The notes beneath the pieces are model-generated. The model saw nothing but the letters and a program-made list of their open reading frames with translations. It ran no database searches and was not told the origin of the DNA. Of a DNA stretch of 64,000 bases, positions 1 through 64,000 are shown piece after piece. The translations under genes were made by a program, and so were the position numbers. This DNA is from a phage, in the sequence record PZ179883.1; one strand, written 5' to 3'. Each line of letters starts with the position of its first letter. Positions within the stretch are counted from its first letter, which is position 1.

Positions 1-640
1 AACTATCGAGCTCACCAATAGTTTTACGAAAATCAGGAAAATTCTTTTTAACCAAAGCTGCTACAACTTTCATATCAGCTATAGCAATTCCTTCATGCTT
101 ACAGATTTCAGTCAATCGACGAATCATCTGCTTCATCATTTCAATTTTATCTTCATCGGTCGGTTGACCGAATGTAATAACTCGGCAGCGTGACTGAAGA
201 GGTTTAATAATACCATCAATATTGTTAGCAGTAATAATAATACTACAGTTTGAACTATAAGCTTCCATAAAGGAACGAAGATGTCGCTGAGACTCTGCTA
301 GCCCTGAGCGGTCAAATTCATCAATAACAATTACTTTTTGACGACCATCAAATGAAGCTGCACTAGCAAAATTAGTCAAAGGACCGCGAACGAAATCAAT
401 TTTACAATCTGACCCATTCACAAACATCATATCAGCATTTACATCATGACACAATGCTTTCGCTACGGTTGTTTTACCTGTTCCTGGAGAAGGAGAATGA
501 AGAATAATATGTGGAATTTTACCTTTACTTGTAATAGATTTAAAGGTTTCTTTATCAAAGGCGGGAAGAATACATTCATCGATAGTAGATGGACGATATT
601 TCTGTTCAAGAATGTGTTCTTTTTCATTTACAGTAATCAT
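1..640 (-). CDS. 44: clamp loader large subunit gp44, 5' part (3' end lies beyond window start)
   Basis: Minus-strand ATG at 638-640 translates MITVNEKEHILEQKY..., Walker A HSPSPGTGKTT near 470-500; GAGGAAA RBS just upstream; absent from track because truncated. Confidence 0.85.
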   Translation of the reverse strand, partial: MITVNEKEHILEQKYRPSTIDECILPAFDKETFKSITSKGKIPHIILHSPSPGTGKTTVAKALCHDVNADMMFVNGSDCKIDFVRGPLTNFASAASFDGRQKVIVIDEFDRSGLAESQRHLRSFMEAYSSNCSIIITANNIDGIIKPLQSRCRVITFGQPTDEDKIEMMKQMIRRLTEICKHEGIAIADMKVVAALVKKNFPDFRKTIGELDS

Positions 641-672
641 AATTTCCTCATTCAAGTTTTAGTGTAAATTAT

Positions 673-690
673 AAAGGGCCGAAGCCCTTT
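673..690 (-). terminator. UUCG-tetraloop stem-loop between genes 45 and 44
   Basis: Minus-strand AAAGGGC-UUCG-GCCCUUU followed by U-rich sequence. Confidence 0.5.
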
Positions 691-691
691 A

Positions 692-1378
692 TTAAAAGTC
701 GTGGGTAGAATCAGCTTCAAGAGCTACTACATAATTCGCATGTTCACCTTCAAATTTAGCAGCGCCTTGTTTACCTTTTGCCCAGAGAAGAAGTTTATAA
801 TTTCCTGGTTGCATTTTCATATTTGCCATATTGATAATGAAATTAAATGTATTTTCACCATCATAATCACCAAGAGTCAAAGAATATTTAACACGGGTCA
901 AAGCAGAATCTTCTACTTTGTTAAAACCGTTAATTACAATTTTACCTTCTTTTACTGTGATAGCAATTGTATCAATCTGCAGACCGCGAGATACACGCAA
1001 CAGCTGTTGAAGGTCTTCAGCTTTAATTTCAGTAACAACAGATGCTACCGGGAATGGAATTGGTTTATTAGGAGCAACTACTGTACTCGGATCGGCTGCT
1101 GGCCAAAAAATTGTTGAACGGGCATCAGCAATTTTAATATTACCATCTTCTGACTGGGAAATTTCTGCATCATCATTAACGAGAGACAGAATACCAAGAA
1201 AACCGTTCAAATCGTAAATCGCTACATCAAAATCAATAGTGTCAGAAATATTTGCTTCCGCATAAGTTGTACCATTAACCGCGCGAGTCATAATAAATTG
1301 ACCGGATTTAAGCATAATACCAGAGTTAATAGTAGCGAAATTTTTAAGCAGAGCAGTAGTATCTTTAGACAGTTTCAT
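692..1378 (-). CDS. 45: sliding clamp gp45
   Basis: 228 aa, near-identical to recalled T4 gp45 (MKLSKDTTALLKNFATINSGIML...); ATG verified. Confidence 0.95.
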   Translation of the reverse strand: MKLSKDTTALLKNFATINSGIMLKSGQFIMTRAVNGTTYAEANISDTIDFDVAIYDLNGFLGILSLVNDDAEISQSEDGNIKIADARSTIFWPAADPSTVVAPNKPIPFPVASVVTEIKAEDLQQLLRVSRGLQIDTIAITVKEGKIVINGFNKVEDSALTRVKYSLTLGDYDGENTFNFIINMANMKMQPGNYKLLLWAKGKQGAAKFEGEHANYVVALEADSTHDF

Positions 1379-1408
1379 GTAATTTCCTTCAATTCAAAAT
1401 GAGATTTA

Positions 1409-1434
1409 ATTTTATAACTAATTTAATAAAGCAA
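1409..1434 (-). promoter_or_regulatory. candidate middle (MotA-dependent) promoter for gene 45
   Basis: Minus strand TTGCTTTA (MotA-box-like) at 1427-1434, 12 nt, then TAAAAT; GAAGGAAA RBS before gp45 ATG. Confidence 0.4.
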
Positions 1435-1824
1435 TTAACGATTAAAATCAGCAGCAATTGTTTCCGCAACAATTTGAGCAGCAACAATTAGACGTTCATC
1501 TGCATTACCGCAATAATCATCTTCAAGGCGTTCACCGCATGAAGTCATAATAAATTTAGCACCAGCATTTAGAGATTCTGTCGTATGTTTGCGCATTAGT
1601 TCAATCCATTTATCACTCACTTCACGATCGATAGCTTCATAATACGCATGACGAGCAGGTGCAGATTTAATTTTATTCTGAATAACTTCCATTGCGTTAT
1701 CAGAAAGAGACAAAACCCATGCTCGACGAATTTTATTTTGGTTTTGCGGATTTGATTCAGAACGCACGTGTTTTGGCTGAATATCTTTTACATCAACAGT
1801 ATAATTCACAGTAATTTTAGTCAT
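1435..1824 (-). CDS. rpbA: RNA polymerase binding protein RpbA
   Basis: 129 aa, position between 45 and 46 as in T4; ATG verified. Confidence 0.6.
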
Positions 1825-1833
1825 AATACACCT

Positions 1834-2022
1834 TTAGTCATAATAATCAGTAACAGTCCAAGCTTCATTCCTGTTGGACATTATTTTCGTATATTCTGAT
1901 TTAAATGCATTCTTAAGCATAGATTCAGTAACTATATGCTCTTCATTAGAAAAATTATTTCTCAGAATATATCGTTTTATTTCAGGAATAGTTAATAAAT
2001 GCTGTCCAGTTGAATATTCCAT
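1834..2022 (-). CDS. hypothetical small protein (62 aa)
   Basis: Track ORF in minus-strand gene array between rpbA and 46. Confidence 0.45.
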   Translation of the reverse strand: MEYSTGQHLLTIPEIKRYILRNNFSNEEHIVTESMLKNAFKSEYTKIMSNRNEAWTVTDYYD

Positions 2023-2077
2023 GTTTTTCCTCCATAGAGATTATACTCTAATAAATTAAAGCATAATCTCTTATAAA

Positions 2078-3760
2078 TTAAACCATTACAGTAAATCGAC
2101 CAACTTTCTTCATTTGAAGATGCTGACCATATTCTTGCGGGTCATGGTCTTTATGCGAAATTATAAAAACATTAGTGTTTTTCATTGAATTTATAATATT
2201 AGCTACACCTTTAATACCTTCGGCATCAAATGACCCATCAAACACTTCATCAAGAATTAATGTACTAATACTAACACCAGATACGATAGAAGCAATATCA
2301 CGCCAAGTAAATAAAAGAGCAATATCAATTCGTGCCTTTTCACCTTCACTAAATGAAGCATAACTAAAATCTTCACGACCACGGGATTTAATTGTCTCAT
2401 TAAATTCTTCATCTAATGTAAACACATAATCCGCTTCCATTATTTTAAGATAATGGTTAATCTGCTTATTAAATAATGGAATGTACTTTTTAATAATAGC
2501 ACCTTTAATACCAGAATCTTTGAGCATATCAGTCAAAATTCCTCGGTGGTATTTTTCCATTACTAAATTAGTTTTTGTCTTAACAATTTTATCAAGTTCT
2601 TCTTGAAGCAATGCTATTTCATCAGCATGGTCAATAAACTCGGATGATGCTTTTTCTATAGCTGCTTTAACTTTTTTAGCTTTATCTACTGTCGTGATTA
2701 GAGATTGCTTTTTATTGCGAATATCATTTGCCAACGACTGCTGGGTTTTAATATTATCTCGGTATTCATCAACAAGAACTTTTAAATTATCACGATGTGT
2801 TGAAAGCTGTTCAAACGAATGCGTACATTCAGAAACTTTATCTTTAATTTTAGAAACAACTTTATCACCGGAACTTAATTGTGACAAGCAGGTTGGACAT
2901 AATCCACCTTCGTGATACATATTAATGACTTTATTATACGAGTCAATTTTTGATTTAATTAAAACTGCTTCTTGACCGATTTTATTAAATGCATCAGTCG
3001 GGTCTTCATCTAAAACAATATTAACTAATCTTTCATTAGCTTCTTCTATTTCCGATTTTAGCGTTCTAGCTTCTTTTGCCAAATCATCATACATATTTTG
3101 AAGACGAGTAAGGTTGTCACCCGTTAATTTTTTCTGGCGTTCAACGTTATCATTATATATTTTAATTTGTTGGATAATACTATCTTTTTTAACGTCAAGC
3201 ACTTGGTTTTGTGAATTTAATTCACGTATTAGTGCTTTATTAAGCTTATCCATTTCAGCTAATGTTCCTACCTCAAGCAGGTCTTCCACAAGCTTTCTTC
3301 GCGCAGGGGTCGACAAACCCATGAAAGGGGTATACCCTGCTGTACCAAGGACAACAATCTGCTTGAAACTGGCATATGACATTCCGATAAGCTGTTCAAA
3401 TTCTGCTTGGAAATCTTTACTGCTGGCAGATTCATTAAGACGTGTACCGTTAACGGTGATTTCGAAAACGTTTGGTTTTTGTCCTCTTTTGATATAGTAC
3501 TTTTTCTCATCATATTCCATCCACAGTTCAACTAAAAGTTCTTTCTTATTTGTGCTGTTTATTAATTGGCCTTTCTTTACATCACGAAATGGCTTGCCAA
3601 AAAGCCCAAATGTGATGGCTTCTAACATAGTAGACTTACCACCGCCATTTCGTCCAGTAATAAGAGTTTTTTGAACCTTATCTAATTGAATGTCAATAGG
3701 ATTTCCACCTACTGACATTATATTTTGATACCTAACTCGGTTTAGTTTAAAATTCTTCAC
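2078..3760 (-). CDS. 46: recombination endonuclease subunit gp46 (Rad50/SbcC-like ATPase)
   Basis: 560 aa; Walker A GRNGGGKST, long coiled-coil middle, C-terminal LILDEVFDG; start is GTG at 3758-3760 with AAGGAA RBS. Confidence 0.9.
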   Translation of the reverse strand: MKNFKLNRVRYQNIMSVGGNPIDIQLDKVQKTLITGRNGGGKSTMLEAITFGLFGKPFRDVKKGQLINSTNKKELLVELWMEYDEKKYYIKRGQKPNVFEITVNGTRLNESASSKDFQAEFEQLIGMSYASFKQIVVLGTAGYTPFMGLSTPARRKLVEDLLEVGTLAEMDKLNKALIRELNSQNQVLDVKKDSIIQQIKIYNDNVERQKKLTGDNLTRLQNMYDDLAKEARTLKSEIEEANERLVNIVLDEDPTDAFNKIGQEAVLIKSKIDSYNKVINMYHEGGLCPTCLSQLSSGDKVVSKIKDKVSECTHSFEQLSTHRDNLKVLVDEYRDNIKTQQSLANDIRNKKQSLITTVDKAKKVKAAIEKASSEFIDHADEIALLQEELDKIVKTKTNLVMEKYHRGILTDMLKDSGIKGAIIKKYIPLFNKQINHYLKIMEADYVFTLDEEFNETIKSRGREDFSYASFSEGEKARIDIALLFTWRDIASIVSGVSISTLILDEVFDGSFDAEGIKGVANIINSMKNTNVFIISHKDHDPQEYGQHLQMKKVGRFTVMV

Positions 3761-4020
3761 AAAAGATTCCTTTTAATGTATCTTTTAGACCATTCTATCA
3801 TATCATCATAATCTAAAAAGTATTCATCAAATTCAGCCATGCAAACAACGCCTTGTGCTGTTTTTGATGTAATATAAATTATTCCAACATATCTAGAATC
3901 TTCTTCGGTATAATCAATGTTTGCTATGAATTCATCATTAATGTCAAATGTCGAAAACTTCACAGTATGCATCCTTAATACAAGATACGGCCATATCTCG
4001 CAATGATTTAGGTGTGTCAT
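3757..4020 (-). CDS. hypothetical protein (46.1-like position)
   Basis: 87 aa track ORF between 46 and 47; overlaps next ORF, start uncertain. Confidence 0.4.
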   Translation of the reverse strand: MTHLNHCEIWPYLVLRMHTVKFSTFDINDEFIANIDYTEEDSRYVGIIYITSKTAQGVVCMAEFDEYFLDYDDMIEWSKRYIKRNLL

Positions 4021-4207
4021 TATCTAAAATGTTGAAGTTAAAAGATACAGCCCAGTCAGTGCAGACCGTAACCTTTTTAATACAATTATCTTCAACCTTT
4101 AGCGGTTCAAACCAATATTCAATAATTTCTTTATGCCCAATATCATCTTTTACTTCGCATTCAAAATGCTGACTCATCATAACATTTTTAAATTCATCAA
4201 AAGTCAT
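3944..4207 (-). CDS. hypothetical protein (46.2-like position)
   Basis: 87 aa track ORF, stop overlaps gene 46-side ORF, start abuts gp47 stop. Confidence 0.45.
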   Translation of the reverse strand: MTFDEFKNVMMSQHFECEVKDDIGHKEIIEYWFEPLKVEDNCIKKVTVCTDWAVSFNFNILDNDTPKSLRDMAVSCIKDAYCEVFDI

Positions 4208-5223
4208 TGTGTTGCCTCTACATATAACTGATTTGCATATTGAATAAGTGCTTCGCGATCAGAATCAGTGATGTCTGGAATTGCATTAATGTATTCTTCC
4301 ATCAACGTCTGAAGAGATTGAACTTCCACTTCTTCGTTATCATCTGATTCGACAGAGTTATCAATCTTTGACACAACTCGTAATGAATGCACAACTTTTT
4401 CTAGTTCAGATTCGAACTTCGTTAGATTTTTGTCTACCTCAGTTACTATAACACGTACTGATAGATTTGTAAAATCTTTATAGTCAATTTTTCCCTTAAA
4501 TGGATATTGAATTCGACGATGCCAGGTAGTGTTGTTTGGAATAAATTCCATTCGTTCTGTTTCTGTATCAAACATCCAGAATCCACGAGGGTCATTCTCG
4601 TCACCTGCAGTTAGTGTCCATGGTGTCCCAATATATCTGACGTTAGCAGCCTCAGAGATAGTATGGAAGTGACCAGACCACACCTCTTTATAAGTCTTAA
4701 GGAAATCAGGTTCAAGACCGTGAGATTTCATTCCTTTATAAAAATAAAATCCATTCAGCTCCCAGTGACCGACACAAAAAGAAGCAGATGAAGTTTTGAT
4801 GTGTTCAAGAATTTCACCAGTATTTTCTTCACACATCCAAGGAATTAAATCAATCAAGCATCCGTCAAAATCTACTGTAGTAGGCTTATCATATACTTTA
4901 ACATTAGGATATTTAGCCAAAAGCTCAGTAGAAGCATTTGGATGCATTACATTTTTATAGTGGAGATCGTGATTTCCTACAATAGTATGTAATGTGATTC
5001 CAACGTCATCAAGCATTTGAACTATTTCACGAGCAAACTCCATAGTTTTATGCGTGATTGCTTTTCGCACATCAAAAATATCACCATATTGAATCCATGT
5101 AGTAATTCCATTTTTCTTAGAATATTCTATCGCTTGTTTAATTCCATCAATTTGAATACCGCGAATCCATTCATCATCAGCTTTAACGCCTAAATGCCAA
5201 TCACCTAAATTTAAAATTTTCAT
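4204..5223 (-). CDS. 47: recombination endonuclease subunit gp47 (Mre11/SbcD-like phosphoesterase)
   Basis: 339 aa; calcineurin-like motifs GDWHLG, GDIFD, GNHD; ATG 5221-5223 verified. Confidence 0.9.
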   Translation of the reverse strand: MKILNLGDWHLGVKADDEWIRGIQIDGIKQAIEYSKKNGITTWIQYGDIFDVRKAITHKTMEFAREIVQMLDDVGITLHTIVGNHDLHYKNVMHPNASTELLAKYPNVKVYDKPTTVDFDGCLIDLIPWMCEENTGEILEHIKTSSASFCVGHWELNGFYFYKGMKSHGLEPDFLKTYKEVWSGHFHTISEAANVRYIGTPWTLTAGDENDPRGFWMFDTETERMEFIPNNTTWHRRIQYPFKGKIDYKDFTNLSVRVIVTEVDKNLTKFESELEKVVHSLRVVSKIDNSVESDDNEEVEVQSLQTLMEEYINAIPDITDSDREALIQYANQLYVEATQ

Positions 5224-5360
5224 ATATCAAGAACCGTCGTTGAAATGCAAAATAAAATTATTGAAATAAATCCATCTGGAGTACTAAAGAACCCAATCCA
5301 ACACGCTCTGGTGAACAAATAAAACGCTAGAAAAAGTATCACATATCCAAGAAATATCAT
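5220..5360 (-). CDS. small hydrophobic peptide (46 aa), translationally coupled to gene 47
   Basis: ATG 5358-5360 preceded by GGAG; translation MIFLGYVILFLAFYLFTRACWIGFFSTPDGFISIILFCISTTVLDI; TGA overlaps gp47 ATG (ATGA); below track size cut-off. Confidence 0.4.
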   Translation of the reverse strand: MIFLGYVILFLAFYLFTRACWIGFFSTPDGFISIILFCISTTVLDI

Positions 5361-5383
5361 TATATCAAACTCCGTATAAAGCT

Positions 5384-5401
5384 AAAGGGCCGAAGCCCTT
5401 T
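5384..5401 (-). terminator. UUCG-tetraloop stem-loop at the a-gt stop codon
   Basis: Same AAAGGGC-UUCG-GCCCUUU element; weak U tract. Confidence 0.4.
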
Positions 5402-6602
5402 ATTTTGTAATAATGTCAAACTGTTCTTTAAAGCAGAAGCTTGAATCTTGGTGCTGATACAAAAATTCATAAGCTTTTTCACGTTCGCGGTCATAAAGAG
5501 CTCGGTCAGATGACAGTTCTTTAATACGTTCAAATGTTGATTCCATGTCATTTTCATCAAACCAAACGATACCGCTATCATGAGAAATTAATGGAGTATT
5601 ATCAACACGGAATTTTAAATTTTCGCCCGTAGATTTCCAAAATACCGGAATTGTTCCACATGCACCAAGCTCGAGATGAGTGTATTCTAAAGAACGCTGT
5701 AGATATTTTTTGTCCAACTTACTCAGCTGATAACCAAATCCGGATTTACTCATGCGTTCAAGCATTTCGCTATTTACATAACGGTCAAGAATTTGCGTTG
5801 GCAAATTAGGAGCAATTTTAATTTGGTCTACTTGATGAAGACGATAATACTCGTATGGAATTCCTTTTTCTTTAATAGGAATGAACGCTGGAGAACGTTC
5901 CAGACCTTCCATAATAGTACTTAGTCCTGCAGGTTTAAGATGTTTTTCATGAAAATCAAACATCTGATAAAAGCCTTTCCATGTAGTCGTACGACCAATC
6001 CAACGGTTGATATTCATGTTAATTTCAGAAACATCTTTCCAGTAGGTTGACCGAACCTTCGCAATATCCATAGGAGGCTGAAAGTTATATACGGTCGGCG
6101 CTTCTTCAATATCATCAAACAGAGAAACTGTTTCTGGATACCATTCTTTCATCAAAACTTTATTAAAGTCACCATTATCAGAATGGCTAAAAATAACATC
6201 AGCTCGACGAACAGTTTCTTCTAATCCCAAATTTCGGCGCAAAGAAAGAGAAGAATGGTCATGTTGATAAACTACAACACGAACCGAAGGTTTAATGTTA
6301 TCAATAATTTTTTTATAGTTATTAATAGTGTCTTCTTCAACCGAAGTAGCAGGAACTGAATTGATAATTAGAATATCACAATCATTTACCAGCTTAAGTG
6401 TTTTATCGTATTCTTTTGCCAATAAAACCGGAATTGAAAATGATTTATAATCATGCGCACAATTACGAGTAAATGATTTATCTTTAGCATAAACCAAAGT
6501 TACTTCATGACCATTTTTAATAAACCAATCACGCTGCTCAAGAGAAAATTTAGTTACACCGCAACCTTCAAGACCTCGAGCCATAAAAATACATACTTTC
6601 AT
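5400..6602 (-). CDS. a-gt: DNA alpha-glucosyltransferase
   Basis: 400 aa, same length and position as T4 alpha-gt; ATG verified. Confidence 0.8.
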   Translation of the reverse strand: MKVCIFMARGLEGCGVTKFSLEQRDWFIKNGHEVTLVYAKDKSFTRNCAHDYKSFSIPVLLAKEYDKTLKLVNDCDILIINSVPATSVEEDTINNYKKIIDNIKPSVRVVVYQHDHSSLSLRRNLGLEETVRRADVIFSHSDNGDFNKVLMKEWYPETVSLFDDIEEAPTVYNFQPPMDIAKVRSTYWKDVSEINMNINRWIGRTTTWKGFYQMFDFHEKHLKPAGLSTIMEGLERSPAFIPIKEKGIPYEYYRLHQVDQIKIAPNLPTQILDRYVNSEMLERMSKSGFGYQLSKLDKKYLQRSLEYTHLELGACGTIPVFWKSTGENLKFRVDNTPLISHDSGIVWFDENDMESTFERIKELSSDRALYDREREKAYEFLYQHQDSSFCFKEQFDIITK

Positions 6603-6652
6603 TTAATATCCTCTTTGTTTTGGTTTATTTTACCAAAAATTTATAAAGCAAT

Positions 6653-6672
6653 ATAGGAGCCGAAGCTCCTAT
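6653..6672 (-). terminator. UUCG-tetraloop stem-loop upstream of a-gt
   Basis: AUAGGAGC-UUCG-GCUCCUAU then U-rich. Confidence 0.45.
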
Positions 6673-6842
6673 CCACATAATACGCCATACAGAGGCTCGT
6701 TAGAACTTTTAAATTTTATGCGCTTATATTTTATAGTTCCTTCTGCTTTAGCTTTATCATGAGACTCTTTAAAGCGTCTCATCATTTCCTCTTTAGAGGA
6801 ACGAATTTTATTATAATCTATTTCAGAAGTCTGGGTGTTCAT
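6669..6842 (-). CDS. small basic ORF (57 aa), uncertain
   Basis: ATG at 6840-6842, MNTQTSEIDYNKIRSSKEEMMRRFKESHDKAK...; weak RBS; below track cut-off. Confidence 0.25.
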   Translation of the reverse strand: MNTQTSEIDYNKIRSSKEEMMRRFKESHDKAKAEGTIKYKRIKFKSSNEPLYGVLCG

Positions 6843-6845
6843 CTT

Positions 6846-7052
6846 TCATAGTTGCCACCATTTTTTGACTTGATAGGAATCAACCCACACTTTCATATTA
6901 GGGTCTGCTCTTACAATAGGAGGATTAACTTCTTTAATTGAACTATCATGGTATTCTTTTTCAGAAATTTTCACACAAAGATGACCATTTAAAGATTCAG
7001 TAAATCCTGCATTAATTTTAAGACGCTTGAATTTTACGTGTGTAAGCATCAA
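6846..7052 (-). CDS. hypothetical protein (68 aa)
   Basis: Track ORF in minus array. Confidence 0.4.
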   Translation of the reverse strand: MMLTHVKFKRLKINAGFTESLNGHLCVKISEKEYHDSSIKEVNPPIVRADPNMKVWVDSYQVKKWWQL

Positions 7053-7335
7053 TCATATCCTCAATCTGCGATCTAGTAGTCTTCCAAAGAATACTGATGA
7101 GTTCATCGTTATATGGCTGTTTCAGAATATCCCGACTTTTCTTGATAGCATATTCGTATTGAGCAAAATTATTGTTTTCAGCTGCGATCTGAGCGTGCTT
7201 ATAAAGACGATTCAGTTCGCGTTTGTTTTTAGACAATAACTTATTTGCTTTTCTTTCTGCTTCAAGACGGTTCTTTTCTTCAATAGAAGAAATAAGCTTT
7301 TCCACTTCATCATTAATTTCGGGTTTATCAGTCAT
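7018..7335 (-). CDS. hypothetical helical/charged protein (105 aa)
   Basis: Track ORF; Lys/Glu-rich helical composition. Confidence 0.45.
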   Translation of the reverse strand: MTDKPEINDEVEKLISSIEEKNRLEAERKANKLLSKNKRELNRLYKHAQIAAENNNFAQYEYAIKKSRDILKQPYNDELISILWKTTRSQIEDMIDAYTRKIQAS

Positions 7336-7336
7336 A

Positions 7337-7555
7337 TTATTTCTCTAATATAAAATAAAAATCATCATCTGTTAAATGATACCGATAGTTTAATTCTACA
7401 CCATTAGATTTAAAAGCGGTATCATACGGATTTTCTGGGTCAATATCAATGTCAAGAGCTAAAACTTCCCTGAGATACATTTTAAGTAAATAGGGAATAG
7501 CTTCAACTTCAGGTATTTCTTCCAAGAATCCGGAGAGGTTAATCGTTAGCCTCAT
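7337..7555 (-). CDS. hypothetical protein (72 aa)
   Basis: Track ORF immediately downstream of gp55. Confidence 0.45.
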
Positions 7556-8096
7556 ATAAAAAATCCAAACTAGGAGAATCGTCTACAACACTTTTCTTTT
7601 CAGCCCCCGGTGTTCTATAGGTTGATTCTTCGTAATGCGTCATTTTATCGTAGATGTCTTGAATAAAAGTTTCATCTACTAACGCAACCATATCGTCGTC
7701 ACGACTGTCATAGACATTGTGAACGAAGTAACTATATTTCTTTGCAACTTCCTTACGTTCTTTTTTAATACGTTGGACGAATGCATTAAAACAAGCTTGA
7801 GTTATATATGCATGCGGGTTTTTATATTTCGTTTCATCAAAATTATGAAGCCCCTTAATAGAAGCTTCTATACCATCTGCAATCATTTCTTGTTTCCAGG
7901 ATTGGGTGTATCCTGAAAAGTTGAAACGTTTAGATAAGCCTTCTGCAATAAGCATAATGGCTAATCCGATGGTATCATTCTGACGAACTACTTTATTTGG
8001 GTCTTTATTATTTGCTAATTCTGTTTTCCAATCAATAATAGCTTGTAAAAGCTCTTTATTGTTTACGTAATTATATTTAGGCTTAGTTTCTGACAT
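7539..8096 (-). CDS. 55: late-transcription sigma factor gp55
   Basis: From ATG 8094-8096: [24 protein letters not shown]..., 185 aa, matches recalled T4 gp55; track start at 8102 is GTG. Confidence 0.9.
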
Positions 8097-8174
8097 TTTC
8101 ACCTCTTAGCTCAATTCATAGATCTATTATATCATAATATTTGAAGATCTATCTTAAAGCATAGAGGATATCAG

Positions 8175-8444
8175 TTATCTAAGTAAACAGTATGCTTGGA
8201 ACACTTTCTCCATCATCTTTTTAAATTCATGAATATCTATGTAATGACTAGTTAAATCAGCATGATATAAAAAGTCTAAAAACTTTTCATGTGTGCTAAC
8301 ATATTCACTTTCATTTAATTCAGAAACATGGCTTTCCCAATATCCAACACCAGTCTTATTTGGGAAAAATGAAATTTTCATATATTGGTCAACATAGAAA
8401 ATTCCATAATTTTCAATAGTAATAGAAATATTAATAAATTTCAT
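8175..8444 (-). CDS. hypothetical protein (89 aa)
   Basis: Track ORF, 55.x region. Confidence 0.45.
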   Translation of the reverse strand: MKFINISITIENYGIFYVDQYMKISFFPNKTGVGYWESHVSELNESEYVSTHEKFLDFLYHADLTSHYIDIHEFKKMMEKVFQAYCLLR

Positions 8445-8656
8445 ACATTCATCAACTTAGCCGCTTCAAGAGCTGCATCTAGTGAATCAAATTGGTCAAC
8501 GTATTCAATCAATTCGCCATAATTAGCGTATAACCACCATTGGCTAAATTCATACTCAAGGATGAATCCATTTCCTTCAATTTGAGTTAAACCAATGCCA
8601 TTTGTATTTACTTCATATCCAGCAAGACGCAAATCGTTAATAAGAGCTTCGTTCAT
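8441..8656 (-). CDS. hypothetical protein (71 aa)
   Basis: Track ORF, stop/start overlap with neighbours. Confidence 0.45.
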   Translation of the reverse strand: MNEALINDLRLAGYEVNTNGIGLTQIEGNGFILEYEFSQWWLYANYGELIEYVDQFDSLDAALEAAKLMNV

Positions 8657-8658
8657 AA

Positions 8659-8985
8659 TTATACCTTAGTAATTTTCAGGTCTGCAAATTTTTTCTTACG
8701 TTGATTTTTCATGCGACGAATAGTTTTATCGGAAATTTCATGCTTTTGATAAGCTTTAGATTCTACACCAAAAGCTTTAACATCAAATTCTGACAAGATA
8801 TATTGAACCAACAATTCACGGACAGTATTGCGTCCAATCTTCTGATCATTCTGTTTCATCGTCTGATGAAGCTCTTTTTCCCATTTATCCAAAATTTGAG
8901 GAGTTACAATATCGCCTTTTTCTAGCAAAGAAACTACTTTATCATATGCGTAAGAATTGATGGCGTTTTTAATTTGAATAGTCAT
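8659..8985 (-). CDS. hypothetical protein (108 aa)
   Basis: Track ORF, basic C-terminus. Confidence 0.45.
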   Translation of the reverse strand: MTIQIKNAINSYAYDKVVSLLEKGDIVTPQILDKWEKELHQTMKQNDQKIGRNTVRELLVQYILSEFDVKAFGVESKAYQKHEISDKTIRRMKNQRKKKFADLKITKV

Positions 8986-9018
8986 ACATTATCCTCAATT
9001 ACGTTAAAATTTTATTAT

Positions 9019-9039
9019 CCAAAAAGGGCCGAAGCCCTT
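9019..9039 (-). terminator. intrinsic terminator (UUCG hairpin plus U tract)
   Basis: AAGGGC-UUCG-GCCCUU followed by UUUGG. Confidence 0.5.
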
Positions 9040-9238
9040 AGCTAAACTTTTTGGCACCCTTCCAGCCTTCGTACATCATTGCGACTGACAATGACAAAGC
9101 TCCTTCACATGCTGCATACTTATTATTCCAGAACCAATTTAGAAAAACTTCATCCTCAATACCATTGTGTTTCATGTTCTGGAAAAATTTGGCGCGTTCT
9201 TCAGCAATTCGCTGCGATAATTTAGATTCAGGATTCAT
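9038..9238 (-). CDS. hypothetical protein (66 aa)
   Basis: Track ORF. Confidence 0.4.
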   Translation of the reverse strand: MNPESKLSQRIAEERAKFFQNMKHNGIEDEVFLNWFWNNKYAACEGALSLSVAMMYEGWKGAKKFS

Positions 9239-9454
9239 TTAAATTTCCCAATTACCATTTTCATCAATAAATTTAATCCAGTCATTTACTGACCACTTAG
9301 TTGTATCGCCTTTTGGAGTAGCATTTAAAGTATATAGCCCTTGCTTAAAAAGCATTCGTTTGATATTCATATTTTCCTCAGCTGTAACGATAGCACTCGT
9401 TTGATTTACGTTTAGCAACTCGTTGAGAAATATTATAATCAAAATCATCATCAA
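9239..9454 (-). CDS. hypothetical protein (71 aa)
   Basis: Track ORF. Confidence 0.4.
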   Translation of the reverse strand: MMMILIIIFLNELLNVNQTSAIVTAEENMNIKRMLFKQGLYTLNATPKGDTTKWSVNDWIKFIDENGNWEI

Positions 9455-9716
9455 TGTAAACTGATTTTTTCAACTTTCTTACTTCACTACGCAATTGACG
9501 ATTTAGCTCATCTTTAACTTCTGAATCAATGCCTTTCATTCTACGCCATTTATCTGAGCGAAAAATGTTTTCAACCATATCTTTATGACTTACACCATCA
9601 GGAGCTTTACGCTTTCCGAAATAGTCATAATCACGAACTTTCAAGTCTTTACGACGATACGTTTTACCCATGGAGTTTAATTTCCTTAGCAACTGAACTA
9701 AATACAGCACGATCAC
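9378..9716 (-). CDS. hypothetical basic protein (112 aa or shorter from internal Met)
   Basis: Track ORF; N-terminus overlaps neighbour so true start probably internal. Confidence 0.4.
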   Translation of the reverse strand: MIVLYLVQLLRKLNSMGKTYRRKDLKVRDYDYFGKRKAPDGVSHKDMVENIFRSDKWRRMKGIDSEVKDELNRQLRSEVRKLKKSVYIDDDFDYNISQRVAKRKSNECYRYS

Positions 9717-9846
9717 AAATCATCTGTTTATGTAACTTGAGTATAAGATAATAAACTTCAAAACCGTTTACATAAGTAACACGAACAACATTACCATTAA
9801 TAAAATAATATTGTCCCTTTTTAATCTCTTTATCAACCACAACCAT
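9664..9846 (-). CDS. hypothetical protein (60 aa)
   Basis: ATG 9844-9846 with GAGGA RBS, directly downstream of early promoter. Confidence 0.5.
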   Translation of the reverse strand: MVVVDKEIKKGQYYFINGNVVRVTYVNGFEVYYLILKLHKQMICDRAVFSSVAKEIKLHG

Positions 9847-9876
9847 ATCAAATCCTCAAAGGCAATTCATATGTTA

Positions 9877-9906
9877 ATAATACCACAGTTTGAACTTGTT
9901 GTAAAC
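9877..9906 (-). promoter_or_regulatory. early promoter (GTTTAC -35, 18 nt, TGGTATTAT extended -10)
   Basis: Minus strand GTTTAC at 9901-9906 and TATTAT at 9877-9882; A/T-rich TTCACAAAG upstream element. Confidence 0.6.
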
Positions 9907-9976
9907 AACTTTGTGAAAATTATTTTAGGGAATGATAAGAAGTGAATGATAGTTAGAATGGTAATATACAGAATGT

Positions 9977-9999
9977 GAGAAAGAAAGGCCCAGAGGGCC
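9977..9999 (-). terminator. intrinsic terminator after nrdH-like gene
   Basis: GGCCC-UCU-GGGCC followed by UUUCUUUCU. Confidence 0.5.
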
Positions 10000-10003
10000 C
10001 ATC

Positions 10004-10312
10004 TTAGTCTTCTATGATATCTCTATCATATCCAAGTGAAATGAGAGTTTCTTTGAAATGTTTAATGTTCTTTTGTCTAGAATCATTAATGAAAATGACT
10101 GGATAACGAATGTTAAGAGATGTGAATCCAGCGCGTTTAGCAAGAGATACAATCAGTGGACGATCATACTCAATCTTACCGTTATTTGTAAGAACTTTAT
10201 AGAAAGTAAAAGGAGCATTGAGCTCCTTTAGAAGTTTTGTAACTGATTGACATCCAGGACAACGACCTACTTCATCTGGAATTCCATAGACTTCAATCTT
10301 ATTTTGTTTCAC
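10004..10312 (-). CDS. nrdH: glutaredoxin-like protein (NrdH-like)
   Basis: 102 aa with CPGC redox motif; GTG start with AAGGAA RBS; adjacent to nrdG/nrdD. Confidence 0.6.
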   Translation of the reverse strand: MKQNKIEVYGIPDEVGRCPGCQSVTKLLKELNAPFTFYKVLTNNGKIEYDRPLIVSLAKRAGFTSLNIRYPVIFINDSRQKNIKHFKETLISLGYDRDIIED

Positions 10313-10314
10313 AA

Positions 10315-10551
10315 CTATTCCTTACTGAGAGCAGCATTCAGCTTATTAGTAATTTTATCCAGACGCTCATTGAACTCACTAGAAGATAGTCCTTTTTCTG
10401 GAGAAATCAAACTAATCACGAAAAATATAGCAATAAAAGGAATAAGGAAAATAGCTCCAACTGCCATAAACAAAAAGAATGTTACGGTTGTAAGAAAATC
10501 AGCTAAACCTTTACGAAATTTATACATATTTACCCTTAATTGATTAACCAA
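10315..10551 (-). CDS. small membrane protein (78 aa)
   Basis: Hydrophobic stretch AVGAIFLIPFIAIFFVISLI. Confidence 0.45.
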   Translation of the reverse strand: MVNQLRVNMYKFRKGLADFLTTVTFFLFMAVGAIFLIPFIAIFFVISLISPEKGLSSSEFNERLDKITNKLNAALSKE

Positions 10552-10641
10552 GCATTGATAAGCACTAAACTATATTGCGAATAAAATTCTGGACCAAAAT
10601 GAAAAATCATATCATTTATAGTGTCCATAATATAATTCAAT

Positions 10642-11112
10642 TTAATCATGTTTCCACACCCCATCGGTATTTGACCAAAGTCGCTGATTATCTGATCCTC
10701 GCCACAGCTTTTTGGTCGGAAGATTTTTCTCATACTTCCCATCAATAATAACATCAACATATTTAAGCATTTCTAGTTGTTTAATATCTTCAAATTTATA
10801 TCCTGTCCACAACCAAATGCTTTTATTGGGATAAAGATTTTTTACTGTTTGAACAATGCAATGAACAACATCTCGGTTATCAGGATAGAGAGGGTCTCCT
10901 CCAGTTATAGTTAATCCTTCTATATAATCATTATTCAAACATTCAATTAATTGTTCTAGTGTTTCACCAGTGAATGGAACGCCATTTCTAGCATTCCATG
11001 TTGATTTATTATAACAACCTTCGCATTTATGCAAACAACCTGTAACGAAAAGAACGACCCTGCATCCAGGGCCATTCACAAAATCGCAGGGATAAAATCT
11101 ATCGTAATTCAT
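10642..11112 (-). CDS. nrdG: anaerobic ribonucleotide reductase activating protein (radical SAM)
   Basis: 156 aa; CxxxCxxC-type cluster region GCLHKCEGCYN; overlaps nrdD stop. Confidence 0.85.
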   Translation of the reverse strand: MNYDRFYPCDFVNGPGCRVVLFVTGCLHKCEGCYNKSTWNARNGVPFTGETLEQLIECLNNDYIEGLTITGGDPLYPDNRDVVHCIVQTVKNLYPNKSIWLWTGYKFEDIKQLEMLKYVDVIIDGKYEKNLPTKKLWRGSDNQRLWSNTDGVWKHD

Positions 11113-12926
11113 TGGTGTTTAACCCTATGCATGATTTCTTTATTTTTGCCAAGATTAAATCCACGTTCATTCGGATTTCCCAAATAACCACAAGTTCTTC
11201 TTATTGTGTTCATCTTTTTAGGATCAGTTTCTCCACAAATAGAACAAACAAATCCGTTTTCAGTAGGAGTCATTTCATGGGTACTTCCACATGTAAAACA
11301 TTTATCTACTGGCATATTAACACCAAAATAATCTAAATGTTGTGCAGCATAATCCCATACAGCCTCAAGACCCTTTAGGTTATTTTTCATATCAGGAAGT
11401 TCAACATAAGAAATGTGACCACCTGTCGCAATGAAATGATATGGGGCTTCGCGAGAAATCTTTTCAAATGGAGTAATATTTTCTTCTACTGAAACGTGGA
11501 AACTGTTAGTATACCAGCCTTTATCGGTAACATCTTTTACACTTCCATATTTTTCGGTATCAAGTTTACAGAAGCGATAGCACAGGTTTTCAGCAGGAGT
11601 AGAATACAAACTAAAAGCAAATCCAGTTCTTTCAGTCCACTGCTTAAGACGAGCATTCATTTTAGTTAAAATTTCTTGTCCAATATCACGACCGACAAGA
11701 ATATTCAATTCGTGAATACCGATGTATCCTAGGGACACTGAACTTCTACCGTTTTTAAATAACTCAATTATATCGTCATCAGGTTTAAGACGAACCCCGA
11801 ATGCACCTTCTTGGTAAAGAATAGGAGCAACAGTCGCTTTAACTCCTTTTAAGGAACTAATTCTACACATCAATGCTTCAAAACATAAATCCATTCGTTC
11901 ATTGAACAATTCAGTAAATTTCTGTTCATTGAACTGTGTTCCAATATAAGAATCTAACGCAATACGAGGAAGATTCAGTGTTACAACGCCAAGATTATTA
12001 CGTCCATCAAGAATTTCATTACCAGTCGAATCTTTCCATACACTTAAGAAACTGCGGCAACCCATTGGAGAAACAGGAATAGATGAACCTGTGATAGCTT
12101 TATTGTTCTTAGCCGAAATGATGTCAGGATACATTCTTTTACTTGCACACTCTAGAGCAAGCTGCTTAATATCATAGTTCGGATCGTCTTTATAAAGATT
12201 AACACCTTCTTCAACGAACATAACAAGCTTAGGGAAAATAGGAGTTATCCCATCACGACCAAGACCTTTAATACGATTTTTCAGAATTGCTTTCTGAATC
12301 ATTCGTTCAGTCCAGTCAGTTCCCGTACCAAATGTAATTGTTACAAAAGGCGTTTGTCCGTTTGAACTAAAGAGAGTGTTTACTTCATATTCATAAGCTT
12401 GAAATGCATCGTATACGTCTTTTTCTGTTTTAGATTGAGCATAATTCAACGCATCAGCGATTTGCCATTTTTCTGCATCCTCAATATGTTTTGCATAGGT
12501 GCGTTTAACATAAGGAGAAAGTACTTTATCTACATTCGCAAAAGTCGTTCCGCCGTATTGATGGGAAGCAACCTGTGCAGTAATTTGTGCCATAATTGCA
12601 GTAGCAACGCCAATTGATTTAGGAGTTTCAATCTGTGCATTACCGAGCTTAAACCCGTTCTCAAGCATTCCTTTTAAATCTACTAAACAGCAATTAGTAA
12701 ATGGAAGAGCAGGGGAATAATCAATATCATGGAAATGAATAATTCCGCTTTCATGCGCTTTCATAATAAAAGACGGGACCATATTTTTGGCAATGTGTTT
12801 AGACACAATACCAGCCATAAGGTCCCGTTGAGTTGGAAAAACACGAGAATCTTTATTAGCATTCTCGTTTAAAAGGTCTTTATTAGTTTTATGAATCAAT
12901 CCTTCAATTTCTTTTTCAATTGTCAT
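11109..12926 (-). CDS. nrdD: anaerobic ribonucleoside-triphosphate reductase
   Basis: 605 aa continuous ORF; C-terminal glycyl-radical region RTCGYLGNP and zinc ribbon CFTCGS...CSICG. Confidence 0.9.
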   Translation of the reverse strand: MTIEKEIEGLIHKTNKDLLNENANKDSRVFPTQRDLMAGIVSKHIAKNMVPSFIMKAHESGIIHFHDIDYSPALPFTNCCLVDLKGMLENGFKLGNAQIETPKSIGVATAIMAQITAQVASHQYGGTTFANVDKVLSPYVKRTYAKHIEDAEKWQIADALNYAQSKTEKDVYDAFQAYEYEVNTLFSSNGQTPFVTITFGTGTDWTERMIQKAILKNRIKGLGRDGITPIFPKLVMFVEEGVNLYKDDPNYDIKQLALECASKRMYPDIISAKNNKAITGSSIPVSPMGCRSFLSVWKDSTGNEILDGRNNLGVVTLNLPRIALDSYIGTQFNEQKFTELFNERMDLCFEALMCRISSLKGVKATVAPILYQEGAFGVRLKPDDDIIELFKNGRSSVSLGYIGIHELNILVGRDIGQEILTKMNARLKQWTERTGFAFSLYSTPAENLCYRFCKLDTEKYGSVKDVTDKGWYTNSFHVSVEENITPFEKISREAPYHFIATGGHISYVELPDMKNNLKGLEAVWDYAAQHLDYFGVNMPVDKCFTCGSTHEMTPTENGFVCSICGETDPKKMNTIRRTCGYLGNPNERGFNLGKNKEIMHRVKHQ

Positions 12927-13396
12927 TTTAAACTCTTTCTAAGCTGCTTCTTAAATGAAGCTATTAACTGTGTTTTGGTGTCAGATTCATTATATTCAAA
13001 TCCTCTTTGAAGCATCTCGGCCATCATTTCCTCTTTTCCTAAACGAGAAAATTCCTTTGATTTATCTCCAACAAAGTTAGGGTGAATATTGTTTTGGGTG
13101 TAATCGGATTTTAAATAAGTAAGTAAATTTTCTAACCATTCAAGATAATCAACACCTTGTCCCTTTAAGCCAGAACGATTAAATTTATGTTTCATTTGAC
13201 CTTCTGCGGCATTGCAGAGATTACAAAGCAATCCACGTACCTTTCCTGCTTTTGGTCCATTTAATTCATGGTCATGATCAAGATGATTAGCTTGAACATC
13301 AGGATTTAGTTCTCGTTGGCAAATTAAACATTTACCGTTTTGTGCATCATAAAATTTCTGTTTTTCTTCTTTATATAATTTGCCAGTCAATAACAT
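12923..13396 (-). CDS. 49: endonuclease VII (Holliday junction resolvase)
   Basis: 157 aa, MLLTGKLYKEEKQKFYDAQNGKCLICQRELNPDVQANHLDHDHELNG... matches recalled T4 gp49. Confidence 0.9.
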   Translation of the reverse strand: MLLTGKLYKEEKQKFYDAQNGKCLICQRELNPDVQANHLDHDHELNGPKAGKVRGLLCNLCNAAEGQMKHKFNRSGLKGQGVDYLEWLENLLTYLKSDYTQNNIHPNFVGDKSKEFSRLGKEEMMAEMLQRGFEYNESDTKTQLIASFKKQLRKSLK

Positions 13397-13402
13397 AATA
13401 AA

Positions 13403-13427
13403 ACCCTTACCTTAAATAGATAAGGGT
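13403..13427 (-). other. stem-loop immediately upstream of gene 49 start
   Basis: ACCCTTA / TAAGGGT 7 bp stem with 11 nt loop, 6 nt before the gp49 ATG. Confidence 0.4.
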
Positions 13428-13438
13428 ATTTATTATTT

Positions 13439-13490
13439 TTAAGTATTGTAAAACATTCGATGCAATCGTTTATACTGTCGAATCATCTTT
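13439..13490. repeat. direct repeat copy A (about 50 bp, about 84 percent identical to 13652-13700)
   Basis: AAGTATTGTAAAACATTCGATGCAATCGTTTATACTGTCGAATC aligns with copy B. Confidence 0.7.
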
Positions 13491-13615
13491 TTAGTAGGAC
13501 GAGAATAGGTTCCTACGCAAGTGGTCATATGAGGGTCCGTAGAATGTCCTTTAATAAAAAGTTTCCAAACCTTACCGCCATTTAACTTTTCAGTATAAAC
13601 CAATTCGGTTTTCAT
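13439..13615 (-). CDS. small ORF (58 aa) sharing C-terminal 14 aa with pin
   Basis: ATG 13613-13615; MKTELVYTEKLNGGKVWKLF...IRQYKRLHRMFYNT; 3' end lies in a ~50 bp direct repeat of the pin 3' end. Confidence 0.35.
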   Translation of the reverse strand: MKTELVYTEKLNGGKVWKLFIKGHSTDPHMTTCVGTYSRPTKKMIRQYKRLHRMFYNT

Positions 13616-13651
13616 TAAAATGTCCTGTCAGAAAAAGAATTTTGAGTTTTT

Positions 13652-13700
13652 TCAAGTATTATAAAACATTTGATGCAATCGCTTATATTGCCGAATCTTT
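13652..13700. repeat. direct repeat copy B (3' end of pin)
   Basis: AAGTATTATAAAACATTTGATGCAATCGCTTATATTGCCGAATC. Confidence 0.7.
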
Positions 13701-14137
13701 TGGTCAGAAAAAGAAATTTGAGTTTCAAGCCATTCAATGTACTCTGCGGCAGCTTGCATCAGGTTACCTTCATAGCCATCGTTATTTTCTTGCGCAGCTA
13801 ATTTAGCTAATGCGTATGAAATACGTTCACCTTGAAAAGAGGCTTCAGGCTTCTGAACATCTTGGCTAGTTCTCTCTACAACTTCTTCAATTTCGCCATT
13901 TTCGACTGATTCAGTATTCCACAAGCACCAATACGTAATTGGCTTATCGTAGATGTTAATAATCTTTCCGTCGGAAAGTTCAATTTCAATAATTCCAGTA
14001 TCAGGTTCTATATCATCTTCACATTCTTTTGCAAGTTCACGAACTTTAAAGACAGTACCTGCACTAAGTTCCGGCCAGTAATTACACAGCCCTATATCAA
14101 CACGATTAATTCTAAACCACTTATCTACTGTAATCAT
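13652..14137 (-). CDS. pin: PinA-like protein (candidate Lon protease inhibitor)
   Basis: 161 aa from ATG 14135-14137 (track start 14155 is TTG); size and position next to gene 49 match T4 pin; no motif confirmation. Confidence 0.5.
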   Translation of the reverse strand: MITVDKWFRINRVDIGLCNYWPELSAGTVFKVRELAKECEDDIEPDTGIIEIELSDGKIINIYDKPITYWCLWNTESVENGEIEEVVERTSQDVQKPEASFQGERISYALAKLAAQENNDGYEGNLMQAAAEYIEWLETQISFSDQKIRQYKRLHQMFYNT

Positions 14138-14259
14138 GTCCCATCTCCATATCAATTAAGTCATTTATCGTTGGTTCATTATATACTGTTTCTTCATCAG
14201 TGTAAACCGGTTCTTCCGGCTCTGGCTCTACAGTTTCCCATCTAGCCGCCCACCAAGGT

Positions 14260-14469
14260 TTAACCCCGAAGCTTATTAAGTTCTTCATAATCAATCCAGG
14301 ATTCTAATCCTGATGGCAAATCAGATTCAATTTCCCAAAGAAGTTCTTCAATTTTCTGAAGACGATCTAATTCTTCGGCTGGAATAGTAACCATTGACGG
14401 AGTTCTTGATACACTAATATCGTAAATCATATTTACCCCAGTTTGACCATGCAATCGCCATATTTCCAT
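14260..14469 (-). CDS. hypothetical acidic protein (69 aa)
   Basis: Track ORF. Confidence 0.4.
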   Translation of the reverse strand: MEIWRLHGQTGVNMIYDISVSRTPSMVTIPAEELDRLQKIEELLWEIESDLPSGLESWIDYEELNKLRG

Positions 14470-14648
14470 TTAGAAATAGACTTTTCACCATTAGAATAAT
14501 AAACTTCGAGTTTAGCACGATTATTTTTAATTTGAATAACCTTGGCTGTCATCAAAGTTCCATACCCGTAATAAACTGCGACTTCATCACCTACATATAC
14601 CGCGCTTCCGCGGTAGTCATGGATATAATCAGTTCCTTCGAGCATCAT
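14433..14648 (-). CDS. hypothetical protein (71 aa)
   Basis: Track ORF, start overlaps nrdC stop. Confidence 0.45.
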   Translation of the reverse strand: MMLEGTDYIHDYRGSAVYVGDEVAVYYGYGTLMTAKVIQIKNNRAKLEVYYSNGEKSISKWKYGDCMVKLG

Positions 14649-14908
14649 TTAAAATATTCTCGCAGTTGGTCAAATCCACCAATATGACTTCCATCAGGAG
14701 CAAATACCTGGGGCATTGTCAAGCCGATTTGAGTATCACGACCTAGTTTAGTCAGAAGCTCAGCAATTTTCTCATCATCAAAAACACCTTTTTCCGGCAT
14801 AATGTTGATAAATTCAAACGGCTGTTTCTTCACGGTCAAAAGACGTTTTGCATTATCGCAATACACACATTTATGAATGTTGCTATCATAACCATATACT
14901 TTAAACAT
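14645..14908 (-). CDS. nrdC: glutaredoxin/thioredoxin NrdC
   Basis: 87 aa, CVYC redox motif, MFKVYGYDSNIHKCVYCDNAKRLL... Confidence 0.85.
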   Translation of the reverse strand: MFKVYGYDSNIHKCVYCDNAKRLLTVKKQPFEFINIMPEKGVFDDEKIAELLTKLGRDTQIGLTMPQVFAPDGSHIGGFDQLREYFK

Positions 14909-14909
14909 A

Positions 14910-15200
14910 TTATTCCTTAATTCCTAGTACTTGTTTAAAAATCTCGTCATAATCAAGACTTTGGCCCGTTTGTTCTTTATGTTTGTATATAATATCACTT
15001 ACTTCTGATAGCATATTTTTATATGAACGAGTTAAAGCAGATTTAAGCACGCTATATCTATCAGGAAATTTACCATGTTCATTATAATAAGCTATTGCTA
15101 ATTCACGGACTGCCTTTTCAGCAGTCTCCATATATTCTTTACGCTTGGTCATTTTCTTCTCGGTTAAATCGGTGTTTGCAATGACGACATTTATATTCAA
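14910..15200 (-). CDS. hypothetical protein (96 aa or shorter)
   Basis: Track ORF; overlaps upstream ORF, start probably internal. Confidence 0.4.
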
Positions 15201-15456
15201 GCTCTGGTTTACGCCAGTTAATCAATTGGACCTGTTCAGTACCACATTTTGGGCAGTTCGGAACATTCTTAGAAGCCCTTTCGCGGCGTTCAACCATAAC
15301 CATAATGGCATCCCAAGCAGGAGGTTTAAAGTCTAGATCGTCACAGCCATGAATCTTTCCACGCATTTCTAAATCGTCTTCTTCACCAGCCATAATAATT
15401 TTAATTAGACTGGAATTACTTGAAGCTGCAATATCTTCTAATAAGCGCTTTTTCAT
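15139..15456 (-). CDS. zinc-ribbon protein (105 aa)
   Basis: CPKCG...CRHCKH four-cysteine motif. Confidence 0.5.
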
Positions 15457-16382
15457 TTCAATACCTCAATAGCATTACGTAAACCATTTGCTTTGGCGGT
15501 TAAAGCCTTAAGAACTTTAGTATGCTCTTCAATCTGTTTTTCAACTTCAATTAAGCGTGTATTAAGATATTCGCGTTCTTCACTCAGGTTATCAATCTTT
15601 TCTACTTTAGGTTCTTTTACAACTGGCTTATATGTATTAGGGTTCTTCAGTTTAATTAGAATGCGTGAACTGTACAGCATTGAACCATTATCTTCGGTTT
15701 CGTCATACATTTCCACTACGTCCATCATCTCCACCATCGTGCAGAGTTTATAAGACAACGAACGAATAGTTTTGTTGTGCTTATTAATTTCTCTAGCTGT
15801 CATGGTGCCGAGATTACGTGAGTAATAATAAGGAACCTGGATATTAATTAATACTGATGAACCACCTGGCTTGTGTGTTACTTCATCAGCAATAACCCAG
15901 TCCTTAACATGAACTGTATTTGTACGGTCATCGCCCGCGGTAAATAGTTTACGAGCATGCTTAAAAAGCATATTCACTTGGTCATTGAATTGACAAGCGA
16001 ATTTATCAGCAAATTTAGTTTCAGGAATGGTAGATAACCAATCAGCCAAATGGGTCTTTTTAACATCGTTAACAATAGTAAATTCAACCAAATCGGTTAT
16101 AGATGTCGCAGATTTAATGAAGCTCGGCTTCATAAAGTTTTTAATGTTATCACTAGCTACAGTAGAAGATAACAGACGAGAACGTTTAAACCATTGAAGC
16201 AAATTGCCTAACGAATGAGAATAAGCGTTTTGAGTATCTTTACAGATATGATTTTCCTGGCTAACATATTGAAGGAAATCACGAAGAATATTATTAATTA
16301 CTGCTCTGTGCCCGATCTGATAATTACGATGTTTAGTAATAAGACTGTCAAAATAATCAATATAATGTTTACGAGTTTTCAT
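15453..16382 (-). CDS. coiled-coil-tailed paralog family member 1 (309 aa)
   Basis: ATG verified; N-terminal MKTRKHYIDYF, Pro/Lys linker KPVVKEPKVEK, C-terminal heptad coiled coil. Confidence 0.6.
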   Translation of the reverse strand: MKTRKHYIDYFDSLITKHRNYQIGHRAVINNILRDFLQYVSQENHICKDTQNAYSHSLGNLLQWFKRSRLLSSTVASDNIKNFMKPSFIKSATSITDLVEFTIVNDVKKTHLADWLSTIPETKFADKFACQFNDQVNMLFKHARKLFTAGDDRTNTVHVKDWVIADEVTHKPGGSSVLINIQVPYYYSRNLGTMTAREINKHNKTIRSLSYKLCTMVEMMDVVEMYDETEDNGSMLYSSRILIKLKNPNTYKPVVKEPKVEKIDNLSEEREYLNTRLIEVEKQIEEHTKVLKALTAKANGLRNAIEVLK

Positions 16383-16434
16383 GTTCTTCTCACTTAGTTA
16401 ATGATTTATACTCCGAGCCATCCTTGGCTTTAAA

Positions 16435-17436
16435 TTACTTAATTAACTGTAAAGCTTGTTCAAGACGATCCAGGCGATTAACAGATTCTTCCCAAATCCT
16501 TTTAGCCTGTTCATATTCTTTCTGCGCTTTATTAGAAATTTCTAGAGCTTCTTTATAAGCTTTTTCTAATGCAATAACTTCTGGACGAATTTCTACCGAT
16601 TCAGGTGAATCATCAAGATTATCCATTAGTTCCTCAAGGGTAGTTTCTTCTTTAGGAGTATTCACAATTTCTTCGCATTTTTGTTGGTAAATTTCTTTAT
16701 CAGTAGGTGAGTACGCACACTTTACTTCACGAAGACTAACTACAATTTTGTATCCTTCCCAACCGCACACATTCTTAAAAGGATAAGTATGAATATTTTC
16801 GACTGTTTCCATACAAAGTAGTGCAGTCTCTAATTGACGAGTTATATCACTAGCAATTGAGAAAAATTTATTAATGTTCTTTTGATTAGCTTCTGGTGTA
16901 AAAAATTCATAATTCACAAAAATAGCTGCTTTATTTTTATCAAGCTCATATTCTTTTATGATAATCATATCAGAAGCCCAAGGATGAATTTGACGATAAT
17001 CACCATAGCATAATTTAGAAGCTGATTTTAGAATTTGCTTTTTGAAAAGTCTGAAATTACTAATCCAACGACGAGTAAAAATATTCTCAGGGTCTTCTTT
17101 ATTATTAAGATGATAAGAATTAACATCACCGAACCAATTATATCCTACTACATCTTTGGTTCGTTTAATTTCTTTCCCAAAATTACCAAGAATATCCTGA
17201 TTAACTAAATATGAAAGAAGACGAGAACCTTTAAAGGTTTCCTTAATATCACCTTTATCTTCGCGACTAGAAATTTTATGAACTTCATGAATAAATTTGC
17301 TGGAAGAAACAATGCTTACATCAATATTATTGAGCCATTGATTGATAATGGAAATCACGCTATTCTGACTAGACACAGGTTTAACTTTATCATCAATAAC
17401 GCTGTTGAATGATTTGATATATTCATTACGAGTCAT
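16435..17436 (-). CDS. coiled-coil-tailed paralog family member 2 (333 aa)
   Basis: ATG with GAGGAG RBS, downstream of early promoter; shares RLFKKQILKSASKL motif and C-terminal coiled coil. Confidence 0.6.
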   Translation of the reverse strand: MTRNEYIKSFNSVIDDKVKPVSSQNSVISIINQWLNNIDVSIVSSSKFIHEVHKISSREDKGDIKETFKGSRLLSYLVNQDILGNFGKEIKRTKDVVGYNWFGDVNSYHLNNKEDPENIFTRRWISNFRLFKKQILKSASKLCYGDYRQIHPWASDMIIIKEYELDKNKAAIFVNYEFFTPEANQKNINKFFSIASDITRQLETALLCMETVENIHTYPFKNVCGWEGYKIVVSLREVKCAYSPTDKEIYQQKCEEIVNTPKEETTLEELMDNLDDSPESVEIRPEVIALEKAYKEALEISNKAQKEYEQAKRIWEESVNRLDRLEQALQLIK

Positions 17437-17464
17437 ATTAATCTCCTCAGTAGAAAGTAAGAAT

Positions 17465-17494
17465 ATTATACCACATCCCTGTGGTAAAGTAAAC
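17465..17494 (-). promoter_or_regulatory. early promoter (GTTTAC, 18 nt, TGGTATAAT)
   Basis: GTTTAC 17489-17494, TATAAT 17465-17470; 28 nt upstream of ATG 17436. Confidence 0.65.
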
Positions 17495-18516
17495 TAGTTC
17501 AGTGCATTTAGTGCATTGTTCAGTTTAGAACGTTGCTTCGTGAGATTTTTGACTTTTTCTTGAGCTTTTTCTAGCATCTTTTCAGCTTCTAGCACTTCAT
17601 TAGTTGCTTTAACGAGTTCATCATCTACTGCCTTGATAGACTTCTCAATCGCATCTGCATGCCATTTTTCAACAGGTTTAAGACTCGGATTTTCAATAGG
17701 AAGAAAATTCACTTTATTGAATTTCCATGCATCTTTATTACCTGAACTATACATCCAAAATTTAGGATCGTTTGATGAGTAATTGGATAAATTTAAGTTA
17801 TCTTGCACTTCCTGCTTTTTCTCTTGTGTGACTTCGTCCTTTCTCAAAAAATCGTATTTAAATGAAACGATCATATCAAGTTCATATGTTGTTGTATGTT
17901 CCCAATTTCGCTCAAAACGAGGTAAAATCTTAGATTGAACAGCAGCAACAACATCCATATACTTAAATGCTTCTGTTAACTGCGATTTAAGGCATTCACA
18001 AATTGAAAGAGAATTTTTTGTATTAGGTTTAAAGCTAATTCGTGCAGTTCTATTATTTTCTTTTAATGGTCTTACTTCCATCTGAAGAGTATAACCATCA
18101 AATTTCAGATTCTTTAAGTTAATATCAGAACCTTTTAATCGACTAGCCGTCGACAAAATTTGCTTTAATTGTCTACGGAACAGAGCAATAAATCTCCATT
18201 CAATACGATAATGATTTGGATTGAAAAATCCAGATGATAAATCGACCTTACTTTGACCAACGCCTTGAACAAATAGAGGATTTTTATAATCAATAGTTTT
18301 ACAGAAATCGGTGAGCTGTTCACGAGCAGTCATTTGTGTAATATACCCTGCTTTACTAAAATTACGCACCCATTCACTGCTATTCGTATACTTAAAGTGA
18401 TGAATAACACGATTAACTTTATCAGGGTCTAAATTATTTTCACACAAAAATGTCATAACATCACGAGTATAGCTGGCATTACGAACCATATCTTCAATTT
18501 GAGAACGAGTTTTCAT
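17494..18516 (-). CDS. coiled-coil-tailed paralog family member 3 (340 aa)
   Basis: ATG verified; ALFRRQLKQILSTASRL motif; C-terminal coiled coil. Confidence 0.6.
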   Translation of the reverse strand: MKTRSQIEDMVRNASYTRDVMTFLCENNLDPDKVNRVIHHFKYTNSSEWVRNFSKAGYITQMTAREQLTDFCKTIDYKNPLFVQGVGQSKVDLSSGFFNPNHYRIEWRFIALFRRQLKQILSTASRLKGSDINLKNLKFDGYTLQMEVRPLKENNRTARISFKPNTKNSLSICECLKSQLTEAFKYMDVVAAVQSKILPRFERNWEHTTTYELDMIVSFKYDFLRKDEVTQEKKQEVQDNLNLSNYSSNDPKFWMYSSGNKDAWKFNKVNFLPIENPSLKPVEKWHADAIEKSIKAVDDELVKATNEVLEAEKMLEKAQEKVKNLTKQRSKLNNALNALN

Positions 18517-18524
18517 GGTGTTCC

Positions 18525-19412
18525 TTAAGATTTAAGTAAATCAACGATTTTAATTAATTTTTCACGCTCAGATTTAGCTTTACTACTCAATCCAGATAGT
18601 CTGAAAATTTCATCATCATATTGCTGAATAGAAATATTTAGCTCTTCAATCTGCTTATTAAAATAAGCAATTTGTTCAGAATGTTTTTCATTACTGCGAA
18701 CTGGTACAGGTTTTGTAGGTAATTTAGTTGAACTGGATTCATCTGGGCGATAAATTAAAATACAACTTGAACCGATAGGGCATTTTGCACCAGATGAATA
18801 TTCTAATGTTCCAGCTTCTTTTAAAACTTCAAAAGCTAAACAGAGATGATGCCCCATATTAACATAATCTGTAGAGCGAGCTCTGATGTAATAATCATCT
18901 CCACGAGTACTAAATTTAAAGCATTTAAGGTCTTCTGTATTATTGGTCTTAAAAATCATTTGTTTATCTAGACCTTTAGCTAATCGAGCGCCTAATGCTA
19001 ATAATCGTCGTTGATTTTCCCACAAATCCGCTATCATTTGGTCAAATGATAATTTCGGCATTAGTCGACCATAAAGGTCATATCCTTTATTATAATTGCG
19101 AAGGATTTCACTCGCATTAATACGAGACAACGCTCCAATTTTATTAAGGGCTTTCATGATGCGATTAGATAAACCCATTCCAGATCCGTTTGTTCGTTGC
19201 AAATGTTTATCTAATCCAAACCCAATATCAACTTTAAATTTATCTAAAATTTCAGCATGAACATCTCTGTCAATAACATTCAAATCCAAAGTTGGGTTAA
19301 ATCTATGAAAAAATTTATCTGGCTCTCCACGACGAAGTACAGTCCATTCATTTAATTTTTTATTAACTAAAGATTTAATTACTGCATTGACATTATTAAT
19401 TACTACTGACAT
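18525..19412 (-). CDS. coiled-coil-tailed paralog family member 4 (295 aa)
   Basis: ATG verified; RRLLALGARLAKG motif; C-terminal coiled coil. Confidence 0.55.
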   Translation of the reverse strand: MSVVINNVNAVIKSLVNKKLNEWTVLRRGEPDKFFHRFNPTLDLNVIDRDVHAEILDKFKVDIGFGLDKHLQRTNGSGMGLSNRIMKALNKIGALSRINASEILRNYNKGYDLYGRLMPKLSFDQMIADLWENQRRLLALGARLAKGLDKQMIFKTNNTEDLKCFKFSTRGDDYYIRARSTDYVNMGHHLCLAFEVLKEAGTLEYSSGAKCPIGSSCILIYRPDESSSTKLPTKPVPVRSNEKHSEQIAYFNKQIEELNISIQQYDDEIFRLSGLSSKAKSEREKLIKIVDLLKS

Positions 19413-19423
19413 ATTTTTCTCAC

Positions 19424-19828
19424 TTAATTTTCAATTTTACTAAATACACAGAATATGATGGAAAAGACTATATAAGCACCGCATACAGATTGAACTAATA
19501 CCATTCCAAAGAACCAAACAATATTATCAAACAATGTCTGTTTTACGTCGAAAGGACGTAAACTTACAGTAATATTATCACCTTTTTCTATTGAAGAATA
19601 CATCTCTGGGGAAATATATTCACTAAATCTATAACCGTCTTTGAGTTCATATACAGCAATAAACGATAAACTAGACCCCTTTCCTTGAGTTCCTGTAATA
19701 GTATTAACTACAGTAACATCATAATCTTTATAATGCATATAATCATTAATAGCATAATAACCATATGCAACTACTACACATAAACAACATATCAATAAAT
19801 TCAATCTTTTAATTATCAACTGTTTCAT
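19424..19828 (-). CDS. membrane protein (134 aa, two hydrophobic helices)
   Basis: N-terminal LLICCLCVVVAYGYYAI and C-terminal FFGMVLVQSVCGAYIVFSIIFCVF. Confidence 0.5.
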   Translation of the reverse strand: MKQLIIKRLNLLICCLCVVVAYGYYAINDYMHYKDYDVTVVNTITGTQGKGSSLSFIAVYELKDGYRFSEYISPEMYSSIEKGDNITVSLRPFDVKQTLFDNIVWFFGMVLVQSVCGAYIVFSIIFCVFSKIEN

Positions 19829-19883
19829 AATAATCTCAATTAAAAGGGCTTAGAACCATTATACCATCCTTGGTATAAAGCGG

Positions 19884-20411
19884 TTATGCGAGTACCGTCT
19901 TTAACCGTTCTTCAAACTTCCGAAGAGTATTTTGGCGTTCAGCTCTTTGCTTTTTGTAAGTTTCAATACGCTCTGAAATGAGAGAGTATCGTTCATTTAC
20001 TGATTCTTTCATAAAATCAGGAATTTCACGAGAAGCTTTAATCTCGTCAAATTTATCAATAACAGCTTGCTCTTCAGCAATTAAGTTATCATACATTAAA
20101 ATATCTTTCTTGATGAACTCAATATCTTCTTGAGTTACACGAGACATTTTAGATGCTTTATCCTTTTTGTACTGTTCGTTAGTATCACGAGACCAGTGTA
20201 ATGTACGATTTTTATTCGTATTCTTGTAAATTTCTACAATACCGATCTCATCAATAATAACGATCCAATTCCAACGGGATTTGTAAATTTGTCCTCCATC
20301 AACAGTGATTTCACCTCCGATTGAGATGTCGTTAAAGAACTTGCTTTGCGCTTCAGATTTAAATTTGCCATCGTTGTAATTTACCAAGTTGAAAATATCT
20401 TTAGCGTTCAT
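19884..20411 (-). CDS. hypothetical protein (175 aa)
   Basis: ATG 20409-20411 with GGAGGAA RBS directly downstream of early promoter. Confidence 0.55.
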   Translation of the reverse strand: MNAKDIFNLVNYNDGKFKSEAQSKFFNDISIGGEITVDGGQIYKSRWNWIVIIDEIGIVEIYKNTNKNRTLHWSRDTNEQYKKDKASKMSRVTQEDIEFIKKDILMYDNLIAEEQAVIDKFDEIKASREIPDFMKESVNERYSLISERIETYKKQRAERQNTLRKFEERLKTVLA

Positions 20412-20439
20412 TTTCTGTTCCTCCGTAGTTGATAGTTGT

Positions 20440-20469
20440 ATAGTACCACAGAGGAACAGTCTTGTAAAC
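20440..20469 (-). promoter_or_regulatory. early promoter (GTTTAC, 18 nt, TGGTACTAT)
   Basis: GTTTAC 20464-20469, TACTAT 20440-20445; upstream of ATG 20411. Confidence 0.6.
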
Positions 20470-20471
20470 CA

Positions 20472-20786
20472 CTAAAAGAAACTTCTTTCACAATTTTTTC
20501 CACTGAACCATGCGCTTACTGCTTTCTTAGTCTCAGGAGCAGTGTTATCCATAAACCATTCAAAGGCAGCCTTTTTATGATTCTGGAGGGCTTCTCGGGC
20601 TTTAATCTGCTCACGGTCTATTAACACTAACATATGAGCCTTTCTTGTCACCATGGGCTTCTTATGATTTTTTGAATACTCCCAGTCATTTGTCCATCGC
20701 ATTGTCGTTGCGAATTGAAATACAGCTTCTTTAATCTTAGTTTCGTAAATTTCACGAGCCTTTGAGTATAACATCATTACCTCCAT
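20472..20786 (-). CDS. hypothetical protein (104 aa)
   Basis: Track ORF. Confidence 0.45.
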   Translation of the reverse strand: MEVMMLYSKAREIYETKIKEAVFQFATTMRWTNDWEYSKNHKKPMVTRKAHMLVLIDREQIKAREALQNHKKAAFEWFMDNTAPETKKAVSAWFSGKNCERSFF

Positions 20787-20876
20787 TCACCAGTTTAATT
20801 CTAGTCATCTTTTTGATGGCAGTCCATATAATCTATTTCTGAACTGCCTTTTTGTCTTAGAAGGCCTCTTATGAAT

Positions 20877-21845
20877 TTATTTCAGAAGAGTAACCTCAGC
20901 GATTTCTTGCCAACCGTTTTTGTCGGTCATAATAAAGTCAGCAAGATAAAGAGCAGTACGCAGTGAAACATTGCGTAAACGATTAACATTGACTTTCATC
21001 CATGATAATGCTTTATAAGTTTCTTCATCAGAAAGACCGCGCTTTTGCATCATGTCAGTTGAAAGAATAACATCTTCAACCCTGACCATAATTTCTTCAT
21101 TAGTGTGAACACCCAAATCCAAATAAACTGAGCGGGACACCAATGCTTGTAAGTGTGGGGCAAGTTTAGTACCACGGTCTAATTCGCGGTCAATGTCAAC
21201 GTTTGTGATAAAAACAATCGTTCCTTTAAATTCAAACTCACGGTCAATGCCTTTTTCTTCTAAGTAAGAAGATGCAGTGCTCCAGCAGACTTTACGGGTC
21301 TCTCCAGTGTCCAGAGCAGCTTTTAGAAGATTAAGAATGTCCATATCAGAGAAAACATCCACATCATCAATCAAAAGGACGGAATTCTCTTCACGATTAT
21401 TCCAAAGCTGTTCATAAAGACCAATACCAGAGATTTTACCATTAATGCTTTTATATTCAATGTATCCATTATCATTTGCTTTATTTAAAGCTTTATCTAA
21501 AGAATACGTTTTACCAATACCTGCTGCGCCAGAGATAATTAATGAACGAATATTTCCATTAATAATACCGTTCGTCATCATTCCCATAACATTAAATCTT
21601 TTATTAATGCGGGTTTTCATATCTTCATATGATTCTTTAACTTCTTCAACTTTTACACCATCATATGAAATATCTGATTTGTAAACCCAAACACCGCGAC
21701 GTTTACCGTCAATTTCAACAAAAACTTTACCATCTCCTTGTGCATCTACCGGAGCATTATCTGGGAACCATTCACCTAAGAGCTCAAAAGTTCCAGAGAT
21801 TTCTTTACCGAAGTAGATACCCTTATTGATAGTTACAGTTTTCAT
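20877..21845 (-). CDS. AAA+/P-loop ATPase-like protein
   Basis: From ATG 21843-21845 (track start is GTG): Walker A GAAGIGKT, Walker B VLLIDDVD, sensor FITN; GGAGAA RBS. Confidence 0.6.
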   Translation of the reverse strand: MKTVTINKGIYFGKEISGTFELLGEWFPDNAPVDAQGDGKVFVEIDGKRRGVWVYKSDISYDGVKVEEVKESYEDMKTRINKRFNVMGMMTNGIINGNIRSLIISGAAGIGKTYSLDKALNKANDNGYIEYKSINGKISGIGLYEQLWNNREENSVLLIDDVDVFSDMDILNLLKAALDTGETRKVCWSTASSYLEEKGIDREFEFKGTIVFITNVDIDRELDRGTKLAPHLQALVSRSVYLDLGVHTNEEIMVRVEDVILSTDMMQKRGLSDEETYKALSWMKVNVNRLRNVSLRTALYLADFIMTDKNGWQEIAEVTLLK

Positions 21846-21881
21846 TTTATTCTCCAATTTCACATTTGTTTTGATAGGGTA

Positions 21882-21911
21882 ATAGTATCACACTACTACC
21901 CTGCTGTAAAC
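21882..21911 (-). promoter_or_regulatory. early promoter (GTTTAC, 18 nt, TGATACTAT)
   Basis: GTTTAC 21906-21911, TACTAT 21882-21887; GATAGGGTA...TACCCT inverted repeat around -10. Confidence 0.55.
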
Positions 21912-21914
21912 AAT

Positions 21915-22178
21915 TTATTTTAATGTTTGCCAAATTTTTACTGCTTCGCGACGAGATACTTCTACAGCTCCAAGTTCTACAGCTTTTTGGCGTCGCCGAG
22001 CGTGTAAGTCATAATGTTTAATGCGTTTATCTTGAAACCAAGAACGTTTCATTCCTATTGCTTCTGCCATTTCGTGAAGCTCTTCAATATCTCCATCAGT
22101 GAACATATGACAATTTTTAGTTGGATGACCGCGAAGTTTCCATCCATGATTCATTAAAACATCTACGTAAACTGTCAT
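21915..22178 (-). CDS. hypothetical protein (87 aa)
   Basis: Track ORF. Confidence 0.45.
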   Translation of the reverse strand: MTVYVDVLMNHGWKLRGHPTKNCHMFTDGDIEELHEMAEAIGMKRSWFQDKRIKHYDLHARRRQKAVELGAVEVSRREAVKIWQTLK

Positions 22179-22324
22179 TGATTCTTCTCCAAATAAGTTT
22201 CGATAATTTTCTGAGCGAGATAAACTGCATTATCTTCAGTTGCATCTTCTAAGAAACTTTCAAAACACTCTGAAATTTCTTCTGTGTCAATCAACTTTTT
22301 TACTTCAATTGGTGTAATTTTCAT
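22175..22324 (-). CDS. small acidic protein (49 aa)
   Basis: Track ORF 22175-22393 trimmed to ATG 22322-22324; the extension would read through the promoter at 22362-22391. Confidence 0.4.
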   Translation of the reverse strand: MKITPIEVKKLIDTEEISECFESFLEDATEDNAVYLAQKIIETYLEKNQ

Positions 22325-22361
22325 TTTGTTTTTCCGTTTAAGTGTTTGTTTTGATAGTTGT

Positions 22362-22391
22362 ATAGTACCATAAAGCTTTATGCTTGTAAAC
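22362..22391 (-). promoter_or_regulatory. early promoter (GTTTAC, 18 nt, TGGTACTAT)
   Basis: GTTTAC 22386-22391, TACTAT 22362-22367; AAAAATTTTTCACAAAATT upstream element; follows terminator 22416-22440. Confidence 0.6.
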
Positions 22392-22415
22392 AATTTTGTG
22401 AAAAATTTTTGAAAT

Positions 22416-22440
22416 AAAAAAGGGAGCCCGAAGGCTCCCT
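22416..22440 (-). terminator. intrinsic terminator after NTase-fold gene
   Basis: AGGGAGCC-UUCG-GGCUCCCU followed by UUUUUAUUU. Confidence 0.65.
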
Positions 22441-22441
22441 A

Positions 22442-23455
22442 TCATTTATAATAACTTCGGTGGTTTTCAAGATAAACCCTCTCAAGGAAGTCATCCCAAA
22501 AACCCATGTCTACTTTTTGCTGCATACCGTTCTTAGAAGCTTCAGTAGATGCTGCTTCTACTTGATCGACCACATCTTCCAAAAACTCTTGAACCGTTTT
22601 AAATGGATGTTTACCCAACTTCACGTCGAGAATAAATGGAGCATCTTGGAGTGGATAAACCAAGTCACCAGTTTTGTAAATTTCCAATAGTTGAAGTCCA
22701 CCACGACAAGCATGGCTCAGAGCTTTCCAGTCAATGCCTTCGTTGGCTTCGGCCTTACGAGCACGTTCACCGTATTCAGCATCTAATTTGTTCAGTGACT
22801 GCTTAAGCTCAATAAGAGAAAGAGTTGTCTGATATTTACGACCCAACACAGTGTAGAACGTTTGTGGGCCTGTTTTCTCATGATTATGGAACACCCATTC
22901 ACAGAATTCGTTTTCTGGAAGACGATGCTTAATATCTTCAACTTTAGTACGACGCTGCTTAATGGAACCGTCTTCTTGGTAATCAACCCATTGCTCAGGG
23001 ATTTGATTAACTACTTTCAATACATCACGTAATGCTGCCAAACGAGAACCCTTGACACCGTATTTAGAAGCTTGCTTACGGACATATCCTAAATATGATT
23101 TCATGTTAGTCGTATAAAAACGAGAACGGTTGTCTTGAATAAACTTCCACACATCAGGCAAATCAGATTTAACCACTAACTCAGGTGGAGTGTGAAGCAT
23201 ATCTAACGCTACAGTTTCACCATCTGCTGCTAATTTAAAGAAATATTTAAGACTATACAATTCGTGGTCAATATCATCTTTAGTGTTTTTAGATGATGTG
23301 TTGTTAGTGTTTTTACTCATATGCTCTTTAACATTTCCGATAAGAATATCACGAGCAGGAGGAACAAAGATTTCTTTAAAATCTACATCAGATTCTGGGG
23401 TAGAAGTTCCATAAAGATGACTACCAAAATAGCTTTTCATTACTGTTTTCATCAT
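22442..23455 (-). CDS. nucleotidyltransferase-fold protein (337 aa)
   Basis: N-terminal GS-x10-DVD motif (GSHLYGTSTPESDVDF) typical of Pol-beta-like NTases; followed by a terminator. Confidence 0.5.
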   Translation of the reverse strand: MMKTVMKSYFGSHLYGTSTPESDVDFKEIFVPPARDILIGNVKEHMSKNTNNTSSKNTKDDIDHELYSLKYFFKLAADGETVALDMLHTPPELVVKSDLPDVWKFIQDNRSRFYTTNMKSYLGYVRKQASKYGVKGSRLAALRDVLKVVNQIPEQWVDYQEDGSIKQRRTKVEDIKHRLPENEFCEWVFHNHEKTGPQTFYTVLGRKYQTTLSLIELKQSLNKLDAEYGERARKAEANEGIDWKALSHACRGGLQLLEIYKTGDLVYPLQDAPFILDVKLGKHPFKTVQEFLEDVVDQVEAASTEASKNGMQQKVDMGFWDDFLERVYLENHRSYYK

Positions 23456-23913
23456 TCAGCCTTATATTCAATAACAGGACATACTTTAGCTTTACGAGCT
23501 TTTAAAAATTCAACGATAATCGATTTCTTGGGTTGAATAGGAGGTAAACCTTTATACGCCCTATCAATATTTTCTACGTGTAAAGCATAATCCTTTTTCC
23601 ATTTATAATCTTTATATTTTTCACGCAGTTGTGCAGGAATAACAAATGAACCGATAATAAGTAAAACAAGCAAAATGGCAAGTATAAATGCTGATGGAAT
23701 AAGAGTCCATAAACTACCAAAAATAAGCCATTTCTGTATGATTTCTGCGCAGATGATAGTTAGACCTACGAGTATAGTACATCCGAAAAAAGAAACGAAA
23801 AATGTAGGGATAACAATAGACCAAAAGTATGCGCACAGCGTCTTAGGTCGTTGCCATTCATCGTTAAACAATTTGAATAATTTATAGTGCCAAGAGTTTT
23901 CATTAATAATCAT
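23452..23913 (-). CDS. multi-pass membrane protein (153 aa)
   Basis: Several hydrophobic segments; stop overlaps NTase start. Confidence 0.5.
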   Translation of the reverse strand: MIINENSWHYKLFKLFNDEWQRPKTLCAYFWSIVIPTFFVSFFGCTILVGLTIICAEIIQKWLIFGSLWTLIPSAFILAILLVLLIIGSFVIPAQLREKYKDYKWKKDYALHVENIDRAYKGLPPIQPKKSIIVEFLKARKAKVCPVIEYKAE

Positions 23914-23915
23914 AA

Positions 23916-24437
23916 TTATCCTTTCATTGAAGGTGTAACAGTTGTTAAATACTTAATCATAGCTTCAGCTTCTGATTTTGATAATGAAATTTCTTCATTG
24001 TTTTGACGAATAGAAATAAAATCCGGATGACGGTCACCACCGGCTTTTAAAACACACATATAAGTATCAGTTTCATCTTCAATATTTGAAATGATTGAAG
24101 CAGTTCCACACGAATGTGGTTTTTGATAAATCAATACAGCTTTTCTTCCACCATTTGACTGTTCATAAACTTTTAATACATCAAACAAATCACTTCTTTT
24201 ATCAATAGCTAAAATGTTGTTTTCATCTTCAATGTTAAATCCTTCGGATACTTCATAAAGTGTCACCCATAAATCACCTATATCGATAGTAGCATTTTCC
24301 TTTCCATGACTTTCAAGAGCATGACAAATTTTCTTGATTTCGTCATAACTCATTTTAATAATATCATCTCCTTGACTAAGAAAGATGTCATTTTTAAATT
24401 CAACACGAATTAAACCGCTTCCACTTGAAATAAACAT
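23916..24437 (-). CDS. hypothetical protein, tandem paralog A (173 aa)
   Basis: C-terminus EAEAMIKYLTTVTPSMKG resembles neighbour. Confidence 0.5.
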   Translation of the reverse strand: MFISSGSGLIRVEFKNDIFLSQGDDIIKMSYDEIKKICHALESHGKENATIDIGDLWVTLYEVSEGFNIEDENNILAIDKRSDLFDVLKVYEQSNGGRKAVLIYQKPHSCGTASIISNIEDETDTYMCVLKAGGDRHPDFISIRQNNEEISLSKSEAEAMIKYLTTVTPSMKG

Positions 24438-24443
24438 ATTTCC

Positions 24444-25001
24444 TCACTTTGAAATCATAGTTGGAATGACAGAATCAAGATAAGTCTTTAACGCAATAGC
24501 TTCGTCTTTGGTAAATGTGACAATATGTGATCGAAAATCGTCAATTTGGCGAATAGTTAAGACATCTCCCTCTTCATAACATTTTGATACATTTAAAAGA
24601 GTTTCATCATTCTGATTGCAAGCGTTAGTAATAATAGCATTGCAATTTTTGAGCCATTTTAAACTATGTTTTCTTTCATTAGAATAATAAAAATATTTAA
24701 TCTTATCTATAAAACTATCCCAATGGATAACTGATAAACACATTGACTCACTTTTAATATTAAATCCTGGGCATGAAGAATAAAAATGAATTTTGTGCTC
24801 ATCATTGATGCTTACTATTTTATCAGTATAAGGATATTCAATTTGGGTTAAATGAATGATTTCACTAGGCGTAAAATATAGCATATCGTCTTCTTGTGTC
24901 AAACGATACATATTATTTACTTTTTCTATAGCTAATTCACCAAAAAGCGGACTAACTTCTAATACTAATCGTTTCATATTGATTCTCTTCGACTCACCCA
25001 C
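24444..25001 (-). CDS. hypothetical protein, tandem paralog B (185 aa)
   Basis: C-terminus DEAIALKTYLDSVIPTMISK resembles neighbour. Confidence 0.5.
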   Translation of the reverse strand: MGESKRINMKRLVLEVSPLFGELAIEKVNNMYRLTQEDDMLYFTPSEIIHLTQIEYPYTDKIVSINDEHKIHFYSSCPGFNIKSESMCLSVIHWDSFIDKIKYFYYSNERKHSLKWLKNCNAIITNACNQNDETLLNVSKCYEEGDVLTIRQIDDFRSHIVTFTKDEAIALKTYLDSVIPTMISK

Positions 25002-25113
25002 AATTACATACTCCTTTGAATAATATCAATAATGTTGTTCACCAGATTATAAGTAAACATTGGATAATTATATTGAATCATCACATACACAACAAACAAA
25101 ACTTTCATTCTCT

Positions 25114-25149
25114 TCTCCTTGGCAGTTGACAAGATTACTATATCATAAT
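25114..25149. repeat. 14 bp perfect inverted repeat with 8 bp spacer
   Basis: AGTTGACAAGATTA - CTATATCA - TAATCTTGTCAACT. Confidence 0.8.
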
Positions 25150-25156
25150 CTTGTCA
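25127..25156 (-). promoter_or_regulatory. candidate early promoter overlapped by a 14 bp inverted repeat
   Basis: GTTTAC 25151-25156, TATAGT 25127-25132; inverted repeat AGTTGACAAGATTA/TAATCTTGTCAACT at 25114-25149 spans the -10 and spacer. Confidence 0.4.
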
Positions 25157-25167
25157 ACTTGTAAACC

Positions 25168-25341
25168 ATTAAATGACGTTTTCAATAAAATTCTGAAGCT
25201 TTGTGTGAGCATCAACCATAATTTTCATTTCTTCCTTTGCGAAAGCTGTACCTCTTTCCCGAGCAGAATACTCATAGTCAGAAACTGCATTAGCATATTC
25301 TTCAATTAGCTTCATTAAAAACATTTGCTTTTCAGTTTTCA
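25168..25341 (-). CDS. small ORF (57 aa), uncertain
   Basis: ATG 25339-25341 with AGGTGG RBS; below track cut-off; 10 nt overlap with upstream ORF. Confidence 0.3.
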
Positions 25342-25562
25342 TTATTCCACCTAATCATTTCAAGATATTGAACTAACTTAGCTTTGGATTTATCCAAATC
25401 CTTTTTAGCTGCTTCTATACCGTCGTATGAATATCCTTCACAGTGCTCAACTGCCAATTGATATGAATCTATTTCAATATCACGTGCTAATTTAATGATT
25501 TTTTCAAACTGTTCACGTGTTAGCATACTAAACTCTCGTATTATGATCAATAATTTCATCAA
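25332..25562 (-). CDS. hypothetical protein (76 aa)
   Basis: Track ORF. Confidence 0.4.
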   Translation of the reverse strand: MMKLLIIIREFSMLTREQFEKIIKLARDIEIDSYQLAVEHCEGYSYDGIEAAKKDLDKSKAKLVQYLEMIRWNNEN

Positions 25563-25746
25563 GAAACATATCTAACGCTTCTACAGCATTATCAACTTTA
25601 GCTTCAAATTCTTCAATACCTGATAAGGCAAAGTTAATGCGTTCCTCATCTGCTTTGCGAATTAAAGCTATCAATTCCTTAATTTTATCCGCTTGTTCAA
25701 TGCTAGTCATTATTCCACCACATATGAAAGAGAGAATATTGCACAC
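25528..25746 (-). CDS. hypothetical protein (72 aa)
   Basis: Track ORF. Confidence 0.4.
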
Positions 25747-25898
25747 GCCATATGAGTTGCAACTTCATCACACATATCATAACGTTTCTTAAGAAGTTCT
25801 ACAAGTTCTTCACTAGTGACTTCATCCATGTCGACGAAAAAATCACCATTAATGATGACGTAGATATTTCCTTCTTGATTGAGTGCTTCAATTTTCAT
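25710..25898 (-). CDS. small acidic protein (62 aa)
   Basis: Track ORF trimmed to ATG 25896-25898 with GAGGAG RBS; TTG extension would span the promoter. Confidence 0.4.
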
Positions 25899-25926
25899 GA
25901 TGTTCTCCTCTTTATCCGATAGTTGT

Positions 25927-25956
25927 ATAGTATCACAGCTCAAATGGAAAGTAAAC
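25927..25956 (-). promoter_or_regulatory. early promoter (GTTTAC, 18 nt, TGATACTAT)
   Basis: GTTTAC 25951-25956, TACTAT 25927-25932; follows terminator 25965-25989. Confidence 0.6.
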
Positions 25957-25964
25957 CGGTAAAA

Positions 25965-25989
25965 TGAAAAAAGTCTCCCGAAGGAGACT
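25965..25989 (-). terminator. intrinsic terminator after rI-adjacent gene
   Basis: AGUCUCC-UUCG-GGAGACU followed by UUUUUUCAUUUU. Confidence 0.65.
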
Positions 25990-25993
25990 AATG

Positions 25994-26380
25994 TTATTCG
26001 AGGGAAAGAAGATACTTACTTTGGTAAAACATTCCAGTAATATCATCTATCGTGCTTTGAATGGCTGGAGGCATTTCTTTGTAAATGCTGTTAGATTGGT
26101 CTAGTATACGATCAATCATTTTAATTGTGTCGGTAGGAAGTTTACTGGCATCTGGAATAGAAGGCGTGTATTTTCTACCAGAATACCCCAAATATTGCTC
26201 ACCAAATTTATCAATCAAATCTGGCAACTCAGAGAAAATAAAATCGTATGCTTTGTGTCTAGCATAACTTTTAGTTTCAAAATGCGCAGAATGAAAATAA
26301 GCTTGTGCAGCCATTAATAAACCTAAGTATTCATCTGCCTTTGAAGGTTTTCCACTTTGTGAAAAGTCGCTGAATTTCAT
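25994..26380 (-). CDS. hypothetical protein adjacent to rI (128 aa)
   Basis: Track ORF, stop followed by terminator hairpin. Confidence 0.5.
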
Positions 26381-26670
26381 TCAGTCTCCAATTTAATGTT
26401 CATAATTCTAGCGTATGATTGTGCCATCTCCGCGCCTCGCTCTATACATTCAAAATCGGAAGAGCACGGGTCATTTTTATAAGTCGTTCGCATAAAACTA
26501 TAGAACTGTTCAGATGATTCTACGCTTTTATTTTCAAAAAGCATATAAACGTGTCTAATACCAGATTCCATAAATTTATCAAAATGAGGATCGACATTCG
26601 CTTCAATTGGTGGAGATAAAGCAAACGCTAATCCTAGCATGGCAAATAGTGCCGTTGCTTTTAAGGCCAT
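26377..26670 (-). CDS. rI: lysis inhibition regulator rI
   Basis: 97 aa with N-terminal signal-anchor MALKATALFAMLGLAFALSPP; matches recalled T4 rI. Confidence 0.8.
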   Translation of the reverse strand: MALKATALFAMLGLAFALSPPIEANVDPHFDKFMESGIRHVYMLFENKSVESSEQFYSFMRTTYKNDPCSSDFECIERGAEMAQSYARIMNIKLETE

Positions 26671-26682
26671 AAAGGCCTCCTA

Positions 26683-26895
26683 TCATTTTTGTCCTGTATT
26701 TACTTTATGCCGATGCACGGCCTTAACTTTATCAAGGTATTTTTCAAAATTTCGCAATCTAGTATAGTCTGCCGGAGATTGGTTGAGTGATACTTCTCGA
26801 CGCAAAGCTGAAATGATATTTCCAACTTCCCTACGAATTTCATCTAATTGAAGAACAGTAAGATTGCGAAGTTGCTTTTCAGTTAATTGTAGCAT
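26683..26895 (-). CDS. hypothetical protein (70 aa)
   Basis: Track ORF between rI and tk, late-promoter box upstream. Confidence 0.45.
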
Positions 26896-26920
26896 ATATA
26901 CCCCTTTAGTTAGATAAACC

Positions 26921-26928
26921 TATTTATA
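26921..26928 (-). promoter_or_regulatory. late promoter box TATAAATA (minus strand)
   Basis: Exact TATAAATA 26 nt upstream of ATG 26895, between tk and the rI cluster. Confidence 0.5.
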
Positions 26929-26937
26929 ACTTTTGCA

Positions 26938-27519
26938 CTAACCGAGCTTTTTAGTTAATTCGTTCCAATGTTTTCTACACAAAGAAACATAAATTTCATC
27001 ACCAATACAGATTTGATTACCTTCTTTAACTGGTGTTCCATCTTCCATTAATCGAGCTGTCATAATAGCTTTTTTACCACAATGACAAACTGCCTTTAGT
27101 TCAATAAGTTTATCTGCAATCGCCAAAAGTTCTTTAGAACCTTCAAATAATTTTCCAGCGAAATCAGTCCTTAGCCCATAAGCCATAACAGGAACATTAT
27201 ATGTATCAACAATTCGACTTAATTGATGCACCTGTTCAGTTTTTAAAAACTGAGCTTCATCTACAAATACACAATGAATATCTTTTTGTGCTTCAGCCCA
27301 TTTATAGAACTCAAAAATATCCATATCATCCGTAATAATATTCGCTTCCTGCTTAATTCCAATGCGAGAAACGACTTCACAGACAGAATCGCGAGTATCA
27401 ATAGCAGGCTTAAGAACTAATACACCCATTCCGCGTTCTTTATAATTATGTGCAGCAGTCAAAAGAGAAGCAGATTTTCCAGCATTCATTGCTGCGTAAG
27501 TAAAAATTAAACTCGCCAT
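26938..27519 (-). CDS. tk: thymidine kinase
   Basis: 193 aa; P-loop YAAMNAGKS, zinc-ribbon cysteines CHCG...C. Confidence 0.9.
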   Translation of the reverse strand: MASLIFTYAAMNAGKSASLLTAAHNYKERGMGVLVLKPAIDTRDSVCEVVSRIGIKQEANIITDDMDIFEFYKWAEAQKDIHCVFVDEAQFLKTEQVHQLSRIVDTYNVPVMAYGLRTDFAGKLFEGSKELLAIADKLIELKAVCHCGKKAIMTARLMEDGTPVKEGNQICIGDEIYVSLCRKHWNELTKKLG

Positions 27520-27528
27520 ATCACCTTC

Positions 27529-27714
27529 TTAAAGCATATTCACATAAGCTATTAATTCGTTTTCTTTCTTATCAAACCGATCAGCAAATTCTTCTTGCTG
27601 TTCGGGAGATAGCGGGCCGTATTCATCATAAAAGGTGTTTGCTTCTGTATGCTCATCTAGAAGTTCATGGATAAGCTCAAACAATTTATCTTTTTGTTCT
27701 TTACTCAGACTCAT
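27529..27714 (-). CDS. hypothetical acidic protein (61 aa)
   Basis: Track ORF. Confidence 0.4.
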   Translation of the reverse strand: MSLSKEQKDKLFELIHELLDEHTEANTFYDEYGPLSPEQQEEFADRFDKKENELIAYVNML

Positions 27715-27880
27715 ATATTAATTTCCAGGAGTTTTAAAATAATTCGCTTTTGCTTAAATATTTCCATAGTTAAATGACCAGTATCTTTTTGACCGATTCC
27801 AATGGCAAAACCTTTATTGACAGCGAGTTCAATTAAATTATCAAGCTCACGTAACACTTCATACTGTAACTCAAAACTAT

Positions 27881-28093
27881 TCATTTCGGTTTACCTTCTT
27901 TAACGAAATCTGGATAAGGATAAAATCCCGAATAAAATCCTTCACCTTTATGATTGATGCATCCTTTATTAGAACAATAGCACCAATAATCGAAATCACA
28001 AGCCATTTCATCGTTGCATAAAGCAAAAACAACTGGCCATTTACACTTTTCACAATGGGCATTTTTAAGAATACTAGTTTGGCTCATAACCAT
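27881..28093 (-). CDS. cysteine-rich small protein (70 aa)
   Basis: Multiple CxxC-like pairs (CEKCKW, CDFDYWCYC, CINH). Confidence 0.45.
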   Translation of the reverse strand: MVMSQTSILKNAHCEKCKWPVVFALCNDEMACDFDYWCYCSNKGCINHKGEGFYSGFYPYPDFVKEGKPK

Positions 28094-28311
28094 GTAACCT
28101 TTAAGCAGTATTCTTCTACATGCTGTTTACGACCTTTCTTATCAATAAAGGTATATTCAACGAATGTTCCAATGTAGTCTTTATCTACATCATGCGGACT
28201 ATTAATTGGACATTTAGTACGGCAAATGCGTTCCCATTGACGAATAATTACTGCCTTATTCTTTGGGTCATATGGATGTGGATAATGTATATTCATAATA
28301 ACGGTTCCCAA
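28084..28311 (-). CDS. hypothetical protein (75 aa)
   Basis: Track ORF. Confidence 0.4.
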   Translation of the reverse strand: MGTVIMNIHYPHPYDPKNKAVIIRQWERICRTKCPINSPHDVDKDYIGTFVEYTFIDKKGRKQHVEEYCLKVTWL

Positions 28312-28760
28312 TCAACAATCACAATTTCTAATTTAGAGGAATATGTATCTAAAATCCCCTCAATAATATCCCAGTTCCCTTTACCTATGCCTGCACCAAT
28401 CCTAGGCATATAGATTGTAGGTTTAATCAGTTTATTTTCACCAAACTCATTTAATTCTAACATACAATTCATTAAAGCGGAATACTCAAAATTTGGCCCT
28501 GGTTGAAATTGAGTATAAAGGTTGAAGCAATACGCTTTATGAGTCCTAAAGTATTTTTCATAGACTGAGTAAGAACCGAGTTTAGTTACATCACCCCATT
28601 CAGTCTGTAATTTATCAGCTTCCAAAATTTTAGGGAAAGCTTTGGTTAATTGACCCGCTACGCCTGAACCCATAGTATGAAAACAATTGCATCCATGCGC
28701 AATATTTTTACCTTCAGCGAAAAGGGCGACAATATCGCCCTTGATATATTTTACAATCAT
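28293..28760 (-). CDS. macro-domain-like protein (155 aa)
   Basis: GDIV...IAHGCNC...MGSGVAG resembles the macro domain GDIT/VNAAN/GGGV phosphate-binding loops. Confidence 0.5.
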   Translation of the reverse strand: MIVKYIKGDIVALFAEGKNIAHGCNCFHTMGSGVAGQLTKAFPKILEADKLQTEWGDVTKLGSYSVYEKYFRTHKAYCFNLYTQFQPGPNFEYSALMNCMLELNEFGENKLIKPTIYMPRIGAGIGKGNWDIIEGILDTYSSKLEIVIVDWEPLL

Positions 28761-29104
28761 CTAGTACTCAATCCTCGATTATAAGAATCTACCAAACGGT
28801 CAACCATTGAATGACAAGCGGCTTTATCTTTCTCCTCCGCAACTGAACATTCTAAGGTATTCCACTTTTTAGCATATCGTTTTAATAATGTATCGTTTTT
28901 GTATCTGCTTGATTTATCTCTTTCTCCGTCTTTATATGCATATATTAATTTCTGCGCAAATTCAGCTTGGCATGCTTTATTTTTCCCACAATAATCTGCC
29001 GCAGTGCGATTTACATATTCTCTAATTTCAGTATATGATGTATCTGCTGACGCAGAAGCAGAAAATGAAATTAATCCTATACATAAAACCAAAATTTTAG
29101 TCAT
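28757..29104 (-). CDS. secreted cysteine-containing small protein (115 aa)
   Basis: Signal peptide MTKILVLCIGLISFSASASA; size and position match T4 vs, unverified. Confidence 0.45.
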   Translation of the reverse strand: MTKILVLCIGLISFSASASADTSYTEIREYVNRTAADYCGKNKACQAEFAQKLIYAYKDGERDKSSRYKNDTLLKRYAKKWNTLECSVAEEKDKAACHSMVDRLVDSYNRGLSTR

Positions 29105-29642
29105 TTACTATTTCCAAAAGTTTATTATTTTTAAGGTAATTAGCCTTTTCTAGGACTTCAGAAGCATATTTAGAACCAGCTTTAACATTCCATCCCGAAT
29201 TATAAGAGGATATTGCTTTTCTTATATCGCCCTTATGTATATTTAACCAATAAGAAAGTTCAATGTACGCCCAGGAAGCTGAATTGGATCGTTTATTCAA
29301 CATTCTTTTTATTTCAGCATCGGTCATATTATAACCAAGTTCCTTAACTCTTGCTCGCATAGTAGGCAAATAATTTTGGAACATTCCATAAGCGTGATGC
29401 TTTGGTTTAGATTTTAAATTAACTCCGCCAGAGCTTTCTTGCCATAAAATAGCAGCCATTATATGACCTAATCCGCTCTTGTGGATATTTTTGTGTGTTT
29501 TATATTTTCCATCCTTAGAAAATTGTTCCCCGAATTGATACGCGTAACGCATGTTATCGAGTTGGACATTACTGAAAGTATGCTCGGAGCTATGTGCCAT
29601 CATTGAAATGGCCAATAGACCAGCGAGTAGTGCTTTTCTCAT
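29097..29642 (-). CDS. secreted SLT-domain (lytic transglycosylase-like) protein
   Basis: Signal peptide MRKALLAGLLAISMMAHS; ILWQESSGG motif resembling the GH23/SLT catalytic QES motif. Confidence 0.5.
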   Translation of the reverse strand: MRKALLAGLLAISMMAHSSEHTFSNVQLDNMRYAYQFGEQFSKDGKYKTHKNIHKSGLGHIMAAILWQESSGGVNLKSKPKHHAYGMFQNYLPTMRARVKELGYNMTDAEIKRMLNKRSNSASWAYIELSYWLNIHKGDIRKAISSYNSGWNVKAGSKYASEVLEKANYLKNNKLLEIVND

Positions 29643-29649
29643 GCTTACC

Positions 29650-30111
29650 TCATTGAGTTTTAATTACTGCTTTAGAAGCCTTTCCTGGTAAACGACGACT
29701 GTTGATAATTGCCATCCTACATTGAAGTGACGGGTCTTTGAACTTCGCGTTAGGTTTACAAACTGTAAATCCAAGCCAAAGATTTCCATCTGTGATTTCT
29801 AAACGTCCAGGACGATATTCAACCCCATCAATAAAATCCTCGTCAATGTCAGGACGCGGAGGCATACTCAGGAATTCATTAACTTCTAAAACATGGTCTT
29901 TTATTTTATGGAATAATTCAAAAACATATGTCTCATCAATCTCCCGTTGAATTGCACGATCAAGAAGATGCTGAGAATATTTTAGATGAAACGATGAGAC
30001 CCCTGCTGCTTTTGATGCCTCACGAATCTCATTGTTAATTTGACGAAACTCCGACTCAAAGTGACGACGAAGCTTATTTCGACGGATAAAAACTTCTGTA
30101 TTGATAGTCAT
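29650..30111 (-). CDS. regB: endoribonuclease RegB
   Basis: 153 aa, same length and position as T4 regB; early promoter immediately upstream. Confidence 0.65.
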   Translation of the reverse strand: MTINTEVFIRRNKLRRHFESEFRQINNEIREASKAAGVSSFHLKYSQHLLDRAIQREIDETYVFELFHKIKDHVLEVNEFLSMPPRPDIDEDFIDGVEYRPGRLEITDGNLWLGFTVCKPNAKFKDPSLQCRMAIINSRRLPGKASKAVIKTQ

Positions 30112-30138
30112 GTTATTCTCCTCTTAACTGATAGAAAA

Positions 30139-30168
30139 ATTATACCACAGTCAAGAGGAAAAGTAAAC
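30139..30168 (-). promoter_or_regulatory. early promoter upstream of regB (GTTTAC, 18 nt, TGGTATAAT)
   Basis: GTTTAC 30163-30168, TATAAT 30139-30144; 28 nt before regB ATG. Confidence 0.65.
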
Positions 30169-30170
30169 AG

Positions 30171-30491
30171 TTATTCTTTAAATCTAATCAATTTATTCAT
30201 AGACTTTGAAACTTCTGCACGAACCTCATGTAGATTTTTGAGCTGTTCAAGACGCTGCTCATAGTAAGCAATTTCATCTTCTTCGAGACAGTCCTGTGAA
30301 TCTTCTTTAAGATAACGTGCATAGTCCTGGAAAGCGTTACGAACTACTTCCTGGAAGTCATCAAGACTTTGAATTTTCTTAGGAGCAACAGATACACGAC
30401 GAGGGGCAGTATAATACTCATAACCAAACCCTGCGCTTAATTGAGCCATTAGTATTTTTCCTCTGGTTGGAACACTGCGCGACAAGCCCAC
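30171..30491 (-). CDS. hypothetical protein (106 aa)
   Basis: Track ORF. Confidence 0.45.
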
Positions 30492-30715
30492 ATACTGGCT
30501 TCTTTGAGTTTCATTTTAGCAATAGTTAACTGATCGAGGCTTTCGGCGTAATTCTTCGCGAGTTCATCATCTTCACAGCTATCAAATGCTTCCCAGAATT
30601 CATCATATAAAGCATCAAAGATAAGCCCTAAACGAACTTCAGCATCTTTGATAGCATTCACTTTACTGATTTTATCGTCAGTATGTGGTTTATAACCTTT
30701 AATGTCTTCAATCAT
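30449..30715 (-). CDS. small acidic protein (88 aa); candidate Acb2-type nucleotide sponge by synteny only
   Basis: Second ORF after regB, the position of T4 vs.4; no sequence confirmation. Confidence 0.3.
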
Positions 30716-30929
30716 ATTTTACTTCCTCACCTGTTCCCAAATCATATTCAACTAAACGAATAGGTTCATGAATGCCATATCCTTGAACAGAAATTTCTGT
30801 CGTAGGATAAATTCCATTAATATCACCCATGTTCCACGCTTCATTAAATTGCTGTTCGCCTGAATTACTAAACCACTCGGCGAAAGCATTTAGCACATCT
30901 TCAGAACCTTCAATAATTATCTTTGCCAT
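30708..30929 (-). CDS. hypothetical protein (73 aa)
   Basis: Track ORF. Confidence 0.4.
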   Translation of the reverse strand: MAKIIIEGSEDVLNAFAEWFSNSGEQQFNEAWNMGDINGIYPTTEISVQGYGIHEPIRLVEYDLGTGEEVKYD

Positions 30930-31303
30930 TACAAACTCTCAGTAAAGGTACGAGCGATAACGTCGCGCTGCTGTTCCGGAGTCAGAGAGTTAAAGCGAAC
31001 TGCATAACCGGATACACGGATGGTCAGCTGCGGATATTTTTCCGGATGCTTAACTGCATCTTCCAGAGTTTCGCGACGCAGAACGTTAACGTTCAGGTGT
31101 TGACCACCTTCAATTTTAACTGTAGGTTGTGTTTCAATTTCAATTTCACGGGCATGCAAACCATAGAAAATTTCTGGGTCTACAAAAGAGTCCTCTTTAA
31201 AAGTTTTAGAGACAATAATTCGTGCTTGAATACCATCTTCAAAATAAATAGTACCTTTATGCGTGCCTTCAAGAATTTGATATGCTTTCATATAACCTCT
31301 CAA
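30929..31303 (-). CDS. autonomous glycyl radical cofactor (GrcA/YfiD-like)
   Basis: C-terminal [25 protein letters not shown], the glycyl-radical loop of PFL/GrcA; a T4 YfiD homologue is known. Confidence 0.75.
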
Positions 31304-31629
31304 TTAGAAAATAAATTTATCCAAGATTGCTCTTTAATTAAAAATGGCTCAGAATCATATGCCATTAAACTTTGGGTGATTAGTCCTTTAAAAGGTCCAT
31401 CAATAAATTCCATGGCAAAATATGGAATTTTATTCATTAATCTTGCATTAGGAGCAGTGCACAAAACTCTGCATCCTTTGAATACGCCTTTTTGTAATTT
31501 GTATTGCTTAGGATAAAATTCGCTCAAGGCGTTGTTATTTGCCAAAATTTCAAAATGATTCACCAATTTATTTTTAATAGTTTTTGGCGAAAAATAAAGA
31601 TATTCGAAAAGTTGCGTGTCTGTCATCAT
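31300..31629 (-). CDS. hypothetical protein (about 109 aa from internal ATG)
   Basis: Track ORF 31300-31680 trimmed to Met18 to remove overlap with upstream gene. Confidence 0.4.
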
Positions 31630-32213
31630 TGCATTCCGATTATGAAAAACTGTGGACGAGTAATACCACCAATGCAGCATTTACTATTGCAACAGTGGTG
31701 CACAGTTTCAATATGAATATCGTAAATTTTATCCATATCAGGAGATTTAACAGGCTCATCGATTATATACAAAATCCGCGAAAGCGATAAACCTCTGAAC
31801 TTGCTTCCTTTATTACCGATAAAACTACGGATAGAATCGGTAAATAAGCGGAATCGAATATCATCGCTAGAATAACGAGAAAACTCTTTTTTAATGTGGC
31901 CCGCAGAAATTTTAGCGTAAGCTGAAGTATTAGAAAGAACAATAACTGTTCCACCATCATACAGCCAATTAGCAGCGAAGTTAGTCACAGCAGTTGATTT
32001 ACCAGATTGACGCCCACCATCTAGTCGAAGTGTACAATACTGTTTAAGTAAGTCTTCAAATGGCGGGATATATTCGTTTTTACAAATTTCTTCTACTCTA
32101 GCATCAGAATGGTGTGTAAAAGCATTCATCAGGGATAGATAAGGACCAGTTAAAAATGTTCTCATTTTATTCTCTCTAAATTTGGGCCATTCCATGGCGC
32201 ATGAATTGTCCAT
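31626..32213 (-). CDS. P-loop NTPase-like protein (195 aa)
   Basis: Walker A GGRQSGKST, Walker B-like LYIIDEP; start codon choice uncertain. Confidence 0.5.
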   Translation of the reverse strand: MDNSCAMEWPKFRENKMRTFLTGPYLSLMNAFTHHSDARVEEICKNEYIPPFEDLLKQYCTLRLDGGRQSGKSTAVTNFAANWLYDGGTVIVLSNTSAYAKISAGHIKKEFSRYSSDDIRFRLFTDSIRSFIGNKGSKFRGLSLSRILYIIDEPVKSPDMDKIYDIHIETVHHCCNSKCCIGGITRPQFFIIGMQ

Positions 32214-32310
32214 TTCTGTATTTACCCATTACCGCACTTGGGCTCGACCTTATTACAGGTTGGCGGGAATCCCTCACAGAATCATGAGGTCCAGGTTATT
32301 CCCATGTTAT

Positions 32311-32727
32311 TTAAATGTAAATATTTTTGCCGTAATACTTATACCAGTGTGGCTTCATTAAAATTTTTTCATCGAGTCGTTGTTGACTCAACTTAATAGC
32401 TGATTTGCATGGATTATAATCATTTTTCCATTCTACTGGAATATCGCTGATGTCAGGAACTTCAGTATCTTTTATACTGAACCCGCGTTTTAAGCATTCC
32501 GTTATAATGTCCGATTGACGCTTTCGCAAAAATTCTAACTTATCGTAAAAGAAAGTAACATGACCAGAACCTAAAATAAATTTAGAAGATATTTTAAAAT
32601 CTTTAACGCGCTTACCATTTGCCACATGTTTACGAACTATACCAAAAACACGTGGCAATTCACGATACTCAGCCATAAGATGTTGGTCGGTCAGTTCAGA
32701 AACAAGTGTTAAATTGATACGAGTCAT
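32311..32727 (-). CDS. denV: endonuclease V (pyrimidine dimer DNA glycosylase)
   Basis: From ATG 32725-32727 with GGAGGA RBS: [29 protein letters not shown]..., 138 aa, matches recalled T4 DenV. Confidence 0.9.
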
Positions 32728-32754
32728 AATTTCCTCCAAGTAGTTGATGAATGT

Positions 32755-32784
32755 ATAGTATCAAAGTCCTTGGAGGAAGTAAAC
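32755..32784 (-). promoter_or_regulatory. early promoter upstream of denV
   Basis: GTTTAC 32779-32784, TACTAT 32755-32760; between ipII stop and denV start. Confidence 0.6.
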
Positions 32785-32785
32785 A

Positions 32786-33588
<803 letters not shown>

Positions 33589-34044
33589 TTAAAAGAGGCT
33601 GTTCATTATTCGGTAAAGTGAAGGGCCCATCACATATTGCCACTGAGTACGAGGAATAAGGGCAAAAGCATCCATCTCTGGAATCATAACACCATCTTTA
33701 TTTTCAAAATAAGACTCGCAATGGCAATTTCTAAACATCTCATGCTCTACTGGAATCGTATAATAAAATAACTGTAAGTCTTTATTACTAGAATATTTAA
33801 ATACACCTAGGTCTTCTAGAAGGTCTGGATTATAATTGCTAAAACCAGTCTCTTCTAAACATTCTCTTCGTGCTGCATCTAGTGCGTTTAAATCAGAATT
33901 TTCTACACGGCCTTTTGGAATATCCCAGCGATGTGCCATCATTCCAGGCTTACGAGAACCAGTAACCCGTCCCATGAATAAATCTTTATCTTCTGTCATA
34001 AAGATAATACCAGCTGATAATGTTTTCATTTTAATTTCCTGCAT
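33589..34044 (-). CDS. nudE: Nudix hydrolase
   Basis: 151 aa; Nudix box GRVENSDLNALDAARRECLEETG. Confidence 0.8.
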   Translation of the reverse strand: MQEIKMKTLSAGIIFMTEDKDLFMGRVTGSRKPGMMAHRWDIPKGRVENSDLNALDAARRECLEETGFSNYNPDLLEDLGVFKYSSNKDLQLFYYTIPVEHEMFRNCHCESYFENKDGVMIPEMDAFALIPRTQWQYVMGPSLYRIMNSLF

Positions 34045-34514
34045 TCAATGATAAAGTTATTTAAATTTTGAGTATATTTCTTTTCATCAAAAATCTTTTG
34101 TTGTCTGCGTAGCCGCCATGGCATTTCGATGAACACACACCATATTCCTGATAGTATTGCTGCTGTCAAAATATTAACAAGTATGATTAAAAGAATCCAA
34201 TCTCCCGTTCTGCCTACTGGACTTTCTCCAAAGAAGCAAAATACAAATGATGTCACAGGAAAACTAATAATGTACCACAGAATCATAATTTTATCTGTGA
34301 ACCAATCAGCGTTCGTTAATTTAGCGCGACCATTATGAATACATACGAATTTATCATCTGTTGCAGTAGATGGCTTAACTGGTTGATATCCCATTCTAAA
34401 CTCCCTAATCAGCAAATTTTTCATATCTTCGGAACAGCCATTCCAGTCAACTCTATCAACTGGAATGCCATCATCCCCATCATCTAAATCATACCAGCGA
34501 GTTTTTAAAATCAT
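34026..34514 (-). CDS. membrane protein (162 aa)
   Basis: Hydrophobic helices ILWYIISFPVTSFVFCFF and LLIILVNILTAAILSGIWCVFI. Confidence 0.5.
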   Translation of the reverse strand: MILKTRWYDLDDGDDGIPVDRVDWNGCSEDMKNLLIREFRMGYQPVKPSTATDDKFVCIHNGRAKLTNADWFTDKIMILWYIISFPVTSFVFCFFGESPVGRTGDWILLIILVNILTAAILSGIWCVFIEMPWRLRRQQKIFDEKKYTQNLNNFIIECRKLK

Positions 34515-34873
34515 CTGATTTTCCTACAATCACTCACAAACTCTTTCATTGATTCATTTTCAATATAAGACATGTAGCTATTATATTCTTTTAATTGTAT
34601 TTTGTAATCCTTTTTTCTTTGCCAATTTATTTTAAAATTATCATAATGAAAATATAGAATGATACAAAAGAATGAAAATAATGAAATAATTTTAGTATAG
34701 CGAAGTTCACTCCAAACTTCTATTATATTTACTGTGCCATCGATGTTTAAAATAAGACAGTCAATTAACAATCCAAAAAGACTACCCGCAAGAGCTGCAG
34801 CCAACGCCACAGCAAAAATTAAAAATGACTCAGGAAGCGAATATTTGACTTTATTTAGTTTTGGCTTTTGCAT
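34511..34873 (-). CDS. membrane protein (120 aa)
   Basis: Hydrophobic helices FLIFAVALAAALAGSLFGLLIDCLIL and ISLFSFFCIILYF. Confidence 0.5.
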   Translation of the reverse strand: MQKPKLNKVKYSLPESFLIFAVALAAALAGSLFGLLIDCLILNIDGTVNIIEVWSELRYTKIISLFSFFCIILYFHYDNFKINWQRKKDYKIQLKEYNSYMSYIENESMKEFVSDCRKIR

Positions 34874-35268
34874 CGTGATTCCTTAACAAATTTCATAATT
34901 TCATCAAATTCATACGCAGCAAGTTTAAGCTGATATTCCTTTTTAATCTTTTTACACTGTGCTTTCCAATCACGTACACGTTTACGATAATGTCTTCCTT
35001 GATACCAGTATCCTACCCAATTTACAGGTACTAATAAAAGTGGAACTATTAATGGAAGAATTAGCATTAACACAAGTATTTCGCCAGAATCAATATCAGT
35101 CATAACATCTAAAACACCTCCAATAATCAATAGAATTACAAATGATATGAGTATAACAGGACCTATTAACACATCAGTAGAAATTATCTGACGCTTTGGT
35201 TCATACTTCACAGGTTTACTTGGAAGGTATAGTGATGGTTTTGACATATTCTCTACATTCCTTAACAA
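34855..35268 (-). CDS. membrane protein (137 aa or shorter)
   Basis: Two hydrophobic helices; N-terminus overlaps upstream gene. Confidence 0.45.
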   Translation of the reverse strand: MLRNVENMSKPSLYLPSKPVKYEPKRQIISTDVLIGPVILISFVILLIIGGVLDVMTDIDSGEILVLMLILPLIVPLLLVPVNWVGYWYQGRHYRKRVRDWKAQCKKIKKEYQLKLAAYEFDEIMKFVKESRCKSQN

Positions 35269-35824
35269 ATTTTTCTAGTAATAAATCACTTTCAAAATTG
35301 GGATTTTCTACAAATTTATCAAAAAGATCATCAACAATAGTTAAGATATTCTTTTTACTAAGAATACGTTTATTTTCATGCTTCGTTTCAGAATCAACTA
35401 TAAGAGTAAAGAAATATTTCTTGCCCTGAAATTTTACAGTAGTATCAATATAAAATAAATTTGACTTTTGTAAATTACGTTTAAACCATGCGTCACTTAA
35501 ACTATAAATGCCAAGATAATCATAATCGTCGTTTAAATAACAAACTGTCCATTCAGGAGAAATGAAATCAGTAAATTCAACATCAAAATCACATGTCAAT
35601 GAATGAATTGATTCAATACTGTTAATAAGTATTCCAGGACGTATTAAGGACTTTTTACCTCTATAAAATCTTCCAGAAAGACTTTCGTCAGTTTCATACG
35701 AAGACCCCCAATAGTAATTACGCCCTTCTGCCATACGTTTAAGAGCATTTAGTAATTGGTCTGGAACATCAACATGTCTTTGGAACTCTTCAAACATTGA
35801 ATTGAAATCATTTTGCATTCTCAT
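35216..35824 (-). CDS. hypothetical protein (202 aa)
   Basis: Track ORF preceded by hairpin. Confidence 0.5.
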   Translation of the reverse strand: MRMQNDFNSMFEEFQRHVDVPDQLLNALKRMAEGRNYYWGSSYETDESLSGRFYRGKKSLIRPGILINSIESIHSLTCDFDVEFTDFISPEWTVCYLNDDYDYLGIYSLSDAWFKRNLQKSNLFYIDTTVKFQGKKYFFTLIVDSETKHENKRILSKKNILTIVDDLFDKFVENPNFESDLLLEKFVKECREYVKTITIPSK

Positions 35825-35841
35825 TCCTATTTACTCCAAGT

Positions 35842-35861
35842 ATAAGGGGCCGAAGCCCCTT
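35842..35861 (-). terminator. UUCG-tetraloop stem-loop after coiled-coil gene
   Basis: UAAGGGGC-UUCG-GCCCCUUA; weak U tract. Confidence 0.45.
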
Positions 35862-35865
35862 ATCA

Positions 35866-36459
35866 TTATTTCAGAGAATTAATGTATTCCTGAACATCAG
35901 CAGAGGTAGTTTCAACCCCAGAAATATTACCGTTAAAGGTTTCAACTCGAGCAAGGGTATCTTCAATATCAACCTTAGTCAGTGCTGCAATTTCAACTAC
36001 ATCATCGGCAGTACTAATTCCAAGGGCATTTGCTGCACGAGTTTCACGGATATATTCCAATTTAACCGCAAGTTCTTGACGAGCATCATCTAACTCAACT
36101 ACTTTCTTGGCGATTTCAATTCGCATTTCAGCATAACCGTCAGCCTTAGTAGTCAACTGCTCAGCTGTTCGACGATATAGTAAACCGAGTTTAGCATGCA
36201 TTGTTACATCTTGGCCTTCGGAAAGAAGTTTACGAATTTCACGCTCTTTTGATTCGGCCTGTCGATTCTTTTCGATAACAAGTTCACGAATACGTTTTTC
36301 TTCGTTAATAGATTTAACAGAAGCAGTTTTTAGATCTTTAATTTTATCAAGTAGTTTTGCTGCTGCAGCAGTATACTGTTCTTCGACAGATAGATTTTTA
36401 GCCATAGCAGAACCAAGTTTAGTGCGAATAAACTCAACAATTTTCTTCAGTGTGTTCAT
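35866..36459 (-). CDS. long alpha-helical coiled-coil protein, PspA/IM30-like pattern (197 aa)
   Basis: ATG with AAGGAAA RBS; continuous charged heptad-like helices; PspA assignment is inferential. Confidence 0.4.
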
Positions 36460-36560
36460 AGTATTTCCTTAGGTTAATTGAGATTTAAAATCCGTAGGAG
36501 TATAATACTCTATCGTCAAATTATAGGCTCATAATATCTCAATCATGAGCCTGCGTAAAC

Positions 36561-36824
36561 TTATTTCATATTATTGAAATATTCTTCTGCGATTTCGTCG
36601 TTATCATGGTAAACTTTAGAAGACAGTTTAACATAACCTTCTGCTGTGAACATATTAATCACAACTTTTACAGTATACCACTGACCGTCTTCATTACCCA
36701 TTACTGCGTAAGTTTCAAACATCGGATGGTCAGGACCGATGACTTTAATATCATTCACTGTACGACCGAAATCTTCTGAAACGCATTTCATAAAGAAGTT
36801 GAACAGTTCGCCGTAATTATCCAT
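36561..36824 (-). CDS. hypothetical protein (87 aa)
   Basis: Track ORF trimmed to ATG 36822-36824 with GGAGAA RBS, downstream of early promoter. Confidence 0.5.
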   Translation of the reverse strand: MDNYGELFNFFMKCVSEDFGRTVNDIKVIGPDHPMFETYAVMGNEDGQWYTVKVVINMFTAEGYVKLSSKVYHDNDEIAEEYFNNMK

Positions 36825-36867
36825 TTCATTCTCCAAGTTGTTTTCTGTATCAGTAGTTGATAGTTGT

Positions 36868-36897
36868 ATAGTACCATGGAAGAACAGAGATGTAAAC
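36868..36897 (-). promoter_or_regulatory. early promoter (GTTTAC, 18 nt, TGGTACTAT)
   Basis: GTTTAC 36892-36897, TACTAT 36868-36873; AAAAATTTTTTCACAAAA upstream element. Confidence 0.6.
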
Positions 36898-37020
36898 AGT
36901 TTTGTGAAAAAATTTTTAGGGAATTCTAGGGCAGGGATGGGCAATTAAAGGATAGGATAATATATTATAAAGGGTATAAACTAAATGATGCCTAGAGAGG
37001 TCCAGAAAGGCCTAGATACC

Positions 37021-37046
37021 AAAAAGCCCTATCATTTAGATAGGGA
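37021..37046 (-). terminator. intrinsic terminator after internal-protein-like gene 37054-37617
   Basis: CCCUAUC-UAAAU-GAUAGGG followed by CUUUUUGG. Confidence 0.55.
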
Positions 37047-37053
37047 TTTAAAA

Positions 37054-37617
37054 TTATTTACCTAGTTTACTTATTATAGCTTCTGCAGCAGCTTTTAGCT
37101 TAGATGCAGTGTTAATACGATTTTTAATTTCAGTATACGCATCGCCAAGAACATCAAGGCTATCAGAATAAACACTTACACTATTGCGTTCGCTATTTGA
37201 AATAGAACCTTTAGTTTTGCGGTCAAAATCGGTGTACACGTCTTGAAGATCGCGGGCTGCCTTCTTTGCATCATCCAATGCATCAAGAGCTTTATTCAAA
37301 GCATTAACGTATTTTTTAGTGTCGAACATATTCTTAGAAATTTTAACAGGTGCGCGTTCAGGAGTAGCTAACACAGATTTAGGAACCTGAGCGCCAGATG
37401 CCAATTTCTTAGAAATTTTGAAAAATGCTTTATTGAATTTATTTTCTTGACTCATTGTAAAAGAACTATTATCGATGTTGTACATTTCAATAGCTTTAGC
37501 TTTCCACTTAAGAAAATCGCCGCGGTCTTTTGGGTCCAATTGGAAGAATACTTTAGTAAGATCTGCTTCAGATGGTAATTTTGCTGCTTCGGTTAAAAAT
37601 TCGGCATAGGTTTTCAT
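37054..37617 (-). CDS. internal-protein-like gene with capsid targeting sequence (187 aa)
   Basis: N-terminus MKTYAEFLTE; Ala/Lys-rich body; terminator hairpin after stop. Confidence 0.6.
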   Translation of the reverse strand: MKTYAEFLTEAAKLPSEADLTKVFFQLDPKDRGDFLKWKAKAIEMYNIDNSSFTMSQENKFNKAFFKISKKLASGAQVPKSVLATPERAPVKISKNMFDTKKYVNALNKALDALDDAKKAARDLQDVYTDFDRKTKGSISNSERNSVSVYSDSLDVLGDAYTEIKNRINTASKLKAAAEAIISKLGK

Positions 37618-37706
37618 TTAAAATCCTTGAAATAATTTATCGGTTGGTTATTAATTATTTATTACTTTGTTACTATCCGTAACAGCGTTATCCGAGTGAT
37701 TCAAAC

Positions 37707-37735
37707 TAAAAAGCCCCAACCTTTCGGTCGGGGCT
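37707..37735 (-). terminator. intrinsic terminator, copy 1 of a 31-nt identical element
   Basis: Minus-strand GCCCCGACC-GAAA-GGUUGGGGC followed by UUUUUAG; identical to 38262-38291. Confidence 0.7.
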
Positions 37736-37742
37736 AAGAATG

Positions 37743-38216
37743 TCATTTGATTTGTTTAGCAGACCAAATGCGGTCTTTAATAATTTTTTGGATGTCTTCA
37801 ACATACTCAAGAGAGTGAACATGTGGATTATCTTTGAAACTATAAGCACGGGCTAACTTTTGGCCTTCGGTTTTGATTACTAAAAGCTCTTTAAGGATAG
37901 CTTCATATTTAGCGATAATTCCTTTAACGATATTTTTTTCTTGTGCCGCTTTAGGATCTGCTTTAGGAGCAGGTTTACCCGAAGCCTTTGCAAAAGCAGC
38001 GCCAGTAGCAACTAAACTTTTCCAGGCCATACTAACTGCATTTCCCGTAAATCCTTCCGCTTTCATGTCGCGTGCAAACTGGAATCGCGATTCATCAGAA
38101 GCATCTTTATAGGAATATTTACCCGCGGCAATGGCAGCTTTTGCAACAGCTTGAATTTCGGTGCTAGATGCTTCATTTAACACCGCTTCATTTAAAAATT
38201 GAGTATATGATTTCAT
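37743..38216 (-). CDS. internal-protein-like gene with capsid targeting sequence (157 aa)
   Basis: ATG 38214-38216 with AGGAAA RBS gives MKSYTQFLNEAVLNEAS; track N-terminal extension overlaps the terminator. Confidence 0.6.
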   Translation of the reverse strand: MKSYTQFLNEAVLNEASSTEIQAVAKAAIAAGKYSYKDASDESRFQFARDMKAEGFTGNAVSMAWKSLVATGAAFAKASGKPAPKADPKAAQEKNIVKGIIAKYEAILKELLVIKTEGQKLARAYSFKDNPHVHSLEYVEDIQKIIKDRIWSAKQIK

Positions 38217-38253
38217 CTTATTTCCTGTTTTAATTTGTAGATTTAATATACTA

Positions 38254-38261
38254 ATATTTAT
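38254..38261 (-). promoter_or_regulatory. late promoter box TATAAATA upstream of internal-protein-like gene
   Basis: Minus-strand TATAAATA abutting terminator 38262-38291 and 38 nt upstream of ATG 38216. Confidence 0.5.
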
Positions 38262-38291
38262 ACCAAAAAGCCCCAACCTTTCGGTCGGGGC
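38262..38291 (-). terminator. intrinsic terminator, copy 2 of the 31-nt element
   Basis: Same hairpin plus U tract, at the downstream edge of the tRNA/small RNA region. Confidence 0.7.
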
Positions 38292-38342
38292 TAAGCCTTG
38301 CGGCAACCTTGTCGGGGTTCCACCTGCTAAGGCAAGTGTTTG

Positions 38343-38434
38343 TACGAAACGCCGGGATTCGAACCCGGTTATTAAGTAGTTGACGCTACTCAATATTTTT
38401 AAAAGGCCATATCTCGACCATATCCGAACGTTCC
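38343..38434 (-). ncRNA. tRNA-like small RNA candidate (perfect T-arm, 7 bp acceptor-like helix, non-canonical core)
   Basis: CCGGG-TTCGAAT-CCCGG T-arm at 38351-38367; 38344-38350 pairs with 38428-38434 (one G-U); no canonical anticodon arm; lies between CDS 38600-38950 and a terminator. Confidence 0.35.
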
Positions 38435-38599
38435 GTCAAAAACGCTACTCGGCTTACGGCAAAGATATTTCCTCGAATCGATAATTCGGTGCGCCGTTTC
38501 TGCTGTGATAGTAAAGAGCCAGAACACAGTAAAACTGTGGGAGGAAACTATACTCCAGGGAACATCAGTCCGACGACTTACCGGTAGCGACCCGGTTTC

Positions 38600-38950
38600 T
38601 TAATATTCTTTTAAAGAATCAATATATTCACGGCGTTTACGCCACAAATCAATTGCTTCATACGCGGATTCAGCATTTCGAATTAGCCGGCATTTATGTA
38701 AAGACTTATGATTTTGATATTGTGTAGATAACGGAATTGTATCTAAAAGGTCTTTACGATCAAAATATTCGTAACCATCTAAACCAAATGAACGATTTTT
38801 GAGAAATTGCCAATGACCATATTCGTTTTCGACATAAACATAATCTGCATGCTGATAAAGCAAATTAATTACACGTTCAGAAATAACAGTATCATTATGA
38901 TTAAAATAGAATGTTAAATCATGAACTACTAAATAAACATTACCTTTCAT
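38600..38950 (-). CDS. hypothetical protein (116 aa) embedded in tRNA/small RNA region
   Basis: ATG 38948-38950 with GAGGAAAA RBS, 17 nt downstream of tRNA-Arg. Confidence 0.55.
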   Translation of the reverse strand: MKGNVYLVVHDLTFYFNHNDTVISERVINLLYQHADYVYVENEYGHWQFLKNRSFGLDGYEYFDRKDLLDTIPLSTQYQNHKSLHKCRLIRNAESAYEAIDLWRKRREYIDSLKEY

Positions 38951-38966
38951 ATTTTCCTCACTTAAT

Positions 38967-39042
38967 TGGTCGAGGCAGTAGGGATCGAACCTACGACCTA
39001 GGACTTAGAAGGTCCTTGCTCTTCCTTCTGAGCTATGCCCCG
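38967..39042 (-). tRNA. tRNA-Arg (anticodon TCT), CCA encoded
   Basis: Manual fold: 7 bp acceptor, T-loop TTCGATC, anticodon loop CTTCTAA. Confidence 0.85.
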
Positions 39043-39046
39043 TAAT

Positions 39047-39128
39047 TGGGGTGACCGATGGGAGTCGAACCCATGACTACGAGAATCACAATCACAATCT
39101 CGAGTTCTACCAACTGAACTACGGCCAC
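39047..39128 (-). tRNA. tRNA-His-like (GTG) with 13-nt anticodon loop; possible pseudo-tRNA
   Basis: Acceptor, D-arm, T-arm and discriminator C resemble tRNA-His; anticodon stem CGAGA/TCTCG encloses TTGTGATTGTGAT. Confidence 0.55.
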
Positions 39129-39242
39129 ATTAATACCTACTCCAACAATCAAGATGTCTTCACACGAAATTAAGAGAAGAGTGATCAGTTCAACCCCTAT
39201 AATCGCGTCAAGTAGATATTAATGTGACAGTTGTCACAAATT

Positions 39243-39317
39243 TGGCGGACGTGATAGGATTCGAACCTATAACCAATCGCTTAACAGGCGATCGCTCTGC
39301 CATTGAGCTACACATCC
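39243..39317 (-). tRNA. tRNA-Asn (anticodon GTT), CCA encoded
   Basis: Manual fold: acceptor GGATGTG/CACGTCC, anticodon loop CTGTTAA, T-loop TTCGAAT. Confidence 0.85.
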
Positions 39318-39321
39318 AAAT

Positions 39322-39408
39322 TGGTGGGGAGTGGTGGAGTCGAACCACCCGAGTCGCAATGACAATGGATTTACAGTCCACACCGCTACCTCTACGGGAT
39401 AACTCCCC
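39322..39408 (-). tRNA. tRNA-Tyr (anticodon GTA), long variable arm, CCA encoded
   Basis: Manual fold: anticodon loop CTGTAAA, T-arm GGTGG-TTCGACT-CCACC. Confidence 0.8.
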
Positions 39409-39417
39409 AAATTAATT

Positions 39418-39492
39418 TGGTGGCCCTGGGTGGAATTGAACCACCATCTGGCGATTATGAGTCGCTTGCTTGAACCTTCCAGCTACAGGGCC
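39418..39492 (-). tRNA. tRNA with CAT anticodon (Ile2-type as in T4, or Met)
   Basis: Manual fold: acceptor GGCCCTG/CAGGGCC, anticodon loop CTCATAA. Confidence 0.75.
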
Positions 39493-39493
39493 T

Positions 39494-39569
39494 TGGTGCT
39501 GATTGACGGAATCGAACCGCCGACCTTCTCATTACAAGTGAGTTGCTCTACCTACTGAGCTAAATCAGC
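39494..39569 (-). tRNA. tRNA-Thr (anticodon TGT), CCA encoded
   Basis: Manual fold: acceptor GCTGATT/AATCAGC, anticodon loop CTTGTAA. Confidence 0.85.
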
Positions 39570-39574
39570 AAAAC

Positions 39575-39664
39575 TGGCGGAGGCGATAGGATTTGAACCT
39601 ATGAGTCGCCGGAGCGACTGCCGGTTTTCAAGACCGGTGCATTAAACCACTCTGCCACGCCTCC
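39575..39664 (-). tRNA. tRNA-Ser (anticodon TGA), long variable arm, CCA encoded
   Basis: Manual fold: anticodon arm CCGGT-CTTGAAA-ACCGG, T-loop TTCAAAT. Confidence 0.85.
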
Positions 39665-39666
39665 AG

Positions 39667-39740
39667 TCTCCGTGGCAGGATTTGAACCTACGACATTCTG
39701 CTCCCAAAGCAGACGCTCTACCAAACTGAGCTACACGGAG
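39667..39740 (-). tRNA. tRNA-Pro (anticodon TGG), CCA not encoded
   Basis: Manual fold: acceptor CTCCGTG/CACGGAG, anticodon loop TTTGGGA. Confidence 0.85.
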
Positions 39741-39750
39741 TAAATTAAAT

Positions 39751-39824
<74 letters not shown>

Positions 39825-39829
39825 AAATT

Positions 39830-39916
39830 TGGTGCGAGAAGTGGGACTCGAACCCACAAGGAAATCATTCCGCAGCATTTTAAGTGCTGTGCCTTTACCA
39901 ATTTGACCATTCTCGC
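39830..39916 (-). tRNA. tRNA-Leu (anticodon TAA), long variable arm, CCA encoded
   Basis: Manual fold: acceptor GCGAGAA/TTCTCGC, anticodon loop CTTAAAA. Confidence 0.85.
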
Positions 39917-39922
39917 TCTATA

Positions 39923-40531
39923 TTATTTATTACGTGAAAAAGATTGTTCTATCAATTCTGGACACTTTCGTTCTATCCATTTTCTAGCTTTTTGTGGGCT
40001 TATACCTATTATTTTAGCAGCTTTACTAACCCATCCAAATTTAGAATAATCGATTTTAACTAATTCTTCGTAAATTTCATCAGTTAAAATCTTTTCATTA
40101 ATATTTACCAGTAAATGATATAATTTATTATCATTAGCAATTTTAATGAATCTTTTATAGTTTCCGCCTTTACTTAAACCTAATGAAGTAATTGCAGATG
40201 ATATAGTAGCCGAATTTAATAATGCGTTTAAAATTTCTTCATCACTAACATTATAACGCTTTTTATTATTTTTAATATTTTTACCAGCAAAAGTATCAGT
40301 TTGCGAATGGCAATTTGGACATAATAATCTTAAATTTGATTTAAGATGATTTTTGTTATTTCCATCAATATGGTCTAATTGCAGAACAATATGCTTATTT
40401 TGCCATTTTGAAATTTTACAAATTGCACACTCATATGGAAAAATATTTTCTTTTATTATTTTGTCTTTCAGCTTTCCTGTACTAAAATTTGGATGTTTTC
40501 CTTCAAAAATTTCAGCTAATTTAGTATCCAT
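39923..40531 (-). CDS. HNH homing endonuclease-like protein
   Basis: HNH motif LQLDHIDGNNKNH...LLCPNCHSQTD; 202 aa from ATG 40529-40531 (track start 40555 is TTG); stop abuts tRNA-Leu. Confidence 0.7.
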   Translation of the reverse strand: MDTKLAEIFEGKHPNFSTGKLKDKIIKENIFPYECAICKISKWQNKHIVLQLDHIDGNNKNHLKSNLRLLCPNCHSQTDTFAGKNIKNNKKRYNVSDEEILNALLNSATISSAITSLGLSKGGNYKRFIKIANDNKLYHLLVNINEKILTDEIYEELVKIDYSKFGWVSKAAKIIGISPQKARKWIERKCPELIEQSFSRNK

Positions 40532-40641
40532 AATATAATTCCCAATTATTAACAAAGGCTCTCTAACAAGAACCCTTGATGATAGAGGGTATTAATCAGT
40601 GCGATATGAGTTAATAATAACAAATAATTCTTAAAGCATAT

Positions 40642-40929
40642 TTACCATTTATAATAATACATATTTACGATGCATTCAAGACCCAAAGGATTCTTGAAAA
40701 TATCATATTCAAGAGGACCTTTTTCTGTTTCAATAAAGAAATCAAAATTTACTGTATTAAATTTACGTTCTTCCTTCACTAATTTAACTTGAGAAGATGA
40801 ACGGTCAATGTAAACCTTTTCAACTTCAAAACATGTTAAAATGCCATAATCATCAATCAAAGCTTTAGCCGCGTCTTGATCATATTTATATCCATTTTCA
40901 ATGGATGATACTTTCGCATAAAGAATCAT
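40642..40929 (-). CDS. hypothetical protein (95 aa)
   Basis: Track ORF. Confidence 0.45.
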   Translation of the reverse strand: MILYAKVSSIENGYKYDQDAAKALIDDYGILTCFEVEKVYIDRSSSQVKLVKEERKFNTVNFDFFIETEKGPLEYDIFKNPLGLECIVNMYYYKW

Positions 40930-40931
40930 TA

Positions 40932-41330
40932 TCAGCCTTCATCAACAATAGTGTGAGTATTAGCATTTACGATTTGCCACCAATCAAAGCGATTAGAATC
41001 CATCGGTTTGTTTTCATTTTCTTTGATAATGTCACGGAGTTCATCTTCAGAGAATGCTTTAGCAATTAAATCGGTATACCCACCACGGGGATAATAATTA
41101 TCACCTGCAAACAAAAGGAAATTTACCTTCCCGGAAGCAACATATGCTTCCTTAGGATACTTGTTTCCTGCGTGGTCAACCACTTCAATATAACGGTAAG
41201 GAATATCGGTTCTTTCAACCCATTGCCATGCCGCCGCAGGGGAATCGAAAGCATCTACACCTAAACGATTATCTTCATCTTTAGACGGATTATTTTCGTA
41301 ATCCGCATATACATAATATTCAACGTTCAT
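40932..41330 (-). CDS. hypothetical protein (132 aa)
   Basis: Track ORF. Confidence 0.45.
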   Translation of the reverse strand: MNVEYYVYADYENNPSKDEDNRLGVDAFDSPAAAWQWVERTDIPYRYIEVVDHAGNKYPKEAYVASGKVNFLLFAGDNYYPRGGYTDLIAKAFSEDELRDIIKENENKPMDSNRFDWWQIVNANTHTIVDEG

Positions 41331-41515
41331 TATTCACCTTTAGAAATTTTATCCATAACAATAGCAATTAAACCAATTAAAAATGCTACTACAAGTGAAA
41401 ACACATTTTCTGCTGTAGTCAATAATCCACATATAAATCCAACAAACATTGAAAAACTAAAAGCGGAAGCAGAAATTGCAATAGCAACATTTCGAATTAA
41501 TTCACAACGTTTCAT
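41330..41515 (-). CDS. small membrane protein (61 aa)
   Basis: Two hydrophobic segments; downstream of early promoter. Confidence 0.45.
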   Translation of the reverse strand: MKRCELIRNVAIAISASAFSFSMFVGFICGLLTTAENVFSLVVAFLIGLIAIVMDKISKGE

Positions 41516-41543
41516 TTTATTCTCCTCAGTAGTAGATAGGGTA

Positions 41544-41573
41544 ATAGTATCACTACCCTATCTAAAAGTAAAC
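41544..41573 (-). promoter_or_regulatory. early promoter with perfect 9 bp inverted repeat around -10
   Basis: GTTTAC 41568-41573, TACTAT 41544-41549; GATAGGGTA (41534-41542) / TACCCTATC (41553-41561). Confidence 0.55.
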
Positions 41574-41807
41574 TTATTTTTTACGAAAAATTGATTTATT
41601 TTCTGCTGCCCATTTTTCAATAACTGCAGCAGGACCAGTAACAACAATTTTATCACCGTAATCTTCTGCGGCGAGTTGACCGAAATTATCTAATGCATCA
41701 CGAAGAACTCCATGAGGCATTTCACCCATTTTATCTTTCTTGCCAGTGTAAATAAACTCAACTTTTACATCAGCAGTTTCAGCAATAAATTCTTGGTAAG
41801 TTTTCAT
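41574..41807 (-). CDS. ipI: internal protein I-like (capsid targeting sequence MKTYQEFIAE)
   Basis: ATG 41805-41807 gives the canonical IPI targeting sequence; alternative ATG at 41819 adds MEIK. Confidence 0.6.
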   Translation of the reverse strand: MKTYQEFIAETADVKVEFIYTGKKDKMGEMPHGVLRDALDNFGQLAAEDYGDKIVVTGPAAVIEKWAAENKSIFRKK

Positions 41808-41841
41808 TTTGATTTCCATTTGGTTTTGTTTTGATAGGGTA

Positions 41842-41871
41842 ATAGTATCACAACTAAAACCCTATGTAAAC
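41842..41871 (-). promoter_or_regulatory. early promoter upstream of ipI
   Basis: GTTTAC 41866-41871, TACTAT 41842-41847; ATAGGGT...ACCCTAT inverted repeat; TTCACAAAGTT upstream element. Confidence 0.55.
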
Positions 41872-41883
41872 AACTTTGTGAAA

Positions 41884-42568
<685 letters not shown>

Positions 42569-42569
<1 letters not shown>

Positions 42570-43294
42570 TATAGTACCTTTAGTGTATTTTTAATTTTAG
42601 AAAAAAGTTCTTCAAGAGAACCATCGTTTGTAATTACTAAATCGCCATCACGAATTGGCAATCCAGCTTCTGTAATATGTGTATCATTGGATTTTTGACC
42701 AGGACGAACTACATGAATTACTGTAGCACCCATCGCCCTAGCCGCATCCATTTCATGATCTTGACGGGTATCAGGAACGATATAATAATCATAACCTGAG
42801 TTAAATTTATCAAGATAATCTAAAGCAAATAATTTTACCCAATACATGCGGTCGAAGTTATTAACAATCAAATCCGTACCTAGGGCTTGCATCAGACGAC
42901 GGACTGACCATTGATCTTCAATATTATTTATAACGTCAATAATCTTGTTACATGCTACGGAATCAACTGATTCTTGTCCTTCGTCCTCAAAAACAAACAC
43001 ATCTTTAATTGGGCTTTTACCATTAAGATAGCAAAATGCTTGTTCCATAATCGTGATTACTTCTAATTTAGTCAGATTTAAATTAGTCTCACGATCATAG
43101 TCAATTCCTTCAAACTCTTTACGAGTTAAGCAAGGATAGTCGGTGTTTGCTGCAAATACACCCCATGCATAAGCCAATGCATCCTTAATAGGACCAGCAA
43201 GTTGATATTTAACTGCAGAATAATTATTCATGATAAAATCTGCAGTAGTATCTTTTCCACTACGCTTTACACCACTTAAAAAGATTAGTTTCAT
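42569..43294 (-). CDS. 1: deoxynucleoside monophosphate kinase gp1
   Basis: 241 aa; P-loop LSGVKRSGKDT; matches recalled T4 gp1 N-terminus. Confidence 0.85.
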
Positions 43295-43343
43295 ATGTTT
43301 CTCCTCAAATTTAGTTAAGATTATAACACATGAAACTGAAGCA

Positions 43344-43874
43344 TTAAACTTCTGCTATAATTTTGCCATCTTTTTCTACTTGAAAATACGTATAAGGAAT
43401 CGTTGCTGTACATACTAAAGCTGGGTCTGAATCTTCCGTGTAGCTAAATTCTACTTCAGACAGGTCAGAAACCCAAGGCTTATAAAAATTTATTGACATC
43501 ACGATTTCAGTTTTACTATTATCTAAAATGTAAAGCGTAATGTACTCAGGACCTGTTTTTTGGGCAGTATTTTCGCCTGTAAGATAGTTACTAGTTCCTA
43601 GCATCCATTCATACATTCCTATCCACGACTTAAGCTCTTCATCAACTATAAATCTCACGATGAGTGGATCGTACTCAAATGTAACACCTGGACGTTGTGC
43701 TCGGCCTAGTCCAAACGGCCCAGTCACGGTATCAGTAACAGGTATTCTAATTCCTGGAATAGGAACTGACTGAGCATTTAAAGTAAAAGCAGATGTAGTA
43801 TTACTATGTGGTATTGATACTACAAAGTTAGTTGTATTTGCTTGGTTAAAAATTTGTTGCAGAGCTTGCGACAT
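43344..43874 (-). CDS. 3: tail completion/sheath stabiliser gp3
   Basis: 176 aa from ATG 43872-43874 with GAGGAA RBS (track start is TTG); synteny 1-3-2-4. Confidence 0.65.
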   Translation of the reverse strand: MSQALQQIFNQANTTNFVVSIPHSNTTSAFTLNAQSVPIPGIRIPVTDTVTGPFGLGRAQRPGVTFEYDPLIVRFIVDEELKSWIGMYEWMLGTSNYLTGENTAQKTGPEYITLYILDNSKTEIVMSINFYKPWVSDLSEVEFSYTEDSDPALVCTATIPYTYFQVEKDGKIIAEV

Positions 43875-43980
43875 ATATTCCTCATAATGCTTTATAACTG
43901 TTGGTGGTATAATGGGTCTAAGTCCCTTCCATTCAATTCCATTTAGAACAAACAACAGAAAAGAATGGAAGATAATAGAA

Positions 43981-44805
43981 TTAAATATTTGACCAGACTT
44001 TGTTTGCAGAGAAACGTTTTCCTTTTGAAACGAACTGCTGAAGTGGCATCAATACAACGTTCGCCCAGTCTTTCGGGGCGATTTCAACAAGGCTACCCAT
44101 AATATTACCAGGTATATATGCCTTAATCATTTGGTCTGCACCCCTAAATCCTTTCACTTGACTCCAATCAATTTTTAATTTCGTTTTATTAGTAATAGTA
44201 GGTGTATTTGAATATTGCTTTAAAAGCTCTTCTAGAAACTGTTGACGAGCTTTAGGTGGAATATAGTGCAAGTTCAATCCGTACATTAAATTATGCTTAC
44301 CTAAACCAAGGTAAATTATCAAAGGAAATTTATCCCAGTAAGGAAGAGTTTCCTTGTGTTTAGCATCATAAGCAAAAGCATATATTCGTCCCGGCTGCGG
44401 GCGAACAACCTTATGTCCTTTTACTTGCTTAATAGTTTCAGCAAACCACTTTCTGGTTTTATTATTAATTGCTGCGCCTTCATTACGAATTTTATCGCGC
44501 AATGTTTGTCTGAATGAATTTATCATAAGCAGTTGTCTTTCTTGCTTATTGAGTTTATTCATTGGTTTTGATTCAAGCTTTTGAATCTTTTCAGCCGTTT
44601 TAATTCCTGAAGCATATTTTGACATTGCTGAAGTAAACGTAGAGTATTTGATTCCTCTTTCTTCAGCAAATTGCTTTCCTGTCATTCCTTTTGCTTTGGC
44701 CTTTTTGTATTCAAGACCTATCTGAATCCATTTCTTTTCGTTTAATGATTGCTTAACCTTTGGAACTTGGGGAATGCTTTCATTAATTATTTGAAAAATA
44801 GCCAT
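43981..44805 (-). CDS. 2: DNA end protector gp2
   Basis: 274 aa, size and order as T4 gp2. Confidence 0.65.
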
Positions 44806-45257
44806 TATGCCCCCTTAAAGCCAAGAGCTCGTAATCCATCTTCTGTTAGAATTCTAAATTTTATTCCACGCTTTTCAGCTAAAGATTGTGCTGCTTTCCA
44901 TTTGTCGGTATTAACAGAATATGTATAAATTTCATTCATAAATCTTTTCTTCGCTGCGGTTGTTAGATGTGCTGGTTTAACTGGTGGTTGTGTTTCTTTT
45001 TTAGGTTTTATTTCAATAAAAAATTCTTGTCCAGAAGAATCTTTCATCCAAATATCCATGAAGTATCTACGTTTTTTCCCTTCTGCATTACAAAAATAAG
45101 GAATTACTGCTGTTTCACTACCCCATGCAATAATTTCTGGATTTTTATCTAACCATTCAAAAAAGAATTTTTCCCAATTTGATCTATACGTAATTTTTTT
45201 AGGGTCACCTCTATACTTTGATATATTTTTAGGAACCCATTTTCCAGAATATGCCAT
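44805..45257 (-). CDS. 4: head completion protein gp4
   Basis: 150 aa; ATG 45255-45257 with AAGGAG RBS; late promoter box upstream. Confidence 0.65.
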
Positions 45258-45268
45258 TGGATTCTCCT

Positions 45269-45276
45269 TATAAATA
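45269..45276 (+). promoter_or_regulatory. late promoter box TATAAATA for gene 53
   Basis: Plus-strand TATAAATA 29 nt upstream of gp53 ATG; divergent from the gene 4 box. Confidence 0.6.
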
Positions 45277-45283
45277 GATAATA

Positions 45284-45291
45284 TATTTATA
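45284..45291 (-). promoter_or_regulatory. late promoter box TATAAATA for gene 4
   Basis: Minus-strand TATAAATA 27 nt upstream of gp4 ATG. Confidence 0.6.
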
Positions 45292-45304
45292 AACAGGAGG
45301 GCCC

Positions 45305-45895
45305 ATGCTCTTTACATTTTTTGATCCGATTGAATATGCGGCCAAAACGGTGAATAAAAACGCGCCGACTATTCCTATGACAGATATTTTTAGAAACTAT
45401 AAAGACTATTTTAAACGCGCTCTTGCGGGATACCGCTTACGTACTTATTATATCAAAGGTTCACCACGCCCGGAAGAATTAGCAAATACTATATATGGAA
45501 ATCCACAGTTGTATTGGGTTTTATTGATGTGTAATGATAATTATGACCCGTATTATGGATGGATTACTTCACAAGAAGCAGCTTATCAAGCATCTATACA
45601 AAAATACAAAAATGTAGGTGGAGACCAAATAGTATATCATGTGAATGAGAACGGTGAAAAATTTTATAATTTAATATCATACGATGATAATCCATATGTT
45701 TGGTATGATAAAGGTGATAAAGCTAGAAAATATCCTCAATATGAAGGAGCACTTGCTGCTGTTAATACGTATGAAGATGCTGTTATTGAAAATGAAAAAC
45801 TTCGTCAAATAAAAATAATAGCAAAATCAGACATCAATTCATTTATGAACGACCTTATACGTATAATGGAGAAATCTTATGGAAATGATAAGTAA
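45305..45895 (+). CDS. 53: baseplate wedge protein gp53
   Basis: 196 aa; AGGAGG RBS; late promoter TATAAATA upstream. Confidence 0.7.
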   Translation: MLFTFFDPIEYAAKTVNKNAPTIPMTDIFRNYKDYFKRALAGYRLRTYYIKGSPRPEELANTIYGNPQLYWVLLMCNDNYDPYYGWITSQEAAYQASIQKYKNVGGDQIVYHVNENGEKFYNLISYDDNPYVWYDKGDKARKYPQYEGALAAVNTYEDAVIENEKLRQIKIIAKSDINSFMNDLIRIMEKSYGNDK

Positions 45896-47606
45896 TAACC
45901 TTAATTGGTTTGTTGGTGTTGTTGAAGATAGAATGGACCCATTAAAATTAGGTCGTGTTCGTGTTCGTGTAGTTGGTCTGCATCCACCTCAAAGAGCACA
46001 AGGCGATGTAATGGGTATTCCAACTGAAAAATTACCATGGATGTCAGTTATTCAACCTATAACTTCTGCAGCAATGTCTGGAATTGGAGGTTCTGTTACT
46101 GGACCGGTAGAAGGAACTAGAGTTTATGGTCATTTTTTAGACAAATGGAAAACTAACGGAATTGTCCTTGGCACGTATGGTGGAATAGTTCGCGAAAAAC
46201 CGAATAGACTTGAAGGATTTTCTGACCCAACTGGGCAATATCCTAGACGTTTAGGAAATGATACTAACGTATTAAACCAAGGCGGAGAAGTAGGATATGA
46301 TTCCTCTTCTAACGTTATTCAAGATAGTAACTTAGACACTGCAATAAATCCCGATGATAGACCACTATCAGAGATTCCAACCGATGATAATCCAAATATG
46401 TCAATGGCTGAAATGCTTCGCCGTGATGAAGGATTAAGACTAAAAGTTTATTGGGATACCGAAGGATATCCGACAATTGGTATTGGTCATCTTATCATGA
46501 AGCAACCAGTTCGTGATATGGCTCAAATTAATAAAGTTTTATCAAAACAAGTTGGTCGTGAAATTACTGGAAACCCAGGTTCTATTACAATGGAAGAAGC
46601 GGTAGCTTTATTTGAACGTGATTTGGCTGATATGCAACGTGACATTAAATCACATTCTAAAGTTGGCCCAGTTTGGAAAGCAGTTAATCGTTCTCGTCAA
46701 ATGGCATTAGAAAATATGGCATTTCAGATGGGTGTCGGCGGTGTAGCTAAATTTAACACAATGTTAACTGCTATGTTAGCCGGAGATTGGGAAAAAGCAT
46801 ATAAAGCTGGTCGTGATTCATTGTGGTATCAACAAACAAAAGGCCGTGCATCCCGTGTTACCATGATTATTCTTACAGGTAATTTGGAATCATACGGTAT
46901 TGAAGTGAAAACACCGGCTAGGTCTTTGTCAGCAATGGCTGCTGCTGTAACAAAGTCTTCTGATCCAGCTGACCCTCCTATTCCGAATGATTCGAGAATT
47001 TTATTTAAAGAACCTGTTTCTTCATATAAAGGTGAATATCCGTATGTTCACACAATGGAAACTGAAAGCGGTCATATTCAGGAATTTGACGATACCCCGG
47101 GACAAGAACGATACAGATTAGTCCATCCGACTGGAACATATGAGGAAGTATCACCGTCAGGAAGAAGAACAAGAAAAACTGTTGATAATTTGTATGATAT
47201 AACAAATGCTGATGGTAATTTTTTGGTAGCTGGCGATAAAAAGACTAATGTCGGTGGATCAGAAATTTATTACAACATGGATAATCGTCTTCACCAAATA
47301 GATGGAAGCAATACGATATTTGTGCGTGGCGATGAAACTAAGACAGTTGAAGGTAATGGAACTATCCTAGTCAAAGGTAATGTTACTATTGTAGTTGAAG
47401 GTAATGCTGACATTACAGTTAAAGGAGATGCTACTACTTTAGTTGAAGGAAATCAGACTAATACAGTAAATGGAAATCTTTCTTGGAAAGTTGCTGGGAC
47501 AGTTGATTGGGACGTTGGTGGTGATTGGACAGAAAAAATGGCATCTATGAGTTCTATTTCATCTGGTCAATACACAATTGATGGATCGAGGATTGACATT
47601 GGCTAA
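45879..47606 (+). CDS. 5: baseplate hub/tail lysozyme gp5
   Basis: 575 aa; internal lysozyme domain (MLRRDEGLRLKVYWDTEGYPTIGIGHL) and C-terminal VxGxxxx beta-helix repeats. Confidence 0.95.
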   Translation: MEMISNNLNWFVGVVEDRMDPLKLGRVRVRVVGLHPPQRAQGDVMGIPTEKLPWMSVIQPITSAAMSGIGGSVTGPVEGTRVYGHFLDKWKTNGIVLGTYGGIVREKPNRLEGFSDPTGQYPRRLGNDTNVLNQGGEVGYDSSSNVIQDSNLDTAINPDDRPLSEIPTDDNPNMSMAEMLRRDEGLRLKVYWDTEGYPTIGIGHLIMKQPVRDMAQINKVLSKQVGREITGNPGSITMEEAVALFERDLADMQRDIKSHSKVGPVWKAVNRSRQMALENMAFQMGVGGVAKFNTMLTAMLAGDWEKAYKAGRDSLWYQQTKGRASRVTMIILTGNLESYGIEVKTPARSLSAMAAAVTKSSDPADPPIPNDSRILFKEPVSSYKGEYPYVHTMETESGHIQEFDDTPGQERYRLVHPTGTYEEVSPSGRRTRKTVDNLYDITNADGNFLVAGDKKTNVGGSEIYYNMDNRLHQIDGSNTIFVRGDETKTVEGNGTILVKGNVTIVVEGNADITVKGDATTLVEGNQTNTVNGNLSWKVAGTVDWDVGGDWTEKMASMSSISSGQYTIDGSRIDIG

Positions 47607-47640
47607 TATACTTCCAATGAGCGCTGATTTAGGAGAATCC

Positions 47641-48135
47641 ATGGAAGGTTCTTCTATCGACGTCACCTTTACCGCTCAATTAGAAACAGGTGAAACGTTA
47701 GTATCTATAAATATAACTAGTTACGAAGAAACTCCTGGGGTTTTAGTAGAAGAAAATCGTTTATATGGAACGTATGAATCTGTATTTGGATTTGGAAATG
47801 ATGCGTTGAAATATCGTTTAGATAATGAATTTAAAACCGCTGCTTCATGGGAAGACCTTCCAACTGATTCTAATACTCAGTTATATTTATGGAAAGCTCC
47901 TCAAAACCTTCAGAAGACATTCACTTACGAAGTAACATTAATATATGACTACCAAGAACAAGGTGAATCTGGAGGTTCTGGCAGTAATTCTAGGTCATCT
48001 TCTGATACTACTGAACCAACGAATCCTCCAGCTCCAATAAGAAAAACTCTTGTTAAAAATTACACAAAAACTATAGTTGGAAATTGGAGTCGTTGGGCTA
48101 ATAAATTGAGAAGCTATGTGTATGAGAGGCCATAA
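47641..48135 (+). CDS. 5.1: gp5.1-like protein (164 aa from ATG with AGGAGAA RBS)
   Basis: Track ORF 47578-48135 trimmed to the only ATG with a strong RBS. Confidence 0.5.
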
Positions 48136-48429
48136 ATGTCAGGATTAAGTTATGATAAGTGTGTTACTGCCGGCCATGAAGCATGGCCTCCAACGGTTGT
48201 GAATGCTACACAAAGTAAAGTATTCACCGGAGGAATTGCTGTTCTTGTAGCAGGCGATCCAATTACAGAACATACAGAAATTAAAAAGCCATATGAAACA
48301 CATGGCGGAGTGACACAACCTAGAACTTCTAAGGTATATGTCACTGGAAAGAAAGCTGTTCAAATGGCTGATCCAATATCATGCGGTGATACTGTGGCTC
48401 AGGCATCATCTAAAGTATTCATTAAATAG
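48136..48429 (+). CDS. 5.4: PAAR-like baseplate spike tip protein gp5.4
   Basis: 97 aa, position immediately before gene 6. Confidence 0.65.
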
Positions 48430-48437
48430 GATTTAAA

Positions 48438-50420
48438 ATGGCAAATACCCCTGTAAATTATCAATTAACAAGAACAGCAAATGCTATTCCCGAGATATTC
48501 GTCGGGGGTACGTTTGCTGAAATAAAACAAAACCTCATTGAATGGCTTAATGGCCAAAATGAATTTTTGGATTATGATTTTGAAGGCTCAAGATTAAACG
48601 TTCTGTGTGACCTTTTGGCTTATAATACGCTGTACATTCAGCAGTTTGGTAATGCTGCTGTGTATGAAAGCTTTATGCGTACTGCTAACTTACGTAGTTC
48701 AGTAGTTCAAGCGGCACAAGATAATGGATATTTACCTACTTCAAAATCAGCTGCTCAAACTGAAATTATGCTAACTTGTACAGACGCATTGAATAGAAAT
48801 TACATTACTATTCCTCGTGGTACTCGCTTTTTAGCATATGCAAAAGATACTTCAGTTAATCCTTACAACTTTGTATCTACTGAAGATGTTATTGCTATTC
48901 GTGATAAAAATAACCAATATTTTCCACGTTTAAAATTGGCCCAGGGACGTATAGTAAGAACTGAAATCATTTATGATAAATTAACACCTATTATCATTTA
49001 TGACAAAAATATTGATAGAAACCAGGTTAAACTATATGTTGATGGAGCAGAATGGATTAACTGGACAAGAAAGTCAATGGTTCATGCTGGTTCTACATCA
49101 ACAATTTACTACATGCGTGAAACTATTGATGGAAATACTGAGTTTTATTTTGGTGAAGGCGAGATTTCTGTTAATGCGGCAGAAGGAGCATTGACTGCTA
49201 ATTATATTGGAGGTCTTAAACCTACCCAGAACTCTACGATTGTTATTGAGTACATCAGTACTAACGGTGCAGATGCGAATGGTGCAGTCGGATTTTCATA
49301 CGCAGATACATTAACAAATATAACTGTCATCAATATTAATGAAAACCCAAACGATGACCCAGATTTTGTTGGGGCAGATGGCGGCGGCGATCCAGAAGAT
49401 ATTGAACGTATTCGCGAATTGGGTACTATTAAACGCGAAACCCAGCAACGCTGCGTAACTGCGACTGACTATGATACATTCGTTTCAGAGAGATTTGGTT
49501 CTATTATTCAAGCCGTTCAGACTTTCACTGATTCTACTAAACCTGGTTATGCATTTATTGCTGCTAAACCTAAATCAGGATTGTATTTAACTACTGTGCA
49601 GCGTGAAGATATTAAAAATTATCTCAAAGATTATAATTTAGCTCCTATTACGCCATCAATTATTTCTCCTAATTATCTTTTTGTTAAGACTAATTTAAAA
49701 GTCACATATGCTTTAAATAAGCTGCAAGAATCAGAACAGTGGCTAGAAGGTCAAATAATTGATAAAATTGATCGTTATTATACCGAAGATGTAGAAATTT
49801 TTAACTCATCTTTCGCTAAATCTAAGATGTTGACATATGTAGATGATGCAGATCATTCTATCATTGGCTCATCCGCGACAATTCAAATGGTACGTGAAGT
49901 ACAAAACTTCTATAAAACGCCTGAAGCGGGTATTAAATACAATAATCAAATAAAAGATCGTTCTATGGAATCTAATACGTTTTCATTTAATTCTGGACGA
50001 AAAGTTGTAAATCCTGATACTGGTTTAGAAGAAGATGTATTATATGACGTTCGTATAGTATCAACAGACCGAGATTCTAAAGGAATTGGCAAAGTTATTA
50101 TTGGTCCATTTGCTTCTGGCGATGTTACAGAAAATAAAAACATTCGTCCATACACGGGCAACGATTTTAATAAATTAGCAAATTCTAGTGGACGCGACAA
50201 ATACTATGTTATCGGTGAAATAAATTATCCAGCTGATATGATTTATTGGAATATCGCTAAAATTAATTTAACATCCGATAAATTTGAGGTTCAGACTATT
50301 GAACTATATTCTGACCCAATAGACGATGTTATTTTCACACGTGATGGTTCACTGATTGTATTTGAAAATGATTTACGCCCGCAATACTTAACTATCGATT
50401 TGGAGCCTATATCACAATGA
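48438..50420 (+). CDS. 6: baseplate wedge protein gp6
   Basis: 660 aa, T4 order 5-6-7-8. Confidence 0.85.
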   Translation: MANTPVNYQLTRTANAIPEIFVGGTFAEIKQNLIEWLNGQNEFLDYDFEGSRLNVLCDLLAYNTLYIQQFGNAAVYESFMRTANLRSSVVQAAQDNGYLPTSKSAAQTEIMLTCTDALNRNYITIPRGTRFLAYAKDTSVNPYNFVSTEDVIAIRDKNNQYFPRLKLAQGRIVRTEIIYDKLTPIIIYDKNIDRNQVKLYVDGAEWINWTRKSMVHAGSTSTIYYMRETIDGNTEFYFGEGEISVNAAEGALTANYIGGLKPTQNSTIVIEYISTNGADANGAVGFSYADTLTNITVININENPNDDPDFVGADGGGDPEDIERIRELGTIKRETQQRCVTATDYDTFVSERFGSIIQAVQTFTDSTKPGYAFIAAKPKSGLYLTTVQREDIKNYLKDYNLAPITPSIISPNYLFVKTNLKVTYALNKLQESEQWLEGQIIDKIDRYYTEDVEIFNSSFAKSKMLTYVDDADHSIIGSSATIQMVREVQNFYKTPEAGIKYNNQIKDRSMESNTFSFNSGRKVVNPDTGLEEDVLYDVRIVSTDRDSKGIGKVIIGPFASGDVTENKNIRPYTGNDFNKLANSSGRDKYYVIGEINYPADMIYWNIAKINLTSDKFEVQTIELYSDPIDDVIFTRDGSLIVFENDLRPQYLTIDLEPISQ

Positions 50421-53400
50421 CAGTAAAAGCACCTTCAGTCACTAGTCTCAGAATTTCCAAGTTATCCGCAAATCAGGTGCAAGTACGCTGGGATGACGTT
50501 GGTGCTAATTTCTACTATTTTGTAGAAATCGCTGAGACAAAAACAAACTCGGGGGAAAATCTCCCGAGCAATCAATACCGATGGATTAACTTAGGATATA
50601 CTGCAAATAACAGCTTCTTTTTTGATAATGCTAATCCATTGACATCGTACATTATTAGAGTAGCTACAGCTGCACAGGATTTTGAGCAGTCTGATTGGAT
50701 TTATACCGAAGAGTTTGAAACTTTTGCTACAAACGCTTATACATTTCAAAACATGATTGAAATGCAATTAGCTAATAAATTCATTCAGGAAAAATTTACT
50801 CTTAATAATTCTGACTATGTTAATTTTAATAATGATACTATAATGGCTGCATTGATGAATGAATCATTCCAATTCAGCCCATCATATGCTGATGTTTCAT
50901 CAATAAGTAATTTTATTATTGGTGAAAATGAGTATCATGAAATACAGGGTTCTATTCAGCAAGTATGTAAGGATATTAACCGAGTTTATTTGATGGAATC
51001 AGAAGGGATTCTATACCTTTTTGAGCGTTATCAACCTGTAGTTAAAGTATCCAATGATAAAGGACAAACTTGGAAAGCTGTAAAGCTCTTCAATGACCGC
51101 GTAGGATATCCTTTGTCTAAGACAGTATATTACCAATCTGCGAACACAACATACGTTCTAGGATACGACAAGATTTTCTATGGCCGCAAATCGACTGATG
51201 TTAGATGGTCAGCTGACGATGTCAGATTTAGTTCTCAGGATATAACATTTGCTAAACTTGGAGATCAACTTCATTTGGGATTTGATGTTGAAATATTTGG
51301 TACTTATGCTACATTACCAGCGAATGTATACCGCATTGCAGAAGCTATTACTTGCACCGATGATTACATTTATGTTGCCGCCAGAGACAAAGTTAGATAC
51401 ATAAAAACAAGCAATGCACCCATAGATTCTGATCCATTATCTCCAACATATTCGGAAAGGCTTTTTGAACCTGATACAATGACTATAACCGGAAATCCTA
51501 AAGCAGTATGCTATAAAATGGATTCTATCGGTGATAAAGTTTTTGCTCTTATTATTGGTGAAGTTGAAACATTAAATGCTAATCCTAGAACATCAAAAAT
51601 AATTGATTCTGCTGATAAAGGAATATATGTTTTAAATCATGACACAAAAACATGGAAAAGAGTTTTTGGCAACACTGAAGAAGAAAGAAGACGTATTCAA
51701 CCAGGGTATGCGAATATGTCAACTGATGGTAAATTAGTTTCTCTATCATCGAGCAATTTTAAATTTTTAAGTGATAATGTTGTTAATGACCCTGAAACTG
51801 CAGTAAAATATCAGTTAATCGGTGCTGTTAAATATGAATTTCCTCGTGAATGGTTAGCTGATAAGCATTATCATATGATGGCATTTATAGCAGATGAAAA
51901 GTCTGATTGGGAAACTTTTACTCCTCAGCCGATGAAATACTATGCAGAACCATTCTTTAACTGGTCTAAAAAATCTAACACACGTTGTTGGATAAACAAC
52001 TCTAATAGGGCTGTGGTAGTTTATGCAGATTTAAAATATACTAAAGTTATTGAAAATTTTCCAGAAACATCGCCAGATAGATTAGTTCATGAATACTGGG
52101 ATGACGGCGATTGCACTATAGTAATGCCAAACGTTAAATTCACGGGATTTAAAAAATATGCGTCTGGGATGCTTTTTTATAAATCCTCTGGTGAAATAAT
52201 TTCTTATTATGATTTTAACTATCGAGTGAGAGACACGGTTGAAATAATTTGGAAGCCAACTGGAATATTTTTAAAAGCATTTTTACAAAACCAAGAGCAT
52301 GAAACCCCTTGGTCGCCTGAAGAAGAGCGTGGATTAGCTGACCCTGATTTAAGACCATTGATTGGCACAATGATGCCTGATTCTTATTTGTTACAGGATT
52401 CGAATTTTGAGGCATTTTGCGAAGCATATATTCAGTATCTTTCTGATGGATATGGAACCCAGTATAATAATTTACGAAATTTAATTCGTAACAAATATCC
52501 ACGAGAAGAGCATGCATGGGAATATTTGTGGTCAGAGATATATAAAAGAAACATTTATTTAAATGCTGACAAACGTGATGCTGTTGCAAGATTTTTTGAA
52601 TCACGTAGCTATGATTTTTATTCTACTAAAGGAATTGAAGCATCATACAAATTTCTTTTTAAAGTTCTTTATAATGAAGAAGTTGAAATTGAAATTGAAT
52701 CTGGTGCTGGTACTGAATACGATATAATCGTTCAATCTGATTCTTTAACTGAAGATTTGGTAGGACAAACGATTTATACAGCCACAGGAAGATGTAATGT
52801 TACTTATATAGAAAGAAGTTATTCTAATGGTAAATTGCAATGGACCGTAACTATTCATAATCTTTTGGGAAGATTAATTGCTGGTCAAGAAGTTAAAGCA
52901 GAAAGACTTCCGAGTTTTGAAGGCGAAATTATTCGTGGTGTTAAAGGAAAGGATTTGCTTCAAAATAATATAGACTATATTAATAGAAGCCGATCATATT
53001 ATGTAATGAAAATTAAATCCAATTTACCTTCTTCTCGCTGGAAATCTGACGTTATTCGTTTTGTTCATCCAGTAGGATTTGGATTTATAGCAATTACCCT
53101 TTTAACGATGTTTATTAATGTTGGTTTAACTCTTAAACACACAGAGACTATAATTAATAAATACAAAAACTACAAATGGGATTCTGGATTGCCTACTGAA
53201 TATGCTGATAGAGTAGCTAAATTAACTCCAACTGGCGAAATTGAACATGATTCAGTGACAGGAGAAGCAATTTATGAACCTGGCCCAATGGCTGGTGTAA
53301 AATATCCTCTTCCTGATGACTATAATGCTGAAAATAGTAATTCAATATTTCAAGGTCAATTGCCTTCTGAACGACGCAAGTTAATGAGTCCTCTATTTGA

Positions 53401-53515
53401 CGCATCTGGAACAACATTTGCACAGTTTAGGGATTTAGTTAATAAACGTCTAAAAGATAATATAGGAAATCCAAGAGACCCTGAAAATCCAACACAGGTT
53501 AAAATAGATGAATGA
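50417..53515 (+). CDS. 7: baseplate wedge protein gp7
   Basis: 1032 aa, overlaps gp6 stop. Confidence 0.85.
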   Translation: MTVKAPSVTSLRISKLSANQVQVRWDDVGANFYYFVEIAETKTNSGENLPSNQYRWINLGYTANNSFFFDNANPLTSYIIRVATAAQDFEQSDWIYTEEFETFATNAYTFQNMIEMQLANKFIQEKFTLNNSDYVNFNNDTIMAALMNESFQFSPSYADVSSISNFIIGENEYHEIQGSIQQVCKDINRVYLMESEGILYLFERYQPVVKVSNDKGQTWKAVKLFNDRVGYPLSKTVYYQSANTTYVLGYDKIFYGRKSTDVRWSADDVRFSSQDITFAKLGDQLHLGFDVEIFGTYATLPANVYRIAEAITCTDDYIYVAARDKVRYIKTSNAPIDSDPLSPTYSERLFEPDTMTITGNPKAVCYKMDSIGDKVFALIIGEVETLNANPRTSKIIDSADKGIYVLNHDTKTWKRVFGNTEEERRRIQPGYANMSTDGKLVSLSSSNFKFLSDNVVNDPETAVKYQLIGAVKYEFPREWLADKHYHMMAFIADEKSDWETFTPQPMKYYAEPFFNWSKKSNTRCWINNSNRAVVVYADLKYTKVIENFPETSPDRLVHEYWDDGDCTIVMPNVKFTGFKKYASGMLFYKSSGEIISYYDFNYRVRDTVEIIWKPTGIFLKAFLQNQEHETPWSPEEERGLADPDLRPLIGTMMPDSYLLQDSNFEAFCEAYIQYLSDGYGTQYNNLRNLIRNKYPREEHAWEYLWSEIYKRNIYLNADKRDAVARFFESRSYDFYSTKGIEASYKFLFKVLYNEEVEIEIESGAGTEYDIIVQSDSLTEDLVGQTIYTATGRCNVTYIERSYSNGKLQWTVTIHNLLGRLIAGQEVKAERLPSFEGEIIRGVKGKDLLQNNIDYINRSRSYYVMKIKSNLPSSRWKSDVIRFVHPVGFGFIAITLLTMFINVGLTLKHTETIINKYKNYKWDSGLPTEYADRVAKLTPTGEIEHDSVTGEAIYEPGPMAGVKYPLPDDYNAENSNSIFQGQLPSERRKLMSPLFDASGTTFAQFRDLVNKRLKDNIGNPRDPENPTQVKIDE

Positions 53516-54512
53516 TTCAAGTGTTATCTATCGTGCGATAGTTACTTCAAAATTTAGAACAGAAAAAATGTTGAATTTTTATAATTCAATTGGGAGTGGT
53601 CCGGATAAAAACACTATCTTTATCACATTTGGAAGATCAGAACCGTGGTCATCAAATGAAAATGAGGTGGGCTTTGCTCCACCTTATCCAACTGATTCTG
53701 TATTGGGTGTAACTGACATGTGGACTCATATGATGGGAACCGTAAAGGTTCTTCCATCTATGCTTGATGCGGTTATTCCTCGTAGAGATTGGGGAGATAC
53801 TAGATATCCGGATCCATACACATTTAGAATTAACGATATTGTAGTATGTAACTCAGCTCCTTACAATGCTACTGAATCAGGCGCAGGATGGCTAGTATAT
53901 CGTTGTTTAGATGTTCCTGACACAGGAACATGCTCAATAACATCTTTGACTGACAAGGATGAATGTATTAAGTTAGGTGGAAAATGGACTCCTTCTGTTA
54001 GGTCAATGACTCCTCCTGAAGGTCGAGGAGACGCGGAAGGAACAATCGAACCTGGAGACGGATATGTTTGGGAATATCTTTTTGAGATTCCGCCTGATGT
54101 ATCTATAAATAGATGCACAAATGAATATATCGTAGTTCCTTGGCCTGAGGAATTAAAAGAAGACCCAACTAGATGGGGGTATGAAGATAATCTCACTTGG
54201 CAACAAGATGATTTTGGATTAATTTACCGTGTTAAGGCAAATACTATCCGTTTTAAAGCATATTTAGATTCAGTTTATTTTCCTGATGCTGCATTGCCAG
54301 GAAATAAAGGATTTAGACAAATATCGATAATCACGAATCCTCTTGAAGCTAAAGTTCATCCAAATGACCCAAACGTTAAAGCTGAAAAGGATTACTATGA
54401 TCCGGAAGATTTAATGAGGCATTCGGGCGAAATGATTTATATGGAAAATAGGCCACCTATTATCATGGCAATGGATCAAACAGAAGAAATCAATATTCTG
54501 TTTACATTTTAA
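53508..54512 (+). CDS. 8: baseplate wedge protein gp8
   Basis: 334 aa. Confidence 0.85.
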   Translation: MNDSSVIYRAIVTSKFRTEKMLNFYNSIGSGPDKNTIFITFGRSEPWSSNENEVGFAPPYPTDSVLGVTDMWTHMMGTVKVLPSMLDAVIPRRDWGDTRYPDPYTFRINDIVVCNSAPYNATESGAGWLVYRCLDVPDTGTCSITSLTDKDECIKLGGKWTPSVRSMTPPEGRGDAEGTIEPGDGYVWEYLFEIPPDVSINRCTNEYIVVPWPEELKEDPTRWGYEDNLTWQQDDFGLIYRVKANTIRFKAYLDSVYFPDAALPGNKGFRQISIITNPLEAKVHPNDPNVKAEKDYYDPEDLMRHSGEMIYMENRPPIIMAMDQTEEINILFTF

Positions 54513-54515
54513 ATT

Positions 54516-54545
54516 AAGGGAGCCTATGGGCTCCCTTTTTTCTTT
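54516..54545 (+). terminator. intrinsic terminator after gene 8
   Basis: AAGGGAGCC-UAUG-GGCUCCCUU followed by UUUUUUCUUU. Confidence 0.7.
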
Positions 54546-54552
54546 ATAAATA
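54545..54552 (+). promoter_or_regulatory. late promoter box TATAAATA for gene 9
   Basis: TATAAATA 25 nt upstream of gp9 ATG, directly after terminator 54516-54545. Confidence 0.6.
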
Positions 54553-54576
54553 CTATAAACTCATAAGGAAACCGCT

Positions 54577-55443
54577 ATGTTCATTCAAGAACCAAAGAAA
54601 TTGATTGATACCGGCGAAATTGGTAACGCTTCTACTGGTGATATCTTATTCGACGGTGGTAATAAAATTAATAGTGATTTTAACGCAATTTATAATGCGT
54701 TTGGCGATCAGCGCAAAATGGCAGTAGCAAATGGCACTGGTGCTGACGGCCAAATTATCCATGCTACTGGATATTATCAAAAGCATTCTATCATAGAGTA
54801 CGCAACTCCGGTGAAAGTTGGTACTAGACATGATATTGATACCTCTACTGTAGGTGTTAAAGTTATCATTGAAAGAGGCGAACTTGGCGACTGCGTTGAA
54901 TTTATTAACTCAAATGGATCAATATCAGTTACTAATCCTTTAACGATTCAAGCTATTGATTCAATTAAAGGTGTTTCGGGTAATTTGGTAGTAACTAGCC
55001 CATATAGTAAAGTTACTTTACGTTGTATTTCATCTGATAATTCTACGTCAGTTTGGAATTATTCTATTGAAAGTATGTTTGGCCAAAAAGAATCACCGGC
55101 CGAAGGTACATGGAATATTTCTACATCTGGGTCAGTTGACATTCCATTGTTTCATCGTACTGAATATAACATGGCTAAATTGTTAGTTACGTGCCAATCG
55201 ATAGATGGAAGAAAAATTAAAACGGCAGAAATAAATATTCTTGTAGATACTGTTAATTCAGCGGTCATTTCTTCTGAATATGCTGTCATGCGAGTTGGGA
55301 ATGAAACCGAAGAAGACGAAATCGCTAATATTGCATTTAGTATTAAAGAAAATTATGTAACGGCGACTATAAGTTCTTCAACTGTCGGTATGAGAGCAGC
55401 AGTTAAAGTTATCGCTACGCAGAAAATCGGGGTGGCTCAATAA
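54577..55443 (+). CDS. 9: baseplate long-tail-fibre socket protein gp9
   Basis: 288 aa; late promoter and RBS upstream. Confidence 0.85.
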   Translation: MFIQEPKKLIDTGEIGNASTGDILFDGGNKINSDFNAIYNAFGDQRKMAVANGTGADGQIIHATGYYQKHSIIEYATPVKVGTRHDIDTSTVGVKVIIERGELGDCVEFINSNGSISVTNPLTIQAIDSIKGVSGNLVVTSPYSKVTLRCISSDNSTSVWNYSIESMFGQKESPAEGTWNISTSGSVDIPLFHRTEYNMAKLLVTCQSIDGRKIKTAEINILVDTVNSAVISSEYAVMRVGNETEEDEIANIAFSIKENYVTATISSSTVGMRAAVKVIATQKIGVAQ

Positions 55444-57248
55444 TGAAACAAAATATTAATATCGGTAATGTTGTTGATGATGGTACTGGTGACTACCTGC
55501 GTAAAGGTGGTATAAAAATAAATGAAAACTTTGATGAACTTTATTATGAACTTGGTGATGGAGATGTTCCATATTCAGCCGGTGCCTGGAAAACTTATAA
55601 TGCTTCATCTGGACAAACACTAACGGCAGAATGGGGAAAATCATATGCCATTAATACTTCGTCTGGAAGAGTAACTCTACAACTTCCTAAAGGAACTGTT
55701 AATGATTACAACAAGGTAATTAGAGCTAGAGACGTATTCGCTACATGGAACATCAATCCAGTTACTTTAGTAGCTGCTTCCGGAGATACAATTAAAGGGT
55801 CGTCATCATCGGTTGAAATTAATGTTCAATTTAGTGATTTAGAGTTAGTTTATTGCGCTCCAGGACGTTGGGAATATGTCAAAAACAAACAAATTGACAA
55901 AATTGTTAGTTCAGATATTAGTAACGTAGCTCGCAAAGAATTTTTAGTTGAAGTTCAAGGACAAACTGACTTTTTAGATGTTTTCAATGGAACTAGTTAT
56001 AATGTTAATAACATAAGAGTGAAGCATCGTGGTAACGAATTATATTACGGTGATGTATTTAGTGAAAATAGCGACTTTGGCTCTCCAGGGGAAAATGAAG
56101 GCGAATTAGTTCCTCTTGATGGATTTAATATTCGATTAAGACAGCCATGTAATATTGGTGACACCGTTCAAATTGAAACATTTATGGATGGTGTATCACA
56201 ATGGAGAAGTTCATATACAAGACGCCAAATAAAAGTACTAGATTCAAAACTAACATCAAAGACTTCATTAGAAGGAAGTATTTACGTTACTGATTTATCA
56301 ACGATGAAATCAATTCCATTTTCCGCTTTTGGATTAATTCCTGGTGAACCTATTAATCCTAATTCTCTTGAGGTTCGTTTTAATGGAATTTTACAGCAGC
56401 AGGCTGGAACAGCTGGATATCCTCTGTTTTTGTGTGAAGGCGCTAATTCAGATACGCAAGAAGGATGTATATCTCTTGGCGGCGAATGGAAAGAATCAAA
56501 CACGGATTATTCTATAGAATATGAAGACGGAAAACCTATCAGTCTTTTATTTGATAGAAAATTTGAATCCGGCGACATTATCGTTATAACATGGTTCAAT
56601 AACGATTTAGGAACTCTTTTAGAAAAAGATGACATTATTGAATTAACAGATGACCGTTATGTTAGCAAAGGATCATCTACTGAAGTTACTGGTGATGTGG
56701 CCTTAACAGATTTTGATAAAATCGGCTGGCCAAATGTTGAAAAAGTTGATTCTTATACTAGAACGTATAATTCAATATCATCTATTTTCGATAGCATTTA
56801 TCCTGTAGGTTCAATTTATGAAAATGCTATAAATCCAAATAATCCGGTGACTTATATGGGATTTGGTTCATGGAAATTATTTGGCAAAGGACAAGTTTTA
56901 GTAGGATGGAATGATGATGTTACGGATCCAAACTTTGCTTTAAACAATAATGATTTAGATTCTAGCGGAAATCCTTCACATACTGCCGGTGGAACAGTTG
57001 GAACAACAACAGTGACACTTGAGAATGCAAATCTTCCTGCAACTAAAACCGACGAAAGAGTTTTAATTGAAGACGAAAATGGATCAGTTATTATTGGAGG
57101 TTGCCAATATGACCCAGATGAAACTGGTCCTATATATACAAAATATCGTGAAGACTACGCAACAACAAACTCTTCACATACTCCTCCTGCTAATATTAGT
57201 AATATTCAACCGTCTATTACTGTATACCGTTGGATAAGGATTGCATAA
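55443..57248 (+). CDS. 10: baseplate wedge/short-fibre attachment protein gp10
   Basis: 601 aa; start overlaps gp9 stop. Confidence 0.85.
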
Positions 57249-57907
57249 TGAGTTTACTTAATAATAAAGCGGGAGTTATTTCCCGCTTAGCAGATTTTCT
57301 TGGTTTTAGAACTAAGAAAAATGATATTTCGGTTATGAATAATCAGCCAGTAGGCGCTGTAACAATTTCACAAATAGCAAAAGGTTTTTATGACCCAAAT
57401 GTAGAATCTGCTATTAATGATGTTAGAAATATGGCAGAGCAACAAGTTGGAGCTGTATTAGTTAATATAAGCGGCGTATCTCCTACTGGCGTGCAGCAAA
57501 CAGACTATTGGTCATTTGAAGGAACTGTTACTGATACTTCAGCCAAACCAGGTGACCCAGTTATTGTTAACATGTTTGGTATTCCAGTTAAAGCTACTAA
57601 TGGAATGACTTCAATTGAATTTACTAGTGCCGTTAGAATAGCTCTACAGGAAATGGTTGTAAAATTTATTGCAATTGATTCATTTGAAGACCATCCTACC
57701 ATAGGAAATAAAATACAAGTTAAGTATTTAGATAACCAAGAACATATCTTAGAACAATACTCTGATAAAGGAATTACTTTCAAACAGGAAATAATTTCTC
57801 CTTCTAAACCTGGGTACGGAACTTGGCAATTATTAGGTGCGCAAACTGTTACGCTAGATAGTCACACACAACCTACAGTATTTTATTATTTTGAGAGAGT
57901 AGCATGA
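57248..57907 (+). CDS. 11: baseplate wedge protein gp11
   Basis: 219 aa from ATG 57248 ([20 protein letters not shown]); track start 57230 is TTG. Confidence 0.85.
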
Positions 57908-59454
57908 GTAACAATACATATCAGCACGTATCAAATGAATCAAAATATGTTAAATTCGATCCAGTAGGATCGAATTTTCCTAACACTGTCACAACAGTGC
58001 AGTCTGCATTATCAAAAATAAGTAATATCGGCGTAAATGGTATTCCTGATGCAACTATGGAAGTTAAAGGAATAGCAATGATTGCGTCAGAGCAAGAGGT
58101 TTTAGATGGAACTAATAATTCTAAAATCGTTACGCCAGCTACATTAGCAACAAGATTATTATATCCAAATGCTACTGAAACTAAATATGGTTTAACGCGT
58201 TATTCAACAAATGAAGAAACATTAGAAGGCTCAGATAATAATTCATCAATAACGCCGCAAAAACTGAAATACCACACTGACGATGTGTTCCAAAATAGAT
58301 ATTCGTCTGAGTCATCAAACGGGGTTATTAAAATATCATCTACACCTGCAGCTTTAGCTGGAGTTGATGATACTACGGCAATGACTCCATTAAAAACACA
58401 AAAACTTGCAATAAAATTAATTTCACAAATAGCCCCTTCCGAAGATACTGCATCAGAATCTGTGAGAGGTGTAGTTCAATTATCTACTGTTGCGCAAACT
58501 CGTCAAGGAACTCTCCGCGAAGGATATGCAATTTCTCCGTATACCTTTATGAATTCTGTTGCAACACAAGAATATAAGGGTGTTATACGTTTAGGAACAC
58601 AATCGGAAATTAACAGTAATTTAGGAGATGTTGCAGTAACAGGTGAAACACTAAATGGTCGAGGAGCTACTGGTTCTATGCGTGGAGTAGTTAAATTAAC
58701 GACGCAAGCCGGTATTGCCCCTGAAGGTGATAGCTCTGGTGCATTAGCATGGAACGCAGATGTAATTAATACTCGTGGTGGACAAACTATTAACGGTTCT
58801 TTAAATTTAGACCATCTTACAGCAAACGGAATTTGGTCGCGCGGCGGAATGTGGAAAAATGGCGATCAACCTGTTGCCACTGAAAGATATGCGTCCGAAA
58901 GGATTCCAGTTGGAACTATTATGATGTTTGCAGGTGATTCAGCACCTCCAGGTTGGATTATGTGCCACGGCGGAACCGTGTCAGGAGATCAATATCCTGA
59001 TTATAGAAACGTAGTTGGAGGAAGATTTGGTGGGGATTGGAATAATCCAGGGATTCCTGATATGCGAGGTCTTTTCGTCAGAGGAGCTGGCACGGGCGGT
59101 CATATTTTAAATCAACGTGGACAAGATGGTTATGGGAAGGATAGACTTGGCGTAGGATGTGACGGAATGCATGTTGGTGGTGTTCAGGCACAACAAATGT
59201 CATACCATAAACATGCTGGTGGTTGGGGAGAATACCAAAGACATGAAGCTCCATTTGGCGCGTCAGTTTATCAAGGATATCTTGGAACTAGAAAATATTC
59301 CGACTGGGATAATGCTTCATACTTCACTAATGATGGATTTGAATTGGGTGGACCGAGAGATGCCCTTGGTACACTTAATCGTGAAGGATTAATTGGTTAT
59401 GAAACTAGACCATGGAATATATCATTAAACTATATTATTAAAGTTCATTACTAA
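57904..59454 (+). CDS. 12: short tail fibre gp12
   Basis: 516 aa, position between 11 and wac. Confidence 0.85.
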
Positions 59455-60921
<1,467 letters not shown>

Positions 60922-60924
60922 CAT

Positions 60925-60940
60925 GGGGCCGCAAGGCCCC
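60925..60940 (+). other. GCAA-tetraloop stem-loop between wac and gene 13
   Basis: GGGGCC-GCAA-GGCCCC; no clear U tract. Confidence 0.4.
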
Positions 60941-60952
60941 AAAGGATTTTAA

Positions 60953-62654
<1,702 letters not shown>

Positions 62655-62695
62655 TAAATATTATAAACTAATTAAAGCCCAGATTAGGAGAAATC

Positions 62696-64000
<1,305 letters not shown>

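Follow-up and report, generated by a model that had tools for sequence, protein, structure and literature searches.

Overlapping cistrons linked by termination-reinitiation at AUGA are widely described in phage and bacterial operons. Gene 47.1 of the T-even phages, which directly precedes gene 47, is already known: the reference genomes of T4 and T2 name it, and a PHROG family exists for its product. In the T4 reference (NC_000866) it is annotated as T4p058 / NP_813808.1 (36444..36584), a 'hypothetical predicted membrane protein'. Here we describe the corresponding frame in the window, a stretch of 64,000 nucleotides of phage DNA (sequence record PZ179883.1). This frame is best explained, and with good confidence, as a copy of T4 gene 47.1 and a genuine accessory protein-coding gene.

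The frame occupies 5220..5360 on the minus strand and consists of 46 codons plus TGA, with the product MIFLGYVILFLAFYLFTRACWIGFFSTPDGFISIILFCISTTVLDI in the ORF listing. Its ATG start codon (5360-5358, minus strand) is preceded by the Shine-Dalgarno (SD) sequence GGAG (5370..5373, minus strand) with a 9-nt spacer; an ATG at 5358-5360 behind a GGAG ribosome-binding site, opening 46 hydrophobic codons, is exactly what the preliminary description had claimed, and both the sequence and the ORF listing bear it out. The claimed overlap of the TGA (5222-5220) with the ATG of gene 47 (5223-5221) is likewise read from the sequence, as an ATGA at 5220..5223 on the minus strand, and is conserved in relatives where gene 47 follows directly. 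The downstream cistron, gene 47, encodes a Mre11/SbcD-like nuclease subunit of 339 aa (4204..5223, minus strand, ORF listing), and the upstream neighbour is a-gt, encoding an alpha-glucosyltransferase of 400 aa (5400..6602, minus strand), which lies upstream in the T4-like clade only. Gene 47.1 fills an otherwise empty gap of 176 nt between the two, on the coding strand. Its size alone is unremarkable (the window holds 98 ATG-initiated ORFs of 40-60 aa), and the GRAVY of its product, 1.68, is the highest among these 98. No paralogue of its motif is present elsewhere in the window.

The peptide is identical at 45 of 46 positions to T4 NP_813808.1 and T2 BBC14675.1, with the same synteny, and its residues 1-46 align with positions 2-47 of the 47 in the profile of PHROG 6693, a full-length match (E = 2.2e-30). 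The coding sequence differs from that of T4 at 8 nt, of which 7 are synonymous and one produces M41T (ATG to ACG), a substitution absent from all ∼600 database copies (best match 97.8%), while the 90 nt upstream are identical. As in T4, the gene lies between a-gt and gene 47, and its SD, hairpin and ATGA overlap are those of T4. The surrounding region shares 96-98% identity with many genomes of Tequatrovirus. The locus differs from T4 in lacking mobB, which is located there between a-gt and a-gt.2; this is the T2 arrangement. The frame in the window is thus almost certainly the orthologue of T4 47.1 and a real coding gene. The preliminary description called it unannotated, which does not hold for T4 and T2, where the gene carries its name, but does hold for the majority of the remaining records: in 49 evenly sampled matching records, counting unambiguous rows only (the label 'hypothetical protein' sometimes belongs to gene 47 itself), a separate 47.1 CDS is clear in only 11, and at least 26 list gene 47 alone.

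A tblastn search finds the frame in 604 phage records, full length in 602, with peptide identity down to 61%. By the Nei-Gojobori method, dN/dS is 0.03-0.39 in the 47.1 frame and ∼0.55-3.7 in the two shifted frames (19 of the 22 pair values exceed 0.9). Ratios between clades are approximate since their dS is saturated at >1. In close pairs with unsaturated dS, synonymous and non-synonymous changes stand at 9:1, 7:1 and 6:1 (binomial P = 1e-5 to 6e-4; for the synonymous excess, P = 1e-5 to 1e-3). Across 13 distinct DNA versions, the variable columns number 21, 16 and 37 at codon positions 1, 2 and 3. The codon for Ser26 is AGT or AGC in T4-like phages and TCT or TCC elsewhere, a switch between the AGY and TCN families, and that for Arg18 is AGA or CGA. 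The frame is therefore conserved and its changes are overwhelmingly synonymous, the opposite of the unconserved frame and non-coding substitution pattern that the preliminary description had named as grounds for abandoning it, and its proposal of a genuine gene for a small hydrophobic protein gains the backing of ∼600 records and of in-frame purifying selection. As judged from these nucleotide substitutions, 47.1 is shown to be a protein-coding gene under strong purifying selection.

Conservation is strongest in the middle of the protein. The conserved core RACWIGFFSTPDGFIS (codons 18-33; 5262..5309, minus strand), with the nearly invariant consensus RACW[IV]GFFSTPDGFIS, takes in the C-terminal end of helix 1 together with an interfacial stretch and the STPDG turn, and has a dN of 0.05-0.10 at a dS of 0.7-2.2. 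Among 18 distinct peptides from four genera, A19, C20, W21, G23, F24, F25, T27, P28, G30, I32 and S33 are invariant, giving the pattern ACW-GFF-TP-G-IS, which is kept at every lettered position; in all, the four genera share 16 invariant positions of the peptide, against saturation at synonymous sites. In the helices, hydrophobic residues are freely exchanged for one another, and conservation is concentrated in the turn and the interfacial segment. Selection across four genera justifies routine annotation of 47.1, which is omitted from the records of VR5, KP179 and UoN_LG358_1, where an unannotated gap of ∼200 nt marks its site.

Gene 47.1 occurs in T-even-like phages only, in four genera of the Tevenvirinae: throughout Tequatrovirus and, in part, Dhakavirus, Jiaodavirus and Gelderlandvirus. 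Homologues of gp47 are encoded in 1,992 phage records and 47.1 in ∼600, so that ∼70% of phages with gp47 lack it; nearly every record whose gp47 is ≥95% identical has it, as does a minority at 60-90%, and it is absent wherever gp47 identity is below 60%. Three types of 47.1 sequence are distinguished, the T4-like type of 46 aa, a Dhakavirus-like type (MELFLGY...) and a type in Gelderlandvirus (MITYLG...), and a further version occurs in Jiaodavirus. Comparison of 28 IMG/VR loci with gp47 at 61-99% identity, together with fetched GenBank loci, shows that the upstream neighbour varies by clade (a-gt; a homologue of a-gt.2 in the Dhakavirus type; an ORF of ∼110 aa in the third clade). The cistron that directly follows 47.1 is always gene 47, except in a few phages where a homing-endonuclease gene has been inserted between the two. 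The ATGA overlap is kept in every 47.1-bearing locus of the four genera where gene 47 follows directly. In some Tequatroviruses the homing-endonuclease gene starts at an ATG overlapping the 47.1 TGA; in phage a51, it is the endonuclease and not gene 47 that starts at the ATGA. The inserted endonuclease is annotated as HNH and scores as a borderline GIY-YIG protein (21.4 bits against a cut-off of 22.6). At two loci (L024 and L027), a homologue of this endonuclease takes the place of 47.1. Locus L014 is a recombinant, in which a 47.1 of the Dhakavirus type (98% identical to that of L021) stands beside a gp47 that is 97% identical to the L018 type and 73% to the L021 type.

Three near-identical phage pairs differ by the exact removal of 47.1. 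Between L014/L021 and L018/L019, exactly 141 nt are removed, from the ATG of 47.1 to the ATG of gene 47, so that gene 47 inherits the GAGGAG of its former neighbour. The geometry is the same ATG-to-ATG removal between KP179 and L017, here between TATATG repeats, while between L020 and L016, ∼157 nt are removed between ATAT repeats and an AGGT is left before gene 47. Between the 47.1-positive and 47.1-negative members of such pairs, gp47 identity is 94-97.6%. At the level of genome comparison, 47.1 is thus shown to have been lost at least three times, with gene 47 behind a canonical SD each time.

The region upstream of 47.1 contains a stem-loop, UAAAGGGC-UUCG-GCCCUUUA (5383..5402, minus strand; 8-bp stem, 4-nt loop), which starts at the stop codon of a-gt and is separated from the downstream SD of 47.1 by 9 nt. 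It is identical in T4, analogous hairpins are present in other clades, and some records annotate it as a 'terminator'. The SD site in other clades reads GAGGAG, GAGAGG or GGGGTGA. Further upstream, within the 3' end of a-gt, a pattern match identifies a candidate MotA-type middle promoter (5410..5435, minus strand), composed of TGCTTTA (5435-5429), 13 nt and CATTAT (5415-5410), the -10 element being non-canonical. This weaker CATTAT form is found in the window and 8 T4-like loci. In 17 loci of the non-T4-like clades, where the -10 is canonical, the pattern TGCTT[TC]N-N10-14-TAnnnT stands ahead of whichever cistron comes first, be it 47.1, gene 47 or the inserted endonuclease; the background rate is 0.03 per 130 nt. 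In T4, the 47.1 transcript is early (PMC9697503 Table S2); the protein is undetected in the T4 proteome study, where it has no listed identifier and may not have been searchable (PMC9697503). No T4 ribosome-profiling study was found in a literature search. The protein would thus be made early, from readthrough transcripts and probably also from the candidate MotA-type promoter just upstream.

The preliminary description saw a single transmembrane-like helix in the product; bimodal hydropathy and the AlphaFold2 model point instead to a two-helix hairpin. Two hydrophobic segments (approximately residues 2-17 and 31-44) flank the conserved turn, with Kyte-Doolittle 15-residue means of 2.5-2.6 in the N-terminal and 2.1-2.3 in the C-terminal segment and a trough of 0.2 at residues 16-32. 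AlphaFold2 (alignment of 8 sequences, mean pLDDT 77) places helices at 2-19, 21-24 and 28-45 and the turn at 25-27; the helices, at ∼16-18 residues, are short for membrane spans. The sole charges are R18, D29 and D45, and the C-terminus reads ...TTVLDI. The model and the hydropathy profile make it likely that 47.1 is a two-helix hairpin of the inner membrane. Since the only basic residue (R/K18) is situated in the connecting segment, at the end of helix 1, the positive-inside rule predicts that this conserved segment is most likely cytoplasmic, and both termini would then be periplasmic.

Searches for relatives of known function gave no homologue across Pfam, NCBIfam, PDB and BFVD: Pfam and NCBIfam contain no match, a PDB profile search returned only a meaningless one (E = 1.2), and no Foldseek match in BFVD had an E value below 6. 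When 1.84 billion cluster representatives were searched with the profile, one genuine cluster (P0004) was recovered. A second candidate, P0008, a repetitive protein of 943 aa, was rejected as spurious, since its 12 matching stretches all fall on profile positions 17-24. This orphan family is restricted to T-even-like phages.

Two genome-wide screens bear on the role of 47.1 in T4. In the HIDEN-SEQ preprint, 47.1 is scored Non-essential, with insertions at 10 of 12 TA sites, and genes 47 (3 of 75 sites) and 46 (2 of 149) are scored Essential (bioRxiv 10.1101/2025.11.20.689424). The transposon carries no terminator according to the same source, which gives a mean read count of 142 in 47.1 versus 224-232 in 46.1 and 46.2 (bioRxiv 10.1101/2025.11.20.689424); the lower count is compatible with a mild effect on gene 47. 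Two TA sites, at positions 135 and 137 of the 47.1 CDS, fall within the gene 47 initiation region, and we predict that these are the two in which insertions were absent. The main text does not name 47.1 among the conditionally essential genes, and one condition table lists no effect (log2FC 0.01, p = 0.99; bioRxiv 10.1101/2025.11.20.689424). In the CRISPRi-ART screen of T4, guides at the 47.1 start are 'Not Fit' and those at gene 47 'Semi-Fit' (PMC11879866).

We propose that the 47.1 protein inserts in the inner membrane as a two-helix hairpin, whose near-invariant segment R-A-C-W-I/V-G-F-F-S-T-P-D-G would contact a specific host or phage partner. The likeliest role would be a niche-dependent interaction with the host, e.g. 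modulation of a membrane-associated host factor or defence, and the protein would be dispensable on laboratory E. coli K-12. This partner-specific accessory role is offered tentatively, as a reading a little short of an even call, because phage accessory genes for host interaction typically combine strong purifying selection with patchy distribution, repeated loss and dispensability in the laboratory. A benefit would be expected only in particular ecological settings.

An alternative partner is the neighbouring nuclease. As a membrane tether or modulator of the gp46/gp47 (Rad50/Mre11-like) enzyme, gp47.1 would be made first from the shared message and would recruit or restrain gp46/gp47 at the inner membrane, co-translation ensuring assembly. 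Consistent with this, 47.1 is always located beside gene 47 whatever lies upstream, and its conserved loop would face the cytoplasm. A 1981 report by Mickelson and Wiberg, to judge by its title, describes a membrane-associated DNase under the control of genes 46 and 47, and control of gp46/gp47 at the membrane could, if true, explain that report; the lineages without 47.1 would then have dispensed with it. Several observations argue against a tether, namely the three losses after which gp47 is nearly unchanged, the different ancestry of 47.1 and gp47 at L014, which speaks against co-evolution, the many gp47-bearing phages that lack 47.1, and the essentiality in T4 of genes 46 and 47 but not of 47.1. 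We consider both the tether and the order of events that it implies unlikely. On the same footing stands the alternative that the invariant loop, predicted to be cytoplasmic, would neutralise a membrane-bound host defence effector.

The preliminary description noted that small membrane peptides of phages often serve as toxins or regulators. A non-specific small membrane toxin or holin-like peptide, depolarising or permeabilising the host membrane, could be argued from the length of <50 aa, the GRAVY of 1.68 and the early transcription in T4. In addition, a review in which 47.1 is not mentioned states that many of the small early genes of T4 kill the host once cloned (PMC6071114). The concentration of conservation in the turn and interfacial segment, with the helices free to vary, suggests a specific contact rather than bulk membrane damage, and the peptide has no charged C-terminal tail and is encoded beside a recombination nuclease, not in a lysis cassette. 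No published toxicity data for 47.1 were found in a literature search, and a toxin role, which finds no support from anything tested here, appears improbable. For a regulator role, likewise, evidence was found on neither side.

The remaining explanations concern the frame rather than its product, and the first of them turns on the initiation of gene 47. Where 47.1 is present and immediately precedes gene 47, nothing ahead of gene 47 resembles an SD except ACGG (at -14 to -11 in the window); in 47.1-negative phages, a canonical SD (GAGG, GGAG or AGGT) precedes gene 47 by 6-10 nt in every case. The A/U-rich initiation region of gene 47 shows no excess of structure over shuffled controls (z = +1.4), and the idea that the gene 47 start is masked by RNA structure opened by translation of 47.1 was rejected on this basis. 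Being A/U-rich and unstructured, the gene 47 start may recruit ribosomes alone. We propose that ribosomes ending 47.1 can restart at the overlapping gene 47 AUG, which would boost a cistron with a poor SD, and that gene 47 would also initiate independently of 47.1. The translational coupling claimed in the preliminary description is plausible on structural grounds, in view of the overlap and the weak ACGG; it is probably not obligatory, given that T4 tolerates insertions in 47.1 and that the knock-down is 'Not Fit'. Strict coupling is unlikely because 47.1 is non-essential and gene 47 essential in the T4 screens. On balance we favour a contribution of coupling to gene 47 expression that is not required, amounting at most to a quantitative boost.

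From the same facts, 47.1 might be seen purely as a leader cistron that loads ribosomes onto the SD-poor gene 47 at AUGA, its peptide being functionless. The invariance of the overlap, the exchange of ACGG for a canonical SD according to whether 47.1 is present, and the appearance of an SD before gene 47 after every natural deletion are all in line with such a leader, which need only be translated; the amino-acid constraint (dN/dS ∼0.1 and the 16 invariant positions) goes well beyond that. Moreover, disruption of 47.1 is tolerated though gene 47 is essential, a phenotype is seen on knock-down of gene 47 but not at the start of 47.1, and the unstructured initiation region offers nothing to unmask, making a pure leader very unlikely. 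Weakest of all, with a probability close to nil, is a chance ORF in an AT-rich spacer kept only for DNA signals regulating gene 47, for which the shortness of the ORF, its absence from the annotation of most genome records and the undetected protein in the T4 proteome might speak, but which is effectively refuted by the concentration of substitutions at third codon positions, dN/dS far below 1 in the 47.1 frame only, the synonymous excess, the serine codon family switch and a frame intact in ∼600 genomes down to 61% peptide identity.

The value of these results as a discovery is small, the gene being named, assigned to a PHROG family and scored dispensable in two genome-wide T4 screens. Their interest lies elsewhere. 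Gene 47.1 is among the T4 proteins without assigned function, and the ACW-GFF-TP-G loop motif is a sharp handle for a partner search. The three independent deletions illustrate cleanly, and in nature, how selection acts on the structure of an operon: each time a small ORF is removed, and the essential nuclease gene behind it still has a functional ribosome-binding site.

Several known classes of small membrane protein resemble 47.1 in part. Type I toxins of the Hok and TisB class are membrane peptides of <50 aa, and 47.1 is of similar length and hydrophobicity; it differs from them in having two segments and a conserved turn, versus one helix with a polar tail, and in being the first cistron of a nuclease operon, not part of a toxin-antitoxin locus. 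The single helix followed by a polar or charged tail that marks small membrane toxins is thus not seen in 47.1. Class II holins and pinholins contain two transmembrane domains, a likeness to the predicted two-helix membrane hairpin of 47.1, which differs in its length of 46 aa, its early T4 transcript, and the absence of a charged C-terminal domain and of an adjacent endolysin or spanin gene. Holins are expressed late from a lysis cassette, in contrast to the early transcript of 47.1 and its neighbours a-gt and gene 47. A T-even product used for comparison, which is likewise small, hydrophobic, early and dispensable in the laboratory, has no sequence or profile similarity to 47.1, which is about half its size. 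Finally, 47.1 and gene 47 resemble coupled AUGA cistrons in their 4-nt stop/start overlap, in the weak SD of gene 47 and in the canonical SD found after 47.1 deletion, and differ from them in that the upstream peptide is itself under selection and that the T4 screens speak against strict dependence.

Presence or absence of 47.1 varies between close relatives in three independent and precise cases, each among near-identical phages. The gene lies at 2361-2504 in the compared locus L014 but is missing at ~2501 in L018 and L019, at 1198-1341 in phage KP179 but not at ~2501 in L017, and at 2361-2504 in L020 but not at ~2501 in L016. Two of the three polymorphisms are exact 141-nt ATG-to-ATG indels flanked by TATG or TATATG repeats, while the remaining one spans ~157 nt and is flanked by ATAT repeats. 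In all three cases, the form that lacks 47.1 has a canonical Shine-Dalgarno sequence immediately before gene 47.

The L014 47.1 shares 98% identity with its Dhakavirus-type counterpart (L021), but the L014 gp47 is 97% identical to that of L018 and only 73% identical to that of L021. These matches to different relatives imply, on sequence comparison, a mosaic 47.1/47 junction with a putative recombination breakpoint at the ATGA overlap or close to it. In phage a51, a homing-endonuclease gene (1278-1901) starts at an ATG overlapping the 47.1 TGA; the coupled start site has therefore been taken over by the endonuclease, and the gene 47 start is regenerated anew at the 3' end of the endonuclease gene. 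Endonuclease homologues occupy the position of 47.1 itself in L024 (1897-2514) and L027 (1749-2504). The enzyme is labelled HNH in the records, and its N-terminus (YITYLTIYSG...PFYIGST) gives a borderline match to the Pfam GIY-YIG family (21.4 bits, cut-off 22.6).

In most loci, the 47 operon is preceded by TGCTTTA, which resembles a MotA box, and by a -10-like element 11-13 nt further downstream (window 5410-5435, minus strand; equivalent positions in other loci). This pair of elements lies upstream of whichever gene comes first in the operon, be it 47.1, gene 47 or an inserted endonuclease. The -10-like element is weak within the T4-like clade (CATTAT) and canonical outside it (TAAAAT, TATAAT or TACAAT). 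A UUCG-tetraloop hairpin (window 5383-5402, minus strand) begins at the stop codon of the alpha-glucosyltransferase gene a-gt and has the same sequence in T4; other clades have analogous GC-rich hairpins ahead of the promoter-like motif. Next after the hairpin on the gene strand comes AGCUUUAUA, which makes a poor U-tract; the hairpin may act as a partial terminator or as a stabilizer of a transcript 5' or 3' end.

47.1 is clearly annotated in only 11 of 49 records in a spread sample. The records of UoN_LG358_1 (Gelderlandvirus), KP179 (Jiaodavirus) and VR5 (Dhakavirus) leave a ~200-nt gap where unannotated orthologues sit, at 1192-1335, 1198-1341 and 1195-1338, respectively.

The window 47.1 carries M41T (ATG to ACG, 5238-5240, minus strand), a substitution found in none of ~600 database copies (best identity 97.8%); this helix 2 residue is M, I or F in other clades. 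Elsewhere in the window, a 43-aa ATG-initiated ORF (60153-60284, minus strand; GRAVY 1.63) ranks second in hydropathy when the window's 98 ORFs of this size class (40-60 aa) are compared. The homing-endonuclease gene mobB, present in T4 (37885-38679), is absent between a-gt and a-gt.2 in the window (6603-6668), an arrangement of these two genes that is the same in T2.

Follow-up and report, generated by a model that had tools for sequence, protein, structure and literature searches.

Canonical T4-type early promoters in a Tequatrovirus segment: shared homology and predicted read-through hairpins with a likely role in translation

The minus strand of a 64,000-nucleotide stretch of phage DNA (sequence record PZ179883.1, hereafter the window) carries a promoter-like module repeated between positions 9877 and 41871, and the question raised by this locus is what these modules are and what the inverted repeats within them may do. 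The initial annotation described them as a family of at least twelve near-identical early promoters. A search of the window with GTTTAC-N15-TGR-TAYWRT returned exactly 12 matches, all on the minus strand, the outermost at 9877-9906 and 41842-41871, in agreement with the annotated number and range; 0.02 matches (sd 0.14) were expected by chance from 100 dinucleotide shuffles. Using a PWM trained on T4 early promoters, the 12 sites scored 20.7-57 bits versus at most 8.5 bits in the rest of the window and a shuffle maximum of 11.6. The GTTTAC of the -35 region is exact in 12/12 sites, its distance to TAnnnT is 18 nt in every case, as had been annotated, and the extended -10 always consists of TGG or TGA plus TAnnnT. 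The annotated form TG(G/A)TA(C/T)(T/A)AT covers all sites but one, the -10 at 25137-25166 being TATAGT. An SD and an ATG are located 20-50 nt downstream of all 12 promoters.

The upstream element ascribed to each module is present as an A/T-rich region (57-90% A+T over -30 to -1 relative to GTTTAC), but TTCACAAA itself is exact in only 4/12 sites (9906, 22391, 36897 and 41871), always 3 nt before GTTTAC; the remaining promoters carry it with 1-4 mismatches, yet are A/T-rich. The modules are not near-identical either, since any two of them share on average 44% identity over 100 nt (29-59%), compared with 27% for random pairs. Two sub-classes in the -10 region are real: GATAGTTGTATAGTACCA at 20431, 22353 and 36859 and, in a form with TGA, at 25918, and GATAGGGTAATAGTATCAC at 21873, 41535 and 41833. 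The ACCCTAT/ATAGGGT inverted repeat attributed to the second sub-class is exact at two of its three sites (plus-strand ACCCTAT at 41555 and 41859) and imperfect at the third, 21911.

The window is a segment of a Tequatrovirus (T4-like) genome and has 95-98% identity to genomes of that genus. Nine of the 12 sites are orthologous to GTTTAC-N15-TGN-TAnnnT sites in T4, whose early strand contains 31 sites of this motif. Sites 32784 and 41573 share their gene positions with T4 sites 65413 and 73572 and differ from them in spacer sequence, and in the former case in the leader as well; in this comparison of the 12 window sites with T4, no counterpart was found for site 21911. The T4 record gives the name 'early promoter Pe133295' to one of these T4 sites, at a distance of 36 nt downstream from its GTTTAC (133331). 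The original compilations of T4 early promoters are reportedly those of Liebig & Rueger 1989 and Wilkens & Rueger 1994. T4 early promoters are characterized by GTTTAC at -36 to -31, by a -10 element with TGn and by an A-rich, UP-like upstream region (Nolan et al. 2006, PMC1524935; Hinton 2010, PMC2988021); primer-extension stops were reported for the mobD.5 promoter (PMC1702504), and the T4 orthologue of the regB promoter is treated in PMC3014915. The early-promoter reading of the annotation is thus upheld by T4 counterparts for 11/12 sites and by the published consensus. Judged by their sequence, the twelve elements are canonical T4-type early sigma-70 promoters (Pe) of a Tequatrovirus, and the family is therefore already known. 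For this phage, promoter activity, start positions and translational effect are deduced from orthology and prediction: host sigma-70 RNA polymerase would read the A/T-rich UP-like tract, GTTTAC, the TGn extended -10 and TAnnnT (-12 to -7), start 36 nt past the G of GTTTAC, at the A of a conserved cTATCA, and drive the early gene immediately downstream, with SD and ATG at +20 to +40.

All features given below are on the minus strand. P9906 (9877-9906, GTTTAC-N15-TGG-TATTAT, TTCACAAA at 9910-9917, predicted +1 9870, orthologous to T4 41706) is predicted to drive a gp55.6 homologue, P17494 (17465-17494, TGG-TATAAT, predicted +1 17458, T4 50973) the nrdC.4 homologue (16435-17436), and P20469 (20440-20469, sub-class 1, TGGTACTATACAACTATC, predicted +1 20433, T4 53943) the nrdC.8 homologue (19884-20411). 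P21911 (21882-21911, sub-class 2, GTGATACTATTACCCTATC, predicted +1 21875) precedes the nrdC.10 homologue (20877-21863) as its putative promoter. P22391 (22362-22391, sub-class 1, predicted +1 22355, TTCACAAA at 22395-22402), the 5' half of which is orthologous to T4 Pe 55384, would drive a two-ORF cassette absent from T4 (21915-22324), made of small ORFs with no assigned function (22175-22324, phrog_6888; 21915-22178, phrog_4887). Directly upstream of P22391 lies an intrinsic terminator, GGGAGCCTTCGGGCTCCC followed by T6 (22416-22439), whose T-run merges into the A/T-rich upstream element of the promoter. P25166 (25137-25166, TGA-TATAGT, predicted +1 25130, T4 57990) is the putative promoter of a small mobD.2-like ORF (25004-25132); P25956 (25927-25956, TGATACTATACAACTATC, predicted +1 25920, T4 58780), with a mobD.5 homologue downstream, is directly preceded by a second intrinsic terminator, AGTCTCCTTCGGGAGACT then T6, at 25967-25989. 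P30168 (30139-30168, TGG-TATAAT, predicted +1 30132, T4 62797) is assigned to regB (29650-30111), P32784 (32755-32784, TGA-TACTAT, predicted +1 32748) to denV (ATG 32727), P36897 (36868-36897, sub-class 1, TTCACAAA at 36901-36908, predicted +1 36861, T4 70696) to an e.8 homologue and P41573 (41544-41573, sub-class 2, predicted +1 41537) to the trna.4 homologue (41330-41515). P41871 (41842-41871, sub-class 2, TTCACAAA at 41875-41882, predicted +1 41835, T4 73939) is expected to drive an internal-virion-protein gene (41574-41819, phrog_8111) that stands in place of T4 ipI. A degenerate family member, GTTTAA-N15-TGT-TATAAT at 43320-43349 (orthologous to T4 75429), lies upstream of gene 1, dNMP kinase (42569-43294). 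A degenerate candidate without the TG, GTTTAC-N15-AGA-TATTAT at 36531-36560, has its -10 surrounded by a AGGCUCAU/AUGAGCCU repeat and coincides with a break in colinearity with T4, where e.7 is absent.

The modules had also been proposed as substrates for recombination between accessory genes. This is already published as the shuffling of promoter-early stem-loop (PeSL) cassettes, the T4/PST pair with its consensus TTTACW-N17-TAYWAT included (PMC4122927; PMC2839356), and two clear junctions are found here. T4 Pe55384 corresponds to the 5' half of P22391 joined to the 3' half of P21911; these two promoters bound the two-ORF cassette, with a crossover zone between -10 and SD (shared CTATCAA). 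The swap of the internal-protein gene relative to T4 is bounded in the same way by P41871 and P41573. A further break between the window and T4 falls inside P32784, and altogether 4/24 breakpoints lie inside promoter modules versus 0.9 expected (p = 0.012). Being conserved blocks over ~100 bp which recur every few kb, the modules constitute portable homology and serve as such in the gain, loss and exchange of cassettes by PeSL-type shuffling.

The inverted repeats proved to be general, extending beyond the ACCCTAT sub-class and often involving the SD: roughly one promoter in two has non-critical sequence ahead of its start, in the 15-nt spacer or in the discriminator directly behind the -10, that can pair with the leader of its own gene. 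At P20469 the predicted hairpin (20415-20459; -25.5 kcal/mol, z -6.6) pairs a 5' arm in the spacer (20445-20459) with a 3' arm (20415-20429) including the SD GGAGG and leaves the -10 element in the loop; opening of the nrdC.8 SD-AUG region would cost 16.7 kcal/mol in read-through RNA versus 5.4 in the promoter's own transcript. For regB (30116-30162; -22.4 kcal/mol, z -5.2) UUUUCCUCUUGACUG in the spacer (30145-30162) forms the stem with the SD-containing CAGUUAAGAGGAGAA (30116-30134), and the opening energies are 14.3 versus 4.7. The denV hairpin (32731-32778; -17.8 kcal/mol, z -4.5) joins UUCCUCCAAG (32769-32778) to CUUGGAGGAA (32731-32740), which is the SD, with 12.0 versus 3.0. These three, in which an anti-SD run (CCTC/CTCC) is paired with the SD, form class A. 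Class B consists of tight hairpins enclosing the -10: at P41573 (41533-41564, 14 bp, enclosing TGATACTAT; -19.5 kcal/mol, z -4.6), at P21911 (21876-21902, hugging the -10; -16.5 kcal/mol, z -3.1), at P25166 (25125-25158, 14 bp; -17.7 kcal/mol, z -6.3) and at P41871 (41834-41865, ATAGGGU/ACCCUAU). Class B stems include neither SD nor AUG, whereas the stem predicted in read-through RNA of gene 1 (43288-43336; -14.9 kcal/mol, z -3.1) covers the AUG. The z values of the promoter hairpins, -3.1 to -6.6, are comparable to that of the established gene e hairpin in the same window (-16.2 kcal/mol, z -3.9). A stem-loop accompanies eight of the 12 canonical promoters, as a hairpin with z no higher than -3 in 6 of them and as an upstream terminator hairpin in the other 2; folding gave no significant hairpin at about half of the promoters, P22391 and P36897 among them, the former being devoid of any spacer/leader hairpin (E = -1.3). 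As the 5' arm lies upstream of the predicted +1, the hairpin could form only in read-through RNA, since transcripts started at the promoter itself would lack that arm. In vivo, such stems might be opened by ribosomes whose stop codon lies 6-17 nt before the 5' arm.

This complementarity of spacer and post--10 bases to the own leader holds in the window, in T4 and in a Mosigvirus. Spacer pairing with own versus other leaders amounted to -13.5 versus -8.4 kcal/mol in the window (0/50000 permutations), -12.6 versus -7.9 for the 31 promoters of T4 (0/100000) and -13.9 versus -8.9 for the 13 promoters of Mosigvirus G2285 (0/20000). Anti-SD 4-mers occur in 13/31 T4 spacers against a background of 9.4% (p = 2e-6) and in 5/12 window spacers (p = 0.005). 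The SD-AUG opening energy was 7.7 kcal/mol in read-through versus 3.3 in own transcripts for T4 (p = 7e-5) and 7.2 versus 3.7 for the window (p = 0.008). Masking of at least 6 kcal/mol concerned 9/25 Pe-proximal T4 genes versus 10/158 other minus-strand ORFs (Fisher p = 1.5e-4). When read-through masking was compared with that given by foreign upstream regions, the difference was not significant (p = 0.12 for T4, 0.09 for the window), because the SDs are alike and the anti-SD spacers of other promoters pair with them too. Own-leader pairing was not found in the accessible literature; Liebig & Rueger 1989, the 1994 T4 book and Miller et al. 2003 may describe the repeats.

Compensatory covariation is present in the regB and denV orthologues. 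Among 27 distinct promoter/leader variants of regB, at least 9 different stems were found, and cognate pairs reached -18.5 versus -11.6 for the others (p < 2e-5). When the pairs were anchored solely on the CTCC and GGAG motifs, contiguous pairing of the flanks extended over 4.5 versus 1.85 positions for regB (p < 2e-5) and 4.0 versus 1.1 for denV (p = 0.002). The sense strand was more stable than the antisense by 2.4 kcal/mol in cognate pairs versus 0.45 in non-cognate ones (0/20000 permutations), and G-U pairs accounted for 31/209 on the sense side versus 8/175 on the antisense side.

Taken jointly, we give a probability of about 0.8 to the reading that these are canonical Pe promoters which carry portable recombination homology and on which a layer of read-through hairpins with a translational role is superimposed. 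[quoted passage not shown] Efficient translation of a class A cistron would then require either the early transcript of that cistron itself or a ribosome that terminates on the adjoining upstream ORF and opens the stem, and expression of the cistron would track the short life of the early promoter despite continuing read-through transcription. In class B the SD is uncovered and even slightly more open than with foreign upstream sequence, so that a single function cannot explain all hairpins.

The published PeSL reading, in which the stem-loops are terminators or attenuators of upstream transcription that insulate the cassettes, seems rather unlikely here. In RB49/phi1, stem-loops are indeed located in the interval from -35 to -10 or across the -10 itself, and one of them, PeSL211/210, had an effect on lacZ expression similar in size to the reduction caused by the rrnB T1 terminator (PMC2839356); class B hairpins, placed directly after the upstream stop codon with the SD untouched, would suit such a role. 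However, no U-tract follows the strong hairpins (1.4-1.6 T in the next 8 nt, where ~2.6 would be expected and real terminators have at least 5), and the real terminators of the window look different, each being a GC-rich UUCG-loop stem followed by T6. Moreover, RB49 has polyG/polyC stems whereas those of the window are rich in A/U, and the class A 3' arms, fixed on the SD, covary with the sequence flanking it, which a terminator does not need. A complementary distribution of hairpins and upstream intrinsic terminators was borderline, with Mann-Whitney p = 0.05 over orthologues that are not independent. Strict translational coupling is another reading, which we hold to be doubtful: the SD would stay masked until the foot of the stem is melted by a ribosome ending on the adjoining upstream ORF, and from polycistronic RNA the downstream gene would be translated only as much as that ORF is. 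In favour of this, at strong-hairpin promoters the upstream stop mostly lies 0-7 nt before GTTTAC and 6-17 nt before the 5' arm, the anti-SD is the portion of the arm closest to that stop, and promoters with a stop 37-72 nt away have terminators and weak hairpins. On the other hand, the footprint of a ribosome reaches ~9-11 nt past the stop codon, and in most stems a terminating ribosome would reach only the first 0-5 of 10-18 bp; a stop beside the -35 may also merely reflect tight gene packing.

It is improbable, though compatible with the masking proposed above and not exclusive of it, that the hairpins shield read-through RNA from nucleases by hiding GGAG from RegB or by acting as 3' stabiliser or processing sites, in which case long transcripts would survive and distal genes be expressed. 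RegB requires a single-stranded GGAG and is inhibited by secondary structure, and 16 RegB-resistant T4 RNAs have their GGAG within stable structures (PMC1702504); T4 RNA 3' ends are thought to be stable ends rather than terminators (PMC6024815). Against this, the resistance of the T4 denV GGAG was ascribed to sequence 3' of it and not to structure (PMC1702504), and class B hairpins contain no GGAG. A very remote alternative is that the inverted repeats act in DNA, as a cruciform, protein operator or recombination signal, or are a passive by-product of consensus-cassette copying. Sub-class repeats do recur at several promoters, as ATAGGGTA...TACCCTAT in this genus and as ATAGGACTA...TAGTCCTAT in Mosigvirus, and the modules are recombination junctions. 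But stem sequences vary between promoters while complementarity is kept, which speaks against a common protein site; changes at orthologous positions are compensatory, and the sense strand is significantly more stable with 4x more G-U, an asymmetry that a function in duplex DNA or a symmetric cruciform does not predict.

Compared with known systems, the window promoters differ in nothing essential from T4 Pe, being the same elements in a close T4 relative: they share the GTTTAC position, TGn, TAnnnT, the A-rich UP-like tract and the early-strand location 5' of early genes, and most are one-to-one orthologous with T4 sites. The window has in addition P21911 with the inserted cassette, and its denV and trna.4 promoters have other spacers. 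Lambdoid morons are likewise small accessory genes with their own promoter and sometimes a terminator (PMC2839356; PMC1524935), but have no flanking repeated conserved module as recombination site. With PeSLs (Arbiol et al. 2010, PMC2839356; Comeau et al. 2014, PMC4122927) the modules share the combination of an A/T-rich tract with an early promoter, a stem-loop and an SD, the T4/PST consensus, the enrichment in plastic regions, crossovers between -10 and SD and a shuffled internal-protein locus; an early promoter and a stable stem-loop occur here in one module, and indels or replacements have their crossover inside it. In the PeSL papers the stem-loops are interpreted as terminators or attenuators and, for PST/T4, are placed immediately 5' of the promoter, whereas many stems of the window span the -10, bring together the spacer and the SD of the same gene, lack a U-tract and covary with the SD flanks, and therefore point to translation rather than termination.

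The RBS-sequestering hairpins with internal promoters known in T4 for e, soc, 49, I-TevI/II/III and segB and in Aeh1 for mobE (PMC3014915; PMC2988022) also have the 5' arm upstream of the proximal start, so that only longer transcripts mask the SD/AUG, and are of similar stability. In the window, a stable helix holds the SD of regB, denV and nrdC.8 or the AUG of gene 1, and neither in class B; the predicted +1 falls between the arms, with an opening energy of 3-5 kcal/mol in own transcripts versus 12-17 in read-through for regB, denV and nrdC.8. The internal promoter of the e/soc/49/I-TevI type is late (TATAAATA; gp55), or late/middle for the endonucleases, and the hairpin delays expression, whereas that of the window is an early sigma-70 promoter with the anti-SD inside its own spacer/discriminator. 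The window elements are hence not members of that family as described, although their mode of action would be alike. The effect predicted here is opposite to that of the T4 late-promoter hairpins: expression would be confined to the immediate-early burst.

The window has a G+C content of ~35% and a change of gene orientation near 45 kb. Many Tequatrovirus genomes, among them those of Escherichia phages DCP2 and UTI-E4 and Yersinia phage fPS-65, match it at 95-98% identity, and T4 is colinear with it over ~31.2-96.7 kb with an identity of 86-98%. In T4, the counterpart of the flagged interval is the part of the early region that extends from gene 55.6 to ipI; all genes of the interval lie on the minus strand. 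A scan with GTTTAC-N15-TGRTAYWRT gave 12 matches, all on the minus strand, the first at 9877-9906 and the last at 41842-41871; as only 0.02 were expected from dinucleotide shuffles, a chance origin of these sites was ruled out. With a PWM trained on T4 sites, the 12 sites scored 20.7-57 bits, the rest of the window reached at most 8.5 bits and the shuffle maximum was 11.6. The initial annotation had counted at least twelve near-identical promoter modules. The number was right, since motif scan and PWM gave exactly twelve canonical members plus a few degenerate candidates that resemble the motif (36531-36560, 43320-43349, 11008-11036 and 4445-4474). The modules are not near-identical, because their mean pairwise identity is only 44%, against 27% for random pairs. 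The A/T-rich upstream element TTCACAAA was overstated, being exact in only 4 of the 12 promoters, whereas both -10 sub-classes are present. Naming each promoter by the coordinate of the G of its GTTTAC, class 1 (TGGTACTATACAACTATC) includes P20469, P22391 and P36897, with P25956 as a TGA variant, and class 2 (GTGATACTATTACCCTATC) includes P21911, P41573 and P41871. All 12 sites are followed at +20 to +40 by a Shine-Dalgarno sequence (SD) and an ATG. In most modules transcription is predicted to start at the A of a conserved cTATCA (minus-strand positions 9870, 20433, 21875, 22355, 25920, 30132, 36861, 41537 and 41835), so that the initially transcribed sequence is conserved as well (AUCAACUAC... 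in class 1).

The twelve elements are known T4 early promoters. Of the 31 such sites in the whole T4 genome, every one is on the early strand, and nine window sites have a T4 orthologue of the same sequence (G of GTTTAC, window/T4: 9906/41706, 17494/50973, 20469/53943, 22391/55384, 25166/57990, 25956/58780, 30168/62797, 36897/70696 and 41871/73939). Two others occupy the same gene position as a T4 site with another spacer sequence (32784/65413 and 41573/73572), and the whole-genome T4 motif scan revealed no counterpart of P21911. Orthology was established by motif scanning because the T4 records AF158101 and NC_000866 carry no promoter features except one note naming early promoter Pe133295. 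The latter lies 36 nt downstream of the GTTTAC at 133331, which fixes the +1; no genome-wide T4 start-site dataset was found. The window sites also agree with the GTTTAC at -36 to -31 and the A-rich UP-like tract described by Nolan et al. (PMC1524935). The early-promoter reading of the initial annotation is therefore borne out by T4 orthology, Pe133295 and published descriptions. Neither SP18 (Gaprivervirus) nor Bp7 (Dhakavirus) gave a promoter in the strict motif scan, and both were then inspected by eye. The Bp7 spacer is one nt shorter. Upstream of nrdC.8 and denV of the Shigella phage SP18, the -35 appears to be GTGTAC instead of GTTTAC and the TG of the extended -10 is often absent; spacer/leader inverted repeats are still present there (AGTATGGGGA...TTCCCATACT).

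The proposal that the modules are recombination substrates coincides with the published model of early promoter/stem-loop (PeSL) cassettes, and the window shows the same pattern. Comeau et al. 2014 (PMC4122927) reported the T4/PST consensus TTTACW-N17-TAYWAT and linked PeSL cassettes to indels, the internal-protein locus included, and Arbiol et al. 2010 (PMC2839356) located crossovers in the stretch from the -10 to the SD. In the window, a ~490-bp cassette that is extra relative to T4, with two small ORFs without assigned function, is bounded by P22391 and P21911; T4 has the single Pe55384 here, in which a crossover within the common CTATCAA joins the 5' half of P22391 to the 3' half of P21911. 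The internal virion protein gene between P41871 and P41573 differs from T4 ipI, and colinearity is broken inside P32784, at the place of ipII and ipIII in T4. Of the 24 breakpoints in window-T4 colinearity, four fall within promoter modules (0.9 expected, p = 0.012), and homing-endonuclease genes lie beside most of the others. Neither the promoter family nor its part in recombination is new: what was rediscovered here from raw sequence are the classic early promoters of T4 and the shuffling idea of the PeSL papers. For the annotation of this genome they provide 12 transcription units, predicted start sites and two cassette junctions.

Further differences from T4 were noted along the window. 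The window lacks, or has other sequence in place of, T4 mobB, mobC, the I-TevII intron, mobD and segB, with breaks at 6593/6618, 11092/11112, 12388/12391, 23456/24419 and 38600/39473. An HNH homing endonuclease ORF of 210 aa (39923-40555, minus strand; phrog_14736, E = 6e-124), lacking in T4 at this position, adjoins a cluster of 10 tRNA genes (38967-39916, minus strand; 8 in T4) which includes tRNA-Asn, tRNA-Tyr and tRNA-Met. For one tRNA gene (39047-39128, minus strand; Rfam tRNA score 56.6 bits) ARAGORN gives an abnormal 2-nt 'anticodon (gt)'. An insertion of ~1.2 kb (37046-38259, minus strand) separates e.8 from the small-RNA/tRNA region and holds ORFs of 187 aa (37054-37617, phrog_2280, function not assigned) and 216 aa (37743-38393). 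Unrelated sequences replace the T4 49.2/49.3 region (14261-14644, minus strand) and tk.1/tk.2 (27519-28083, minus strand); the 49.2/49.3 exchange in phage PST was attributed to a non-PeSL mechanism in the PeSL paper.

When the modules were compared side by side, the -35/-10 spacer was often the reverse complement of the sequence just downstream. The spacer (-33 to -13) was paired with its own leader or with the leaders of other promoters. For 14 window promoters (12 canonical and 2 degenerate), the cognate duplexes averaged -13.5 kcal/mol and the non-cognate ones -8.4, a difference reached in 0 of 50000 permutations. The corresponding values were -12.6 and -7.9 kcal/mol for the 31 T4 promoters (0/100000) and -13.9 and -8.9 for 13 promoters of Mosigvirus G2285 (0/20000). 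Folds from -36 to the ATG ranged from about -15 to -25.5 kcal/mol (z from -3.1 to -6.6), the window's gene e hairpin, used as positive control, giving -16.2 kcal/mol and z = -3.9. In this lysozyme gene leader (33540-33625, minus strand), the classic hairpin AUACCUUCU...AGGAGGUAU masks the SD, and late-promoter TATAAATA motifs lie in and before the 5' arm. Two types of promoter hairpin could be distinguished. In class A, an anti-SD run of the spacer pairs with the SD (regB, 30116-30162; denV, 32731-32778; nrdC.8, 20415-20459) or, for gene 1, the hairpin covers the AUG. In class B (P41573, P21911, P41871 and P25166), a tight hairpin surrounds the -10 and stops short of the SD. No Rfam family was found at the promoter hairpins, only tRNAs being matched.

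Several findings speak for selection on the pairing, acting on the RNA. Anti-SD 4-mers were present in 13 of the 31 T4 spacers, against a background of 9.4% (p = 2e-6), and in 5 of the 12 window spacers (p = 0.005). The regB variants were gathered from IMG/VR by alignment query, a single-protein locus search having given only 11 regB loci. Among 27 distinct promoter/leader variants, at least nine different stems occur at the same place, for example CCTCTTGACTG/CAGTTAAGAGG, TTCTCCTCTAGTTG/CAACTAGAGGAGAA, TTTCTCCTCTTTATG/CATAAAGAGGAGAAA, ATCCTCATTTG/CAAATGAGGAT and ATCTCCTTTTAG/CTAAAAGGAGAT, with cognate duplexes at -18.5 and non-cognate ones at -11.6 kcal/mol (p < 2e-5). When the CTCC and GGAG motifs alone served to anchor the pairs and contiguous pairing of the adjacent flanks was scored, cognate flanks paired over 4.5 positions against 1.85 for regB (p < 2e-5) and over 4.0 against 1.1 for denV (p = 0.002). 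Some denV lineages without a spacer anti-SD carry one in the discriminator after the -10 (TATGAT-GTCCTCC...GGAGGAC), upstream of the predicted +1; judged from sequence, this is the same logic in a different placement. The pairing of GTCCTCC with GGAGGAC at the SD is seen in several T4-like lineages, for instance in loci L075, L076, L086 and L087 (among L062-L095). The stems were more stable in the sense than in the antisense orientation, by 2.4 kcal/mol for cognate and 0.45 for non-cognate pairs (0/20000 permutations), and G-U pairs made up 31 of 209 pairs in sense stems against 8 of 175 in antisense ones. This sense bias and G-U excess argue for a function in RNA and against one in duplex DNA or as a protein operator, and a symmetric DNA-level function was rejected on the asymmetry. 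Intrinsic termination by the stems was also judged unlikely, as no U-tract was found after them; the real terminators of the window (22416-22439 and 25967-25989) look quite unlike the promoter stems.

Since the 5' arm lies upstream of the predicted +1, only read-through RNA, arriving from an upstream promoter, can fold. The computed cost of opening the SD-AUG region was 3.3 kcal/mol on the own transcript and 7.7 on read-through RNA in T4 (p = 7e-5), and 3.7 and 7.2 in the window (p = 0.008). These costs were bimodal: class A reached 12-17 kcal/mol in the window and 10-18 in T4, and class B showed no rise. Among T4 minus-strand ORFs, sequence upstream of the start added 6 kcal/mol or more of masking for 9 of 25 genes next to an early promoter and for 10 of 158 others (Fisher p = 1.5e-4). 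Read-through masking did not differ significantly from that of foreign-upstream chimeras (p = 0.12 in T4, 0.09 in the window), because anti-SD spacers cross-pair with any SD; this test was replaced by the anti-SD enrichment, the control with genes lacking an early promoter and the motif-anchored flank test. We propose that the sequence-tolerant bases between -35 and +1 serve as an anti-SD or anti-leader arm, and that class A genes would be translated mainly from their own immediate-early transcript. On read-through RNA, roughly a third of the early cistrons next to a promoter would accordingly be translationally silent or dependent on coupling; only on their own immediate-early transcript would they be open. 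The tightly limited synthesis of RegB (PMC3014915) fits this reading. We assign a probability of roughly 0.4 to the joint claim that the T-even early-promoter hairpins are real, play a translational role and have not already been described.

Other explanations should be weighed against preferential translation from the own transcript. Translation may instead be coupled to the upstream ORF: for most promoters with a strong hairpin, the upstream stop codon is found 0-7 nt ahead of GTTTAC, and its distance from the 5' arm is 6-17 nt. The hairpins could also shield GGAG from RegB, which requires single-stranded RNA (PMC1702504). Class B may serve attenuation or 3'-end stabilisation, the PeSL reading (PMC2839356). 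Promoters located after canonical terminators tend to be without hairpin, a borderline trend (p = 0.05) in which the terminator call at P25166 looks spurious.

What the analysis adds is the finding that the promoters carry anti-SD/anti-leader complementarity within them. If translation from the own transcript is indeed favoured, a gene's translation would be tied to the promoter which made the RNA, offering a simple cis-acting explanation of sharp immediate-early expression, e.g. of regB, denV and nrdC.8. [quoted passage not shown] For phage engineering this would mean that the exchange or deletion of an early promoter spacer changes how the downstream gene is translated from read-through RNA.

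The hairpin layer is plausibly a variant of a known mechanism, and possibly a new one. None of the accessible reviews and papers, to which the primary compilations of 1989-2003 do not belong, states that the spacer of an early promoter acts as an anti-SD arm, and priority is uncertain. In that literature, PeSL stem-loops are described as terminators, whereas the class A stems of the window pair with the SD. RBS-sequestering hairpins are described there only with late or middle promoters, whereas the class A hairpins of the window accompany early ones. Class A would thereby extend to early promoters a device described for the late promoters of e, soc, 49 and I-TevI (PMC3014915; PMC2988022), with the opposite temporal logic.

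What the first reader, a model, noticed from the sequence alone, without database searches (positions are those of the whole stretch)
13439..13700. Partial duplication of the pin 3' end creates a 58-aa ORF with the same C-terminus
About 50 bp at 13439-13490 repeat the last about 50 bp of the pin-like gene (13652-13700) at about 84 percent identity, so the 58-aa ORF ends IRQYKRLHRMFYNT versus pin's IRQYKRLHQMFYNT. This is a footprint of illegitimate recombination or a decaying duplicate next to endonuclease VII.
Basis: seen in the sequence. Interest (0 to 1): 0.5.

Follow-up and report, generated by a model that had tools for sequence, protein, structure and literature searches.

The report
Pin tail copied from neighbouring gene
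The repeat is real, but it runs the other way round: the 58-codon gene is an old, intact small phage gene, and the Lon-protease inhibitor gene pin (as in phage T4) carries a copy of that gene's last 15 codons, left over from an ordinary deletion-and-recombination history.

Summary
13441-13484 and 13654-13697 match at 39/44 bases; the best of 200 shuffles reached 29/44.

ORF58 (13439-13615, minus strand) is a full-length member of Pfam DUF7279 / PHROG 3272. It is under purifying selection (dN/dS 0.12-0.31). It sits directly upstream of gene 49 in four Tevenvirinae genera, including phages whose pin has no such tail or that have no full pin.

The pin family models stop at residue 141-146. Residues 147-161 match the DUF7279 C-terminus. 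So the tail belongs to ORF58, and T4-type pin gained it by an in-frame deletion that fused pin to codon 45 of the neighbour.

Tequatrovirus genomes show four layouts:
- untailed pin plus ORF58 (ancestral, about 73 records);
- fused pin alone (T4, T2, teqhal);
- untailed pin alone (BP32);
- this window's layout, in 114 records: fused pin, a 36-nt relic of the old pin end, and an intact ORF58.

The window's layout needs one more illegitimate join in an A-run. This is ordinary phage genome plasticity. The function of DUF7279 remains unknown.

The parts
13652..14137 (-). pin (PinA-type inhibitor of host Lon protease), 161 aa, fused T4-type form
   Evidence: Pfam Inhibitor_I24 scores 157.9 bits (cut-off 27) and covers aa 4-141. 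PHROG 2167 covers aa 1-146. The gene is 92-98% identical to 161-aa pins of Tequatrovirus.
13652..13697 (-). Repeat copy B: the last 14 codons plus stop of pin (IRQYKRLHQMFYNT*). This is the captured copy of the DUF7279 C-terminal helix.
   Evidence: It matches B' at 39/44. Pin aa 147-161 hit PHROG 3272 positions 44-58. It is identical, apart from one TAT/TAC difference, to the pin tail of the type III phage teqhal.
13698..13702 (-). Fusion junction (codons Q147-K148, CAA AAG) between pin's ...SFSD and the captured tail
   Evidence: Alignments A1 and A7. T4 and T2 have GAC CGA|ATG ATT at the same position and with the same length. Intermediates DQMIRQ exist (P0012, P0013).
13703..13729 (-). Repeat copy A': CTTGAAACTCAAATTTCTTTTTCTGAC inside pin (encodes LETQISFSD)
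   Evidence: It matches A at 22/23. It is present in all Tequatrovirus pins aligned.
13616..13651 (-). Spacer made of repeat copy A. It is a relic of the ancestral pin 3' end (reads ...KTQNSFSDRTF, with the TAA overlapping the ORF58 ATG) and holds the ORF58 Shine-Dalgarno AGGA at 13623-13626.
   Evidence: It aligns with the true pin 3' end of type I phages: KIT03 and GRNsp7 (...SFSDRAF*, TAATG) and ZCEC15 (...SFSDRPF*, also with an AGG codon).
13439..13615 (-). ORF58: intact DUF7279 / PHROG 3272 gene, function unknown
   Evidence: Pfam PF23945 scores 62.7 bits (cut-off 24.5) over aa 7-56. PHROG 3272 gives E 3.4e-34 over aa 1-58. dN/dS is 0.12-0.31. It is found in 323 phage records and is annotated as a hypothetical protein in JB75.
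13439..13484 (-). Repeat copy B': the native 3' end of ORF58 (IRQYKRLHRMFYNT*). It lies within the predicted C-terminal helix, residues 42-56.
   Evidence: I45, R46, K49, R50, H52, R53 and F55 are invariant in the family alignment.
13395..13436 (-). Conserved hairpin between ORF58 and gene 49 that pairs with the gene 49 Shine-Dalgarno and the first bases of its AUG. It sets the right-hand limit of every deletion seen.
   Evidence: The RNA fold gives -18.1 kcal/mol with z = -4.17. The scan calls it terminator-like. It is nearly invariant across four genera and is annotated as a terminator in JB75.
12923..13396 (-). Gene 49 (endonuclease VII), 157 aa; the downstream anchor of the locus

Best explanation
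ORF58 is an intact small phage gene of the DUF7279 family whose normal position is directly upstream of gene 49. The ancestral layout (type I) is pin, ending ...SFSDRxF with its TAA overlapping the next ATG, then ORF58, then the hairpin, then gene 49. An in-frame deletion removed pin's last few codons, its stop and the first 44 codons of ORF58. This welded pin codon 146/147 to ORF58 codon 45. The result is the 161-aa T4-type pin, whose last 15 residues are the C-terminal helix of the lost neighbour (type III: T4, T2, teqhal).

The window (type II) holds a fused pin identical in its tail to that of type III phages. After it comes a 36-nt relic of an unfused pin 3' end, and then a complete ORF58. 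One additional illegitimate join explains this. The end of the fused pin (...AATACTTGAAAA) was joined to ...(CTTGA)AACTCAAA... of a type I genome, inside an A-run flanked by the shared CTTGAAA. The other crossover was ordinary homologous exchange in the hairpin / gene 49 region.

The two direct repeats are therefore fossils of a deletion followed by re-acquisition (or retention) of the gene. They are also substrates for further loss by homologous recombination: B x B' gives type III, and A' x A would give type I.

Shown: the repeat, the family memberships, the four layouts and the junction sequences. Inferred: the order of events and the join mechanism.
For: - Family models: ORF58 matches DUF7279 and PHROG 3272 over its full length, tail included. 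The pin models end at aa 141/146, and pin aa 147-161 hit PHROG 3272 positions 44-58.
- Outgroups: Mosigvirus ESCO47 and NBG1 have an untailed pin (...YLERRLS*) followed by a 59-aa orthologue ending KKMIRQYKRFHRDFYNVY. Dhakavirus VR5 and Gaprivervirus DK-13 have the orthologue upstream of gene 49, preceded by a 59-aa gene resembling the C-terminal part of pin, which ends ...RFSDKAF*/...RFSDEAF*.
- Type I exists within Tequatrovirus. KIT03, GRNsp7 and ZCEC15 have a 148-aa pin ending SFSDRAF*/SFSDRPF* with a TAATG overlap onto ORF58. Database pins of 148 aa end the same way.
- Type III: T4 and T2 read GAC CGA|ATG ATT, a clean join of the type I pin sequence to ORF58 codon 45. Teqhal has exactly the window's DQKIRQ tail directly before gene 49.
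- The type II junction is found in 114 records. Their ORF58 is nearly uniform: 112 records are at least 99% identical at protein level.
- The spacer relic keeps the old reading frame and the TAA/ATG overlap. It uses an AGG arginine codon, as does the functional type I pin end of ZCEC15.
- Losses of this gene recur with different end points and 3-6-nt microhomologies: BP32 (AAT), the Mosigvirus contig L017 (ACGTTT; in-frame, pin ...LERRFHRDFYNVY), NHEP29 (GTTT) and p000v.
- Shinka (type III) has the T4 junction joined to the window-type B' haplotype (AAA, CGA, TAA stop, four Ts before the gene 49 ATG). This is what a B x B' exchange predicts.
- ORF58 is under purifying selection, with dN/dS 0.12-0.31.
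Against: - The order of events is not resolved. Junction variants (DRM, DQM, DQK) occur in both type II and type III, so they cannot polarise the two layouts.
- The predicted join at CTTGAAA does not reproduce the sequence exactly. The window has six As where a simple CTTGAAA crossover gives three, so the join must lie inside the A-run or was followed by slippage.
- No sampled type I phage carries the window's ORF58 variant (GHSTDPH) or a ...DRTF* pin end, so the proposed donor is hypothetical.
- The T4-type deletion shows no microhomology in present-day sequences.
- Record counts for types I, III and IV are estimates from coverage and identity bands of BLAST summaries, not a genome-by-genome classification.
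- There is no expression evidence for ORF58 in any phage.
Confidence: 0.8

Rival explanations
1. Same components, different order. A type I genome first underwent a tandem duplication of the unit 'pin 3' end + ORF58'. The first ORF58 copy was then deleted in frame, giving type II. All type III genomes (T4 included) descend from type II by loss of the second copy.
For: - The B/A join is the same under this model.
- Deletions at this locus are demonstrably frequent.
- Shinka looks like a B x B' deletion product of a type II genome.
- A and A' differ by only 1 of 23 bases.
Against: - It needs three rearrangements instead of two.
- Type II ORF58 copies are almost uniform (112 of 117 at 99% or more), while fused pins without ORF58 are more numerous and more varied. 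This suggests type II is the younger layout.
- Teqhal-type type III keeps B's TGA stop followed at once by the B'-side flank. A homologous B x B' crossover could produce that only within a 4-nt stretch.
Confidence: 0.3
2. One reading: part of pin's 3' end was duplicated downstream, which created ORF58 or left it as a decaying duplicate.
For: The repeat itself and the near-identical C-termini.
Against: - ORF58 is a full-length DUF7279 / PHROG 3272 member, and the tail is part of the family model.
- Orthologues exist where pin lacks the tail or is absent.
- dN/dS is 0.12-0.31.
- The pin family models exclude the tail.
Confidence: 0.03
3. The shared helix is a functional module kept alike in both proteins by selection or gene conversion, for example because both bind the same partner. 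On this view it is not a passive relic.
For: - All fused pins in the protein database keep the full 161-aa length; no intermediate lengths are listed.
- The QYKRLHQMFYNT core is conserved among the fused pins seen.
- An independent in-frame fusion occurred in a Mosigvirus-like contig.
Against: - Pin's copy carries changes at positions invariant in the DUF7279 family: R53 becomes Q in nearly all fused pins, and R46 becomes Q in T4 and T2.
- Untailed pins of 148 aa and 136-137 aa are common and evidently sufficient.
- Other deletions removed the gene without any fusion.
- B and B' differ at 5 of 44 bases, so they are not being homogenised.
Confidence: 0.1

Closest known systems
T4 pin / PinA, inhibitor of E. 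coli Lon protease (NP_049694; Pfam PF10465 Inhibitor_I24)
   Same: The window's pin has the same 161-aa fused form, 92-98% identical to database Tequatrovirus pins. It has the same position upstream of gene 49 and the same tail length.
   Different: In T4 the gene abuts the gene 49 hairpin. Here a 36-nt relic and an intact ORF58 lie between them. The junction codons are DQK-IRQ here and DRM-IQQ in T4.
DUF7279 (PF23945) / PHROG 3272 small proteins of T4-like phages
   Same: ORF58 is a full-length member, with predicted strands at residues 2-9, 15-22 and 31-37 and a basic helix at 42-56. It sits at the usual place upstream of gene 49.
   Different: Nothing about the gene itself differs. What differs is that its upstream neighbour carries a second copy of its last 15 codons. 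The family's function is unknown: no paper mentions it, no solved structure matches and the fold searches were uninformative.
Illegitimate recombination and deletion between short direct repeats in T4-related genomes, discussed as a source of their diversification (Petrov et al. 2010, PMC2993671)
   Same: The junctions carry 3-7-nt microhomologies (AAT, GTTT, ACGTTT, A-run/CTTGAAA). There are no transposon or site-specific signatures, and the events lie between conserved genes.
   Different: Here one deletion happened to be in frame and gave a studied protein (PinA) a foreign C-terminal helix. A later join put the donor gene back beside it.
Independent pin-DUF7279 fusion in a Mosigvirus-like contig (P0038, locus L017)
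   Same: It is also an in-frame deletion of the downstream DUF7279 gene that leaves its C-terminal residues on pin.
   Different: The junction differs (ACGTTT microhomology), only 9 residues are captured (FHRDFYNVY), and it is seen on a single contig. No intact copy is retained downstream.

Membership tests
DUF7279 (Pfam PF23945) / PHROG 3272, for ORF58 | Score above the curated Pfam gathering threshold, with near full-length profile coverage | tested here: met
   62.7 bits against a cut-off of 24.5, covering aa 7-56 on profile positions 1-53 of 53. PHROG 3272 gives E 3.4e-34 over 1-58 of 59. All 10 database homologues carry PF23945.
DUF7279 (Pfam PF23945) / PHROG 3272, for ORF58 | Conserved C-terminal basic motif RPTK-x-IR-xx-KR-x-HR-x-F | tested here: met
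   R39, P40, T41, K42, I45, R46, K49, R50, H52, R53 and F55 are invariant in alignment A3 and present in ORF58.
DUF7279 (Pfam PF23945) / PHROG 3272, for ORF58 | Evolves as a protein-coding gene | tested here: met
   Pairwise dN/dS is 0.12-0.31 across Tequatrovirus, Dhakavirus, Gaprivervirus and Mosigvirus.
PinA peptidase inhibitor (Pfam PF10465 Inhibitor_I24), for pin | Score above the gathering threshold | tested here: met
   157.9 bits against a cut-off of 27, covering aa 4-141. PHROG 2167 gives E 9.4e-65 over aa 1-146.
PinA peptidase inhibitor (Pfam PF10465 Inhibitor_I24), for pin | The C-terminal 15 residues belong to the family domain | tested here: not met
   Residues 147-161 lie outside both pin models and instead match PHROG 3272 positions 44-58. 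Pins of 148 aa and 136-137 aa lack these residues.
PinA peptidase inhibitor (Pfam PF10465 Inhibitor_I24), for pin | Inhibits Lon protease | not testable with these tools
   Biochemistry exists only for T4 PinA (PMC8835725 and references cited there).
   Outgroup genomes and the family models show the opposite polarity.
Mobile regulatory cassette of T4-type phages (early promoter plus stem-loop flanking shuffled ORFs; Arbiol et al. 2010, recalled from memory) | An early-promoter-like site plus stem-loop at the borders of the inserted ORF | tested here: not met
   No promoter-like site was found between pin and ORF58. The only hairpin is the conserved one before gene 49. The nearest strong promoter-like site is upstream of pin at 14206-14178.
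Known RNA family (Rfam) in the repeat or spacer | A covariance-model hit at or near the gathering score | tested here: not met
   There were only two sub-threshold hits (26.5 and 21.6 bits against a gathering score of 50; E 0.14 and 0.59).

The most novel reading that the evidence does not exclude
The captured 15-residue helix is not a passive relic but a working module. On this reading DUF7279 proteins use it to bind a host target (for instance Lon or another AAA+ machine, or nucleic acid). T4-type PinA would have gained or improved its activity by capturing it, which would explain why the fused form dominates among sequenced Tequatrovirus genomes.
Probability: 0.08. Interest if true: 0.6.

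Novelty: new member of a known kind. Interest (0 to 1): 0.3.

Why it matters
It explains where the last 15 residues of T4 PinA come from. PinA is a biochemically used Lon inhibitor, and these residues are the C-terminal helix of a deleted neighbouring gene. They lie outside the inhibitor domain, which matters when designing constructs or interpreting structures. The locus also gives a compact natural series (four layouts and at least five independent deletions) for studying microhomology-mediated deletion and gene fusion in T4-like phages. Finally, it corrects the annotation logic: ORF58 is a real conserved gene, not a pseudogene fragment. Beyond that, it is ordinary phage genome plasticity.

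Tried and rejected
- The DNA search with up to 3 mismatches found only the query copy, because the second copy has 5 mismatches. I replaced it with a scripted ungapped scan and shuffles.
- The search for related loci on IMG/VR gave only 6 loci, too few for a survey.
- Most fetched loci did not appear in the script sandbox, so alignments were made with DNA alignment.
- The exhaustive single-sequence search of ORF58 found only 8 representatives, 5 of them long repetitive proteins with local matches. It gave no functional lead.
- The AlphaFold model has three strands and one helix. The best model has pLDDT 81.7, but the other four score 52-63. Foldseek against PDB gave nothing below E 0.27. Against viral models the only hit was an uncharacterised Salmonella phage S16 protein. 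The PDB sequence search found nothing.
- Rfam gave no significant hit.
- Literature: no paper mentions DUF7279. The PinA papers that are held say nothing about its C-terminus. Skorupski 1988 and Barth 1988 are not held.
- Chance similarity was rejected by the shuffles.
- A promoter/stem-loop cassette was rejected by the scan.
- Polarising type II against type III by junction variant failed, because the DQK, DQM and DRM junctions occur in both layouts.

Full report
**Context.** The window is a Tequatrovirus (T4-like) genome segment. The 1.3-kb region around the finding is 99.2% identical to Salmonella phage pSe_SNUABM_01 and matches 691 phage records. All genes here are on the minus strand: nrdD (11109-12926), gene 49 / endonuclease VII (12923-13396), a 58-codon ORF (13439-13615), pin (13652-14137), then homologues of 49.1 and nrdC.

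**Observation.** The repeat is real.
- 13441-13484 and 13654-13697 match at 39/44.
- The best match to the 44-mer in 200 shuffled windows was 29/44.
- The two proteins end MIRQYKRLHRMFYNT and KIRQYKRLHQMFYNT.
- Among 1178 ORFs of the window, only pin resembles ORF58 (E 6.4e-5).
A (13627-13649) lies in the spacer between pin and ORF58, and A' (13703-13725) lies inside pin. They match at 22/23, against a best shuffle of 19/23.
- In gene orientation the order is: pin body, A', 5-nt junction, B, A, ORF58 body, B', hairpin, gene 49.

**Which gene owns the tail?** The tail belongs to ORF58.
- ORF58 matches Pfam DUF7279 (62.7 bits, cut-off 24.5, aa 7-56) and PHROG 3272 over residues 1-58.
- The tail residues I45, R46, K49, R50, H52, R53 and F55 are invariant in the family alignment.
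- Pin matches Inhibitor_I24 only over aa 4-141 and PHROG 2167 over aa 1-146. Its last 15 residues hit PHROG 3272 positions 44-58.
- In Mosigvirus (ESCO47, NBG1), pin ends ...EYIEYLERRLS with no tail. It is followed by a 59-aa orthologue ending KKMIRQYKRFHRDFYNVY.
- In Dhakavirus VR5 and Gaprivervirus DK-13, the orthologue sits in the same place upstream of gene 49. It is preceded by a 59-aa gene that resembles the C-terminal part of pin and ends ...WLEAQLRFSDKAF.
- ORF58 evolves as a coding gene, with dN/dS 0.12-0.31 in all pairwise comparisons across the four genera.
- By tblastn its body is present in 323 phage records.
- It has an AGGA Shine-Dalgarno 7 nt before the ATG. No promoter-like site lies between it and pin, so it is presumably co-transcribed with pin.

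**Four layouts within Tequatrovirus.**
- Type I (KIT03, GRNsp7, ZCEC15): pin is 148 aa and ends ...SFSDRAF or ...SFSDRPF. Its TAA overlaps the ORF58 ATG (TAATG).
- Type III (T4, T2, Shinka, teqhal; T6 by partial match): ORF58 is absent. Pin is 161 aa and abuts the hairpin before gene 49. In T4 and T2 the sequence GAC CGA|ATG ATT is a clean join of the type I pin sequence to ORF58 codon 45.
- Type IV (BP32): pin is 148 aa with its own stop, and ORF58 has been removed by a deletion at an AAT microhomology.
- Type II (this window, JB75, RB33 and others): fused pin plus relic A plus intact ORF58.

**Counts.** A 60-nt probe across the B/A junction finds type II in 114 records. Protein-identity bands of the ORF58 body give about 117 type II-like records, about 73 type I, 83 Dhakavirus/Gaprivervirus and 50 Mosigvirus. 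A probe for 'fused pin directly before the hairpin' gives several hundred full-length matches and about 80 half-length, type IV-like matches. Apart from the type II junction count, these class sizes are estimates from BLAST summary bands.

**One fusion or several?** The fused-pin junctions DRMIQQ (T4, T2), DQMIRQ (P0012, P0013) and DQKIRQ (window, teqhal) have the same length and differ by single substitutions. One fusion event followed by point changes is therefore the simplest reading. An independent fusion exists in a Mosigvirus-like contig. There, pin ...LERR is joined to FHRDFYNVY through an ACGTTT microhomology, and gene 49 follows directly. NHEP29 (GTTT microhomology, leaving a 35-nt non-coding tail remnant) and p000v (clean loss) are further independent deletions. 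Every deletion stops short of the conserved hairpin region.

**Origin of the window's layout.**
- The window's pin tail is the same as that of the type III phage teqhal.
- The spacer after the pin stop reads, in the old pin frame, ...KTQNSFSDRTF. Its TAA overlaps the ORF58 ATG, so the spacer is a pin 3' end that no longer belongs to a gene.
- The spacer's AGG arginine codon is also used in the functional type I pin end of ZCEC15.
- The join between B and A lies in an A-run. Both partners share CTTGAAA (...AATACTTGAAAA at the end of the tail and ...TGGCTTGAAACTC in pin).
- I therefore favour this history: a fused-pin genome recombined with a type I genome, illegitimately at this short homology and homologously in the hairpin / gene 49 region.
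- The alternative is a tandem duplication in a type I genome, followed by deletion of the first ORF58 copy, with type III descending from type II. It cannot be excluded.
- Against the alternative, type II ORF58 copies are nearly uniform, and teqhal keeps B's TGA followed at once by the B'-side flank.
- Traffic in the other direction is visible. Shinka (type III) combines the T4 junction with the window-type B' haplotype and its downstream T-run, as expected from a B x B' exchange.

**Function.** What DUF7279 does is unknown.
- The model predicts three strands and a basic C-terminal helix at residues 42-56. The best model has pLDDT 81.7, but the other four are poor.
- Fold and sequence searches against solved and predicted structures gave no informative match.
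- No paper mentions the family.
- In pin, the captured helix carries substitutions at family-invariant positions: R53 to Q generally, and R46 to Q in T4 and T2.
- Untailed pins are common.
- I therefore consider the tail a tolerated passenger rather than a working module, but this is inference.

**Comparison with what is known.** Illegitimate recombination has been proposed as a source of diversity in T4-related genomes (PMC2993671). PinA is a known Lon inhibitor (PMC8835725). Within the papers I could search, nothing describes the tail of pin as derived from a neighbouring gene.

**Verdict.** The feature is real. The mechanism class is ordinary, and the specific history appears undescribed. 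Interest is modest.

Noticed in passing
window 13395-13436 (minus strand): A strong hairpin (-18.1 kcal/mol, z -4.17) pairs with the gene 49 Shine-Dalgarno and the first bases of its AUG. An ATAAATA box precedes it. The whole segment is nearly invariant across four genera. It resembles the translational control of T4 gene 49 described by Barth et al. 1988 (recalled from memory; that paper is not held).
   Followed up: partly
L017 1329-1499; L009 1840-2010; L018/L019 1501-2076: Mosigvirus-like phages carry a second DUF7279 gene upstream of pin. On two metagenome contigs it is fused in frame to the N-terminus of pin, giving the 191-aa protein P0037.
   Followed up: partly
L004 (Gaprivervirus DK-13) 1715-2196: The N-terminal-like and C-terminal-like parts of pin appear as two separate genes in swapped order: a 59-aa gene resembling pin's C-terminal part, then a 100-aa gene with WPEL...FWCFW motifs resembling its N-terminal part. 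ORF61 (DUF7279) follows.
   Followed up: no
L020, L021, L022, L017: The DUF7279 gene between pin and gene 49 has been deleted independently at least four more times. The end points differ and carry 3-6-nt microhomologies, and every deletion spares the hairpin.
   Followed up: yes
window 14178-14206 (minus strand): A near-consensus sigma-70-type site (TTTACA, 17-nt spacer, TATAAT; 11 of 12 matches) lies inside the 49.1 homologue, upstream of pin. It is a likely early promoter for pin and ORF58.
   Followed up: no
window 11109-12926 (minus strand): nrdD is uninterrupted here (605 aa). In T4 it is split by the I-TevII intron, and JB75 has a homing endonuclease gene in this region.
   Followed up: no
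protein P0030 (ENA contig, 1494 nt): A 142-aa protein joins the first ~83 residues of pin to a Peptidase_S24 (LexA/UmuD-like) C-terminus. It could be a real chimera or an assembly artefact.
   Followed up: no
protein P0045 (1487 aa): ORF58 residues 13-46 match 19 separate stretches of a long repetitive protein (E 3.3e-18). This suggests the N-terminal strands resemble a common beta-hairpin repeat.
   Followed up: no

What the first reader, a model, noticed from the sequence alone, without database searches (positions are those of the whole stretch)
15453..19412. Four tandem paralogous genes, each ending in a predicted coiled coil
Four consecutive 295-340 aa genes share a globular N-terminal region with a conserved basic motif (RLFKKQILKSASKL / ALFRRQLKQILSTASRL / RRLLALGARLAKG), a Pro/Lys-rich linker (KPVVKEPK, NPSLKPVEKW, KLPTKPVPV) and a C-terminal heptad-repeat helix of about 50 aa. 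One has its own early promoter. Tandem, diverged paralogs in an early accessory region are typical of host-interaction or anti-defence arrays.
Basis: seen in the sequence. Interest (0 to 1): 0.6.

Follow-up and report, generated by a model that had tools for sequence, protein, structure and literature searches.

The report
T4 nrdC.3–nrdC.6 anti-defence paralog array
These four neighbouring genes of a T4-like phage are true diverged copies of one ancestral gene, one copy (nrdC.5) is already published as the phage's inhibitor of the bacterial Dsr1 immune protein, and the other three are therefore good untested candidates for inhibitors of other bacterial defences.

Summary
The window is a Tequatrovirus, and the four minus-strand genes are the orthologs of T4 nrdC.3 (A), nrdC.4 (B), nrdC.5 (C) and nrdC.6 (D). 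Plain BLASTP links only A and B. Profile-profile comparison links C to A/B (97% probability, E 8e-11). D links to both once bridging orthologs are added (83-85%, E ~1e-5), always in register over the "basic motif". AlphaFold models of B and D have the same order of secondary-structure elements and hit the same uncharacterised T4-like phage proteins. The tails of A, B and C show heptad periodicity; D's is weaker and kinked. In divergent orthologs the tail is the best-conserved part of the protein. B has its own conserved T4 early-type promoter. All four genes are dispensable on E. coli K-12, and natural phages often delete or fuse them. What appears to be undescribed is that three separate Pfam families form one superfamily with a shared head-linker-tail architecture. 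The targets of A, B and D and the mechanism remain unknown. Interest is moderate.

The parts
15453..16382 (-). Gene A, ortholog of T4 nrdC.3 (309 aa). It is a PF26897/phrog_1435 family member and the youngest duplicate, of A/B type.
   Evidence: ORF. T4 synteny. phrog_1435 E 2.6e-115. hhalign to the B family 97% probability. Mosaic versus T4: only the core is 40-56% identical.
16435..17436 (-). Gene B, ortholog of T4 nrdC.4 (333 aa), PF26897/phrog_1435.
   Evidence: AlphaFold model pLDDT 84, pTM 0.68.
17494..18516 (-). Gene C, ortholog of T4 nrdC.5 (340 aa), DUF7235/PF23882. This is the published anti-Dsr1 counter-defence gene.
   Evidence: Pfam 436 bits against a cutoff of 30. 95.6% identical to T4 NrdC.5. 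Function from PMC9391042.
18525..19412 (-). Gene D, ortholog of T4 nrdC.6 (295 aa), PF26899/phrog_2257. It is the most divergent paralog.
   Evidence: AlphaFold model pLDDT 77. Same BFVD hits as B. Bridged profile links E ~1e-5.
16993..17070 (-). Conserved 'basic motif' helix pair in B (aa 123-148, RWISNFRLFKKQILKSASKLCYGDYR). Equivalents: A 15924-16001, C 18124-18198, D 18963-19037.
   Evidence: hhalign aligns these segments to each other in every family pair. Superfamily alignment consensus F...F.......LA...RL..G. Helices H119-130/H132-142 in B and H123-132/H134-144 in D.
17173..17235 (-). Second conserved helix in B (aa 68-88, FKGSRLLSYLVNQDILGNFGK). Equivalents: A 16128-16190, C 18298-18360, D 19086-19148.
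   Evidence: Aligned in register in all profile comparisons and in the 15-sequence alignment.
15456..15590 (-). C-terminal heptad tail of A (aa 265-309).
   Evidence: Best period 3.45, p = 0.003. 93-100% identical to T4 although the core is 40-56%.
16438..16584 (-). C-terminal heptad tail of B (aa 285-333), preceded by the disordered acidic linker at 16582-16662.
   Evidence: Single 48-residue helix H285-332, linker pLDDT < 50. Period 3.45, p = 0.001. Tail 76% identical where the core is 20% (P0064).
17497..17667 (-). C-terminal heptad tail of C (aa 284-340).
   Evidence: Period 3.50, 0 of 2000 shuffles reach the observed value, plus a 7/3 harmonic.
18528..18692 (-). C-terminal helical tail of D (aa 241-295). 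It forms two helices with a kink at the conserved Gly, and its heptad signal is weaker.
   Evidence: H241-271 + H276-294. P(3.5) p ~ 0.02. Tail 55-71% identical against a core of ~42% in divergent orthologs.
17465..17494 (-). T4 early-type promoter in front of B: GTTTACT, 17-nt spacer, extended -10 TGgTATAAT. It is followed by a GAGGAG ribosome-binding site.
   Evidence: The same element is conserved in T4, Bas37 and phage 132. It is a consensus match only; no transcription data were examined.
19858..19881 (-). MotA-box-like element (GCTTTA), 12 nt, then TATAAT, upstream of nrdC.7. It is a possible middle promoter feeding nrdC.7, D and C, which are tightly packed (8-11 nt gaps).
   Evidence: Read directly from the sequence. 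Comparison with the T4 middle-promoter consensus is from my own knowledge and was not tested.

Best explanation
The four genes are the T4 nrdC.3-nrdC.6 orthologs. They are products of tandem duplication and divergence of one ancestral gene that is single-copy in distant T4-like genera.

Each encodes the same modular protein: an N-terminal helical region and an alpha/beta core (the variable 'head'), a flexible Pro/Lys-rich or acidic linker, and a conserved C-terminal heptad helix (the 'tail'). They are transcribed early or in the middle period, and B has its own early promoter.

They are conditionally useful accessory genes. C (NrdC.5) neutralises the host SIR2-family defence protein Dsr1 (shown by others). 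I infer that A, B and D neutralise other host defence proteins. I also infer that the head binds the target stoichiometrically, while the tail drives homo-oligomerisation that gives avidity or matches the symmetry of an oligomeric target.

Basis of each step. Shown here: paralogy, architecture, tail conservation, promoter motif, natural loss and fusion. Shown in the literature: NrdC.5 versus Dsr1, dispensability on K-12, anti-defence neighbours. Inferred: anti-defence role of A, B and D; direct binding; oligomerisation.
For: Identity and synteny.

Paralogy.

Shared fold: the models hit the same BFVD targets (IME523, PM2, fHyAci03, Acj9, Mineola, PS2) at E 1e-7 to 1e-3 (PS2 only E 0.05 for D).

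Duplication history: the D-C-A/B order is conserved in Mosigvirus and Dhakavirus three-gene arrays. The single Entb_45 copy hits all three family HMMs: 8.6e-7, 3.8e-3, 4.9e-3.

Heptad tails.

The tail is more conserved than the head. In A the core is 40-56% identical to T4 while the tail is 93-100%.

Published functions: NrdC.5 is anti-Dsr1 (PMC9391042). nrdC.1 is anti-Septu and NrdC.8 is anti-Druantia III. gp49.2 is anti-OLD.

Dispensability: all four genes are non-essential in T4 and Bas37 transposon libraries.

Accessory behaviour in nature: B and C occur in ~550 phage records against 742 for D and NrdC.8. There are deletions, pseudogene remnants and in-frame chimeras.

No enzymatic or known domain was found in Pfam, NCBIfam, PADLOC, or PDB by sequence. 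This fits a binding protein rather than an enzyme.
Against: Only one of the four has any experimental link to defence, and even for it the mechanism is unknown; an indirect effect on Dsr1 is not excluded.

HIDEN-SEQ screens against several defence systems gave no hit for nrdC.3, nrdC.4 or nrdC.6. This covers only the parts of the supplement that I read.

Oligomerisation is inferred from heptad periodicity alone; no multimer model was possible. D's tail is kinked and only weakly heptad.

Strong conservation of the tail sequence is more than a generic coiled coil needs. It may instead point to a specific conserved partner.

dN/dS is below 1 everywhere, with a maximum of 0.37 in the A core. There is therefore no direct signature of positive selection.
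Confidence: 0.55

Rival explanations
1. Shared-adaptor model. The conserved tail is not, or not only, a self-association module. It docks all four paralogs onto one common partner, either a host machine or another phage protein, and the variable heads bring different targets to that partner for sequestration, modification or degradation.
For: In divergent orthologs the tail is the best-conserved region: 55-76% identity against 20-48% for the core. The junction (K/T/R)P(V/I/E) and the terminal motif R.KL..A(L/I)..LK at the very C-terminus recur across all families and genera. The A allele swap has its breakpoint at the tail, which stays 93-100% identical. The natural in-frame chimera Manna_094 places a D head on a B tail.
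Against: Tail sequences differ clearly between the four paralogs within one phage, apart from the last ~12 residues. That is what one expects if each paralog self-associates specifically. No partner is known, and no tool here could test binding. The P0231 'new head on C tail' example rests on a single 803-bp metagenome contig.
Confidence: 0.15
2. A, B and D are host-takeover or physiology modulators, acting on transcription, the nucleoid or metabolism, rather than anti-defence proteins. Only C happened to acquire an anti-defence role.
For: No defence phenotype is reported for A, B or D. Parts of the proteins are basic: A aa 1-72 net +6, D aa 1-120 net +8, C core net +9. A's N-terminal helices give weak hits to the DNA-binding N-terminal domain of tyrosine recombinases (NCBIfam E 5e-4, Pfam 0.08, both far below cutoff).
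Against: The genes are dispensable on K-12, are frequently deleted in natural isolates, and sit among four published anti-defence genes. Paralogs of an anti-defence protein usually keep the same kind of job. The recombinase-domain hits are far below the curated thresholds.
Confidence: 0.2
3. Structural-mimic decoy. The alpha/beta core imitates a phage virion protein (tail-terminator-like fold) and occupies the sensor of a defence protein early in infection, before the real late protein appears.
Confidence: 0.07
4. The resemblance of D to the other three is convergent or due to chance. On this view the array is three paralogs plus an unrelated neighbour that also ends in a helix.
For: No direct sequence or profile link exists without bridging sequences (E >= 0.03). 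Foldseek TM-scores to shared targets are only 0.3-0.5.
Against: With bridging orthologs the profile links reach E ~1e-5 in register. The Entb_45 single-copy protein is the top non-self hit of the D, C and A/B HMMs. The order of secondary-structure elements is identical. The position and D-C-A/B order are the same in three genera. The junction and terminal tail motif are shared.
Confidence: 0.03

Closest known systems
T4 NrdC.5 (DUF7235, PF23882), anti-Dsr1 counter-defence protein (Srikant, Guegler & Laub, eLife 2022, PMC9391042)
   Same: Gene C is its ortholog: 95.6% identity, the same position in the genome, and a full-length Pfam match. A, B and D are its paralogs with the same head-linker-tail layout.
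   Different: A, B and D do not match the DUF7235 model and have no known target. The published work gives no mechanism, structure or mention of the paralogs.
DSAD1, the SPbeta-group phage inhibitor of DSR2 (another SIR2 NADase defence)
   Same: It is a phage protein that blocks an NAD-depleting SIR2 defence protein, reported to act by direct binding (abstracts listed). It is the nearest mechanistic analogy for NrdC.5.
   Different: No sequence or fold relationship was detected here. DSAD1 acts on DSR2 in Bacillus phages. Whether NrdC.5 binds Dsr1 at all is untested.
Anti-defence gene clusters of T-even phages: the dmd-tifA-adfA 'anti-TA island', and the neighbouring 49.2 (anti-OLD), nrdC.1 (anti-Septu) and nrdC.8 (anti-Druantia III)
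   Same: Early, non-essential, fast-turnover genes clustered between conserved genes. The array lies inside such a cluster, between gene 49 and nrdC.10.
   Different: Those neighbours are small proteins (60-175 aa) unrelated to one another. Here four ~300-aa genes are homologous to each other, so diversification came from tandem duplication rather than collection of unrelated genes. NrdC.8 is not a member (hhalign probability < 1%, and its tail periodicity is 3.6 rather than 3.5).
Pfam PF26897 (NrdC.3/NrdC.4) and PF26899 (NrdC.6); PHROGs 1435, 2351, 2257
   Same: The four proteins fall cleanly into these families.
   Different: The databases treat them as three unrelated families of unknown function. 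The evidence here unites them in one superfamily, together with single-copy proteins of Kanagawavirus, Jiaodavirus, Acinetobacter phages and others.

Membership tests
DUF7235 / PF23882 (T4 NrdC.5, anti-Dsr1) | Full-length match to the Pfam model above the gathering score | tested here: met
   C scores 436.4 bits against a cutoff of 30, E 8.6e-131, covering 1-340. A, B and D give no match to this model, so only C is a member.
DUF7235 / PF23882 (T4 NrdC.5, anti-Dsr1) | Orthology to the experimentally tested T4 protein (high identity, same locus) | tested here: met
   95.6% identity over 340 aa, flanked by nrdC.4 and nrdC.6 as in T4.
DUF7235 / PF23882 (T4 NrdC.5, anti-Dsr1) | Restores phage growth on a Dsr1-carrying host | not testable with these tools
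   Shown for the T4 protein only (PMC9391042).
NrdC.3-6 superfamily (proposed here) | Significant in-register profile-profile similarity between all member families | tested here: met
   A-B E 1.7e-11. C-A/B E 8e-11, D-A/B E 9.6e-6, D-C E 6.4e-6. The D links need the bridging orthologs.
NrdC.3-6 superfamily (proposed here) | Common fold | tested here: met
   B and D models have the same order of secondary-structure elements and share six BFVD hits with full-length alignments. There was no direct B-D superposition, and A and C were not modelled.
Coiled coil | Hydrophobic periodicity of 3.5 residues (heptad) over >= 4 heptads in a predicted helix | tested here: met
   A, B and C have best period 3.45-3.50, p <= 0.003. 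B's tail is one 48-residue helix. An ad hoc a/d score passed the 99th percentile of shuffles for A, C and D but not B. No standard predictor (COILS, DeepCoil) was available.
Coiled coil | Same heptad periodicity test for protein D | tested here: inconclusive
   P(3.5) p ~ 0.02. The helix is broken at a Gly into 31 + 19 residues.
Coiled coil | Actual oligomer formation | not testable with these tools
   No multimer prediction was available.
Tyrosine recombinase N-terminal SAM-like domain | Match above the curated cutoff | tested here: not met
   A aa 30-86: 19.4 bits against a cutoff of 279 (NCBIfam), and 13.6 against 22.3 (Pfam).
T4 early promoter | -35 GTTTAC(A/T), 17-nt spacer, extended -10 TGnTATAAT upstream of a gene | tested here: met
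   17494-17465(-), 10/12 hexamer matches plus TG, conserved in three other Tequatroviruses. Activity was not tested.

The most novel reading that the evidence does not exclude
The family is a modular 'one tail, many heads' counter-defence platform. On this reading the strongly conserved C-terminal tail, with its KP(V/I) junction and terminal R.KL..A(L/I)..LK motif, docks every paralog onto one common partner or into one assembly. Duplicated, recombining heads each capture a different host immune protein, perhaps relatives sharing Dsr1/Avs7-type TPR sensors. Tandem duplication, allele swapping with a breakpoint at the tail, and in-frame head-tail chimeras would then be the way T-even phages generate new anti-defence specificities.
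Probability: 0.12. Interest if true: 0.8.

Novelty: new member of a known kind. Interest (0 to 1): 0.5.

Why it matters
NrdC.5 is one of very few known inhibitors of Dsr1-type SIR2 immunity, and its mechanism is unknown. If nrdC.3, nrdC.4 and nrdC.6 are its paralogs with the same architecture, that gives three ready-made candidates for new anti-defence activities in the best-studied phage. It also gives a domain map for dissecting NrdC.5: variable head, flexible linker, conserved heptad tail. It merges three 'domains of unknown function' into one superfamily spread across T4-like phages of Escherichia, Klebsiella, Enterobacter, Acinetobacter, Pectobacterium and others. Finally, the array shows how such genes diversify: duplication, deep allele replacement and natural chimeras.

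Tried and rejected
(1) Pairwise BLASTP detected only A-B, and the first hhalign round left D unlinked. Divergent orthologs from the exhaustive HMMER search and from other genera were needed.

(2) P0120 was considered as evidence of recombination at homologous positions. It is an out-of-register deletion fusion of C and A, so it says nothing about homology.

(3) P0231 (unrelated head plus a tail identical to C's) and the tail-only tblastn hits were considered as evidence of head swapping. P0231 comes from one 803-bp contig. ACG-C40 and Pinarejo are out-of-frame deletion remnants. Only Manna_094 is an in-frame chimera.

(4) NrdC.8 as a fifth member was rejected: hhalign probability < 1% and tail period 3.6.

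(5) Known-domain searches found nothing meaningful (Pfam, PHROGs, NCBIfam, PADLOC, PDB by sequence). The A1 hits to designed helical repeat proteins have no stretch that passes on its own, so they are compositional. The BrxC, PgrA and DUF4164 hits cover only the coiled-coil tail.

(7) Positive selection was rejected: dN/dS < 1 everywhere, and A's divergence from T4 is an old allele (dS ~1-1.26) rather than recent adaptive change.

(8) Guessing BASEL accession numbers wasted two calls (43, 51). Bas37 was found through tblastn instead.

Full report
**What the window is.** The 3,960-bp region matches 657 phage records at megablast level. Nearly all are Tequatrovirus (T4-like) phages of Escherichia, Shigella, Yersinia and Salmonella, and the best match is 97.4% identical. 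Comparison with the annotated T4 genome shows the genes are the orthologs of nrdC.3 (A, 15453-16382), nrdC.4 (B, 16435-17436), nrdC.5 (C, 17494-18516) and nrdC.6 (D, 18525-19412). All lie on the minus strand, between nrdC.7/nrdC.8 upstream and nrdC.2/nrdC.1/nrdC downstream.

**Are they paralogs?**
- Pairwise BLASTP supports only A-B (25.7% identity over 226 residues, E 1.7e-8). All other pairs have E >= 0.06.
- PHROGs and Pfam split them into three families: A and B in phrog_1435/PF26897, C in phrog_2351/PF23882 (DUF7235), D in phrog_2257/PF26899.
- Profile-profile comparison gives A-B 97% probability (E 1.7e-11) and, at first, B-C 59% (E 9.5e-5).
- An exhaustive HMMER search of 1.84 billion representatives with the C family found only 13 hits. 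Three are divergent full-length relatives. Adding them raised C vs A+B to 94%, E 1.3e-7, over 157 columns.
- D remained unlinked by sequence, so I modelled B (pLDDT 84, pTM 0.68) and D (pLDDT 77, pTM 0.65).
- From the basic motif onward both models have the same succession: helix pair, beta hairpin, long helix, beta hairpin, a disordered linker (pLDDT < 50), and a long C-terminal helix.
- Against BFVD, both models hit the same uncharacterised 309-370-aa proteins of distant T4-like phages: Enterobacter IME523, Pectobacterium PM2, Acinetobacter fHyAci03 and Acj9, Klebsiella Mineola and Serratia PS2. The alignments are full-length, at E 1e-7 to 1e-3 (PS2 only E 0.05 for D).

**Bridging orthologs and duplication history.**
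- I used the conserved neighbour NrdC.10 as an anchor and fetched the equivalent regions of seven phages.
- Mosigvirus and Dhakavirus carry three-gene arrays in the order D-type, C-type, A/B-type.
- Kanagawavirus Entb_45 and Jiaodavirus PKO111 have a single copy. The PKO111 copy is unannotated.
- In a 264-ORF decoy database the three family HMMs hit only these array genes at E <= 0.01. The single Entb_45 protein is hit by all three: D 8.6e-7, C 3.8e-3, A/B 4.9e-3.
- With these bridges in the profiles, D vs A/B reaches 83% (E 9.6e-6), D vs C 85% (E 6.4e-6) and C vs A/B 97% (E 8e-11). All are in register over the helix FK.SRLLS...L..FGK and the basic motif.
- A 15-sequence alignment is colinear from the N-terminal M(K)TR..YI to the C-terminal R.KL..A(L/I)..LK.
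- I conclude that the four genes descend from one gene. The D, C and A/B lineages predate the Tequatro/Mosig/Dhaka split, and A is a later A/B-type duplicate.

**The tail.**
- Family-averaged hydrophobicity of the A, B and C tails peaks at a period of 3.45-3.50 residues. P(3.5) exceeds 99.7% or more of shuffles and is stronger than P(3.6).
- D is weaker (p ~ 0.02), and its model shows two helices separated at a conserved Gly.
- In divergent orthologs the tail is the most conserved segment. B vs P0064: core 20%, tail 76%. D family: core ~42%, tail 55-71%. C vs P0226: core 45%, tail 61%.

**Expression signals.**
- The 57-nt gap between C and B contains GTTTACT-17 nt-TGgTATAAT followed by a GAGGAG ribosome-binding site. 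It is conserved in T4, Bas37 and phage 132. This confirms the statement that one gene has its own early promoter, as a consensus match.
- nrdC.7, D and C are separated by only 8-11 nt. They follow a GCTTTA-12 nt-TATAAT element that resembles a MotA-dependent middle promoter (the consensus is from my own knowledge).

**What is known.**
- Srikant, Guegler and Laub (PMC9391042) found that a T4 clone with compensatory deletions could not plate on ECOR17 unless dsr1 was deleted. They also found that expressing T4 nrdC.5 alone restored plating on MG1655 carrying dsr1. C is 95.6% identical to that protein.
- Dsr1 combines a SIR2 effector with a TPR sensor reported to recognise major capsid proteins (PMC12803255).
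- The HIDEN-SEQ preprint identifies nrdC.1 as anti-Septu and bas37_0203 as anti-Druantia III.
- bas37_0203 is the NrdC.8 ortholog, 98.3% identical to window ORF 19884-20411.
- gp49.2 of T6 is anti-OLD (PMC13096335).
- The same preprint's supplement classes nrdC.3-nrdC.6, and their Bas37 orthologs, as non-essential on K-12. In the parts I read it reports no significant conditional phenotype for them.
- I found no paper in the searchable library that mentions nrdC.3 or the paralogy.

**Natural variation.**
- By tblastn, D and NrdC.8 occur in 742 phage records, A in 654, and B and C in about 550.
- A exists as two allele classes: 354 records at >= 90% identity and 291 at 60-80%.
- Against T4, A's first 72 residues are 83-90% identical, the core 40-56% and the tail 93-100%. 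dS is about 1.0-1.26 for residues 1-262 and 0.2 in the tail. dN/dS is 0.09 (N-terminus), 0.37 (core) and 0.29 (tail).
- This pattern is an ancient allele exchanged by recombination with a breakpoint at the tail. It is not recent positive selection.
- ACG-C40 has lost most of C, all of B and most of A. Pinarejo has lost D's head. Both remnants are out of frame.
- Manna carries an in-frame chimera of D residues 1-~268 with B residues 251-333. P0120 is a C-A fusion.

**What it is not.**
- No enzymatic or otherwise known domain was found.
- There are no solved relatives by sequence.
- NrdC.8 is not a family member.

**Most likely mechanism and verdict.**
- The best reading is a family of early/middle accessory proteins. 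In this reading a variable globular head binds a host defence protein and a heptad tail oligomerises the inhibitor.
- Paralogy and architecture are shown here (confidence about 0.9).
- The anti-Dsr1 role of C rests on the published T4 experiment (about 0.85 for this ortholog).
- An anti-defence role for A, B and D is inference from paralogy, context, dispensability and turnover (about 0.5).
- The binding and oligomerisation mechanism is inference (about 0.35).
- The main alternative worth testing is that the unusually conserved tail is a shared adaptor rather than a simple oligomerisation module.
- The key function is already published for one member, so this counts as new members and a unifying description of a known kind. 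Interest is moderate.

Noticed in passing
window ~18630-18640 (D tail); L002 (T4 NC_000866) 8067-8894: The T4 reference genome has a 1-nt deletion relative to the window (GAGCT-GATATT vs GAGCTAAATATT). It frameshifts nrdC.6 after residue ~258, giving 275 aa instead of 295, although the downstream DNA still encodes the intact tail in another frame. Another T4 record (OZ209023) and the T4 annotation used for HIDEN-SEQ (891 nt) are full length, so this is a reference-specific mutation or sequencing error.
   Followed up: partly
window 19884-20411 (-): This ORF (NrdC.8, 175 aa) is 98.3% identical to bas37_0203 of phage Bas37 (KarlGJung), which a 2025 preprint reports as an inhibitor of Druantia type III. 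It ends in an amphipathic helix with period 3.6, not a heptad, and is unrelated to the four-gene family.
   Followed up: yes
window 15453-16382 (-) vs T4 nrdC.3: nrdC.3 exists as two deeply diverged allele classes among Tequatroviruses. This phage and T4 differ by 38% in protein sequence while the flanking genes are 95-100% identical. The recombination breakpoint lies at the start of the tail.
   Followed up: yes
P0121 (Shigella phage Sf25 NrdC.6, 378 aa): It contains an exact 83-residue internal tandem duplication (176-258 = 259-341) spanning the second half of the core, the linker and the first tail helix.
   Followed up: partly
L015 4215-5252 (Salmonella phage Manna), L014 4805-5219 (ACG-C40), L016 4936-5152 (Pinarejo): These are natural rearrangements of the array. 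Manna has an in-frame D-head/B-tail chimera. ACG-C40 has a frameshifted remnant after loss of C, B and A. Pinarejo has an unannotated out-of-frame D remnant.
   Followed up: yes
L007 14154-15128 (Klebsiella phage PKO111): A 324-aa member of the superfamily lies in a 1-kb stretch that carries no annotated gene in the RefSeq record.
   Followed up: partly
window 13439-13615 (-) and 13652-14155 (-): A 58-aa ORF between gene 49 and pin ends with nearly the same 14 residues as Pin itself (IRQYKRLH[R/Q]MFYNT; 47 of 62 nt identical). This suggests a partial duplication of the 3' end of pin, perhaps left by a gene insertion.
   Followed up: no
window 38967-39916 (-): A cluster of 10 tRNA genes lies here, one with an odd 2-base anticodon call. 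It explains the local GC peak of 0.43.
   Followed up: no
window ~16400-16410 (-), the gap between B and A: TATAAATC, a 7/8 match to the T4 late-promoter consensus TATAAATA (from my own knowledge), lies next to a small GCCA/TGGC hairpin just upstream of A. It could well be chance in AT-rich DNA.
   Followed up: no
window 46000 onward: GC skew changes sign near 46 kb, where coding switches from the minus to the plus strand. This is presumably the boundary between the early/middle region and the late structural genes.
   Followed up: no
annotation of many GenBank records: Dozens of records label nrdC.3-nrdC.10 homologs as 'thioredoxin'. This appears to be name propagation from the gene symbol nrdC.x; none of these proteins has a thioredoxin domain.
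   Followed up: no
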